Made by a program: the position numbers and the translations under genes | Shown: in pieces, positions 1 to 36,278 of the stretch | Position numbering within the stretch: position 1 is the stretch's first letter | How the letters are laid out: each line of letters starts with the position of its first letter | The notes under the pieces: generated by a model | What the model saw: the letters and a program-made list of their open reading frames with translations, nothing else | Database searches by the model: none | What the model was told of the DNA's origin: nothing | Source of the DNA: a bacterium | GTDB taxonomy: Bacteria > UBP18 > UBA7526 | NCBI GenBank assembly: GCA_030615855.1 | Contig: JAUWYL010000013.1 | Coordinates: 1 to 36,278 of the forward strand | DNA: 36,278 nucleotides | Reading direction: 5' to 3'

Positions 1-813
1 TTACAGTATCTGGGCAATGTAGAGAGGGTGGCCTTAGCAAAGGCCGAGCTGATGTATACCCTGGGGAAGGATGATGTTGCCATTTTAAATATCGATGACC
101 CCTATGTACGGGATATGAGGAAGAAAATAAGGGCAAGAATAATCACCTATGGCATAAGGAGAAGAGTCCAGGTCAAGGCCCAGAAAATTGAGAACCTAAG
201 AGAGGAAGGGATGAAGTTTACCTTAGGGATAGAGAAAGGGGACTTCCCCCTTCACCTAAGATGTCTCGGTTATCACAATATATATAATGCCCTGGCGGCG
301 GCAGCGGCTACCCATGCCTTAGGCATGAAGAAAGAGATGATCCAAGAAGGACTCTCCCAATTCCAACCCCTGGTAGGAAGGATGAGAATAATGAGGATGA
401 GGGGTCTCACCATTCTCGACGACACCTACAACGCCTCTCCCAAGTCTTTTATCGCCGCCATCGAGACCTTGAGAGACCTCTCTCCAAAGGGGAGGAAGAT
501 ACTGGTGACCGGAGACATGTTAGAATTGGGAGAGAGGGCTCCCCTAGCCCATAAAGAGACCGGAATATATGTTGCTCATTCAGGAATAGATACCCTCATC
601 ACCTGTGGGGGTCTGGCAGGATACATCGCCCAGGGGGCGATAAGGGCGGGAATGGAAAAGAGAAGAATAGTCTCTTGCCAGAATAAAAGGGAGACCGGCG
701 ATAAGCTACTCTCCCTCGCTAAAGAGGGGGACACCATTCTCATTAAGGGCTCCCACGCCACAGGAATGGAAGAAATCATAAAAAAGTTGAAGAGCAAATA
801 TATCCCAAAGTAA
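1..813 (+). CDS. murF: UDP-N-acetylmuramoyl-tripeptide--D-alanyl-D-alanine ligase (5' truncated by window)
   Basis: Frame open from base 1; motifs HNIYNALAA, DDTYNASP, GDMLELG, ILIKGSH; directly upstream of mraY. Confidence 0.95.
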   Translation, partial: LQYLGNVERVALAKAELMYTLGKDDVAILNIDDPYVRDMRKKIRARIITYGIRRRVQVKAQKIENLREEGMKFTLGIEKGDFPLHLRCLGYHNIYNALAAAAATHALGMKKEMIQEGLSQFQPLVGRMRIMRMRGLTILDDTYNASPKSFIAAIETLRDLSPKGRKILVTGDMLELGERAPLAHKETGIYVAHSGIDTLITCGGLAGYIAQGAIRAGMEKRRIVSCQNKRETGDKLLSLAKEGDTILIKGSHATGMEEIIKKLKSKYIPK

Positions 814-990
814 CCAGTAACCAGTTAACAGTAACCAGTTTTTTTACTATGAACTGTTCACTGTAAACCCCGTTAGACTTTTTAGAAAAAGTTATTGCCA
901 ATTCTTAGGGCTCAGTAGAATAATAACAGTTATATAACCGATTGAAAAAGTTTTTAGCCAAAAGTCTTACGGGGTAAACTGTAAACTAAT
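810..990. repeat. Inverted pair of degenerate heptamer arrays (GTAACCA-type / ACTGTAA-type), interrupted by a MITE-like element
   Basis: gtaacca gtaacca gttaaca gtaacca at 810-837; actatga actgttc actgtaa [element] actgtaa downstream. Confidence 0.85.
868..974. mobile_element. MITE-like element, CCCCGTTAGA family, 107 bp
   Basis: TIR ccccgttagactttt / aaaagtcttacgggg (14/15); flanked by TAAA at 864-867 and 975-978. Confidence 0.75.
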
Positions 991-1011
991 ACCACCTTAA
1001 AGGAGGCACAA

Positions 1012-2112
1012 ATGCTCTATCAATTGCTCATTCGCTTTAAAGACCTACATATCGTCTTCAACGTCTTTCGCTATATCACAGTCCGCGCCGGCCTTGCGGC
1101 TCTAACTGCTCTTCTAGCGAGCATTATCTTTGGACCTCTGATCATCAAGAGATTGAAGAGACTAAGGACCTCCCAGAAAGCAGTAGAGGATGAGAAGTAT
1201 CCCATCCTCTATCGTCTCCATCGGGAGAAGTCAGGCACTCCTACCATGGGTGGTCTTTTAATCCTGGGCGCCATCCTCCTCGCCTGTCTCTTATGGGCCG
1301 ACCTGGGGAATAGGTTCGTCCAACTCATACTCTTCGCCACTCTTTGGCTGGGGACCTTGGGCTTCATTGATGATCTCTTGAAGATTAAGAAGAAAAGCAC
1401 AGAGGGCCTGAGACCCCTGGTCAAGTTAGGAGGACAGATCGCCTTAGGATTCATGATCGGCCTCTATCTCTTTCGCCACCCCTTAATCCCGGAATATGGG
1501 ACCTGCCTCACCGTCCCCTTCTTCAAGAACGTCCTACCCGATCTGGGCTGGCTCTATATCCCCTTCGCCATCTTGGTCATCGTGGCCTCCTCCAATGCGG
1601 TCAACCTGACCAATGGGCTGGATGGATTGGCCATAGGAAGCCTCTTAATCGCGGGGGGGGCCTTCGCTGGACTCTCTTATGTCACTGGCCATAGCGGAAT
1701 GGCAAAATATTTGAATATCTTGCATATGTCTGGAGCAGGGGAGCTCACCATATTCTGTTCTGCCCTAGTAGGGGCGGGATTGGGATTTCTATGGTTCAAT
1801 GCCTATCCTGCCCAGGTGATCATGGGGGATACTGGGTCCCTGGCCTTAGGGGGAGCCTTGGGTACTATCGCCATTCTCATCAAGAAAGAGATCATCCTCT
1901 TGATCGTGGGAGGGCTTTTCGTCTTAGAGGCCCTCTCGGTCATCATCCAGGTAGCCTCCTATAAAATGCGCAAGAAGAGGGTCTTTCTCATGACCCCTCT
2001 TCATCATCACTTCGAGCTCTTAGGATGGAAGGAACCTAAGATAATAATCCGCTTCTGGATCATTGCCATCATCTTCGCCTTGTTAAGCCTGGGAACCCTG
2101 AAACTAAGATAG
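1012..2112 (+). CDS. mraY: Phospho-N-acetylmuramoyl-pentapeptide transferase
   Basis: KSGTPTMGG, GFIDD, NAVNLTNGLDGL, MGDTGS, PLHHHFE motifs; polytopic membrane protein; AGGAGG SD at 1001-1006. Confidence 0.97.
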   Translation: MLYQLLIRFKDLHIVFNVFRYITVRAGLAALTALLASIIFGPLIIKRLKRLRTSQKAVEDEKYPILYRLHREKSGTPTMGGLLILGAILLACLLWADLGNRFVQLILFATLWLGTLGFIDDLLKIKKKSTEGLRPLVKLGGQIALGFMIGLYLFRHPLIPEYGTCLTVPFFKNVLPDLGWLYIPFAILVIVASSNAVNLTNGLDGLAIGSLLIAGGAFAGLSYVTGHSGMAKYLNILHMSGAGELTIFCSALVGAGLGFLWFNAYPAQVIMGDTGSLALGGALGTIAILIKKEIILLIVGGLFVLEALSVIIQVASYKMRKKRVFLMTPLHHHFELLGWKEPKIIIRFWIIAIIFALLSLGTLKLR

Positions 2113-2116
2113 CCGA

Positions 2117-2200
2117 GGAAAGTGGGAAAGTGGGAAAGTGAGAGTCAAACCGGTCAACTGGTAAACCGGCAAACTGGCTAACTGGCAAACCGTCAAACTG
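2117..2200. repeat. Two octamer tandem arrays (GGAAAGTG x3; AAACCGGT/AAACTGGC-type x~7)
   Basis: ggaaagtgggaaagtgggaaagtg then aaaccggtcaactggtaaaccggcaaactggctaactggcaaaccgtcaaactg. Confidence 0.85.
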
Positions 2201-2209
2201 AAAGTAGCT

Positions 2210-3550
2210 ATGGAATTAAAAGGGAAAAGAGTTCTGGTAATTGGAATGGGCAGAGCCGGGGTAGCGGCCGCCAAACTTCTTGAAGCCCGAGGGGCAAGAG
2301 TAACCATTACTGATAAAAAGGGAAGGGAAGAACTAAAAGAAGCTTTTAGAGAACTTGAGGGGAGAAGAATAAGGATTGAAACTGGCGGCCATCCTTTAGA
2401 ACTACTTGAGGATACGGAGCTCGTTGTAGCAAGCCCTGGTATCGCCCCCGATACTCCGTTACTTGAAAAGGCAAAAGAGAAGAGAATCTCCATCATAGGG
2501 GAGCTGGAACTCGCCTCCTCTTTCTTAAAAGTACCCATTATCGCTATTACGGGAACGAATGGCAAAACAACCACTGCTACCCTGATAGGAGAGATACTTA
2601 AAGAAGAAGGGAAGAGAGTAGCGGTAGCTGGGAATATCGGCCATCCCCTCTCTTCCTGTATAGGTGAGGATTACGAGCTCATGGTTAGTGAGGTATCGAG
2701 CTTTCAACTGGAGAGGATAAAAACCTTCCATCCCTTCATAAGCATCATGCTCAACATCGCTCCAGACCATCTGGATAGGTATCGAGACCTGGATGAATAT
2801 ATCGGGGCCAAGAAGAGGATATTTCTGAATCAGAGGAAAGGCGACTTTGCCGTCCTGAACTGGGATGATCCTCACTGCCGAACTCTTTCCGTAGAGGCCG
2901 AGAGGATCTTCTTCAGTCAGGAAAAGATAGAGGAAGGGGTCTATCTAAAGGAAGAGAGAATAATGGCCAACCTATCTGGAGGATTACAGGAGGTCATCCA
3001 TCGAGAAGAGATAGGAATTAAAGGTCCCCATAATCTGGAGAATGCCTTAGCAGCCATCGCCACCTCCCTCATCCTAAGGGTGAAGGTTGCTAGTATTAAA
3101 AGGGTTTTGAAAGAGTTTAAGGGGATTCCCCATAGGATGGAGTTTGTTAGGAAGGTTAGGGGAGTGAGGTTTGTCAATGACTCCAAAGCTACCAATGTCT
3201 CTGCAGTAATGAAATCCCTGGCTTCCTTCCCAGAACCCATTATTCTGATTGCTGGAGGAAGAGATAAGGGGCTTGACTACTCTCCCTTACGCCCCCTGGT
3301 GGAGAAGAGGGTAAAGGCGCTCATCCTGCTGGGCGAAGCAAAAGAAAAAATCGCCCAAGCTTTTTCTCCTAATAAAAGAATTAAGATGGCAGAAAATATG
3401 AAAGAAGCAGTAAATATCGCCTTTAAGTTGGCCGAAGAGGGGGAGACCGTCCTCCTCTCTCCGGCCTGTTCGAGCTACGACATGTTCAAGGATTTCCAGG
3501 AGAGAGGAGAAGCCTTTAAAGAAGCGGTAAGAAGACTTAAGAGTAATTGA
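2210..3550 (+). CDS. murD: UDP-N-acetylmuramoyl-L-alanine--D-glutamate ligase
   Basis: ITGTNGKTTT, EVSSFQL, PDHLDRY, NDSKATN, LLSPACSSYDMF. Confidence 0.97.
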   Translation: MELKGKRVLVIGMGRAGVAAAKLLEARGARVTITDKKGREELKEAFRELEGRRIRIETGGHPLELLEDTELVVASPGIAPDTPLLEKAKEKRISIIGELELASSFLKVPIIAITGTNGKTTTATLIGEILKEEGKRVAVAGNIGHPLSSCIGEDYELMVSEVSSFQLERIKTFHPFISIMLNIAPDHLDRYRDLDEYIGAKKRIFLNQRKGDFAVLNWDDPHCRTLSVEAERIFFSQEKIEEGVYLKEERIMANLSGGLQEVIHREEIGIKGPHNLENALAAIATSLILRVKVASIKRVLKEFKGIPHRMEFVRKVRGVRFVNDSKATNVSAVMKSLASFPEPIILIAGGRDKGLDYSPLRPLVEKRVKALILLGEAKEKIAQAFSPNKRIKMAENMKEAVNIAFKLAEEGETVLLSPACSSYDMFKDFQERGEAFKEAVRRLKSN

Positions 3551-3636
3551 ATCACAAATCGCAAACAAGATGAAAGCATATCAGAATAGACGCCAGACAA
3601 GCTGGCTAAATTCTTCGCGATGCTCTGAATGCAGCA

Positions 3637-3820
3637 AATCAGTGGGCAGAATATCAGAACATCAGAAAATTCTTCTTTCAAGCCTGATATCCTGATCTTC
3701 TGATACCCTCCCTTCTGATACCCTGATTCTCTGATCTGCTTATTTCCTTTTGGGGTATGGGGCATTAAAAATTTTATTGGGAATTAGAAATTGGTAATTG
3801 GAAATTATTGGAAAAATTGA
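3637..3820. repeat. Inverted octamer arrays (ATCAGAAY-type / CTGATNYY-type) followed by a GAAATTG-type heptamer array
   Basis: cagaatatcagaacatcagaa vs cctgatatcctgatcttctgatacc...ctgattctctgat; then attgggaattagaaattggtaattggaaatt. Confidence 0.8.
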
Positions 3821-3828
3821 GGTAGTCA

Positions 3829-5037
3829 ATGAAAAGAATCTCTTCCCATCTGGGACTCTTTCTAATAACCCTGGCCCTGATAAGCATAGGGATCATCATG
3901 GTCTATAGTGCCAGCGCCATCCTCTCCTTGGAGAGGTATAATGACCCCTATTTCTTTTTGAAGCGCCAGCTGGCTTGGGTCCTTTTGGGCCTTTCTGGGA
4001 TGCTTATCGCCGCAAGGATTAACTACCGTGCCCTACCCAAGCTATTAAAGCCTGCACTCTTCCTTACTCTTTGCTTACTCATCATGGTCCTCTTTCCCCA
4101 GTTTGGGAAGGAGATCGCTGGTGCCCGGAGGTGGCTCAAGATAGGAGACTTCACCCTTCAGCCTTCAGAGCTGGCCAAGCTCATCCTCATCCTCTATATG
4201 GCAGATACCCTCTCCAGAAAGAAAGAGAAGATAAAGAGCTTTGCTTATGGTTTCCTCCCCCCGCTTATCATCCTGGGGGCCATCTTTATCCTCATCCTCC
4301 TCCAGCCAGATTTAGGAACTGCCCTCATAATCCTGGTGGTTATTCTGGGGATGCTCTTTGTCTCTGGGGTGCGCTTGAAGTATCTCTTCTCCCTATTCCT
4401 CATTGCCCTCCCCAGCATCTGGCTCTTAATCAACAAGGTCGGTTATAGAAAGAGAAGGATCCTGGCCTTCCTCGATCCCTGGGGCGATCCTCGGGGCTAT
4501 GGCTTCCAGATCATCCAGTCCCTTCTCGCCTTAGGGTCGGGGGGGATCTTCGGTCGGGGTTTAGGAGAGGGAACCCAGAAGCTCTTCTACCTTCCTGCTC
4601 CCCATACCGACTTCATCTTCGCCATACTGGGTGAGGAGCTTGGGTTCTTGGGGGGGATAGCGGTCATCATTCTCTTTGGGGCATTCATCTATTCTGGGGC
4701 CAGGATCGCTCGCCGGGCCCCGGACCTCTTCGGTAGCCTCCTGGCCTTGGGGATAACCACCTGGATCGGACTACAGGCCATGATCAATATCGGGGTAGCC
4801 ACGGGAACCCTGCCCACCAAAGGGATACCCCTGCCCTTCATAAGCTTCGGTGGCTCCTCCCTGGTCTTCTCTTTAATCGGAGTGGGAATCCTCTTGAGCA
4901 TCTCCCTACGCAGCCATAGGTCGCCGACGCTCTCCATCCTCCGAAACAAAGCTTCTGCGGAGGACGGGCATGGCTTTGGTCACTTACGCTCCAGAGTTTC
5001 AGCGACGGGGCGCGACGGAGCGAGGCAGAAGAGATGA
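3829..5037 (+). CDS. ftsW: Peptidoglycan glycosyltransferase FtsW, with palindrome-derived C-terminal extension
   Basis: MVYSAS, GARRWL, QPSELAK, QPDLGTA, LPAPHTDFIF, KGIPLPFISFGGSS; position between murD and murG. Confidence 0.96.
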   Translation: MKRISSHLGLFLITLALISIGIIMVYSASAILSLERYNDPYFFLKRQLAWVLLGLSGMLIAARINYRALPKLLKPALFLTLCLLIMVLFPQFGKEIAGARRWLKIGDFTLQPSELAKLILILYMADTLSRKKEKIKSFAYGFLPPLIILGAIFILILLQPDLGTALIILVVILGMLFVSGVRLKYLFSLFLIALPSIWLLINKVGYRKRRILAFLDPWGDPRGYGFQIIQSLLALGSGGIFGRGLGEGTQKLFYLPAPHTDFIFAILGEELGFLGGIAVIILFGAFIYSGARIARRAPDLFGSLLALGITTWIGLQAMINIGVATGTLPTKGIPLPFISFGGSSLVFSLIGVGILLSISLRSHRSPTLSILRNKASAEDGHGFGHLRSRVSATGRDGARQKR

Positions 5038-6158
5038 GGATCCTAGTTACTGGGGGAGGGACAGGAGGCCACATCTATCCAGCACTGGCCATTGCCCATC
5101 GCCTTAGAAAAGAGAATTATCGGATCCTCTTTGTGGGAGCAGAAGAGGCCCTGGACAGGGATATCATTATCCGGGAAGGCTTTGAATTCAGAAGCATCTC
5201 GGTCCTACCTCTAGAGAGAAGGGTCTCCCTTCAATTACTTAAATTTCTAATTAAATTCATCATGGGATTCTTCCAATCCTTTCCCGTTCTATTTAATTTC
5301 AAGCCCCATCTAATAGTAGGTACTGGAGGATATTCCAGCGCCCCGGTTGCTCTGGCAGCCTATTTCTTGCGCATCCCTCTTCTGATCCATGAGCAGAACC
5401 TCTATCCTGGCCTGACCAATCGCTTCCTCTCTCGCTTCGCAAAAGAGATAAACATCACTTTTGCGGAGTCGAAGGAATATTTTAAGAAGAAAGAGGCAAG
5501 AGTAACGGGAAATCCCATACGAGAAAAGATCTTGAATCTGGATAGGGAAAGAGCACTCAAAGACCTTAAGCTTCGTTCCAAGAGGTTTAATCTCTTAATC
5601 TTTGGGGGGAGTCGGGGGGCGAGGGCCATCAACTATTGCCTTGCCCAAGTCCTAAAAAAAGGTCTCTTAGAAGGAAAGGGTCTCCAGATCATCCTCCTCA
5701 CCGGCTTTCTCGACTTTGAGTACCTCATTCAGGCTTCAAAGAGTAGTAAGATTCCTTTACTCATAAAGCCCTTTCTCCATAATATGGCCCAGGCCTACGG
5801 GGCGGCAGACCTGATCGTCTCTCGAGCCGGAGCAACCACCTTAGCCGAGCTCACTGCCTGCGGCCTGCCCGCCATTCTCATCCCCTATCCCCATGCCACC
5901 AGCAGGCATCAGGAGTATAATGCCCGTTTCCTTGCCAAAGAAGGAGCGGCTATGGTAATATTGGAGAAGGACCTCTCTCCAGAGAGGTTGGCAGATAGCA
6001 TCCTGCGGTTGATGAGAGATAAAGAGAGATTGGAAAGGATGAGGGAGAGAAGTAGGGGGTTGGGAAGGCCCTGGGCAACAGATCGGGTGATGGAGTCCAT
6101 CTATAAATTGACGATGGCTAAGCCATCACTTCGCGAGGAAAAATGTTTAAGAAAGTAG
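5034..6158 (+). CDS. murG: Undecaprenyl-PP-MurNAc-pentapeptide N-acetylglucosaminyl transferase
   Basis: GGGTGGHIYPA, HEQN, GNPIR, FGGSRGA, SRAGATT, HQEYNA. Confidence 0.97.
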   Translation: MRILVTGGGTGGHIYPALAIAHRLRKENYRILFVGAEEALDRDIIIREGFEFRSISVLPLERRVSLQLLKFLIKFIMGFFQSFPVLFNFKPHLIVGTGGYSSAPVALAAYFLRIPLLIHEQNLYPGLTNRFLSRFAKEINITFAESKEYFKKKEARVTGNPIREKILNLDRERALKDLKLRSKRFNLLIFGGSRGARAINYCLAQVLKKGLLEGKGLQIILLTGFLDFEYLIQASKSSKIPLLIKPFLHNMAQAYGAADLIVSRAGATTLAELTACGLPAILIPYPHATSRHQEYNARFLAKEGAAMVILEKDLSPERLADSILRLMRDKERLERMRERSRGLGRPWATDRVMESIYKLTMAKPSLREEKCLRK

Positions 6159-7525
6159 AGAGAATCCACTTCATCGGCATTGGGGGAGCAGGGATGAGCG
6201 GCATGGCAGAACTCTTATTCAATCTGGGCTATAAGGTTACTGGTTCAGATATCGCAGAGAGCCCGGTAACGAAGAGGCTTAAAGATTTGGGAATAAAGGT
6301 CTATCTCGGCCATAGAAGTTCCCAGATCGGCCCCTGTGATGTAGTAGTTACCTCTAGTGCCATCCCTCCCAGCAATCCAGAGGTAAGGGCTGCGGTAGCG
6401 GCTAAGATACCGGTCATCCCCAGGGCGGTGATGCTTGCCGAACTGATGAGGATGAAGGAGGGGATCGCCATCGCCGGTACCCACGGGAAGACGACCACCA
6501 CCGCCATGGTGGCCAGGGTACTGGCCAAGGGAGGCCTGGATCCCACCTTCGTCATTGGGGGAATATTGAATAGGACGAGAAGTTCGGCCAAGCTGGGCAA
6601 AGGGGATTTTCTGGTGGCCGAGGCGGATGAATCGGATGGCTCCTTTCTTCATCTCTCTCCAGCCATGGCAATCGTCACCTCTATCGACGAGGACCATCTG
6701 GACTACTATGGCACACTTTCCAGGCTAAAAGAGACCTTCCTGGAGTTCATCAATAAGGTCCCCTTCTATGGCCTGGCTATACTCTGTTCTGACGATCCCA
6801 ATATCCGGGATTTCCTTCCTCGGGTGAAAAAGAGGTATCTCACCTATGGTCTGAAGGGACCAGCGGAGCTCATAGCCCAGAGAATAAAGAGGACGAAAAG
6901 GGGATTGGTAGAATTTACTGTCATCTATCACCAGAAGAATTTGGGAAGGATAACCCTGGGCCTTCCCGGTATCCATAACGTTCAAAATAGCCTGGCAGCT
7001 ATTGGGGTGGGTCTGGAGCTGGGCATCGACTTTGCTAATATCCGGAAGGCACTGAAGGATCTCAAAGGAGTAGAGAGGAGATTAGAAATCAAGGGGGAGA
7101 AAGAATCCATCCTGGTCATCGATGACTATGCCCACCATCCTACAGAAATAAGGGCGGTACTCGCCACCATTAAGGGGAGGTATCCAGGGAGAAGGGTAGT
7201 AGGCGTCTTCCAGCCCCATCGCTATACTAGAACCAGGGGTCTACTAAAAAGTTTTGCCGCCTGTTTTAAAGGTCTGGATATCCTGATCCTCGCTAAGATC
7301 TATCCTGCGGGTGAGAAGCCCATCCCGGGAGTAAAGACGAAGAACCTACTTCCCCTCATGGCTAAAAGAAAGAGGCCAAGGGTGAGATATATTGCTTCTT
7401 TGGAGAAAATAGTTAAGTATCTTCTAAAAATATTAGAGCCCAATGATTTACTTCTTACTTTAGGAGCCGGGGATGTCTATTGGGTGGGAGAGGAACTCCT
7501 CAGGAAAATGAAAAATGCAAAATGA
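6143..7525 (+). CDS. murC: UDP-N-acetylmuramate--L-alanine ligase
   Basis: GIGGAGMSG, AGTHGKTTTT, EADESDGSF, DDYAHHPTEI, FQPHRYTR. Confidence 0.97.
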   Translation: MFKKVERIHFIGIGGAGMSGMAELLFNLGYKVTGSDIAESPVTKRLKDLGIKVYLGHRSSQIGPCDVVVTSSAIPPSNPEVRAAVAAKIPVIPRAVMLAELMRMKEGIAIAGTHGKTTTTAMVARVLAKGGLDPTFVIGGILNRTRSSAKLGKGDFLVAEADESDGSFLHLSPAMAIVTSIDEDHLDYYGTLSRLKETFLEFINKVPFYGLAILCSDDPNIRDFLPRVKKRYLTYGLKGPAELIAQRIKRTKRGLVEFTVIYHQKNLGRITLGLPGIHNVQNSLAAIGVGLELGIDFANIRKALKDLKGVERRLEIKGEKESILVIDDYAHHPTEIRAVLATIKGRYPGRRVVGVFQPHRYTRTRGLLKSFAACFKGLDILILAKIYPAGEKPIPGVKTKNLLPLMAKRKRPRVRYIASLEKIVKYLLKILEPNDLLLTLGAGDVYWVGEELLRKMKNAK

Positions 7526-7550
7526 AAAATGAAAAATGTAAAATCAAAAA
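7504..7550. repeat. AAAAATG-type heptamer array at the murC/murB junction
   Basis: gaaaatg aaaaatg caaaatg aaaaatg aaaaatg taaaatc. Confidence 0.9.
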
Positions 7551-8451
7551 TAAGATTAGAGACGAGATTCAGAGGATAGTGAAGGGGGAAGTAAAGTTCG
7601 CTGAGCCTATGAGCAGGCATACCTCTTTTAACATTGGTGGCCCGGCGGACTGCCTCATTGCCCCCCAAGATATAGAGGATATAAGAAAAATTATTCTTTT
7701 TAGCAGAAAGAGAAAGCTCCCCCTAAGAGTAATGGGCCAGGGAACGAACCTCCTGGTCCGGGATAAGGGGGTAAGAGAAATAGTCATAAAGTTAGGGAAA
7801 GGTTTTGAGGGCATCAAGTTTTCAGGAGATCATCTTCTGGCAGGAGCGGCGGTGAGACTCTCTACTTTAATAAAGCTGGCTGCCTCCAAAGGATTGGGGG
7901 GTTTGGAGTTTGCTGTCGGTATCCCGGGGAGTCTGGGTGGGGCCGTGGCAACCAATGCTGGGACAGGAAGCCTTTCCATCTCTCAGAGGCTCATGAGTAT
8001 CCGGGTGATGTCTGAGGAAGGGAGGGTAAAGGATCTGGGAGCGAAGGATTTAAACTTTGGCTACCGTAGGTGCCCCCTGGGGAAGGATAGCATAATCCTA
8101 GATGCCAGACTGAGACTGGAGAGAGCGAAAGAGGAGGAGATCCTGAAGAGAATGAACACTTTCTTAGAGAAGAGAGAGAAGACCCAGCCCCTGGGCGCGG
8201 CCAATGCTGGCTGTATCTTCAAGAACCCAGATCCTAAGACTCCAGCAGCGAGGCTCATTGAAGAGACGGGATTAAAGGGGAAGAGGATAGGAAGGGCCGT
8301 TGTCTCTAAGGTCCATGCCAACTTCATCCTCAACCTGGGAAGAGCAAGAGCAGAGGATGTGCTCACCCTCATGGAAGCAATAAAGGAGGAAGTGAAGGGA
8401 AAGACAGGAATAGATCTGGAGCCAGAGATTGAGATCTGGGGAGAAGACTAA
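7522..8451 (+). CDS. murB: UDP-N-acetylenolpyruvoylglucosamine reductase
   Basis: HTSFNIGGPA, GQGTNLL, GIPGSLGGA, AGCIFKNP (Cys variant of GSxFKNP), HANFILN; start chosen at the ATGA overlap with the murC stop. Confidence 0.95.
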   Translation: MKNEKCKIKNKIRDEIQRIVKGEVKFAEPMSRHTSFNIGGPADCLIAPQDIEDIRKIILFSRKRKLPLRVMGQGTNLLVRDKGVREIVIKLGKGFEGIKFSGDHLLAGAAVRLSTLIKLAASKGLGGLEFAVGIPGSLGGAVATNAGTGSLSISQRLMSIRVMSEEGRVKDLGAKDLNFGYRRCPLGKDSIILDARLRLERAKEEEILKRMNTFLEKREKTQPLGAANAGCIFKNPDPKTPAARLIEETGLKGKRIGRAVVSKVHANFILNLGRARAEDVLTLMEAIKEEVKGKTGIDLEPEIEIWGED

Positions 8452-8456
8452 TAAAA

Positions 8457-9425
8457 ATGCAAAATTTAAAATGCCTGCCTCGTCGGCAGACAGGCAAAAT
8501 GAAAAATGAAAAATTAAAGAGACTTAAGAAGAAAAAAATTGGGGTTTTGATGGGTGGGACCTCTGCTGAGAGGGAGATCTCCCTGAAGACCGGGAAGGCC
8601 ATTCTTCAGGCCCTAAAGAGAAAGGGCTTGAAGGCAATTCCCATAGATGTTGGCAAGGATATCGCTGAGAGACTTCTGGGGGAGAAGATCGAATTGGCCT
8701 TCGTTGCCCTCCACGGGAGGGGAGGGGAGGATGGAACGGTACAGGGCCTGTTAGAATTATTGAAAATCCCCTATACGGGAAGTGGGGTCCTGGCCAGCGC
8801 CCTGGCCCTGAATAAAGTTCAGGCCAAGAAGGTCTTTAAGTTTCACAGACTCCCTGTTCCAAGATTCCAAGTTTTGAAGAAGGGTCAAGGGTCAAGGGTC
8901 AAGGGTCAAGGTTTCTCTTTGCCCCTGGTCATTAAGCCCGCCCGAGAGGGCTCAACCATAGGTCTCTCCATCGTCCACAATAAGAGGGATATAGGGAAGG
9001 CCATGGAGAAGGCCTTCGGGTATGACGAGGAGATCATATTAGAGGAGTATATCGAGGGGAAGGAAGTAACGGTAGGGATAGTGGGGGATGAAGCCCTGCC
9101 GGTCATTGAGATCCGGCCAAAGGATGTCTTCTATACATATGAGGCGAAGTATATTAAGGGACTGACGGACTTCATCATACCGGCCCGCTTATCTAAGAGA
9201 GTCTATTCACAAGTGCAGAGGATTGCCCTTGCTGCTTATCACGCCTTGGGCTGTCGCCACTTCGCCCGGGTGGACATGATAGTGAATAAGAAGAATAAGC
9301 CCTATCTCTTAGAGGTCAATACCATACCAGGCATGACCGCTACCAGCCTCCTCCCCCAGGCAGCAGCGAAAAGGGGGATCGGTTTCGATGATCTAGTGCT
9401 GAAAATTCTGGAATTAGCACTATAA
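8457..9425 (+). CDS. ddl: D-alanine--D-alanine ligase (alternative start 8499)
   Basis: GGTSAEREISL, LHGRGGEDG, KPAREGS, YTYEAKY, EVNTIPGMT. Confidence 0.96.
   Translation: MQNLKCLPRRQTGKMKNEKLKRLKKKKIGVLMGGTSAEREISLKTGKAILQALKRKGLKAIPIDVGKDIAERLLGEKIELAFVALHGRGGEDGTVQGLLELLKIPYTGSGVLASALALNKVQAKKVFKFHRLPVPRFQVLKKGQGSRVKGQGFSLPLVIKPAREGSTIGLSIVHNKRDIGKAMEKAFGYDEEIILEEYIEGKEVTVGIVGDEALPVIEIRPKDVFYTYEAKYIKGLTDFIIPARLSKRVYSQVQRIALAAYHALGCRHFARVDMIVNKKNKPYLLEVNTIPGMTATSLLPQAAAKRGIGFDDLVLKILELAL
8880..8907 (+). repeat. Perfect heptamer tandem repeat (AAGGGTC)x4 inside ddl
   Basis: aagggtc x4, translated as KGQGSRVKG. Confidence 0.95.
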
Positions 9426-9490
9426 AAAGTAGGAGAGGAAGTAAGAAAGTAAGTAATACAAAGTGCAAAATTAGCAATATAAAATGTAAA

Positions 9491-10303
9491 ATGAGAAAGT
9501 ATCGCATTAAAAACCTTAGGATCGCTCCCCGACCTAAACATCTTAAGGGGAAAAGAAAAAGGATAAAGAGTCTCTTTAAGAATACCTTTAGGTTACTTCT
9601 CATCTTAGCCATCGTCTCCTCTCTGGGATTTATGGGGAAGTGGTTCCATGAATTTATTCATACCTCTTCGAGTTTTAATATAGAGGAGATCGATATCCAG
9701 GGATTGAATCGACTGAAGGAGAAAGAGATCCTCAATCTTTTATCTTTAGAGCTTCCCCAGAATATATTCTACATGGATCTGAAAGAAGCAAGAGAGAGGA
9801 TCGAGACCCACCCCCGCATCAAAGAGGCCATCATCCATCGTCGTCCCCCAGGGAGGGTCATCATCCGGGTCAGGGAGAGGGAACCCATGGCCCTCATTAA
9901 TCGGGAAGGGGAGTTCTTGGGGATAGATTCCTCATGCGTTCCCTTTCCCCTGGTGGAGCCCCTAAAGGGAGTTGATCTACCCCTCATCACGGGAATAGAA
10001 TCCGGCGAGATAATCATTGGTGAAGAGTCAAAATCTCCCAATCTCAGGACGGCCCTGGATATCCTGAAGACCATTCTCTCTTTGAAGGGGCACTTATTCA
10101 GCCAGATCTCAGAGATAAATGTGCTAAATGGGATAATCCTCTATACCATAGGGGCCACCCGGGTTCGAATGGGAAAAGAGGACTTCCGGGATCAACTTCT
10201 CAATCTCCAGGGGGTGCTCATTCACCTGAATCAGGAGAAGAGGAGGGCGGAATATATCGATCTAAGATTCAAGAATAAAGTCATTGTCAAAGAACACGAA
10301 TAG
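9491..10303 (+). CDS. ftsQ: Cell division protein FtsQ/DivIB
   Basis: Basic N-terminus, one TM helix, POTRA-like segment, C-terminal YIDLRF; between ddl and ftsA. Confidence 0.9.
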   Translation: MRKYRIKNLRIAPRPKHLKGKRKRIKSLFKNTFRLLLILAIVSSLGFMGKWFHEFIHTSSSFNIEEIDIQGLNRLKEKEILNLLSLELPQNIFYMDLKEARERIETHPRIKEAIIHRRPPGRVIIRVREREPMALINREGEFLGIDSSCVPFPLVEPLKGVDLPLITGIESGEIIIGEESKSPNLRTALDILKTILSLKGHLFSQISEINVLNGIILYTIGATRVRMGKEDFRDQLLNLQGVLIHLNQEKRRAEYIDLRFKNKVIVKEHE

Positions 10304-10398
10304 ACACGAACTGACACGAGAAAAGATAGGAAATGACACACGAAATAACACGAAGAAATTCGTGTGAATTCGTAATAAATTCGCGTGGATTCGTGTAA
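10293..10398. repeat. Inverted ~10-mer arrays (ACACGAA-core / TTCGTG-core)
   Basis: aacacgaatagacacgaactgacacgag...acacgaaataacacgaa vs ttcgtgtgaattcgtaataaattcgcgtggattcgtgt. Confidence 0.85.
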
Positions 10399-10415
10399 TA
10401 TGATAGCGAGGAGAA

Positions 10416-11651
10416 ATGGCGAAAGAGGACTTTGTCGTTGGACTCGATATCGGGACAACCAAAATCTGTGCCCTTGTAGGGAAAAGAGACCTGGAGGGAA
10501 GAATAGAAATCTTGGGCCTGGGCCTCAGTCCCTCTAAGGGCTTGCGCAAAGGGATGGTAGTTGACATAGAGCATACCATTCAATCCATAACCAAGGCAGT
10601 TGAGGAGGCAGAAGCTCAAGCTGGGGTTGAGATAACCGGGATCTATGCCGGGATTGCCGGAGGACATATCGAAGGATTAAACAGGAGCGGGGCGGTGGCT
10701 GTTGCTCATCCAAACAGGGAGATTACCAGGAGGGATGTGGAGCGGGCGATGAATGCTGCCCAGGTGGTAGCCATATCCCCGGATAGGGAGGTCATCCATG
10801 TCCTTCCCCAGGACTTCACCATCGATGATCAGGATGGGATTAAGGAGCCGGTGGGCATGTCCGGGGTGAGATTAGAGGCCAGGATTCACATCGTCACCGG
10901 AGCCGTGGCTGCTGCCCAGAATATTGTGCGGAGCGTCAATCGGGCTGGCTTCCGGGTGGAGGACATTATCCTCCAGCCCCTGGCCTCAGCAGAGGCGGTC
11001 CTGACCCCGGAAGAGAAGGAGCTAGGGGTGGTCTTGGTCGACATTGGAGGAGGAACCTCGGATATCACCCTCTTCCTGGAGGGGAATGTGTGGCATACTG
11101 CGGTTCTCTCCGTAGGAGGGGATCAGGTAACCAATGACGTCGCCATCGGTCTTTCTACCCCCATCAGTGGCGCAGAGAAAATAAAGAAAAGCTACGGTTC
11201 CTGTCTCACTTCCTTAGTGGGAGAGGAGGAGATGCTCCGTATTCCCGGGATTGGGGGAAGGAAGGATCACCCCCTAAAAAGAAGGGTCTTGAGTGAGATA
11301 ATTCAGCCCAGGATGGAGGAGATATTCTCTTTAGTAAATGAGGAGATAAGGAAGACTGGTTATGAGGACTTGGTCAATGCTGGAGTAGTCGTTACTGGTG
11401 GCGCCTCCTTAATGAAGGGGGTGGTGGAATTGGCGGAGCAGGTTCTCGATGTTCCGATAAGACTTGGCCTGCCCCAGGGGGTTAGTGGACTTACTCCGAA
11501 CGTAAATAGTCCCATCTACGCCACCGGGGTTGGTCTGGTCATGCAGGGTCTGAGGTATCGTGCCTTGGGCCGGCCCTCAAGGTTCACCGAGGGCCATCTC
11601 TTCACCAAGATCACAGATAGGATGAAGGAGTGGCTCAAAGAATTTTTTTAA
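10416..11651 (+). CDS. ftsA: Cell division protein FtsA
   Basis: GLDIGTTKI, VDIGGGTSDI, VVTGGASL, YATGVGL, C-terminal amphipathic WLKEFF. Confidence 0.97.
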   Translation: MAKEDFVVGLDIGTTKICALVGKRDLEGRIEILGLGLSPSKGLRKGMVVDIEHTIQSITKAVEEAEAQAGVEITGIYAGIAGGHIEGLNRSGAVAVAHPNREITRRDVERAMNAAQVVAISPDREVIHVLPQDFTIDDQDGIKEPVGMSGVRLEARIHIVTGAVAAAQNIVRSVNRAGFRVEDIILQPLASAEAVLTPEEKELGVVLVDIGGGTSDITLFLEGNVWHTAVLSVGGDQVTNDVAIGLSTPISGAEKIKKSYGSCLTSLVGEEEMLRIPGIGGRKDHPLKRRVLSEIIQPRMEEIFSLVNEEIRKTGYEDLVNAGVVVTGGASLMKGVVELAEQVLDVPIRLGLPQGVSGLTPNVNSPIYATGVGLVMQGLRYRALGRPSRFTEGHLFTKITDRMKEWLKEFF

Positions 11652-11660
11652 GAGGAAGAA

Positions 11661-12752
11661 ATGGCTATTGAATTTGAGGAAGAGATTCAGGTTCCCACAA
11701 AGATAAAGATCATCGGCCTGGGCGGTGGAGGGGGGAATGCTGTGGGAAGACTAGTGGATAAGAGGCTTCCCCAAGTAGATCTCATTGTGGCCAATACCGA
11801 TGCCCAAGCCTTGAAAGGTTGTCGAGTCTCCCAGAAGATCCAACTGGGCTGTAAGATCACCAAGGGCCTCGGTTCCGGAGCTGATCCCGAGATCGGGAAA
11901 AACGCTGCCCTTGAGGATAGGGAAAGAATAAGAGAAGCCTTGGAGGAGGCAGACATCGTCTTTGTCGCTGCCGGGTTAGGAGGGGGAACGGGAACCGGCG
12001 CTGCTCCAGTCGTTGCCCAGGTCTCGCACTCTCTGGATGCTCTGACCATCGCTATTGTTACCCTCCCCTTTACCTTTGAGGGGAGAAGGCGGGCCCTTGT
12101 GGCAGAGGCCGGCCTCAAAGAACTGAGGCCCAAAGTGGACATCCTGATCGCTATCCCCAATCAGAGATTAATCGATCTGGTGGAAAAAGGGGATTCCATT
12201 ATCCAGGCCTTCCAGCCAGCAGATGATATCCTCTATCACGGGGTAGCTTCTCTCTCAGATCTGGTGAGCCTTCCCGGATTGGTCAACGTAGACTTCGCCG
12301 ATATTCGAACAGTCATGAACTCTAAGGGAGAGGCTATTCTAGGATTTGGAAAGGCAAAAGGAGAAAAGAGAGCTCTTGAGGCTACCCAACTGGCCCTGGC
12401 CAATCCCCTATTAGAGGAAAAATCCATTAAAGGAGCAAAGGGTGCCTTAATCAATATTGCTGGACCCAAGGACCTTACCCTGAGCGAAGTAAACGAAGTG
12501 ATGGACATCGTCCACAAAGAGGCGGATGACGATGCCCAGATTATCTTTGGAGCGGGAATAGACGAAAGACTCGAGGAGCTAATCAAGGTAACGGTGATTG
12601 CCACGGGCCTGGAGACTCCTGAGAGAGAGGAGGAGGAACCAAAGAGAATCGAAACCATAGACTTTGAAGCCCTACTTTCTAAAGAGCGTGGCATTCCGGC
12701 AGGAAAAGACGAGGAGTATCTGGATATCCCCACCTTCATAAGAAAGAAATAG
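11661..12752 (+). CDS. ftsZ: Cell division protein FtsZ
   Basis: GGGGGNAV, NTDAQAL, GGGTGTG, NVDFADI, C-terminal LDIPTF. Confidence 0.98.
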   Translation: MAIEFEEEIQVPTKIKIIGLGGGGGNAVGRLVDKRLPQVDLIVANTDAQALKGCRVSQKIQLGCKITKGLGSGADPEIGKNAALEDRERIREALEEADIVFVAAGLGGGTGTGAAPVVAQVSHSLDALTIAIVTLPFTFEGRRRALVAEAGLKELRPKVDILIAIPNQRLIDLVEKGDSIIQAFQPADDILYHGVASLSDLVSLPGLVNVDFADIRTVMNSKGEAILGFGKAKGEKRALEATQLALANPLLEEKSIKGAKGALINIAGPKDLTLSEVNEVMDIVHKEADDDAQIIFGAGIDERLEELIKVTVIATGLETPEREEEEPKRIETIDFEALLSKERGIPAGKDEEYLDIPTFIRKK

Positions 12753-12779
12753 AGATTTCTGAAAAAGTCAGAAATCTTT

Positions 12780-12841
12780 GATTACATTGATTAAAAATGA
12801 GATTACACAGATTAGTTATAAATGAGAAAATCTGTGTAATC
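12780..12841. repeat. Inverted 9-mer-type repeat with perfect 13-bp arms
   Basis: gattacacagatt (12801-12813) / aatctgtgtaatc (12829-12841); degenerate extra copy gattacattgatt from 12780. Confidence 0.8.
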
Positions 12842-12887
12842 AGAGGGCTCTGAAGATTTTTTTGAGCCCTTAAGGATGTTACCCCAA

Positions 12888-12920
12888 AGGGGCCCTTGGA
12901 TTCAAGGGCCCCTCTTTTTT
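12888..12920 (+). terminator. Intrinsic terminator downstream of ftsZ
   Basis: 11-bp stem aggggcccttg/caagggcccct, 4-nt loop, followed by ctttttt. Confidence 0.75.
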
Positions 12921-13054
12921 GCAACCGCCCGTTCAGGATCCTGAGGATCCTTCAGGATCTGAAGGACAAAGACGCTAAAATATTCGACATTTGTCGAAGA
13001 TTTTGTTCCGATCTTATCGGAACTCAATTAACTGAAAGACGCAAAAAGAAAATG

Positions 13055-13082
13055 AAAAGGCCCGAGATTCTCGGGCCTTTTT
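13055..13082. terminator. Second, potentially bidirectional intrinsic terminator
   Basis: aaaaggcccgaga-t-tctcgggccttttt. Confidence 0.7.
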
Positions 13083-13114
13083 CTCTTTCGAGGGAAAAAA
13101 GTAAAAAAAAGGAC

Positions 13115-13143
13115 TTGCCCCGTTAGAAATTTTGTGATATCAT
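13115..13143 (+). promoter_or_regulatory. Putative sigma70-type hybrid promoter for dnaE
   Basis: TTGCCC-17 bp-TATCAT with TG extension; the -35 straddles the left junction of a MITE-like element. Confidence 0.45.
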
Positions 13144-13216
13144 TTACTTAGTAGAGACTTTACCAAGCCCCTAATTTTCTCAAGCAGAATTCTGATCGAG
13201 ATAAGTTCTAACGGGG
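13118..13216. mobile_element. MITE-like element, CCCCGTTAGA family, 99 bp
   Basis: TIR ccccgttagaaatt / aagttctaacgggg (13/14); flanks CTTG / CTTA. Confidence 0.75.
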
Positions 13217-13272
13217 CTTAAAATAGAGTTCAACTTCTGATAGAGTAGAAGTTGAAAGCAAGAGGTATCAAA

Positions 13273-16200
13273 ATGGTTGAGCATACCCACTTCGTTCATC
13301 TTCATGTCCATACCGAGTATAGCCTTCTGGACGGTGCCTGCCGCCTGAAAGACCTGGTGAAGGCCGCCCGAGACTATCGCATGCCTGCTCTGGCCATTAC
13401 CGATCATGGGAATATGTTTGGGTCCATCGACTTCTATCGCACGGCCATGACCCGGGGAATAAAGCCCATCATTGGCTGTGAAGTCTACGTTGCCCCCAAG
13501 TCAAGATTTGAGAAATCTCTAAGTCAGACGAAAGAAGCCTCCTACCATCTGGTGCTCTTAGTGAAGGATGAGACGGGCTATAGGAATCTGATAAAACTGG
13601 TCTCCATCGCTTACTTAGAAGGCTTCTACTATAAACCGAGGGTGGATAAAGAGGTCCTGACCAAATATCATGAGGGGCTAATCGCCCTATCCGGCTGCCT
13701 GAAGGGAGAGATCCCCACCCTCATCCTGGATAATAGGATAGAGGAGGCGAAGAAGGTAGCCCTAGAATATAAAGATATATTTGGGCAAAAGAACTTTTTC
13801 TTAGAGCTCCACGATCATGGAATAGCGGAGCAGAAGAGGGTAAATAAGGAACTGATCTCGATGGGAAAAGAACTGGGAATCGGCCTGGTGGCCACTAACG
13901 ACTGCCACTATATCAGAAGGTCAGATGCTCCGGCTCATGATATCCTCTTATCCATCCAGACCGCCACCACCATCGATGACCCCAACCGCCTCAGGTTCTC
14001 CACAGAGGAGTTCTATCTCAAGTCCCCTCAGGAGATGGGAGACCTCTTCCGCCATATACCAGAGGCCATTGAGAATACTATTCAGATCGCAGAAAGATGT
14101 AACCTAGAACTTAGTTTTGGCGAAACCTACCTCCCTCATTATAAACCTCCCGAGGGCTATACCCTGGATGACTACTTAGGGGGACTCTGCCATAAAGGGC
14201 TAAAGGAAAGGCATCCTCAGGCTACACCGGAGATAGAAGAGAGGCTGGAGCACGAATTAAAGATCATCAAGGATACGGGATACGCCTCTTACTTTTTAAT
14301 CGTTTGGGATTTTATCCAGCTTGCCAAGAGTAAAGGGATTGCGGTTGGCCCGGGAAGGGGTTCTGCTCCGGGAAGCTTGGTGGCCTTCTCCTTAGGCGTC
14401 ACCAGTCTCGACCCCCTAAAACATGGTCTTCTCTTTGAACGTTTCTTGAACCCGGAACGGGTAACCATGCCCGATATCGACATCGATTTCGCTGATGACC
14501 GAAGGGATGAGGTCATCGACTATGTGATAGAGAAGTATGGTAAGGAGAATGTTGCTCAGATCGCCACCTTCGGCACCATGAAAGCCCGGGCGGTGGTCAG
14601 AGATGTGGGAAGAAGCCTTAAGATCCCATATTCTGAAGTGGACAGGATCGCCAAGCTCATTCCTCCTGAGATAGGCATAACCATTGAACGGGCCTTAAGC
14701 ATGGTTCCCGAGTTAAAGGAACTTACCAAGAAGAACGAGAAGGTGAAGAGGCTGGTTGATATTGCCAAGTCACTGGAAGGCCTGGTGCGCCACGCCTCTA
14801 CCCATGCTGCAGGAATAGTAATTTCCAAAGAACCCCTGACAAACCATGTTCCCCTCTTTAAAGGAGCCCGGGATGAGATCGCCACCCAGTATGCCATGGG
14901 ACCCTTAGAGGCCATTGGCTTACTCAAGATGGACTTCCTTGGTCTGCGTAACCTCACGGTCATGGGCAATACTATGAAGATTCTAAAGGAGAAAGAGAAT
15001 ATCGATATCGATATGAGCAAGATCCCCTTGGATGATGAGAAAACCTTCCAGCTTCTAAGGAAGGCCCATACGGTTGGTGTATTCCAGATAGAATCAAGCG
15101 GGATGAGGGATCTCTTAAAGAAGCTCAAGCCAGAGGAATTCTCAGATATTGTCGCTTTAATCGCCTTATATCGACCAGGCCCTATGGGAAGCGGCATGAC
15201 GGATGACTTCATCAGGAGGAAGCATGGCCTCATTCCTATAAAGTATCTCCACTCCAGGTTAGAGCCCATCCTGAAGGATACCTATGGGGTCATTCTCTAT
15301 CAGGAGCAGGTGATGCGCATCGCAAGTGACCTGGCGGGCTTCACTATGGCCAAGGCAGACCTCTTAAGGCAGGCCATGGGAAAGAAGATTTCGGTGCTTT
15401 TAGATCAGCAGAGAAAGGAGTTCGTAGAAGGAGCAATAAAGAATGAAATAAGTAGAAATATTGCGAATAGGATCTTTGACCTCATCTCCCACTTCGCAGG
15501 TTATGGTTTCAATAAGAGCCATTCCAGCGCCTATGCTTTGATTTCCTATCAGACCGCCTATCTTAAGGCCAATTATCCTTTATACTATATGGCGGCCCTC
15601 CTTACCAGCGAGATGAATAATACTGATAAACTTATTAAGTATATTGAATTGACAAAGAGGATGGAGATCGATATCCTTCCCCCAGATATTAATGAGAGCA
15701 TGAGGGATTTTACGGTAGTAGGGAATGGCATCAGGTTTGGCCTGGCAGCAGTGAAGAATGTGGGGTCTGGGGCCATCACCTCTATGACTGAGATACGCGA
15801 GAAAAAGGGGAAATTCCGCTCACTATACCATTTCTGTGAGGAGGTGGATACCAGGCTCATCAATAGAAGGGCGATAGAGAGCCTCATAAAGTGTGGGGCC
15901 CTCGATTCCCTGGGAGCAAAGCGCTCCCAGCTCATGGCCGTCATGGATGAGGCCTTAGAGCGAGCGAGTGTGAGACAGAAGGAGCGGGCCCGGGGGCAGA
16001 CTTCCTTCTTGGAGGTCCTGGAAGAGGTGAGAGAGACTGGCTATCTTCCCGATATGGAGGAGTGGCCAGAGAATAAGCTCTTGGCCTTTGAGAAAGGGGC
16101 CCTGGGATTCTATATCTCAGGCCATCCCTTAGCCAGATTCTCCCGGGTTCTGGAGAAGTATACCACCACTACCACTGCCGAACTGGGAGAACTGACCAAT

Positions 16201-16704
16201 GGAAGCGAAGTTACTCTGGGGGGAATAATAACTACCTTGAGGCTCATCACCACCAGGAACGGAAAACGGATGGCCTTTGCCGGCTTAGAGGACTTGAAGG
16301 GAAGGGTGGAGGTCATCGTCTTTCCCGATGTCTATAATCAAGAGGCCTCTCTAGTAAGGAAGGAGACCATGGTCATCATCAAGGGAAGGGTGGATAAGAG
16401 TGGAGAGATAGCCAAGGTCATTACCTCCCAGATCCTTCCCCTGGAAGAGGCAGAGGAGCTCTTGACGAAAGCGATTCACATCAATATGACCACCACAGGA
16501 TTGGAAGGGGAGATGCTGAACCCCCTGAACAAGATTATGCTCAACCATCCGGGAGAGGCGAAGGTCTATCTCCATCTCAGGACCACCCATCATGGGGAGG
16601 CGGTGATAAGCCCCGGCCCCAGGATTAAGGTGAAGGCAACCCCGAAACTTAAGAGAGAGATTGAGGAGCTATTGGGAGAAGGAACTATCTATTATACAAG
16701 TTGA
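13273..16704 (+). CDS. dnaE: DNA polymerase III alpha subunit
   Basis: HLHVHTEYSLLDG PHP motif, GPGRGSA, MPDIDIDF, LLKMDFLGL, YGFNKSH, OB-fold region; ATG at 13273 preceded by AGAGGT. Confidence 0.98.
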   Translation: MVEHTHFVHLHVHTEYSLLDGACRLKDLVKAARDYRMPALAITDHGNMFGSIDFYRTAMTRGIKPIIGCEVYVAPKSRFEKSLSQTKEASYHLVLLVKDETGYRNLIKLVSIAYLEGFYYKPRVDKEVLTKYHEGLIALSGCLKGEIPTLILDNRIEEAKKVALEYKDIFGQKNFFLELHDHGIAEQKRVNKELISMGKELGIGLVATNDCHYIRRSDAPAHDILLSIQTATTIDDPNRLRFSTEEFYLKSPQEMGDLFRHIPEAIENTIQIAERCNLELSFGETYLPHYKPPEGYTLDDYLGGLCHKGLKERHPQATPEIEERLEHELKIIKDTGYASYFLIVWDFIQLAKSKGIAVGPGRGSAPGSLVAFSLGVTSLDPLKHGLLFERFLNPERVTMPDIDIDFADDRRDEVIDYVIEKYGKENVAQIATFGTMKARAVVRDVGRSLKIPYSEVDRIAKLIPPEIGITIERALSMVPELKELTKKNEKVKRLVDIAKSLEGLVRHASTHAAGIVISKEPLTNHVPLFKGARDEIATQYAMGPLEAIGLLKMDFLGLRNLTVMGNTMKILKEKENIDIDMSKIPLDDEKTFQLLRKAHTVGVFQIESSGMRDLLKKLKPEEFSDIVALIALYRPGPMGSGMTDDFIRRKHGLIPIKYLHSRLEPILKDTYGVILYQEQVMRIASDLAGFTMAKADLLRQAMGKKISVLLDQQRKEFVEGAIKNEISRNIANRIFDLISHFAGYGFNKSHSSAYALISYQTAYLKANYPLYYMAALLTSEMNNTDKLIKYIELTKRMEIDILPPDINESMRDFTVVGNGIRFGLAAVKNVGSGAITSMTEIREKKGKFRSLYHFCEEVDTRLINRRAIESLIKCGALDSLGAKRSQLMAVMDEALERASVRQKERARGQTSFLEVLEEVRETGYLPDMEEWPENKLLAFEKGALGFYISGHPLARFSRVLEKYTTTTTAELGELTNGSEVTLGGIITTLRLITTRNGKRMAFAGLEDLKGRVEVIVFPDVYNQEASLVRKETMVIIKGRVDKSGEIAKVITSQILPLEEAEELLTKAIHINMTTTGLEGEMLNPLNKIMLNHPGEAKVYLHLRTTHHGEAVISPGPRIKVKATPKLKREIEELLGEGTIYYTS

Positions 16705-16729
16705 ATAATTCCACTTAGTATAGTATAAT
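16701..16729 (+). promoter_or_regulatory. Putative sigma70-type promoter for fba-pfk
   Basis: TTGAAT-17 bp-TATAAT overlapping the dnaE stop codon. Confidence 0.6.
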
Positions 16730-16735
16730 AAAATA

Positions 16736-17096
16736 GTAATCAGTGAACGGTGAACTTCGAAGTAACCAGCGAACAGTAGCCAGCGAAACCATAGATTATC
16801 AGAACATCAGACTATCAGAATGAGAATTCAGATGGTCAGAATATCAGATTAGAACATCAGTGCATCCCCGAAGGAAAGCCTCCCCGAAGGACAAGCCTAC
16901 GGGGCAGGTCGGTTTCCAACGGGGCAGGCAGAACATCAGAATAAGAACTCAGAATACCAGATTCATTTTTTTCAATCTGACCCTCTGATAACTGACCTTC
17001 TCCATCTGATAATCTGGTTATCTGATACTCTTCTACTTTTTTACTGTCCCGAAGGGATCCCATTAGGATAAACTGTAAACTGGTTACTGTAAACTA
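16736..17096. repeat. Nested inverted arrays: outer heptamer pair, inner octamer pair, GC-rich inserts
   Basis: gtaatca gtgaacg...gtaacca gcgaaca gtagcca / actgtaa actggtt actgtaa outside; atcagaac-type / ctgataay-type inside. Confidence 0.85.
16865..16928. mobile_element. Two nested copies of a mini element TCCCCGAAGGA...ACGGGGCAGG
   Basis: Left end at 16865-16875 and 16881-16891; right end at 16899-16908 and 16919-16928 (order L-L-R-R). Confidence 0.6.
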
Positions 17097-17122
17097 ATAC
17101 CTACCTGAAAGGAGGAAAAAAG

Positions 17123-17986
17123 ATGCCATTAGTAACCACGAAAGAGATGTTGAAGAAGGCCCAGGCAGAAGGGTATGCAGTAGGGGGGTTCAATGCCAAT
17201 AACCTGGAGATCGTCCAGGCCATCATTGAGGTAGCGGAAGAGGAGAGGGCCCCGGTGATCTTACAGGCCTCTCAGGGAGCGATAAAGTATGCCGGTCTGG
17301 AATATATCGTGGCCATGGTACGGGTTGCTGCGGAGAAGGCAACCGTTCCCGTTGCCCTACATCTGGATCACGGGACAGATTATCTACAGAATATCAAGTG
17401 TATGAGAGCGGGTTTTACCTCTCTTATGTTCGATGGCTCAAAGCTACCCTTCGATGAGAATGTTGCTTTAACCAAGAAGGTTTGTGAGATGGCCCATGCG
17501 GTGGGCATACCAGTTGAGGCAGAGATAGGCCAGATTGGAAAGGCAGGAGGGGATGAACCGGGAGTGGCCATAGAGAAGGCCCAGGAGTTCTATGCCAAGC
17601 CAGAGGAAGCCAAGAGATTTGTGGAATTAACTGGCCTGGATTCCTTAGCCGCAGCAATAGGAACGATACATGGTTGCCGGACCCCCTTTGCCAAATTGGA
17701 TATACCCAGGATAGAGAAGATCAGGGAATTAACCAATGTCCCTCTGGTATTGCATGGGGCCAGTGGCGTCGATAACGAAGAGATTAAGAAGGGAATTGCT
17801 GCTGGGATGAGCAAGATAAATATCGATACGCGAATAAGGATGGCCTTTGTCAAGAAGACCAGAGAGGTCTTGGCAGAAAAGCCAGACGAGATCGATCCCA
17901 GAAAGGTCCTTGGTCCAGCAAAGGAAGCGGCAAAAGAGGTGATTAGGGATAGGATGAGACACTTCGGCTGCAACGGCAAAGCCTGA
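17123..17986 (+). CDS. fba: Class II fructose-bisphosphate aldolase
   Basis: LHLDHG, SLMFDGS, VEAEIG, IGTIHG, LVLHGASG, KINIDT; adjacent to pfk. Confidence 0.92.
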   Translation: MPLVTTKEMLKKAQAEGYAVGGFNANNLEIVQAIIEVAEEERAPVILQASQGAIKYAGLEYIVAMVRVAAEKATVPVALHLDHGTDYLQNIKCMRAGFTSLMFDGSKLPFDENVALTKKVCEMAHAVGIPVEAEIGQIGKAGGDEPGVAIEKAQEFYAKPEEAKRFVELTGLDSLAAAIGTIHGCRTPFAKLDIPRIEKIRELTNVPLVLHGASGVDNEEIKKGIAAGMSKINIDTRIRMAFVKKTREVLAEKPDEIDPRKVLGPAKEAAKEVIRDRMRHFGCNGKA

Positions 17987-18150
17987 ACGCAGATGTCGGA
18001 TGCGCTTCGCTGGCATCCGAGAGAGCATGAATATCAAGCAATGACCGCAGATCAAAACGCAGATGACCGCAGACAAAAATCAGCGGCTGACGCCTCAAGG
18101 CAAACAAAGTGCGTTAAGTATCAGTGTACTATGTCAGCGATAATCAGCGT
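17986..18150. repeat. CGCAGAT-core / ATCAGCG-core arrays with an inserted hairpin
   Basis: aacgcagat, gaccgcagat, aacgcagat, gaccgcagac vs atcagcg, atcagtg, gtcagcg, atcagcg; hairpin tcggatgc/gcatccga at 17996-18020. Confidence 0.75.
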
Positions 18151-18164
18151 TTGAGGGGGGAGAT

Positions 18165-19196
18165 ATGGTGAAAAGGATTGGAATACTGAATGGAGGAGGA
18201 GACTGCCCGGGATTGAACCCGGCCATAAGAGGAGTTGTAGCAAGAGCATTAGACTATGGTTTCGAGGTCATTGGAATATTGGAGGGGTATAAGGGACTCA
18301 TTGAAGGAAAAAGTAAGCCTTTGAAACTAAAGGATGTGGAAGAAATCATCGGTAAGGGGGGAACCATATTAGGAACCTCAAGGGTCAACCCCTTCAAGGA
18401 GAAGAGGGGGGTAGCGAGGTCCTTAAAGAACATTATGAGACTTAAACTCCATGGACTTATTGTCATGGGTGGTGAGGATACCTTAGGAGTGGCAAATAGA
18501 TTACATAAAGAATGTAAGGTAAAGGTAGTGGGCGTTCCCAAGACCATGGACAATGACCTATCTGCCACAGACTATACCTTCGGCTTTGACACCTCAGTGA
18601 CCATTGCGGTCGATGCTGCGGAAAGATTAAGGGATACTGGAAGATCTCATCGGAGGATAATGATCCTGGAAGTCATGGGAAGGCATGCCGGCTGGGTGGC
18701 CCTCTTCACTGGCATGGCTTCCGGCGCGGACTGGATTCTCATTCCAGAGGAGAGAGTAGATATCGATAAGATGTGTAAGCACTTAAAGAAAGTTCATAAG
18801 AGAAAGAACTATGCCTTAGTGGTAACCTCTGAGGGAATAAAGATTCCCGGAATGGGGGTGGCAAAGGAGAAATTAGACCAGTTCGGTCATATGATATTGA
18901 GGAAGAGGGGAGTGGGAGAGGATCTGGCAACCATAATCAAGGAGAAGACCGGGCTCGAAACCCGGGCATCGGTCATCGGTCACATCCAGAGAGGAGGGCC
19001 CCCCACCCTATTTGATAGGATGCTGGGAACGAGGTGCGGGGTAAAGGCAGCCGATTTAGTGGCTAAGGAAAAGTTTGGAAGGATGGTTGCTTTAAGAGGA
19101 AATGAGATAATCGATGTTCCTCTATCAAAAGCAGTAGCCCAGTTAAAGACCGTTGATAAGAAGTGGCGGGACTTAGCAAAAGTCTTCTTTAAGTAA
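18165..19196 (+). CDS. pfkA: Phosphofructokinase (PfkA family, group III-like, possibly PPi-dependent)
   Basis: GGGDCPGLN, GGTILGTSR, GGEDT, PKTMDND, EVMGRHAG, GHIQRGG. Confidence 0.92.
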   Translation: MVKRIGILNGGGDCPGLNPAIRGVVARALDYGFEVIGILEGYKGLIEGKSKPLKLKDVEEIIGKGGTILGTSRVNPFKEKRGVARSLKNIMRLKLHGLIVMGGEDTLGVANRLHKECKVKVVGVPKTMDNDLSATDYTFGFDTSVTIAVDAAERLRDTGRSHRRIMILEVMGRHAGWVALFTGMASGADWILIPEERVDIDKMCKHLKKVHKRKNYALVVTSEGIKIPGMGVAKEKLDQFGHMILRKRGVGEDLATIIKEKTGLETRASVIGHIQRGGPPTLFDRMLGTRCGVKAADLVAKEKFGRMVALRGNEIIDVPLSKAVAQLKTVDKKWRDLAKVFFK

Positions 19197-19218
19197 GACG
19201 CGAATAAAACGAAGCAGT

Positions 19219-19305
19219 GCCGAAGTGGCGGAATTGGTAGACGCACACGACTCAAAATCGTGTGGCCGTAAGGCCGTGTGGGTTCAACTCCCTCCTTCGG
19301 CACCA
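19219..19305 (+). tRNA. tRNA-Leu (anticodon CAA)
   Basis: Acceptor GCCGAAG/CTTCGGC, anticodon arm CACGA-CTCAAAA-TCGTG, long variable arm, GGTTCAA T-arm, encoded CCA. Confidence 0.96.
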
Positions 19306-19323
19306 AATTTTTAGGAGAAATAT

Positions 19324-20730
19324 TTGATTAACCGATTAGTTAAAAAACATAGGAAACTTATTTTTTTCATTGTCATTCTTTTCATCCTCTTTTTGATTCC
19401 TACCTCTAGATTAAAGCCCATTGATGGAGTAACTGGCTTGCCTTTGGAAGGATATAAGATAAAGATTCCTGCGACCGCCTATATCCTTGAGCCCTTTGTA
19501 GGAGTCTCCCAGTACTTCTGGCGCTTCACAGACTTCAGATTCCAGACCCTTTCCTGGCTGGTCTGGATAATCGTTCTATATCTTTTTTTCAACTTAAAAA
19601 GGAAAATTAATATTTCTGAAAGGTTAAAGGGGCTATTTAAAGTCCTCATATCCTTTGTTTTAGTCTGTTTTTTTATTACCTTGGTGCCTCTACCAAAGTA
19701 TAGTCTGCAACCAGAGAATCCTAAAGAAATTTTGATCGATCTCCATAGTCACACCACTTGTTCCCATGAGGGGATCGCTTCCCCAGAAGAGAATATCAGA
19801 TGGCACCTGGCTCATGGTTTCGATGCTTGGGCGATTACTGATCATCCTCGAACATTAGAAGGAGCAAGGAGAGCAAAAGAGATAGCTAAAGAAAAGTATC
19901 CTCAAGCAGTGATCATTACTGGGCAGGAAATAAAGTGCTATACGGGAAAACAAGGAGAAAACTTTCTCCTTTTAGGAATTGATGAGGTTATAGATGAACG
20001 GAAATACGGTAGAGAGATCGCTAAGATTGCTAACTTAATTCATGAAAAATACAAAGGAGCGGTTATCGTCCCCCATTGGTGGAGGAAGAAATTCCATAAC
20101 TTAAAAAACTTGGCTGAGGCTGGAGTGGATGGGTTTGAGATCTATACTGCACGCGCCCTGGGGCCTGAAAGATCTATTCGAGAAGCAATCAAAGATGTCT
20201 GCCAGGGAAATAATCTCATCATGCTTGGGTCAAGCAACTGGCATGGCTGGGGAAGTGCCTCTCACATCTGGACCTCAACCCATATAGCGGATTGGCCCAA
20301 GCTGAATAAGGATGAGAGGGAAGAAGCGATACTCAAGGCTCTACGCGATAGAAAAGCAGATCAATTTAGGGTGATTCTCTATAATAGGGTTGAGCCTCAG
20401 AATAGAATGAGGTATCTCTTCGAGCCTTTCATTGGTTCATTCTACTATTTCTCCAGTTTAAATGGTTCCCAGTTCTTATCCTGGATTATTTGGTCAATCA
20501 TATTCTATTCCCTTTTGTGTCTCATTAGGGAAAGACCTATATTTTTAGATTTAACGGTAATTGGAATAGCCCTCTTCCTCTTCTCCAAAGGGATTACATT
20601 CTTGAATCTTTGGGTTCGTTACCTGGCGTATAATGAAATCCTCCTCATTTTAGGAAACATCCTCTTGTGTTTTGGAGCCTTCCTCCTTATTATAGCCATC
20701 CTTCCCCTTGTCCATAGGAAATTAAGATGA
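19324..20730 (+). CDS. Membrane protein with central PHP-family metallohydrolase domain
   Basis: DLHSH, AITDH, PHWW, DGFEIY, GSSNWHG motifs flanked by about 3 N-terminal and 3 C-terminal hydrophobic helices; TTG start uncertain. Confidence 0.75.
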   Translation: MINRLVKKHRKLIFFIVILFILFLIPTSRLKPIDGVTGLPLEGYKIKIPATAYILEPFVGVSQYFWRFTDFRFQTLSWLVWIIVLYLFFNLKRKINISERLKGLFKVLISFVLVCFFITLVPLPKYSLQPENPKEILIDLHSHTTCSHEGIASPEENIRWHLAHGFDAWAITDHPRTLEGARRAKEIAKEKYPQAVIITGQEIKCYTGKQGENFLLLGIDEVIDERKYGREIAKIANLIHEKYKGAVIVPHWWRKKFHNLKNLAEAGVDGFEIYTARALGPERSIREAIKDVCQGNNLIMLGSSNWHGWGSASHIWTSTHIADWPKLNKDEREEAILKALRDRKADQFRVILYNRVEPQNRMRYLFEPFIGSFYYFSSLNGSQFLSWIIWSIIFYSLLCLIRERPIFLDLTVIGIALFLFSKGITFLNLWVRYLAYNEILLILGNILLCFGAFLLIIAILPLVHRKLR

Positions 20731-21569
20731 GGTTTGGGGCTCACATCTCCATTGCGGGTAAGATATATCAGGTGGCAGAGAGGGCCAAAAGGATAGGCTG
20801 CAATACTGCCCAGATCTTCTCTCGAAACCCAAGGGGATGGCAACTCAAAGAACTCCTTTCCGATGAAGCAAAGAGACTGAAGGATGATTTAGAAAGATTT
20901 GACATCCATCCCCTCATCGTTCATATGCCCTATCTTCCCAACCTGGCCTCTCCTAAAATTGGATTATATCTTAAATCAGTCAATGCCTTAGAAGAAGACT
21001 TAAGAAGATCCGAGGTCTTGGGAGCGCCTTATCTCGTTACTCATATCGGAAGCTTTTCCGACCTTTCCAGCCGGAAAGAGGGATTAGAGAGGGTAATTGA
21101 GGGAATAAATACCGCTTTTAACAGGGTCAGAAACGATGTCATACTCTTACTGGAGAATACCGCAGGGGGAGGGAGAGAGTTGGGCAGCAGTTTCGAAGAG
21201 ATTGCAAAAATTATCAAAGATGTTAAAGAGAAGGAAAGGATCGGGATCTGTTTCGATACCTGCCATGGTTTTGCCAGTGGGTATGATTTTAGAACGAAGA
21301 AGGCAGTCTCTAAAACCTTGAGATTGTTTGACGATGTAATTGGTTTGAAGAAATTCAAGGTCATCCATGCCAACGACTCCAAAAGTCCTTTAGGTTCCCA
21401 TATCGATCGCCACTGGCACATTGGGAAGGGATATATTGGAGAGGAAGGGTTCCGGGCATTATTGCATCATCCAGCGATAATAAATCTACCAATCATTATT
21501 GAAACTCCTTTTAAAGAACCAGGGGATGATTTAAAGAACTTGGCCACTCTGCGAAGATTGGCCAGATAA
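20727..21569 (+). CDS. nfo: Endonuclease IV (AP endonuclease)
   Basis: GAHISIAG, HMPYLPNLAS, ENTAG, DTCH, HANDSK, DRHWHIG, IIETP. Confidence 0.95.
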   Translation: MRFGAHISIAGKIYQVAERAKRIGCNTAQIFSRNPRGWQLKELLSDEAKRLKDDLERFDIHPLIVHMPYLPNLASPKIGLYLKSVNALEEDLRRSEVLGAPYLVTHIGSFSDLSSRKEGLERVIEGINTAFNRVRNDVILLLENTAGGGRELGSSFEEIAKIIKDVKEKERIGICFDTCHGFASGYDFRTKKAVSKTLRLFDDVIGLKKFKVIHANDSKSPLGSHIDRHWHIGKGYIGEEGFRALLHHPAIINLPIIIETPFKEPGDDLKNLATLRRLAR

Positions 21570-21573
21570 TTAC

Positions 21574-21602
21574 TTGCAAAAGTCCAAATAATACGCTATA
21601 GT
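21574..21602 (+). promoter_or_regulatory. Putative sigma70-type promoter
   Basis: TTGCAA-17 bp-TATAGT; an additional TATAAT at 21602-21607. Confidence 0.4.
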
Positions 21603-21819
21603 ATAATAAAGTAACAAGGGATCTCAGTTTTGCGTCTTTAAGTTAAATTTTGCGTCTTTGCAGTTATAATGTCCGCAATGATTTCCGTCCGACCGCCTCT
21701 GGCGGACGGACAGGCGCGCTTGTAATTTATCCGTGACCATCCCTGTCTGCCGACAGGCAGGCGTGTTTTTAAACTAACGCAATAAGCGGTAAAAAGAAAT
21801 CCGTGTATAGGAGGGAGAG

Positions 21820-22173
21820 ATGGCAAAGAAGAAGATAGAAGGGATTCTGGAGAGGACGAAGAAGAGCCTCATTAAGGATTTGGAAGAGGCGAGGAAGAGG
21901 CTGGCGGAATTTAGGAAGAGGACCACCGCCCTGGCTAAGAAGGCGAAAGAAGGGGCGGAAAAGACAGCCAGGATTAGCAGGTTGAGACTGGAGATCGTTT
22001 CCTTGGTTCAGAGAAAGGATAGGAAACTAAAGGAGCTGGGGAAGAAGGCCTATCACCTGATTAAGAGCGGAAAGATCTCTGGAAAGGGTCTGAAATCCTT
22101 GAGTGAAGAGATAAGGAATCTGGAGACGAAGATCCGAAAGAAGGAGAAAGAGATCAAACAATTAAGAAAATAA
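21820..22173 (+). CDS. Hypothetical basic coiled-coil protein
   Basis: 117 aa, K/R/E-rich and helical-looking; GGAGGG SD upstream; no recognised family. Confidence 0.7.
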   Translation: MAKKKIEGILERTKKSLIKDLEEARKRLAEFRKRTTALAKKAKEGAEKTARISRLRLEIVSLVQRKDRKLKELGKKAYHLIKSGKISGKGLKSLSEEIRNLETKIRKKEKEIKQLRK

Positions 22174-22239
22174 GGACCTCCGATTTCATCGGAGAACCTT
22201 GTTTTATTGAAATTTCGATACCTTAAAATAGGTAATAGA

Positions 22240-22716
22240 ATGAATAGAAGGAGAGGCATAACCTTGATCGAACTCATGGTAGTGGTAGTCATCGTGGGAC
22301 TAATAGCCGCTATTGCTTCAGTGAAGATCATCCCTCATCGCAAAGAGGAGGTAAGGGTCAAGGCAGCCAAGGCAGAGATGGATACCATAAGTATCTCTTT
22401 GGAGATGTATCGCTCAGATATCGGGTGTTTTCCTGAAACGGATTATCATCTTCGCGCTCTGATTGAGAACCCATTTCCAGTGGGAAGTAATGATTTCGAC
22501 AAATGGAATGGACCATATATAAAGTATAGAAGATTCGTTGTTAAGGGTTGTGGCTGTTTTAGACAAGAAACTATTTATCCTACTGATCCCTGGGGAAATG
22601 AATACGGCTACCAGAAAAACGCAGATGGCTCTTGTGATATCGTCTCTTATGGAAAGGATGGGGTATCAGGAGGAACGGGCTGGGATGAGGACATTGTAAG
22701 AACCTGCATTAAGTAA
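22240..22716 (+). CDS. Type II secretion major pseudopilin GspG-like protein
   Basis: Prepilin motif RRG|ITLIELMVV, WNGPY, DPWGNEY, DIVSYGKDGVSGG, DEDI. Confidence 0.85.
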   Translation: MNRRRGITLIELMVVVVIVGLIAAIASVKIIPHRKEEVRVKAAKAEMDTISISLEMYRSDIGCFPETDYHLRALIENPFPVGSNDFDKWNGPYIKYRRFVVKGCGCFRQETIYPTDPWGNEYGYQKNADGSCDIVSYGKDGVSGGTGWDEDIVRTCIK

Positions 22717-22731
22717 TAATTGACAAAAAGG

Positions 22732-22761
22732 AAAGGCCGTCCAAAAGGACGGCCTTTTTTT
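22732..22761. terminator. Bidirectional intrinsic terminator between convergent genes
   Basis: aaaggccgtcc-aaaa-ggacggccttt followed by a T run, A-rich on the other side. Confidence 0.85.
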
Positions 22762-22776
22762 ATTCCCTAATACTTA

Positions 22777-23766
22777 TTACTTTTTTCCCGCCTTTGGCGG
22801 TGGCTCTTTCTCTTTTTCCTTCTCCTTCTTCTCCTCGGCCTCCATCTCCTTTGTTGTTATCTTGGAGAGGGCGGTCAACCCCGCATAAGCACCTATATTC
22901 ATGGTATCTACTGCCGTAGAGGGAACGATCATGATGGTGGCCTTCTCCTTCAATCCCTCATAGAGCATATTCATGGCCCTGAGATGTAGGGCAGTAGGAT
23001 TGTTAGCATAGGTCTTTGCTGCATCTGCAAACTTACCGGCGATCAACCTTTCTGACTCTCCCAGTAGAACCCGGGCCTGCTTCTCTCTCTCTGCCTGGGC
23101 CTGCATGGACATGGCCTTCTGCAACTCCTGGGGAATGAGTACCTCTCGGATCTCCACCGACTGAACGGAGATCCCCCAGGGATCGCTTCGATCGTCGATC
23201 CTCTTCTTAAGATCGACATCCAGCCTCTCCCTTCCCACGAGCATCTCGGAGAGTGTGGTCTTTCCTATGGTGTCCCTTAAGGCGGTCTGGGAGGCCAGGG
23301 AGATGGCTGTTCTATAGTTCTCTACCTCAAGGGCAGCCTTCTCGGGATCGAAGACCTTCCAGAAGACGATGGCATCCACATCCACCGGAACATTATCCTT
23401 AGTCAGAGTCTGCTCTGCCCTGATATCCGTAGCCCAGACCCTGATATCTATCCAGTAGGGGGTGTTTTCCACAATGGGAACGACCCAGAAGAGTCCCGGT
23501 CCTTTCATGCGATGGAACTTCCCCAATTTTAAAATAATCACCCTCTCCCACTGGGAGGCGATCTTCAGAGCTGCTCCTACTAGAAAAGCGAGTAAAACAA
23601 AGGGAATGGCCCAGATAGGATTTTGAAAGTAGGAGCTTAATCCTATTCCAATCCCGGCAATAATAATGAAGAGTAACGTAGCTACTGGGTTTATCCTTCC
23701 TCCCTCTTTAGGAGCCATACGCAGCAGATCCTCCATCCTAACCATCTCTCTCCTCGGATATTCCAT
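22777..23766 (-). CDS. SPFH/band-7 (stomatin/slipin-like) membrane protein
   Basis: GPGLFWVVP, LTKDNVPVDVDA, QTALRDTIG, WGISVQSVEI, QAQAERE, ALHLR; AGGAGG SD on the minus strand. Confidence 0.92.
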   Translation of the reverse strand: MEYPRREMVRMEDLLRMAPKEGGRINPVATLLFIIIAGIGIGLSSYFQNPIWAIPFVLLAFLVGAALKIASQWERVIILKLGKFHRMKGPGLFWVVPIVENTPYWIDIRVWATDIRAEQTLTKDNVPVDVDAIVFWKVFDPEKAALEVENYRTAISLASQTALRDTIGKTTLSEMLVGRERLDVDLKKRIDDRSDPWGISVQSVEIREVLIPQELQKAMSMQAQAEREKQARVLLGESERLIAGKFADAAKTYANNPTALHLRAMNMLYEGLKEKATIMIVPSTAVDTMNIGAYAGLTALSKITTKEMEAEEKKEKEKEKEPPPKAGKK

Positions 23767-23780
23767 TTTTTTCCTCCTTA

Positions 23781-23883
23781 GACACGGATTTCTTTGTTCT
23801 GCTCACTATTTAGGATTAAATACACGGATAATTATGGATAAATCTGTGTCAATCCGTGCTGTTATCTGTGTGCATCCGTGTTA
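23781..23883. repeat. Inverted ACACGGAT / ATC(C/T)GTG arrays abutting the tRNA-Ala 3' end
   Basis: gacacggat...tacacggat vs atctgtgtcaatccgtgctgttatctgtgtgcatccgtg. Confidence 0.75.
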
Positions 23884-23959
<76 letters not shown>

Positions 23960-23972
23960 ATCCTTTATTCTC

Positions 23973-24001
23973 ATCTTATCCTATTTTTTTAGACTTGTCA
24001 A
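23973..24001 (-). promoter_or_regulatory. sigma70-type promoter for tRNA-Ala (and possibly the SPFH gene)
   Basis: Minus strand TTGACA-17 bp-TAAGAT. Confidence 0.7.
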
Positions 24002-24011
24002 GAAATACTTG

Positions 24012-24034
24012 CCCCGTTAAAAATCTTAACGGGG
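24012..24034. mobile_element. Minimal 23-bp member of the CCCCGTTA family
   Basis: ccccgttaa-aaatc-ttaacgggg flanked by a perfect CTTG direct repeat (24008-24011, 24035-24038). Confidence 0.7.
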
Positions 24035-24035
24035 C

Positions 24036-24064
24036 TTGACAAATAGAAAAGTTTGTTTTATCAT
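24036..24064 (+). promoter_or_regulatory. sigma70-type promoter for the DUF1284-like gene pair
   Basis: TTGACA-17 bp-TATCAT. Confidence 0.7.
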
Positions 24065-24097
24065 AATAGTTAACCAAAATTTAAAAGAGGTTAACAG

Positions 24098-24523
24098 ATG
24101 AGATTACGTTTCCACCACCTACTCTGCATCCTTGGCTTTCGAGGATTGGGGTACGATGAGAAGTTTATTAAAGGGATGGAGAGAATCATTCAGACGATAA
24201 AAGAAAATCTGGACTTAAAAATTAAGTTAGTAGAAGGATGTGATGATATCTGTCAAGCCTGTCCTTTTAATATTAATGGACTTTGCGAGAATGAAGCGGT
24301 AGGGGGCGAAGAAAGGGTCAGAGAAAGGGATAGGCAGGTAGCAGGAAGGCTGGATCTCAAAGCTGAGGATATATTGACTATAAAGGAAGTCCTGGATTCG
24401 GTAAAGAAGAAGATCAAGCCAGGTGATTTATCAGTTATCTGTAAGGATTGTCCCTGGCTAAAAATGGGATACTGTGAAGAAGGTCTTAAGAAGGTAGACA
24501 ATTTTCTAAAGGAGGAAGGATGA
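24098..24523 (+). CDS. DUF1284-like cysteine-rich putative metal-binding protein
   Basis: HHLLCxxxFxGxGY, DDICxxCP, CxxCxWxxxxxC pattern. Confidence 0.8.
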   Translation: MRLRFHHLLCILGFRGLGYDEKFIKGMERIIQTIKENLDLKIKLVEGCDDICQACPFNINGLCENEAVGGEERVRERDRQVAGRLDLKAEDILTIKEVLDSVKKKIKPGDLSVICKDCPWLKMGYCEEGLKKVDNFLKEEG

Positions 24524-25317
24524 AAAAAGGTTTAATACTTTTAGGTCTAATTGGTTCATTAATCTTTAGCTTTTCTACGCCAGGAGAGGCACGCCACACA
24601 AAGTATGGTGCGGGAGTGGTCTTGGATGATGCGGGAACAGAACCCAAGGGGACATTTGAGCTCACCATCCCCAAGGTAGTCTATAGTGGCTCACCTGGCT
24701 ATTATACCACCTCCATCTGGCTTGCTTTAACCTATGGGATAACAGATCATTTAGAAATGGTCATTGCCCCTGAGGTGCATGATGCCATATGGGGAAGGGA
24801 TAATAGTGGTAGCGACCATGACTTTGGGGATGTTGTCTGCGGGCTTAAGTATCAATTCTCAGAGGAAAGGGATAATCTACCATCCTTAGCAGCAAAGTAT
24901 TCTCTGAAAATCCCTACTAATACGGATAGCAAGGGTCTGACTACAGGAGAGGTTGATCATGCGCTCTATCTCATTGTGAGTAAAGGCCTAATTGGAGGGC
25001 AACTCAATCTCAATCTAGGCTATAAGTATGTTGGTAAACCAAATGATAAGACCTATTCCAACCAGGTGAGCTATGGAGCGGCTTATGTCTATCCCGTGAA
25101 GAAGGTTTCATTGGTCCTGGAATTAGTGGGGAAGACAAACTATAAGGAACCCCATCTCACAGTAAAGGAGAATACTCTGGATCTCTATGGTGGCTTTAAG
25201 TATGGCTTTACTCCCGCCCTCGGTATGAAGGCTTCCCTGGGCACCAGATTGAACCAGGCCTCACCAGATTATTTAGCCTTTCTTGCCTGCGCTTATTATT
25301 TCAGTATTAAAAATTAA
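24520..25317 (+). CDS. Putative outer-membrane beta-barrel (MetA-pathway/transporter-like) protein
   Basis: N-terminal signal peptide, YGITDHLE, FGDVVCGLKY, alternating amphipathic strands, aromatic residues near the C-terminus. Confidence 0.6.
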   Translation: MKKGLILLGLIGSLIFSFSTPGEARHTKYGAGVVLDDAGTEPKGTFELTIPKVVYSGSPGYYTTSIWLALTYGITDHLEMVIAPEVHDAIWGRDNSGSDHDFGDVVCGLKYQFSEERDNLPSLAAKYSLKIPTNTDSKGLTTGEVDHALYLIVSKGLIGGQLNLNLGYKYVGKPNDKTYSNQVSYGAAYVYPVKKVSLVLELVGKTNYKEPHLTVKENTLDLYGGFKYGFTPALGMKASLGTRLNQASPDYLAFLACAYYFSIKN

Positions 25318-25318
25318 C

Positions 25319-25347
25319 TTGAAATCAAAAATAATTTATGGTAGGAT
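25319..25347 (+). promoter_or_regulatory. Putative sigma70-type promoter for bioY
   Basis: TTGAAA-17 bp-TAGGAT with TG extension. Confidence 0.5.
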
Positions 25348-25366
25348 GTAATAGGAGGTACAAGAG

Positions 25367-25972
25367 ATGGTCGTTATTGAAAAAACATGGGGTAGTTTCT
25401 GGAGAATAGGAAAGCGGGAAGTAATTACTAATAGATTTAGTTGTGCCCTGGTTGGGATAGGTAGCTTCATCGCCTTCACTGCCTTAGGAGCCTTTGTTCG
25501 GATTCCCTTACCCTTTACCCCGGTTCCCATCACCCTGCAGACCTTCTTCGTTTTATTGGCCGGAGCCCTATTAGGCAAGAGGTTGGGGACCTTGAGCCAG
25601 TTGGGATACGTATTCCTTGGCAGTCTAGGTCTTCCCATCTTCGCCGGTGCTACAGGTGGCTTAATCCCCCTCTTTGGCCCTACAGGTGGCTATCTTTTAG
25701 GATTCATCCTTGCCGCCTATATAATTGGAAAGGTACTCAGCATTAGAGAGAAAGCCAGTTTTGGCTGGGTGGTTTTGGCCATGGCCATAGGCTCCTTAAT
25801 CATCTATCTCTTGGGCGCTATTCAGCTCGCTCTGTTCGCTCACCTGGGAGTCAGGAAGGCACTCTTTTTAGGGGTAGTCCCCTTCATCCCTGGAGATGCC
25901 TTAAAGTTATTTGCTGCTGCCAGCCTCTACTATAAACTTCAGCATCGGGCAAGTCACATCTTCCCTCGCTAA
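25367..25972 (+). CDS. bioY: Biotin transporter BioY (ECF S-component)
   Basis: PFTPVPITLQT, GLPIFAG, GPTGGYLLGF, PFIPGDALK. Confidence 0.93.
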   Translation: MVVIEKTWGSFWRIGKREVITNRFSCALVGIGSFIAFTALGAFVRIPLPFTPVPITLQTFFVLLAGALLGKRLGTLSQLGYVFLGSLGLPIFAGATGGLIPLFGPTGGYLLGFILAAYIIGKVLSIREKASFGWVVLAMAIGSLIIYLLGAIQLALFAHLGVRKALFLGVVPFIPGDALKLFAAASLYYKLQHRASHIFPR

Positions 25973-26176
25973 ACCATTTCTCTTACGCTCCAGTCAAACT
26001 CTTTGAGTCACTAAATAAAAAGAATCAAGATATCCCTAGAAATTTTGAGTTCCTAAGGTTTTGCCACAAATCTTGTCCGATCGGACACCATTTGTGGCAT
26101 TTTTATTTTGAGATATCAGAACTTCAATAAGCAAAAGACGGCGGAGAGCGAAGCGCGCCGTCATTTTGCCAAAAAT

Positions 26177-26205
26177 TTGCAAAAGGGTCTTATCTATGCT
26201 ATACT
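26177..26205 (+). promoter_or_regulatory. sigma70-type promoter for leuS
   Basis: TTGCAA-17 bp-TATACT with TG extension, 21 nt before the ATG. Confidence 0.65.
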
Positions 26206-26226
26206 AACTAAATTAATGGAGGCAGA

Positions 26227-28749
26227 ATGGGAAGATACTATCCTTTCCAGAAGATTGAGAAAAAATGGCAGGATTACTGGAGGAAGAGGAACCAGTTTAA
26301 GGTCAAGGAAGACCCCAAGAAGAAAAAGTACTATCTTCTTGAGATGTTTCCTTATCCATCTGGAAAGCTCCATATGGGCCATATGAGAAATTACGTGGTA
26401 GGGGATACCCTGGCTCGCTTCTTGAGGATGAAAGGATATAACACATTATACCCTATGGGCTATGACTCCTTCGGCCTTCCGGCAGAGAATGCTGCTCTTC
26501 AGAATAGAACCCATCCTGCAGAGTGGACGAAGAGATGCATCTCTGATATGAGGAAGCAGCAGGAGAAGATGGGATTATCCTATGACTGGAATAGGCTGAT
26601 CATCACCTGTCAGCCAGACTATTATAAATGGAATCAGTGGATCTTCTTGAAGTTCTATGAGAGGGGATTGGCCTATAAGAGGAAGGCGCCCATCAACTGG
26701 TGCCCCTCTTGTAAAACAGTCTTAGCCAATGAACAGGTTGAGGAGGGGAAGTGCTGGAGATGCGAATCAAGGGTTGAGATAAGAGACTTAGAGCAGTGGT
26801 TCTTCAAGATTACAGAATATGCTCAGGAATTATTAGAAGATTTAGAGAGGTTGGAGGGATGGCCGGAGAGGGTGAAACTGATGCAGGAGAACTGGATCGG
26901 AAGATCAACTGGAACTCTGGTCAACTTCAGACTCAAGGATAGCGATAAGATCCTCCCCATCTTTACTACCAGGCCAGATACTCTCTATGGAGTGACCTTC
27001 ATGACCATGGCCTGTGAACATCCCTTGGTTTTAGAATTGGTTGAGGGTACCAAATATGAGAAAGAAGTTAGGGAATTTATAAATAGAGTAATCTTGGAGG
27101 ATAGATTTACCAGAACGGCAGAGGATAAGGAGAAGGAAGGGGTCTTCATTGGTAGGTGCGCCATCAATCCCCTAACCAATGAAGAGATTCCCGTCTATGT
27201 GGCCAACTTCGTTCTCTTAGAGTATGGTACCGGGATTATCATGGCCGTTCCTGCCCATGATCAAAGAGACTTCGAGTTCGCCCAGAAATATAACATCCCC
27301 ATAAAGCAAGTCATTCAGAAGTCAGATATCAGATATCAGATATCTGAATTGACTGAGGCTTATATTGACCCTGGAATCATGGTAGATTCTGCTCAATTCA
27401 CTGGTCTGAAATCAGAAGAGGCCAAGGGGAAGATTACTACCTATCTAAAAGAGAAGGGGTGGGGGAAGAGGGCGGTTCAGTATAAGTTGCGCGATTGGCT
27501 CATATCCCGCCAGAGATACTGGGGAACACCCATTCCTATCATCTACTGCAAGAAGTGTGGAGTAGTTCCTGTTCCGAGAGAGGAACTACCGGTAGAATTA
27601 CCGCAGGATGTTAAATTTACCGGAAAAGGTAACCCCCTAAAGAAATGTCAAGAATTTGTAAATTGCAGATGTCCTAAGTGTAAGGGGAAGGCCAGAAGGG
27701 AGACGGATACCATGGATACCTTCGTTGACTCCTCCTGGTACTTCTCTAGATATTGTAGCCCGGATTATGATAAGGAACCATTTGATAAAAAGAGGATAGA
27801 TTACTGGATGCCCGTTGATCAGTATATTGGGGGAATAGAGCACGCCATTATGCATCTTTTATATGCCCGATTCTTTACCAAGGCCTTGAGAGACATAAAA
27901 TTATATAAGATCGATGAGCCCTTCAAGAGACTATTCTGTCAGGGGATGGTGGTAAAGGATGGGGCCAAGATGTCCAAGTCAAAGGGGAATGTGGTCTCTG
28001 TTGACGAGATAACGAATAAATACGGTGCAGATACTGCCCGGCTATTCATTCTCTTTGCCTCTCCTCCAGAAAAGGACCTGGAATGGAGTGTGGAAGGAGT
28101 AGAAGGGTCATTTAGGTTTTTGAATAGGGTATGGAGATTAATTAATGATTTTAATTTCCAATTTCCCCCGGCCTCGCCAAGCGAAGCGGGGCGGGCAATT
28201 TCTAATTTACAAGGTAAACCCGAAACCCGAAACCCGAAACCCGAAACTGAGTTAAAAAAGATTACTCATAAAACGATTAAGAAGGTGACTGAGGATATTG
28301 AAAAGAGGTTCCATTTCAATACCGCCATCTCTGCCATTATGGAGCTGGTCAATGCTATACAAAACTCAAAACTCAAAACTCAAAACTCAAAACTCCGAAC
28401 TCCGAACTCCGAACTCCGAAAAGCTATTGAGACCGTAGTGCTATTACTATCTCCCTTTGCTCCCCATATCTGTGAAGAGATCTGGGAGAACCTGGGTAAT
28501 AAACCGAGTATCGGCCAAAAGGATTGGCCAACCTATGATCCAAAAGCAATTATAGAAGAGGAGATTCTAATCGTCATTCAAGTAGATGGAAAACTCCGAA
28601 GCAGAATAAAGGTCCCTATAAATTCAAGCGATGACGAAGTAAAAGAGAAGGCCTTAGCGGATGACAGAATAAAGAAATTTATTTCGGAAAAAAAGATCAA
28701 AAGAGTCATTTTAGTGCCCAAGAAACTGGTGAATATCGTCACCAGATAG
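26227..28749 (+). CDS. leuS: Leucine--tRNA ligase, with several repeat-derived insertions
   Basis: MFPYPSGKLHMGH, FTTRPDT, DWLISRQRYWG, GGIEHA, KMSKS. Confidence 0.98.
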   Translation: MGRYYPFQKIEKKWQDYWRKRNQFKVKEDPKKKKYYLLEMFPYPSGKLHMGHMRNYVVGDTLARFLRMKGYNTLYPMGYDSFGLPAENAALQNRTHPAEWTKRCISDMRKQQEKMGLSYDWNRLIITCQPDYYKWNQWIFLKFYERGLAYKRKAPINWCPSCKTVLANEQVEEGKCWRCESRVEIRDLEQWFFKITEYAQELLEDLERLEGWPERVKLMQENWIGRSTGTLVNFRLKDSDKILPIFTTRPDTLYGVTFMTMACEHPLVLELVEGTKYEKEVREFINRVILEDRFTRTAEDKEKEGVFIGRCAINPLTNEEIPVYVANFVLLEYGTGIIMAVPAHDQRDFEFAQKYNIPIKQVIQKSDIRYQISELTEAYIDPGIMVDSAQFTGLKSEEAKGKITTYLKEKGWGKRAVQYKLRDWLISRQRYWGTPIPIIYCKKCGVVPVPREELPVELPQDVKFTGKGNPLKKCQEFVNCRCPKCKGKARRETDTMDTFVDSSWYFSRYCSPDYDKEPFDKKRIDYWMPVDQYIGGIEHAIMHLLYARFFTKALRDIKLYKIDEPFKRLFCQGMVVKDGAKMSKSKGNVVSVDEITNKYGADTARLFILFASPPEKDLEWSVEGVEGSFRFLNRVWRLINDFNFQFPPASPSEAGRAISNLQGKPETRNPKPETELKKITHKTIKKVTEDIEKRFHFNTAISAIMELVNAIQNSKLKTQNSKLRTPNSELRKAIETVVLLLSPFAPHICEEIWENLGNKPSIGQKDWPTYDPKAIIEEEILIVIQVDGKLRSRIKVPINSSDDEVKEKALADDRIKKFISEKKIKRVILVPKKLVNIVTR
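28361..28416 (+). repeat. Heptamer array (AAAACTC)x5 + (CGAACTC)x3 inside leuS
   Basis: Perfect units; translated QNSKLKTQNSKLRTPNSELR. Further leuS arrays: (AAACCCG)x4 at 28216-28243 and TCAGATA-type at 27315-27349. Confidence 0.95.
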
Positions 28750-28825
28750 TAAGTAACAAGTAGCAATTGTTCAATATTAATTGTTCAATGTTCATTGTAA
28801 ATTGTAAGCTATCAGGGGGAATAAA

Positions 28826-29386
28826 ATGAAGATAAGACGAATCATTCTATTGGTAGCGCTTATGATTGGAATAGTGGCGGCTGGTTGCGCCTATAAGGCA
28901 GAATATAGACTGCCTCCCCATATCAAGAAGATCGCCATTCCCATATTTGGAAACGATACCTATGAGTATGGGGCAGAGAATAGTCTGACCGATGCTGTCA
29001 TTGAGAGCTTTCTTACCGATGGGAGGTTGAAGATTGTAAGTCTAAGGGATGCTGACGCTGTGCTTCAGGGGACAATAAGCGGCTATGGTAAGGATATTTT
29101 ATCCTATGACGATTACGATGTGGCCGAGGAGTACCGGGTATATATTGAGGCCAATATTGCCCTGAAGGATCTGACAACCGGTGAAATCTTGTGGGAAGAG
29201 AAGGAGATGAGGGAGACGAGCACCTACTGGGATACGGATACTGCCCTCCAGCCAAAAGAGACAGAGGCAGAAGGAAAGGCCAGAGCCATCGACAACTTGG
29301 CAAAGGATATCGTTAATCGGGTAATCAGAGGATTCCCCACTGCAAAGTGGAAGAGGGGAATAATTCCGGTAGAAGAGGAGAAGTAA
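28826..29386 (+). CDS. LptE-family lipoprotein
   Basis: Lipobox VAAG-C; IAIPIFGNDT, ADAVLQGTI; follows leuS as in the common leuS-lptE-holA order. Confidence 0.75.
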   Translation: MKIRRIILLVALMIGIVAAGCAYKAEYRLPPHIKKIAIPIFGNDTYEYGAENSLTDAVIESFLTDGRLKIVSLRDADAVLQGTISGYGKDILSYDDYDVAEEYRVYIEANIALKDLTTGEILWEEKEMRETSTYWDTDTALQPKETEAEGKARAIDNLAKDIVNRVIRGFPTAKWKRGIIPVEEEK

Positions 29387-29393
29387 GACACCT

Positions 29394-31256
29394 ATGGAAG
29401 AGAAATTAAAGAAAGGACTGGGACTTCTCGATGTCTTCTGCATCGCTTCCGGTGCCATGATCAGTTCTGGATTATTCATTCTGCCTGCTTTAGCATATGC
29501 TAAGACCGGACCGGCTATGGTCTTCTCTTATATCTTAGCTGGCCTTCTCATCTTACCAGCCATGCTTGCCAAGGCGGAACTGGCCACTGCTATGCCCAAA
29601 GCAGGAGGAACCTATTTTTTTATTGAAAGAAGTATGGGGGCCGCTGCCGGTACCATAGGTGGGCTCACCAGCTGGTTCTCCCTGAGTTTTAAAAGCGCCT
29701 TTGCTCTGGTGGGGATGGGTATATTTGCAACGCTGGTTAACCCCAATATTACCGAGATGCAGATAAAACTTATTGCCGTAGGATGCTGTCTCTTCTTTAT
29801 GTTCGTAAATATCATCGGGGTCAAACATACCGGGAGGTTTCAGATAGCACTGGTTCTCTCTCTCATTGGCATCCTTGTCTTATATGTCCTTCGTGGTTCT
29901 TTCTCTCTTCAACACTCCAGATATATTCCCTTTATGCCTTTTGGTCCGGGTTCTGTCTTTGCTACCGCCGGTCTTGTTTTTATCTCTTTCGGGGGACTAA
30001 CAAAGATATGCTGTGTGGCAGAAGAGGTAAAGAACCCGGGACGAAATATACCACTGGGAATGTTTCTTGCTTTTAGCATAGTAATGGTTCTCTATGCTTT
30101 AGTTACTTTGGTAACCGTAGGCTTGCTCGATCCCCAAAATCTTTCCAGTTCTCTTACCCCCATCTCGCTTGGCGCCAGCACTTTCATGGGAACCGCGGGA
30201 GGTGTGGTATTGGCCATTGCTGCCTTCTTGGCCTTCATCTCCACGGCCAATGCTGGAATTTTAGCCGCCTCTCGCTCACCTATGTCTATGAGCCGGGATC
30301 AACTTCTGCCCGGGTTCTTCAAGAAGATCGGCTCCAAATTTAAAACTCCTTATTCCTCTATAATCTTCACCACTCTCTTTATGATTATCGTTATCTTATT
30401 CTTAAGTCTGGAGAATTTGGTCAAGACCGCCTCTACTTTAATGATTCTATTGTTCGCCTTTGTAAACCTGTCTGTGATCGTTATGCGGGAAAGTAAGATA
30501 CAGACCTATCGCCCAAAATTCCGCTCTCCCCTCTATCCCTGGATTCAGATCTTAGCCATTGGTAGTTATGGATTTCTCATTTTTAAAATGGGAAGGCTTC
30601 CCCTCGAAATAACTGGAATTTTTATCGCTTGTGCCCTGGCCTGGTATCTGGTCTATGCCCGGGCTAAGGTAAGCCGCCGGTCGGCCCTGATGCATATTGT
30701 GGAGCGCATCACTGCCAAAGAATTAAAAGGTACCACCTTACGAGATGAATTAAGGGAGATTATAATTGAGCGAGACAAGATCGTTGAAGATAGATTTGAT
30801 CGCCTGATAAGAAACTCCAAAATTTTAGATATAGACCGCTCTATATCATTAGAAGAGATGTTTACAATGTTATCCGCTACCTTCTCCCAGCGCGTAGGGA
30901 TAGATGAAAAGACCCTCTTTGACCTCTTTGTGGAGAGGGAGAAGCAGACCAGCACCGTGATCGCCCCCGGGCTGGCCATACCGCATGTCATTGTCAAAGG
31001 AGTCCAAGAGTTTGACATTCTTTTAGTCCGTTGTAAAGAAGGGATTATCTTCCCTGATGTTCCTCAACCAGTACATACCATGTTTGTTCTGGTCGCTTCT
31101 CCTGACGAACGCAATTTCTACCTCCGCGCTTTAGCGGCCATTGCCCAGATTGCCCAGGATAAAGACTTTGATAAGAATTGGTTAAAGGCCCGCAACATTG
31201 AGGAGTTGAGAGATATCATTCTCTTGGCAGAGAGGAAACGCATCGGCATAATTTAA
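29394..31256 (+). CDS. APC-family amino acid permease fused to a C-terminal PTS EIIA (Fru/Ntr-type) domain
   Basis: GAMISSGLF, ELATAMPKAGG, AEEVKNPGRNIP, about 12 TM helices; C-terminal EREKQTST...GLAIPH. Confidence 0.88.
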   Translation: MEEKLKKGLGLLDVFCIASGAMISSGLFILPALAYAKTGPAMVFSYILAGLLILPAMLAKAELATAMPKAGGTYFFIERSMGAAAGTIGGLTSWFSLSFKSAFALVGMGIFATLVNPNITEMQIKLIAVGCCLFFMFVNIIGVKHTGRFQIALVLSLIGILVLYVLRGSFSLQHSRYIPFMPFGPGSVFATAGLVFISFGGLTKICCVAEEVKNPGRNIPLGMFLAFSIVMVLYALVTLVTVGLLDPQNLSSSLTPISLGASTFMGTAGGVVLAIAAFLAFISTANAGILAASRSPMSMSRDQLLPGFFKKIGSKFKTPYSSIIFTTLFMIIVILFLSLENLVKTASTLMILLFAFVNLSVIVMRESKIQTYRPKFRSPLYPWIQILAIGSYGFLIFKMGRLPLEITGIFIACALAWYLVYARAKVSRRSALMHIVERITAKELKGTTLRDELREIIIERDKIVEDRFDRLIRNSKILDIDRSISLEEMFTMLSATFSQRVGIDEKTLFDLFVEREKQTSTVIAPGLAIPHVIVKGVQEFDILLVRCKEGIIFPDVPQPVHTMFVLVASPDERNFYLRALAAIAQIAQDKDFDKNWLKARNIEELRDIILLAERKRIGII

Positions 31257-31277
31257 AGCATCGGAACTTCAATGGAA

Positions 31278-31350
31278 CCACGGATTAAATGGATTGGACA
31301 GATTTTTAAAGAGACTACTAATCTGTGTAAATCTGTGAAATCTGTGGTTA
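31278..31350. repeat. Inverted 9-mer-type arrays (CACGGATT-type / AATCTGTG x3)
   Basis: ccacggattaaatggattggacagatt vs aatctgtgtaaatctgtgaaatctgtgg. Confidence 0.8.
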
Positions 31351-31372
31351 CTATTTTGGAATGGAGAGATAA

Positions 31373-32896
31373 ATGTATCATCCTTCATTGAAAGAGTTTA
31401 TTAGGAAGGCTAAAGAGGGGAATCTGATCTCGGTTTACAGAGAAGTGTCAGCGGATTTAGAGACTCCAATATCCATCTTCAGCAAGATTGAGACCGGAAA
31501 ATATGCCTTTCTTTTAGAAAGCGTAGAAAGAGGAAAGAAAATCAGTCGTTACTCCCTGCTGGGTTCTGACCCTTCTCTCATCTTCAAGATTAAGGGTAAG
31601 AGGATAGAGATTATTAGAAGAAATAGAAAAGAAGACTATGAAACACCTAATCCTTTAGAGGCCTTGAAGAAGTTATTGCTCAGTTACAAAACGGTGAAGG
31701 ATGAGAACCTACCGGGGTTCGTTGGGGGTGCGGTGGGCTACCTCGGTTATGACATCGTGCGCCTCTTTGAAGAATTACCGGATGAAAATCCTGACGATCT
31801 CAATCTACCCGATGCCCTATTCTTCTTTGTTTCCACATTTCTTCTCTTTGACCATCTAAAGCATAGAATCAAGGTAGTATCCTGTGCCCCAATTAAGGGG
31901 AATCCTAAAAGAGCATATCAAGAAGCGATTAGAAAGATTGAAAATTTAATAAATCAGCTGGAGAAACCAACCCCCCATCACCGATCATCCATCCTCCGTA
32001 GCAGTTGCACTGCTACTGCGGAGGATGGACCGGTCACTGCGGGCACCCCGACAGAGGTCGGGGTCGGATCACCGATTACTATAAAGTCCAATCTCAGTAA
32101 GGAAGAATTCAAGAGAATAGTAGAGAGGATCAAAGAATACATTAAGGCAAAAGAGGTGCGACAGGTCATCATCTCCCAGAGGTTAGAGACCAGGATCAAC
32201 GTTCCTCCTTTTAATATTTATAGAGCGCTGCGCACCATCAATCCCTCCCCTTATATGTTCTATCTGAAGTGTGAAGATCTGAGATTGATCGGCGCCTCTC
32301 CTGAAAACTTGGTGAAGTTTGAAGGCAGAAAAGTGATAACCAGGCCGGTAGCCTCAACCAGACCGAGGGGGAAGGATGCCCGGGAAGATGGGAGAATGGC
32401 TCAAGAACTCTTTCATAGCTCCAAAGAGAGATCGGAGCATCTGATGCTCGCTCGTTTATGCCAGAAGGAACTGGAAGAGATATGCCAGAGGAATAGTATA
32501 AAGATGGAGAGGGAGATGGAGATTGAAAGATATTCCCATGTGATGCATCTGGTCTCCACCATATCGGGAAGACTTAAAAAGAATAAGGATGCCTTTGACC
32601 TTATCTATACCTGTTTTCCTTCAGCCACTATTACTGGTGTTCCAAAGAAAAGGGCCATGGAGATTATTGAAGAGGTAGAATCAATAAAGAGGGGTCCTTA
32701 TACCGGGGCTATAGGGGTCTTAAGTTTCTCTGGCGATCTGGACCTGGGCATCATAGTTAGAAGTATCATCATTAAGGGAAAACGGGCCTATATCCCGGTG
32801 GGATGTGGGATTGTAGCGGCCTCTATTCCGGAGAGGGAATATCAGGAGACCAGAGATAAGGCCCAGGCCCAGATTGAGGCCATAAATGCTGCTTAG
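31373..32896 (+). CDS. Anthranilate synthase component I-like (chorismate-binding) protein, divergent
   Basis: DLETP, FLLESVE, GGAVGYLGYD, NPSPYM, YSHVMHLVS, EYQETRDKA; several canonical motifs altered. Confidence 0.85.
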   Translation: MYHPSLKEFIRKAKEGNLISVYREVSADLETPISIFSKIETGKYAFLLESVERGKKISRYSLLGSDPSLIFKIKGKRIEIIRRNRKEDYETPNPLEALKKLLLSYKTVKDENLPGFVGGAVGYLGYDIVRLFEELPDENPDDLNLPDALFFFVSTFLLFDHLKHRIKVVSCAPIKGNPKRAYQEAIRKIENLINQLEKPTPHHRSSILRSSCTATAEDGPVTAGTPTEVGVGSPITIKSNLSKEEFKRIVERIKEYIKAKEVRQVIISQRLETRINVPPFNIYRALRTINPSPYMFYLKCEDLRLIGASPENLVKFEGRKVITRPVASTRPRGKDAREDGRMAQELFHSSKERSEHLMLARLCQKELEEICQRNSIKMEREMEIERYSHVMHLVSTISGRLKKNKDAFDLIYTCFPSATITGVPKKRAMEIIEEVESIKRGPYTGAIGVLSFSGDLDLGIIVRSIIIKGKRAYIPVGCGIVAASIPEREYQETRDKAQAQIEAINAA

Positions 32897-32908
32897 GAAG
32901 TTATTGGA

Positions 32909-33901
32909 ATGAGGTATCAAGAATTAATAAGAGAAATAGAGACGGGTAGAATAAGGCCGGTTTATTTATTCAGCGGAGAAGAGAATTATCTGAAAGAGGA
33001 TGCTTTAAGGAGAATAAAAGAGGCTTTAATAAAACCGGAATTTTTGCAGTTTAACTATGATCTTCTCTCTGGCAAGGAAATAAGCGGGACAGAACTTTTG
33101 AATAAACTTTTAACTCTACCTGTAGGAGAAGGAAAGAGGTTGATACTAATAAGGGATGCCCAGAAATTAAATCCCTTTGTCAAAGAGAAGATAATAGAAT
33201 ATTTGGAGAGCCCTTCCCAGACCAGTTGTCTCATTCTTTGGGCTCCTAAAGTAGACTTAAGGAAGAAATTCTATACTACCATAGAAAAGCAAGGGGAATC
33301 TGTTACTTTCTATCCCTTGAGGAATAGGGAATTATCTCTCTGGGTAAGGAATTATCTCTCTCGAAGAAAGAAGAAGATTTCTGCCGATGCCCTTGGGCTC
33401 TTAATGGAGAAGGTGGGGAATAATTTAGGTGAGATGGCCGGGGAACTCGAAAAGCTGCTCATTCACGTTGAGAAGGGAAATGAGATTAATCTCGAGGATG
33501 TAGAAAGCCTGGTAGGAGCAATAAAGAGCCATACCATCTTTGAATTAACTGATGCTATAGGAAAAAAAAGGGAGAAGGAGGCCCTGAGTATCCTTTCCCG
33601 GATGATGGATGAGGGAACTTCGGCTACTGAGATTCTATATATGATCGTTCGCCAGTTTCGTCTTCTCCTGCGTACCAAAAATTTACTGGAGAAGAAGTTC
33701 TCTGAAAATAAAATTATCCCGGCCTTAGCCTTAAAACCTTTTGTAGTAAAGAATCTGGCCATCCAGGCCAAGAATTTCTCTTTAAAAAAGTTGATAGAAA
33801 GTTTTGAAAATCTGCTCCAGGCAGAAGTAGAGATAAAATCAAGCATTAAGACCCCGAGGATGGTACTGGAACTACTCATCCTAAATCTCTGTGAACAGTG
33901 A
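32909..33901 (+). CDS. holA: DNA polymerase III delta subunit
   Basis: VYLFSGEENYL, ELEKL, IFELTDAI, C-terminal LELLILNL; 330 aa; near leuS-lptE. Confidence 0.9.
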   Translation: MRYQELIREIETGRIRPVYLFSGEENYLKEDALRRIKEALIKPEFLQFNYDLLSGKEISGTELLNKLLTLPVGEGKRLILIRDAQKLNPFVKEKIIEYLESPSQTSCLILWAPKVDLRKKFYTTIEKQGESVTFYPLRNRELSLWVRNYLSRRKKKISADALGLLMEKVGNNLGEMAGELEKLLIHVEKGNEINLEDVESLVGAIKSHTIFELTDAIGKKREKEALSILSRMMDEGTSATEILYMIVRQFRLLLRTKNLLEKKFSENKIIPALALKPFVVKNLAIQAKNFSLKKLIESFENLLQAEVEIKSSIKTPRMVLELLILNLCEQ

Positions 33902-34085
33902 TCGGTAAACGGTGACCGGATTACGAGTAACGGGTAACGAGTTACGGGTGACGGGGAAAGTAGGAAACGGAGAAGAAGAGAAATGGGGAAAGGGAAAAGT
34001 CAAATTGCAAATTTCAAAGTGCAAAATGAAAAATGGAGAATTAGGTGATTAACTGTTTTCAATTTTTACTTTTTACTTTTTACTT
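33891..34085. repeat. Stack of different short tandem arrays filling the holA-murJ spacer
   Basis: gtgaaca/gtaaacg-type, acgagta/acgggta-type, ggaaa-core purine-rich units, caaattg/caaaatg-type, then (ttttact)x3. Confidence 0.85.
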
Positions 34086-34105
34086 GTTAAATGAAGCGAG
34101 GGACA

Positions 34106-35659
34106 ATGACGGATGAAGAAAAGATAACCAGGAGGGCAGCAACAGTCAGTCTGGGCACCATGACCAGCCGCATACTGGGCCTGGTGCGAGATATCGTCAT
34201 TGGCACCATGCTTGCTACTGGGATGAGAGATATCTTCTTCTTCGCCTTCACCATACCTAATCTATTCAGGAGATTATTGGGTGAGGGAGCCCTCTCCGCA
34301 GCCTTCATCCCGGTCTTCAACGAATATCTGGCTAAAGAGAAAAAAGAAGAGGCTTTCCGGATAGCAAATACTACCTTCCATCTCTTATTCCTCATTTTGG
34401 TTTTTCTTACTATTATTGGTATCCTGATCGCTCCCCTGATCGTCCACCCCACAGGTTTTGATACTGAAGGTAAGATATTAACCCTTGGACTCTTAAGAGC
34501 TATGTTTCCCTTTGTAATCTTCATCTGTCTTGCAGCCCTTATTATGGGGATTCTCAACTCCTTCGGAAACTTCGCTGTTCCCGCCTTTGCTCCTTGCATC
34601 TTAAACATCTTCATCATCGCTTCAGCGTTTACTATCTGTAATAGGCTCAGACACCCGGTCATGGGCCTTGCTTTGGGGGTAGTCCTTGGTGGTGCCGGCC
34701 AATTACTCTTCCAAGTCCCCTTTGCCATAAAGAAGGGTTTTACCCTTCGTCCTCGAATAGATTATCGTCATCCGGCGGTCAAGAAAATTGGGATGCTTAT
34801 GTTTCCCCTGGCACTTGGTCTAGCAGTTACCCCCATAAATACCTTTGTCGACCGCCTGTTGGCCTCCCTTCCCAGGTTCTGTCCCACGGGAAGCGTCTCC
34901 GCCCTGTGGTATAGCAATAGATTATTTCAGCTTCCTTTGGCTCTCTTCGGTATCGCTATCGCTACCGCCATCTTCCCCACCATATCCCGACAGGCCACCC
35001 TCAAGAAAATAGAAGAACTGAAGGAGACCTTATCTCATGCTTTAGGTCTGGCTTTCTTTACCACCATACCAGCAAGCATAGGGTTAATTGTCTTAAGAGT
35101 GCCCATTCTCCGCCTTCTATTCCAATATAAGAAGTTCACCACCTACGATACCTCTGCCACTGCCTGGGCTCTTCTCTTCTATTCCTTAGGGCTCTTCGCC
35201 TTTGGCGCAGTAATCATTTTAGTGCGAGTCTTCTACTCTTTGAAGGATACTAAGACCCCAGTCATAATCGCCTCTTTTGCTGTAGTAGCCAATATCATTC
35301 TGGACCTCATTCTCATGAGACCTCTGGCTCATGGGGGATTAGCCCTGGCCACCAGTCTGGTAGCTATCTTGAATATGTCTATCCTCTTCTGGTTCTTGAG
35401 GAGAAGGATTGGTAGGTTAGGGGGAAAGAGGATTCTTACTAATTTTATCCGGATACTCATTGCCTCTTCTCTTATGGGTGGAATCTGTTGGTTAGTAGCA
35501 AGGGCTTTCGAGCCTTATGTTCTTACTATTGGCTTTAGAGTTCTTCAGGTGGGGGTAGCGACTGTCGCTGGTCTGATAACCTTAGCTATCACATCCATTA
35601 TATTAAGGATTAAAGAGATGAGGACCATCTTAGAGATAGTAACCGGAAGAACAAGATGA
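34106..35659 (+). CDS. murJ: Lipid II flippase MurJ (alternative start 34091)
   Basis: SRILGLVRD, PNLFRRLLGEGALSAAFIP, RLFQLPLALFG, FYSLKDTKTP, HGGLALATS. Confidence 0.96.
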   Translation: MTDEEKITRRAATVSLGTMTSRILGLVRDIVIGTMLATGMRDIFFFAFTIPNLFRRLLGEGALSAAFIPVFNEYLAKEKKEEAFRIANTTFHLLFLILVFLTIIGILIAPLIVHPTGFDTEGKILTLGLLRAMFPFVIFICLAALIMGILNSFGNFAVPAFAPCILNIFIIASAFTICNRLRHPVMGLALGVVLGGAGQLLFQVPFAIKKGFTLRPRIDYRHPAVKKIGMLMFPLALGLAVTPINTFVDRLLASLPRFCPTGSVSALWYSNRLFQLPLALFGIAIATAIFPTISRQATLKKIEELKETLSHALGLAFFTTIPASIGLIVLRVPILRLLFQYKKFTTYDTSATAWALLFYSLGLFAFGAVIILVRVFYSLKDTKTPVIIASFAVVANIILDLILMRPLAHGGLALATSLVAILNMSILFWFLRRRIGRLGGKRILTNFIRILIASSLMGGICWLVARAFEPYVLTIGFRVLQVGVATVAGLITLAITSIILRIKEMRTILEIVTGRTR

Positions 35660-35660
35660 G

Positions 35661-35798
35661 TCCCGCACCTTTTATCATATTTTATACTTATCTTTTAAGA
35701 AGTAAAAGAAAAAGTCCTGTGAACCCCGCCCCTTCCTTGCCTGTGGTTGAGATTTGGGGAGAAGAAGGAGCGGGGTGAATCATAAAAAAGGTGCGGGA
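35661..35798. mobile_element. MITE-like element (138 bp) containing a second nested element
   Basis: Perfect 13-bp TIR tcccgcacctttt / aaaaggtgcggga; TGAG direct repeat at 35657-35660 and 35799-35802. Confidence 0.8.
35724..35775. mobile_element. Nested MITE-like element (52 bp)
   Basis: TIR ccccgccccttc / gaaggagcgggg (11/12); TGAA direct repeat at 35720-35723 and 35776-35779. Confidence 0.75.
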
Positions 35799-36278
35799 TG
35801 AGATTAGAAGAAAGAATAAGATCCCTTCCCCAGAGCTGTGGGGTCTATCTATTCAAGGACACTTCGGGAAAGATCCTCTATGTAGGCAAGGCAGCCAACC
35901 TCGCCAAGCGCGTGAAGAGTTACTTCCAGGTGCCCTCTCCCACTCCCAAGCTGGGCGCCCTAATCTCTCAGATCGGGGATCTAGATTATAAAATTACGGA
36001 CAATGAGGTAGAGGCTTTACTTTTAGAATGTAATCTCATTAAGGAATACCATCCTAGATATAACGTAAGCCTTAAGGACGACAAGAAATACCCTTATCTT
36101 AAGATAACCAAGGAGGACTTTCCTAGAATATTCGTTACCCGCAAGGTAAAGAACGATGGAGCAAAATACTTCGGTCCCTATACCAATGCCAAAGCCATCC
36201 GCCAAACCCTAAAATTCCTAAGGACCCTCTTTCCCATCAGGACCTGCAAGAGGAAGATTGGCAAAAAGCCCTTGAAAC
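35798..36278 (+). CDS. uvrC: Excinuclease ABC subunit C (3' truncated by window; not in the supplied ORF track)
   Basis: Own translation: MRLEERIRSLPQSCGVYLFKD...ILYVGKAANLAKRVKSYF...EALLLECNLIKEYHPRYNVSLKDDKKYPY (GIY-YIG domain of UvrC). Confidence 0.95.
   Translation, partial: MRLEERIRSLPQSCGVYLFKDTSGKILYVGKAANLAKRVKSYFQVPSPTPKLGALISQIGDLDYKITDNEVEALLLECNLIKEYHPRYNVSLKDDKKYPYLKITKEDFPRIFVTRKVKNDGAKYFGPYTNAKAIRQTLKFLRTLFPIRTCKRKIGKKPLK

Follow-up and report, generated by a model that had tools for sequence, protein, structure and literature searches.

The window, by which we mean the whole stretch of DNA that was analysed (36,278 nucleotides; positions 1-36278 of JAUWYL010000013.1, GCA_030615855.1, genome G000), carries the genes mraY, murD, ftsW, murC, murB, ddl, ftsQ, ftsA and ftsZ, together with dnaE, fba, pfk, leuS, a trpE-like gene, holA, murJ and uvrC. 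Many of its spacers, and several of its genes, contain tandem arrays, hairpins and small elements (Table 1); an Rfam search of the window returned two tRNAs only. G000 is a 45-contig draft, 93.6% complete, of the 1.4-Mb genome of a small uncultured bacterium. A LeuS comparison gave relatives in distant phyla only (the best at 66% identity), and outside its own family the lineage showed kinship no closer than the domain. G000 was compared with the congeneric genome G002 and with four other relatives (G001, G003, G004 and G005), which are kin of one another, so that counts across G001-G005 are not independent. Public runs X1, X2 and X5 were compared as assembled contigs (Logan), excluding joints with sides shorter than 30 letters or at repeated families (e.g. 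16827 to 16949), which may stem from other loci or organisms.

Table 1. Arrays, hairpins and small elements in the window, in order of position.
Feature	Position	Strand	Description
Inverted heptamer arms, AGTAACC-family hairpin	809..867	+	(AGTAACC)4.4, T-run, then ACTGTTCACTGTAAA
E1, 107-bp TIR mini-element	868..974		CCCCGTTAGACTTTT ... AAAAGTCTTACGGGG; inside TAAACTG arm, TAAA at both flanks
mraY/murD spacer fill	2117..2200	+	(GGAAAGTG)3 and (CAAACCGG/CAAACTGG)n
E2, 278-bp composite fill of murD/ftsW	3551..3828	+	Outer AATTGGA-type arms, inner CAGAATATC / GATATTCTG arms (3647-3735), 57-bp sub-element (3578-3634)
ftsW 3' tail in-frame insert, ~102 nt	4921..5023	+	GC-rich hairpin CCATCCTCCG...CGGAGGACGG at 4938-4963
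Array across murC stop and murB start	7505..7551	+	Tandem repeat (AAAATGN)6.7
murB/ddl array	8455..8525	+	(AAAATGN)n; ~21-nt GC-rich hairpin at about 8473-8495
Ddl loop (KKGQGSRVKGQG)	8880..8911	+	Perfect (AAGGGTC)4.6 array, translated
ftsQ/ftsA spacer inverted arms	10294..10396	+	(ACACGAAA..)n / (..TTCGTGT)n, no cargo gene
ftsZ/dnaE spacer	12753..13251	+	Hairpin chain, two terminator-like stems, E1-like TIR pair 13117-13217
Two-tier palindromic element	16761..17095	+	Outer AGTAACC / GGTTACT arms, inner CAGAATATC / GATATTCTG arms
fba/pfk fill	17987..18164	+	E5 hairpin element at 17987-18052, flanked by CGCAGAT 10-mer units; complementary ATCAGCG-type units follow
E7, ~60-bp hairpin element	26103..26167		GACGGCG..CGCCGTC, E5-like loop, ATTTTRA at both flanks
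LeuS length-variable loop	27322..27344	+	(TCAGATA)3.3
Two LeuS loops	28216..28420	+	Perfect in-frame (AAACCCG)4.6, (CAAAACT)5.1, (AACTCCG)4.3
trpE-like gene in-frame insert (SILRSSCTATAEDG)	31986..32027	+	42 nt = 14 aa; hairpin 31993-32024
holA/murJ spacer arrays	33923..34089	+	(ACGGGTA)n, (CAAATTG)n, (TTTTTAC)n
E9, 138-bp TIR element	35660..35797		TCCCGCACCTTTT ... AAAAGGTGCGGG; murJ/uvrC ATGA overlap, ATGAG duplicated

Results

Tandem arrays exceed chance expectation

The first-pass annotation had described the spacers of housekeeping operons as filled by tandem arrays of many unit families, and the counts bear this out. In the window, 56 TRF rows merged into 46 arrays spanning 1402 bases, compared with 5.5 +/- 2.5 arrays (maximum 13) in 50 dinucleotide shuffles, and 23 rows had a period of 7 or 8, against 1.6 (maximum 5). 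Array bases occupied 757 of 3529 spacer positions (21%) versus 645 of 32749 gene positions (2%). The excess extends genome-wide, to 1479 arrays against 230-302, and 480 period-7 rows against 28-41, in three first-order Markov shuffles; on crude ORF-based gene calls, arrays make up 16.5% of intergenic and 1.8% of coding bases. Units fall into 172 canonical 7-mer and 183 8-mer families, the commonest 7-mer being AACCAGT (39 rows). Coverage reaches 18.5% in co-directional spacers, of which about half (404/847) carry fill in this 1.4-Mb genome, versus 6.5-6.9% in divergent or convergent ones, again on crude gene calls. These arrays share with STRR repeats tandem 5-11-nt units above chance, a mainly intergenic location and variable unit number; they do not simply arise in place, as they recur together with their flanks at other loci.

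Inverted arm pairs, claimed alongside the arrays, lie at four window sites (about 809-868, 3647-3735, 10294-10396 and 16761-17095), and genome-wide a conservative test on strict consensus units classed 31 of the 1205 pairs of neighbouring arrays as inverted, with ~7 expected. The further claim that the left arm is A/G-rich does not hold as a rule, given that the purine side of pairs was 5' in 244 spacers and 3' in 231, and comparison of the first with the second spacer half gave 276/541. Of the 19 spacers in the window that reach 40 nt, 11 fold with z <= -1.88, and 10 of these with z <= -2. Selection on stems at the RNA level was rejected: of 541 spacers, 332 fold better on the sense than on the antisense strand and 202 do the opposite, but this bias is matched in dinucleotide shuffles (341/195 and 329/207) and is therefore explained by composition.

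Spacer segments are dispersed, nested and variably occupied

Whole non-coding spacer segments of 60-230 bp recur at other loci of G000 with 83-99% identity. The dispersed families (E2, two-tier, E5, E7 and E9) are all ORF-free, and match many loci in G001-G005. E2 has three other copies (207-235 bp, 83-93% identity; two on contig C35, one on C25), the two-tier design six (87-94%), E5 eight, with many more in G001-G005, and E7 five, with dozens of matches in those relatives; E9 has two full and three partial copies. E1 has one further copy (C45:33930-34078, 88% identical) within the same flanking arm, and a related TIR pair in the ftsZ/dnaE spacer. Parts of that spacer (fold z = -9.3) recur on C40, C44 and C9, and parts of the holA/murJ spacer on C45, C40 and C30.

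Nesting of GC-rich hairpins and TIR elements inside arrays was likewise borne out, by E1 within its TAAACTG arm, E5 between CGCAGAT units, the hairpin within the murB/ddl array, and E9, which contains an inner CCCCGCCCC-type element that one G002 copy lacks. GC-rich hairpins are also inserted in the two-tier element at about 16865-16928 and 17047-17068.

Alignment of G000 with its congener is broken at 12 of 26 junctions, some of which present clean filled and empty alleles. The murD/ftsW, fba/pfk and murJ/uvrC junctions are filled in G000 and empty in G002; ftsA/ftsZ, filled in G002 by an AGTAACC-family hairpin, and lptE/permease show the reverse. At murD/ftsW, G002, G001 and G004 have an ATGA overlap and G003 a 63-bp fill, and contigs of runs X1, X2 and X5 join 3531 to 3829. 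The fba/pfk junction is also empty in G001, holds a tRNA in G003, and in G004 a gene-bearing cassette described below; the E9 site is a single ATGA in G002 and GTGA in G003. Elsewhere the fill differs in length or kind: 338 nt in G000 against 21 nt in G002 for the spacer of the two-tier element, 93 against 181 nt at ftsQ/ftsA (fold z = -4.1), and AACATTG-family arms instead at mraY/murD in G001 and G003. G002 has an identical murC/murB array; in G003 this array is shorter, and in G004 it is accompanied by a GATCAGG-arm hairpin. The AAAATGN copy number at murB/ddl varies among G000, G002, G001, G004 and G003, and the hairpin there is missing from G002. At position 9480, a contig from run X2 contains one AAAATGA unit more. 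Since relatives lack the fill or carry a different one, it appears to be gained and lost quickly, and as whole segments recur elsewhere and junctions differ from the congener, slippage alone is insufficient to produce it. Together these observations uphold the earlier proposal that short DNA is deposited at gene junctions. No flank duplication was found for array-armed hairpins at clean filled/empty pairs, and their pattern would be equally expected if filled ancestral junctions had lost the insert precisely.

TIR mini-elements and candidate enzymes

G000 contains 19 paired CCCGCACC-type TIR elements (E9 and 18 others) of 45-372 bp, 14 of which have at least four of five flanking letters identical, seven perfectly; four G002 copies also lie in RTGA overlaps. 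Like MITEs, they combine terminal inverted repeats and target-site duplication with multiple ORF-free copies. The ends of E9 match those of a 372-bp element (C35:39165-39536) that encodes a ~90-aa GIY-YIG nuclease, which is a likely candidate for mobilising the family in trans. Searches of the 93.6%-complete G000 found no Y1 transposase, reverse transcriptase, DDE_Tnp_1, rve or TnpB, no multi-copy transposase-like ORF family, and no match to PF01797, the Y1/HUH transposase of RAYT type that belongs to REP/RAYT (REPIN) systems. A transposase may have been missed, because the assembly is incomplete and insertion sequences often fail to assemble.

Gene-bearing cassettes

The first-pass annotation had stated, correctly, that similar arrays flank small four-helix-bundle or GxxExxY genes in other genomes. 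G000 has 14 such cargo genes, eight full-length PF05635 (four-helix bundle) and six PF13366 (GxxExxY), all co-oriented with the upstream gene (14/14) and most flanked, by eye, by an array and its reverse complement. In an arm score test 34 of 1229 genes exceeded the 99th percentile of the null, with ~12 expected, and nine of these belong to the 14; across six genomes, 28 of 45 cassettes exceeded the 95th percentile of mismatched flank pairs, after exclusion of three (L125, L137 and L140) whose downstream flank was missing from the retrieved sequence. Apart from the four-helix-bundle, GxxExxY and GIY-YIG genes, the candidates between paired arms that were examined proved to be ordinary genes between two separate hairpins of one family, such as groES, ruvX-like and acetate kinase genes. 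One four-helix-bundle protein of G000 matches PDB entries 2gsc (E = 4e-7) and 2rld (E = 8e-7), and a PDB sequence search with a GxxExxY protein gave no match. We know of no catalytic activity of the four-helix-bundle protein.

The window itself holds no PF05635 or GxxExxY ORF, all of its hairpins being gene-less; two of them (10294-10396 and 16761-17095) nevertheless share with the gene-bearing cassettes complementary termini that form a long stem. The ACACGAA arms of the ftsQ/ftsA spacer also flank a GxxExxY gene at C30:58355. In G004, GxxExxY cassettes occupy both ftsA/ftsZ (TIGR04256, E = 8.7e-26) and fba/pfk, the one at fba/pfk with xCAGAT-type arms as in the gene-less G000 fill there. These correspondences support the earlier suggestion that inverted arrays may be empty cassette ends.

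Arm periods of at least 9 nt characterise 15 of 19 cassettes with a GxxExxY gene but 4 of 28 with a four-helix-bundle gene (Fisher p = 1.3e-5), or 10 of 13 and 3 of 21 without G000; a single cassette whose flank contains N was excluded from the count, and partial or stop-containing family matches were left out of the cassette set. The motif CAC[AG]GAT was considered as specific to GxxExxY arms and set aside as weak and post hoc (8/20 against 4/28). The period of GxxExxY cassette arms is ~10 nt, one helical turn, and that of four-helix-bundle cassette arms is 7-8 nt.

The same material lies in frame within proteins

In-frame invasion of ddl, ftsW, leuS and the trpE-like gene had been claimed, and each gene provides an instance. 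The ftsW insert is absent from G002, G001, G004 and G003, and an X2 run contig joins 4920 to 5024; its hairpin family, with five copies, includes the trpE-like insert and an intergenic copy at C44:10574. The trpE-like insert is absent from G002 and from the G000 paralogue. Of the three variable loops of LeuS, the first has 18 extra residues in G002, and the two at 28216-28420 are absent from distant LeuS sequences (L018 and L019) and differ among G000, G002, G001 and G005; the AAACCGGC unit of the mraY/murD spacer is translated in LeuS of G001 and G005. The translated Ddl loop has a degenerate counterpart in G002 and a longer, different one in G004. One part of the claim requires amendment, as the hairpin in the annotated 5' end of ddl more likely sits in a leader, upstream of the true start.

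Discussion

On balance we favour an account in which the spacer fill has built up by nesting of tiny, mostly non-coding insertions, at least three kinds in number, with slippage on top. This departs from the single enzyme-driven process proposed in the first-pass annotation, in that the element classes differ in end structure. A first layer would comprise palindromic cassettes with tandem arrays in inverted orientation as their arms. In complete members these arms enclose a single small gene, promoterless and running in the direction of the host operon, for either the PF05635 (23S rRNA intervening-sequence) protein or the GxxExxY PD-(D/E)XK nuclease (TIGR04256); most copies, including all of those in the window, are gene-less hairpins, which would derive from cassettes through loss of cargo. 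In a second layer, mini-elements with CCCGCACC-type TIRs would duplicate 5 bp on insertion, preferably at RTGAR, with the 372-bp GIY-YIG member the likely mobiliser; as RTGAR is the ATGA/GTGA stop/start overlap, both reading frames survive insertion. GC-rich hairpins of 20-65 bp would constitute a third layer, landing in array units, and entering protein surface loops and tails where their length is a multiple of three. We infer that an enzyme acts in trans, the candidates being the PD-(D/E)XK (GxxExxY) and GIY-YIG nucleases, which may drive insertion by transposition, or by a cut after which a filled template is copied. Only insertions that spare the stop codon and ribosome site would survive, which may confine the fill to gene junctions.

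Growth of simple repeats in place by strand slippage, with locally formed hairpins and no mobile DNA, a mechanism put forward for STRR and long simple-sequence repeats, would suit the varying unit number at murB/ddl, the extra unit in one run contig and the perfect arrays within genes; searches recovered MutS in 0/6 genomes of the family and no MutL in the 93.6%-complete G000. We consider this quite improbable, and as the sole process it is already contradicted: composite segments of 60-235 bp with a particular order of degenerate units recur at unrelated loci, a 278-bp fill stands where three relatives have an ATGA overlap, and 14 of 19 TIR elements have flank duplications. Still less credible, to the point of being scarcely worth entertaining, is an artefact of assembly or binning of this metagenome-assembled genome. 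Although the draft is fragmented and Logan contigs break at multi-copy elements, independent X1 contigs show 8 differences over 809-3270 and 0 over 13026-16821, G002 has an identical murC/murB array, five further assemblies contain these element families, and the host genes all remain in frame.

The arrays and hairpins might instead be host regulatory devices selected at each junction, such as terminators, attenuators, RNase III sites or iterated sites of a global regulator. The concentration of arrays in co-directional spacers and the stable folding of window spacers are consistent with this, and regulatory roles are proposed for paired arrays in Geobacter metallireducens (PMC2700814) and for TAACTGA repeats in Beggiatoaceae (PMC4679880). 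We nevertheless think it unlikely, for the fill is present, absent or replaced among congeners within essential operons, the same material lies in frame within proteins, the folding advantage of the sense strand is no greater than in shuffles, and unit sequences number in the hundreds.

Layered accumulation of small insertions, which we prefer, has partial precedents. We compare the TIR layer with those bacterial MITEs, such as Correia elements and MITEAba12, that have an autonomous partner. Common to both are terminal inverted repeats, short flank duplications, many ORF-free copies and one longer gene-bearing member; here, however, the partner gene encodes a ~90-aa GIY-YIG nuclease rather than a DDE or other known transposase, and RTGAR stop/start overlaps are preferred as targets. 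Among the literature matches listed, there was no bacterial GIY-YIG element with TIRs and flank duplication. Rickettsia palindromic elements are palindromic repeats in frame within conserved protein genes, and resemble the in-frame insertions described here; the present pieces are, however, much shorter (42-102 nt) or tandem arrays, and belong to families of intergenic fill.

A close likeness to the cassettes is seen in ORF-bearing 23S rRNA intervening sequences (Coxiella burnetii, Leptospira, Xanthomonas S23p; PMC4990558), in which a small PF05635 gene is bracketed by complementary sequences forming a long stem, and which share the sporadic distribution seen here; how these sequences and the four-helix-bundle genes move has been a question since the 1990s (PMC4990558). 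The present cassettes differ in lying between protein genes of operons instead of in rRNA, in having arms of tandem 7-11-nt arrays, in their second cargo (GxxExxY), and in that most copies are gene-less. All element copies that we saw lie between or inside protein genes, and none in a 23S rRNA helix, in a G000 assembly in which the 23S (LSU) rRNA gene was not found. STRR, long simple-sequence and TAACTGA repeats, as summarised in PMC4679880 (including Mrazek, 2007), are likewise dominated by heptamers, mostly intergenic, sometimes translated and variable in unit number, but here there are hundreds of unit families rather than one or few, and the arrays are paired as inverted arms and move within longer dispersed segments. 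Geobacter metallireducens has four or five tandem 7-8-nt units paired on opposite strands at tens of loci, interpreted as regulator-binding sites; cargo genes, filled and empty alleles, and nesting are not described in the part of that report available (PMC2700814).

More tentatively, and with considerable doubt, we suggest that the arm units might be iterons read by the cassette's own protein. The cassettes would then form a distinct class of element, an iteron-armed palindromic cassette, in which a few proteins act in trans on hundreds of gene-less hairpins, and which, together with GIY-YIG mini-elements homing into stop/start overlaps, might reshape both the gene junctions of operons and the loops of proteins in a reduced genome apparently without MutS.

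In G000 the fill extends to the cell-division and cell-wall cluster; in bacteria, few gene arrays are usually as compact and conserved as this one. Through the same material, essential enzymes (LeuS, Ddl, FtsW and the TrpE-like protein) gain and lose loop segments. The clean filled/empty pairs tie together heptamer repeats, gene-less intergenic hairpins and 'intervening sequence' genes, all three poorly explained so far, and the many recent events seen here offer material for studying how genes of the intervening-sequence type move.

Results

Tandem arrays fill many spacers of the core operons, at a density far above that of dinucleotide shuffles, which confirms the observation made in the first-pass annotation. 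TRF delineated 46 merged arrays in the window versus 5.5 ± 2.5 (maximum 13) in 50 dinucleotide-preserving shuffles, and 23 rows of period 7 or 8 versus 1.6, with arrays occupying 757 of 3529 spacer bases versus 645 of 32,749 gene bases. Across the genome under study (G000; a 1.375 Mb draft in 45 contigs, rated 93.6% complete), 1479 arrays were found versus 230-302 in three shuffles, with dominant periods of 7 (480 rows), 8 (347) and 10 (246), and with 172 distinct canonical 7-mers and 183 8-mers. With genes called crudely from ORFs, array coverage is 18.5% for co-directional spacers versus 6.5-6.9% for divergent or convergent ones, and at least 14 array bases are present in 404 of 847 co-directional spacers.

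The window is one complete contig of this draft (C43, 36,278 bp), and almost all its genes lie on the plus strand. A cell-wall and division cluster (murF, mraY, murD, ftsW, murG, murC, murB, ddl, ftsQ, ftsA, ftsZ) is followed by dnaE, fba and pfk, then by genes for PHP-domain, AP endonuclease, pseudopilin, SPFH (minus strand), DUF1284, MetA-like and BioY proteins, and finally by leuS, lptE, a permease-EIIA fusion, a trpE-like gene, holA, murJ and the start of uvrC. Rfam and ARAGORN detected two tRNAs in the window and nothing else, and LSU rRNA had no match anywhere in the assembly. Two of the five related assemblies, G001 and G002, belong to the same genus (MurG of G002 is 95% identical), and G003, G004 and G005 to the same family; the other kin listed are related at the 'same domain' level only, and a LeuS-based scan found no close named relative.

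The junctions vary among relatives: alignment with G002 yields 19 blocks, broken at 12 of the 26 junctions from murD to uvrC, with three more breaks inside ftsW and leuS. Contigs from public runs join 3531 to 3829 (three runs) and 4920 to 5024 (one run), or carry an extra AAAATGA at 9480 (one run). As these are contigs, possibly derived from related strains, they establish no more than the existence of such forms.

Repeated elements, arrays and variable junctions in the window and in related assemblies
Feature	Window position	State in G000	State in relatives
E1	868-974	Ends CCCCG...CGGGG; flanked both sides by TAAA, within TAAACTG arm	
AAAATGN arrays	7505-7551, 8455-8525	Exactly at two stop/start junctions; ATG and often TGA in each unit	
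E5	17987-18052	Eight further copies, all between CGCAGAT-type units	
E7	26103-26167	Five further copies	
E9	35660-35797	Two full and three partial copies	
murD/ftsW (fill, E2)		278 bp; three further copies, 207-235 bp, 83-93% identity	ATGA overlap in G002, G001, G004; 63 bp in G003
ftsA/ftsZ		9 nt	76-bp AGTAACC hairpin in G002; 549-bp insert in G004
dnaE/fba		Two-tier palindrome; six further copies, 87-94% identity	
fba/pfk	17987-18164	~170 bp	Stop codon then GAGG at once in G002, G001; xCAGAT/ATCTG-armed GxxExxY cassette in G004; putative tRNA (CAT anticodon, read by eye) between two small ACGCGAAT...ATTCGCG hairpins in G003 (orthologous stretch L106, G003:C64, ~5019-5174)
lptE/permease		7 nt	~150 bp in G002
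permease/trpE-like	31260-31360	99 nt	~2.5 kb in G002 (stretch L099, G002:C66, 564-3116)
murJ/uvrC		ATGAG, 133-bp element, ATGAG	ATGA in G002; GTGA in G003

The spacer fill is dispersed DNA, and not solely locally grown repeats. BLAST of 19 window spacers against the genome found long ORF-less segments again at other G000 loci, and in each of the five relatives the fill families match numerous unrelated contigs, with identities of 85-99%. The dnaE/fba palindrome runs from AGTAACC arms on the outside through inner CAGAATATC arms to a T-rich loop, beyond which the complementary arms follow. E5 and E7 are built alike, from a GC stem of 7-8 bp, a loop resembling GCGCTTCGC and a tail of ~25 nt. Nearly all copies of both carry a 7-nt direct repeat on either side (CGCAGAT for E5, ATTTTRA for E7), which could represent either duplicated specific targets or element ends.

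Three layers can be distinguished in this material. The first comprises array-armed cassettes, whose cargo in G000 amounts to six GxxExxY genes (PF13366) and eight full-length four-helix-bundle genes (PF05635); both families occur in all six family genomes. Two further four-helix-bundle fragments lie at contig ends, the same partial gene opening C6:1-123 and C7:1-123 (27.2 bits each), and the assembly break there is probably due to a repeated cassette. Most G000 cargo genes have a tandem array on one side and its reverse complement on the other, with an arm unit that varies per cassette (ACACGAA, CACGGATAG, TAGTCAT, GGAGTAAG, ATGCGTTA, GATCAGG, AAGGAGT). These cassettes sit between the stop codon of the upstream gene and the downstream ribosome site, and the cargo follows the upstream gene's orientation in 14 of 14. 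Across the six genomes, arm pairing exceeded the 95th percentile of mismatched flank pairs in 28 of 45 cassettes and the 99th in 15, against a null that is inflated by arm families common to cassettes. At C30:3069 and C45:36814 arms and cargo were copied together, since the two GxxExxY genes encode nearly identical proteins and both have CACGGATTAG arms. In the 549-bp ftsA/ftsZ insert of G004, a CACAGAT array and an ATCTGTG array enclose a GxxExxY gene (TIGR04256, E = 8.7e-26).

Cargo type goes with arm period: arm units of at least 9 nt occur in 15 of 19 cassettes with GxxExxY cargo versus 4 of 28 with a four-helix-bundle gene (Fisher p = 1.3e-5, a test inflated by orthologous cassettes among kin), and 10 of 13 versus 3 of 21 when G000 is set aside. 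Arms of the GxxExxY type occur in the window at ftsQ/ftsA (ACACGAA) and fba/pfk (CGCAGAT), and those of the 7-8-nt type are AGTAACC and CAGAATATC. Some GxxExxY ORFs seem to begin in the left arm (L105, a stretch of G004:C150; G000 C30:23924), where array units appear to be translated into extra N-terminal residues, such as MQTDTDEK... and MKTTEDTEYTEDK...

The second layer consists of terminal-inverted-repeat (TIR) elements, 19 of them paired in G000 (45-372 bp). The longest, at C35:39165-39536, shares the ends of E9 (TCCCGCACCTTTT and AAAAGGTGCGGG), encloses a hairpin analogous to the inner one of E9, and bears a GIY-YIG ORF. E1 belongs to this layer as well. Flanks are duplicated at four or more of five letters in 14 of the 19 and perfectly in seven, under a scoring that allows four offset choices and for which roughly one chance match is expected; among the 14, 11 show TGA/TCA as the core (RTGAR or its complement). 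A 116-bp subtype lies in GTYRAC, with duplication, and four copies in G002 lie in RTGA overlaps. Nesting was a separate event, because an 80-bp G002 copy is without the inner CCCCGCCCC-type element.

Small GC-rich hairpins form the third layer, and together with arrays they extend into proteins. The hairpin CCATCCTCCG...CGGAGGAYGG occurs five times: in frame in ftsW, the trpE-like gene and a C26 gene, and at two intergenic sites. Its trpE-like copy adds 14 residues that are missing from G002 and from the G000 paralogue. A hairpin of ~21 nt within the AAAATGN array upstream of ddl is present in G000 only; the AAAATGN arrays themselves look as if the ATGA junction had been multiplied in tandem. 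The Ddl loop is coded by a perfect (AAGGGTC)4.6, and LeuS bears three lineage-specific loops, different in G000, G002, G001 and G005 and missing from distant LeuS. The GKPANRQT repeats in LeuS of G001 and G005 would fit, judging from the peptide, the AAACCGGC-type 8-mer of the G000 mraY/murD spacer.

Discussion

Among published systems, the nearest analogues are 23S intervening sequences that bear an ORF (PMC4990558), repeats of heptamer units (PMC4679880) and arrays found as pairs in Geobacter (PMC2700814). In the papers listed that mention GxxExxY, it is not presented as a mobile cassette.

Searches of G000 for Y1 transposase, reverse transcriptase, DDE_Tnp_1, rve and TnpB found none, where a miss is possible at 93.6% completeness, and no multi-copy transposase-like ORF family was seen in this incomplete assembly. 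The GxxExxY and GIY-YIG nuclease folds are typical of homing endonucleases. As these two are the only element-borne enzymes seen, nuclease-initiated insertion is favoured: the encoded nuclease would begin insertion, and would serve gene-less copies in trans. Selection would then keep only those insertions that leave the stop codon and ribosome site intact. Slippage then alters unit numbers, as in the AAAATGN variation among relatives and the additional unit in one public run. RNA-level selection on the stems was also considered, and the test was negative. MutS (PF00488) was found in none of the six family genomes (completeness 53-94%), nor MutL (PF01119) in the 93.6% complete G000. Mismatch repair may be missing from the lineage, and loss of MutS and MutL would make it easier for diverged sequences to recombine.

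Follow-up and report, generated by a model that had tools for sequence, protein, structure and literature searches.

Short hairpin repeats described previously

MITEs such as Correia/NEMIS and ERIC are short non-autonomous repeats with inverted ends that derive from IS elements, make target-site duplications and are sometimes read through in frame. Cyanobacterial SDR (Elhai et al. 2008) are reportedly mobile repeats of 21–27 nt, some hairpin-forming, and nested, and the genomes that host them are said to be rich in tandem heptanucleotide repeats (STRR). SDR are reportedly absent outside Nostocaceae. The repeat family described here resembles SDR/STRR in being made up of very small, partly nested hairpin repeats in heptamer-rich genomes, but the sequences and the lineage differ.

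Rickettsia palindromic elements, among which RPE-1 (Ogata and colleagues) is said to be approximately 100–150 nt long, are in-frame palindromes in unrelated, often essential proteins, where they encode peptides that are absent from the orthologues. While our family shares these properties, Rickettsia palindromic elements are confined to Rickettsia, their sequences are unrelated to ours, and our family is mostly intergenic. An earlier reading of the DNA, made from its sequence only, named these elements as the established analogue and described them as much longer. The analogy was incomplete: short (20–40 bp) REPs are known inside genes, among them RPE-4 and RPE-6 in Rickettsia and numerous examples in Opitutus terrae (PMC3733652). 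The peptide of our family (SILR...AEDG) differs from the RPE peptides in the supplement to that paper and is also absent from the intragenic-REP peptides listed there.

REP/REPIN sequences with RAYT (PMC3733652, PMC6006769) are, like our family, imperfect GC-rich palindromes of 30–40 nt that lie mainly between genes. They also share dimers and grouped forms, a conserved stem mismatch, the lack of a visible target duplication, and occasional in-frame intragenic copies in loops and tails; in-frame REPs within tnpA-REP genes have been described (PMC6006769). The 'double-foot' REPs are similar to our family in that their inner stem is flanked by GTAG and CTAC (PMC6006769). However, GTAG is at the foot of the structure in canonical REPs and inside the outer stem in our family, and the dimers of our family are nested rather than side by side. 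Unlike most REP families, ours has the same sequence under approximately nine phylum-level labels, and a REPtron (a RAYT gene flanked by repeats) was found neither within approximately 1.5 kb or 0.3 kb of the 73 family loci described below nor in the window. The family was not found in Rfam or in literature searches by topic, which led to work on REPs but not to this element; the comparison with published REPs covered text and peptides. A full-text search with six sequence strings of the element returned one unrelated paper, with a primer-like match.

Two hairpin copies in ftsW and trpE

The window, which is the entire 36 278 nt stretch analysed, contains the arm TCCATCCTCCG twice, at 4933–4943 and at 31988–31998. 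Copy 1 (4933–4968, + strand, 36 nt) belongs to an AAG...CTT subtype. Its partner arm at 4958–4968, CGGAGGACGGG, is imperfect, and its inner part contains two G-to-A differences. Copy 2 (31988–32029, + strand, 42 nt) is of an extended subtype, in which the partner arm at 32019–32029 is the exact complement of TCCATCCTCCG, and it has an inner stem of 6–7 bp and a CTG bulge. The arms had been read as palindromic at both sites, which holds for the perfect 11 bp outer arms of copy 2 but only in part for copy 1, where the stem is broken into 7 bp and 2 bp with an A.C mismatch. Predicted DNA folds have energies of -6.8 kcal/mol (z -2.2) for copy 1 and -18.2 kcal/mol (z -7.1) for copy 2.

Both copies are in frame with long + strand ORFs, each of an essential gene. 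Copy 1 is translated as SILRNKASAEDG, residues 369–380 of a 402 aa product of the FtsW/RodA/SpoVE family (3829–5037, + strand, from the ORF list and translation). Orthologues of this product carry PF01098 and the names FtsW or lipid II flippase in precomputed annotation, and the ftsW stop overlaps the start (5034) of murG, which has a Pfam match on 5034–6158. Copy 2 is translated as SILRSSCTATAEDG, residues 206–219 of the 507 aa anthranilate synthase component I encoded by trpE (31373–32896, + strand), which contains PF04715 and PF00425 and matches TrpE entries in PDB (E 4e-89).

In 36 kb, a second occurrence of an 11-mer is not in itself rare, and the resemblance between the copies might be put down to chance. 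However, five occurrences of the 11-mer with at most one mismatch were found in the window, against a mean of 1.17 in shuffled sequences (0/100 reached five), and TCCTCCG-N(3–30)-CGGAGGA occurred twice against 0.00 in 100 shuffles. A covariance model, R1, was built from 47 copies that all came from other genomes, with the window copies excluded. R1 matched copy 1 at 4930–4971 (57.9 bits, E 2.3e-17) and copy 2 at 31985–32032 (50.9 bits, E 5.3e-15), and the next best match in the window, which is unrelated, scored 13 bits (E 0.034). Copies 1 and 2 therefore belong to a single repeat family, and their likeness is no coincidence. The sequence-only reading saw shared arms, orientation and frame at both sites, which the coordinates, translations and shuffle controls bear out; its claim that one element is present at the two sites is borne out by the matches to R1.

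Comparison of the host proteins with their orthologues revealed what has been added. The closest TrpE orthologue, P0003 (86% identity, 493 aa), lacks exactly the 14 residues encoded by copy 2: it reads HHRS followed at the junction by PVTAGTPTEVGVGSPI, with flanks identical to those in the window TrpE. These residues are absent from all 21 aligned TrpE orthologues, P0003 included. In FtsW, a tail segment of 25–38 residues that holds the hairpin is missing from the 14 orthologues listed at 81–96% identity (364–377 aa), which include P0122 (96% identity, 368 aa); all 14 retain the final residues (ARQKR-like). The DNA inserted in ftsW is thus a composite of approximately 102 nt that contains the hairpin; protein alignment places it, with approximate boundaries, at 4918–5019 (+ strand), where it encodes 34 aa (RSPTL...GRDG) in the C-terminal tail. 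The insertion lengths of 36 and 42 nt proposed earlier are accordingly exact for copy 2 and too short for ftsW. Approximately 15 nt upstream and 20 nt downstream of copy 1 match a composite that is repeated twice in another MAG, at loci L040 and L046, which have the same flanks but different inner hairpins, a sign of module swapping.

A third protein is involved at locus L020, where ThrC (PALP domain) carries SILRSRASAEDG, with the same peptide and frame as the window copies. SILRSRASAEDG is absent from P0243 (90% identity) and from 25 other aligned ThrC orthologues. On these alignments, both window copies appear to be recent in-frame insertions, and the proposal that they add new peptide segments to unrelated proteins agrees with the TrpE and FtsW orthologues, which are without them. 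That proposal was to be given up if there were only two copies and the orthologues had the same segments; as more copies are present elsewhere, the orthologues lack the segments and ThrC provides a further host, it is not refuted.

Distribution, structure and reading frame of the family

When species-representative genomes were searched for the arm pattern, from which the inner TAGCAG..CTACTG part was absent, at least 122 loci were returned. At least 73 of them share the inner TAGCAG..CTACTG sequence or variants of it; as the search pattern fixed the arms, part of their conservation follows from the way the loci were found. The labels of the 73 loci listed span approximately nine phylum-level labels in a hand tally of deposited labels: Desulfobacterota-type (40 loci), Verrucomicrobiota (6), CPR (5), Nitrospirota (4), Planctomycetota (4), Omnitrophota (4), Cloacimonadota (2), Elusimicrobia (1), Gammaproteobacteria (1), a record labelled Nitrosospira (1) and unclassified (5). 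There was no Rickettsia record among the at least 122 loci listed. At nearly every locus there is one site only, and the most loci per genome among the matches listed was four. The 36 kb window has only two copies, and only three extra copies were found in 162 kb of flanks.

An assembly or sequencing artefact is, like chance resemblance, extremely improbable. While each of the 73 family loci listed derives from a MAG, a SAG or an uncultured record, as an artefact might, copies are found on contigs of 0.4–2.6 Mb from different projects (L011, L018 and L116), they differ from one another in their inner loops and flanks, and they preserve reading frames.

The arms of the unit, CCATCCTCCG and CGGAGGAYGG, are conserved and 10–11 nt long, and between them lie a CTG bulge and a small inner hairpin of the TAGC..GCTA type. 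With a core of 33–41 nt and a 10 bp outer stem that includes one mismatch, the unit is a short imperfect palindrome of the REP-like (20–40 bp) kind. The A.C mismatch in the arms is retained in 69 of 76 rows. GTAG, which sits between the outer and inner stems and is paired with CTAC, is present in 41 of the 47 aligned rows, namely those with T in column 15. In six of the 47, the inner pair formed by columns 15 and 26 has changed from T-A to A-T, and in one row it is unpaired. The covariation score of 0.044 compares with 0.011 for shuffled alignments, none of which (0/500) reached 0.044.

Near-identity across phyla could be a sign of selection for a function or of horizontal spread. The hairpin might be mainly a functional nucleic-acid structure (an mRNA stabiliser, a processing site or a GGAGG/CCUCC stem resembling Shine-Dalgarno/anti-Shine-Dalgarno pairing) that has been selected and spread horizontally, with mobility secondary. 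The conserved sequence under approximately nine phylum labels and the compensatory change in the inner stem would suit such a role, as would the many copies between co-oriented or convergent genes. In a hand tally of 11 loci flanked by co-oriented genes with Pfam support, the G.U-forming strand is in the mRNA sense at 8, which is not significant. However, no Rfam family matches the hairpin: with Rfam 15, a search of 10 loci at E values up to 1 gave nothing but miRNA matches at chance level that fell far short of the gathering scores, and the window at gathering scores gave two tRNAs only. Moreover, the contexts are unrelated, including trpE, ftsW and thrC, close orthologues do without the copies, no constant spacing from a start codon is visible, and no T-run follows the hairpin. 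We consider a primary function of this kind unlikely.

Other identities were set aside. As the T-run is absent, the hairpin is not an intrinsic terminator. On reading of the sequence, a CRISPR repeat and an integron attC site were dismissed because their anatomy does not fit, the former as nearly all loci have a single site and the latter as R sites were not seen, and the likeness to a 16S helix-45 fragment is at the hexamer level only.

No long ORF runs through the hairpin in 68 of the 73 family loci listed, and the genes that flank the copies are ordinary housekeeping genes. The location is predominantly extragenic, as expected of REPs. Where copies in other genomes are coding, different frames and the opposite strand are read (PSS..LLRRTG, IHPPKQ.., PVLRSS..). 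The element is thus not the dedicated coding insertion that the sequence-only reading had supposed. Copy 1 is open in six of six frames and copy 2 in four of six, so that a shared frame is approximately a one-in-five event and the shared peptide a by-product. As only frame-keeping, stop-free copies in tolerant sites survive, SILR...AEDG would be a passive read-out of the DNA. The core length is 1 mod 3 in 6/7 coding copies versus 26/68 other loci (one-sided Fisher p 0.021), which fits the survival of frame-keeping copies, but the test is partly circular because a copy that breaks the frame would not be scored as coding.

We conclude that a small palindromic repeat, REP-like and non-autonomous, has very probably been inserted recently at both window sites, and that it belongs to a family that is dispersed, mostly intergenic and present in uncultured bacteria of many phyla.

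Landing sites and proposed mobilisation

The remnant of a 7 nt tandem array (ATCACCG-type; 31976–31987, + strand; units read by eye, with no TRF call) is found directly upstream of copy 2, and the hairpin splits one unit of this array. In both trpE and L020 the phase of the array runs on exactly across the insert, with an ambiguity of at most 1 nt, and at L022 and L081 one array borders a nested dimer on both sides. A target-site duplication is not visible at the trpE, L020 or L022/L081 junctions, which, with a far shorter unit, distinguishes the family from MITEs. The downstream part of the TrpE variable loop (32030–32080, + strand, from sequence and alignment) includes a 13 aa segment, PVTAGTPTEVGVG, that is common only to the window TrpE and P0003. 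Within this segment is a small 7 bp hairpin at 32046–32063, and array remnants follow at 32067–32080. TrpE relatives have 7-residue periodic peptides (HRSPIT-type) at the copy 2 loop. An AlphaFold model of TrpE from a 22-row alignment has a mean pLDDT of 58 and is too poor for placing the insert; residues 198–234 are coil with pLDDT <50, and the PDB sequence match leaves residues 204–241 unaligned.

Since the inserts lie inside slippage-prone tandem 7 nt arrays, in which the window is strongly enriched, each hairpin could be supposed to have arisen in place, when replication slipped or switched template at an array, and with no pre-existing element. However, such a process cannot give one sequence of 30 nt or more in trpE, ftsW, thrC and at least 73 loci elsewhere, and a local origin is very unlikely.

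On the favoured reading, as insertions of a REP-like repeat, new copies are placed precisely and without visible target-site duplication, often in 7 nt tandem arrays, in other copies of the element or at the tips of longer palindromes. Within genes, survival would require an intact frame, no stop codon and a position in a loop or tail that tolerates additions. That the copies are made by a trans-acting enzyme which recognises imperfect hairpins in single-stranded DNA, for instance a RAYT- or IS200-like Y1/HUH transposase, is possible but doubtful. Pfam searches detected no transposase, RAYT or Y1_Tnp domains in 265 ORFs (at least 110 aa) within approximately 1.5 kb or 0.3 kb around copies of the 73 loci, and no transposase, RAYT or Y1_Tnp domains in the 27 window ORFs scanned, leaving a mobilising enzyme unsupported by the ORFs examined. 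When a 77 nt nested dimer was compared with plasmid and phage collections using blastn, there was no match, with a low-complexity filter applied and collections that are biased to cultured hosts.

Few ways are known by which bacteria add new peptide segments to conserved proteins, and small palindromic repeats that persist in genes are among them. The trpE, ftsW and thrC cases are dated, clean examples, with orthologues at 86–96% identity that are without the insert. The possible landing-site rule (7 nt arrays and no duplication) could be a lead to the enzyme. Should the spread across phyla hold, the family would be a marker of horizontal exchange among uncultured lineages, and a practical reason for caution when genes are called in MAGs or when their housekeeping genes are used for alignment-based phylogenies. 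A broader proposal, which we put forward tentatively and with more doubt than confidence, is that one hairpin, conserved nearly base for base, has spread over at least nine phyla of uncultured bacteria, including CPR. It would be copied in trans, precisely and without duplication, into 7 nt arrays, hairpin tips and its own copies, and together with the arrays would build fast-evolving, hypervariable loops and tails in the essential proteins TrpE, ThrC and FtsW, and possibly LeuRS. Were this the case, the family would be a widespread undescribed generator of protein-length variation rather than a lineage-specific REP.

Copies are nested within copies at L007, L022, L032, L042, L081 and L083. 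Stems of 8 bp or more flank the hairpin at 6 of 71 loci, compared with 0.7% in mismatched-flank controls, and the position of the hairpin at the tip of longer palindromes is a real effect that concerns a minority of loci. Period-7 arrays were found at most 80 nt away in seven flanks among the 73 family loci and in none among the 49 other loci, an association that is suggestive only. In the window as a whole, there are six exact period-7 arrays, against 0.0 in 50 simulations.

Two hairpins within ftsW and trpE

In the window, TCCATCCTCCG begins at 4933 and at 31988, and its partner arms extend to 4968 and 32029, giving spans of 36 and 42 nt. Copy 1 lies in frame in a forward-strand ORF (3829–5037) that is FtsW-family by orthologue names, and encodes SILRNKASAEDG. 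Copy 2 lies in frame in trpE (31373–32896, also forward; anthranilate synthase component I, PF04715 and PF00425), and encodes SILRSSCTATAEDG. The core pattern TCCTCCG-N(3-30)-CGGAGGA occurred twice in the window versus 0.00 times in 100 shuffles. Sequence, translation and shuffle control thus bear out the two-site observation of the sequence-only reading, namely shared arms, orientation, frame and spans. As single-stranded DNA, copy 2 forms a strong hairpin (−18.2 kcal/mol, z −7.1). Copy 1 forms a weak one (−6.8 kcal/mol, z −2.2), owing to an A.C mismatch in the stem and a degraded inner part.

The 507 aa TrpE was compared with its 14 closest relatives (listed at 79–86% identity), of which 13 are 485–496 aa and one is 521 aa. 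In a 22-row alignment, orthologue P0003 reads TPHHRS|PVTAGTPTEVGVGSPI at this point and is short of precisely the 14 residues that the hairpin encodes; these residues were found in none of the 21 aligned orthologues. The site is in a length-variable loop (residues 204–241 are unaligned with solved TrpE structures), and a low-confidence model (mean pLDDT 58) that places coil at 198–234 provides weak evidence only. FtsW is 402 aa, compared with 364–377 aa in 14 orthologues listed at 81–96% identity, which lack 25–38 residues of the C-terminal tail and retain the last few. Relative to P0122 (368 aa, listed at 96% identity), the extra segment is 34 aa, at about 4918–5019. As the stop codon of ftsW overlaps the start of murG, an insertion there had to preserve the frame. 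On these comparisons, both copies are insertions.

The TrpE loop (about 31970–32085) and the loop of ThrC in another genome (locus L020, about 1440–1560 in that locus) are surface loops that are hypervariable among close relatives. Both include peptides that look heptamer-encoded (HRSPITDHRS in relatives of both, and also KSKVQSPKSKV), and relatives bear other, unrelated inserts. The TrpE orthologue P0007 has a larger insert of roughly 28 residues, and lengths among the ThrC relatives run from 349 to 393 aa.

The hairpin family beyond the window

When 185,579 species genomes were scanned once with CCATCCTCCG-N(5-35)-CGGAGGAYGG, at least 122 loci were returned, against a rough estimate of about 70 chance matches across the whole collection if base composition is uniform. 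The inner part was left unspecified in the pattern, and was the same or a close variant in 73 of the 122 matches listed: TAGCAG, 1–3 nt and CTACTG; AAGCAG..CTTCTG; the flipped CAGTAG..CTGCTA; or longer inner stems. The remaining 49 have unrelated inner sequences. Copy 1 is of the AAG..CTT subtype, and copy 2 of an extended subtype also found in loci labelled Omnitrophota, Pirellulales, Doudnabacteria and Gracilibacteria (L019, L065, L005, L043 and L044). A covariance model built from 47 family copies, none from the window, recovered copy 1 (57.9 bits, E 2.3e-17) and copy 2 (50.9 bits, E 5.3e-15); the next, unrelated match in the window scored 13 bits. That match (21681–21713, E 0.034, GC 0.67), between ORFs 20727–21569 and 21820–22173, is probably unrelated to the hairpin. 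When re-run on 82 of the 122 listed loci (the 73 plus 9 similar by eye), the model matched all 82 at the seed position, 47 of them by construction, and found only three further copies in 162 kb. The sequence-only reading would have fallen had there been just two copies, with the segments present in orthologues; instead, there are at least 73 loci elsewhere and close orthologues lack the segments.

By a hand tally of deposited labels, the 73 family loci listed comprise 40 Desulfobacterota-type, six Verrucomicrobiota, five CPR (Saccharibacteria, Doudnabacteria, Gracilibacteria, Liptonbacteria), four each of Nitrospirota, Planctomycetota and Omnitrophota, two Cloacimonadota, one each of Elusimicrobia, Gammaproteobacteria and a record labelled Nitrosospira, and five unclassified. 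All 73 come from MAG, SAG or uncultured records, with several on contigs of 0.4–2.6 Mb. Among the matches listed, cultured isolates account for 0/73 family loci versus 4/49 unrelated matches (Acutalibacter, Streptomyces, Micromonospora and Schumannella), which could reflect lineage bias or the limited set of matches listed.

The left arm is preceded by T in 71 of 76 rows and the right arm is followed by GC (G in 60/76, C in 63/76), while the A.C mismatch of the outer stem is retained in 69/76. Nine of the 10 outer pairs are invariant, partly because the scan pattern fixed them. In 6/47 rows an inner-stem T-A pair is replaced by A-T, a compensatory change, and the inner-stem covariation score of 0.044, versus 0.011 in shuffles, was reached by 0/500 shuffles. 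The inner hairpin behaves like a swappable module: two loci from one MAG (L040 and L046) have different inner hairpins within flanks that match over more than 25 nt on each side. The ftsW insert has approximately 15 nt upstream and 20 nt downstream of the hairpin in common with this composite. A second small hairpin type (TCCCGA..TCGGGA-like) was seen as an inner module between conserved arms or alone nearby (L080, about 1495–1570; L046, L003 and L027), and a 7-bp hairpin adjoining copy 2 (32046–32063) loosely resembles it.

Junctions, nesting and a candidate mover

The trpE hairpin interrupts an ATCACCG-type array within one of its units. An AGTCCAA array is likewise split in L020 and picks up again in phase beyond the insert, and the nested dimers of L022 and L081 each have the identical 7-nt array on both sides. 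No target duplication was seen at these sites, where ambiguity is at most 1 nt. One copy lies within the left arm of another in L007, L022, L032, L042, L081 and L083 (around 1470–1550, or 290–370 in short loci), and the same nested dimer occurs under Verrucomicrobiota, Desulfobacterales and unclassified labels. In 6/71 loci the hairpin caps a flanking stem of 8 bp or more, versus 0.7% in controls.

No transposase domain was found in 265 ORFs around the 73 listed loci or among 27 ORFs scanned in the window, and plasmid and phage collections contained no match to the element. A candidate mover would be an enzyme acting on single-stranded hairpins, such as a RAYT or IS200-type Y1 transposase (PMC6006769). 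Such an enzyme would fit because the joins are precise without duplication, the stem mismatch is conserved, GTAG/CTAC is internal and structure-prone DNA is preferred; the link comes from what is known of those enzyme families.

Separately, the copies L024 and L025 (about 165–197 and 1808–1840 on one contig) share an orientation and have identical flanks of 25 nt; they lie 1.6 kb apart, on either side of a DUF6932 gene.

Coding copies and known repeats

No long ORF crosses the hairpin in 68 of the 73 family loci listed, and the neighbouring genes are of ordinary kinds and often co-oriented or convergent. The five candidate coding copies are in ThrC (L020, PALP domain), where the peptide is SILRSRASAEDG, in the tail of an ORF for a multihaem cytochrome (L022), and in long ORFs with no Pfam match (L034, L076 and L116). 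The L020 peptide is missing from P0243 (90% identity) and 25 other aligned ThrC orthologues, of 120 listed. Frames and strands differ among the coding copies of other genomes, and in the window 6/6 frames are open in copy 1 and 4/6 in copy 2; therefore, the peptide shared by the window copies is a by-product. A core length of 1 mod 3 (36 or 42 nt with the two boundary bases included) was found in 6/7 coding versus 26/68 other copies (one-sided Fisher p 0.021), in a partly circular comparison. The coding-insertion element proposed in the sequence-only reading is partly supported: the in-frame inserts add peptides without counterparts in orthologues, but most family loci listed have no long ORF through the hairpin.

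We conclude that the element is a REP-like hairpin repeat, in-frame survivors of which add peptides to essential proteins. REPs of 20–40 bp within genes that encode short loop or tail peptides, including Rickettsia RPE-4 and RPE-6 and many in Opitutus terrae, are described in PMC3733652, and REPs in frame within tnpA-REP genes and ‘double-foot’ GTAG...CTAC REPs in PMC6006769, so this kind of element is already known. No record of the sequence itself was found in Rfam or in the text of the literature searched. Unlike described REPs, this family has no RAYT near the loci listed, carries GTAG internally, forms nested dimers, has swappable inner modules, is tied to 7-nt arrays, and keeps one sequence across about nine phylum labels among the matches listed.

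The window has six exact period-7 tandem arrays of at least three units, versus 0.0 in 50 first-order Markov simulations, one array each of periods 5 and 8, and none of any other period in the 4–10 range. Period-7 arrays are at 8880–8911, 27322–27344, 28216–28247, 28360–28420 and 34063–34085, and also at 809–839, 3647–3806 and 7505–7551. Downstream of ftsZ (13055–13081) is a perfect inverted repeat of 13 bp whose arms are 1 nt apart, and upstream of leuS (26062–26099) is a palindrome with 19-nt arms and no spacer. Five of the six period-7 arrays are within genes (ddl, leuS), and those in LeuRS encode 7-residue periodic peptides (KPETRNP KPETE; QNSKLKT QNSKLRT PNSELRK).
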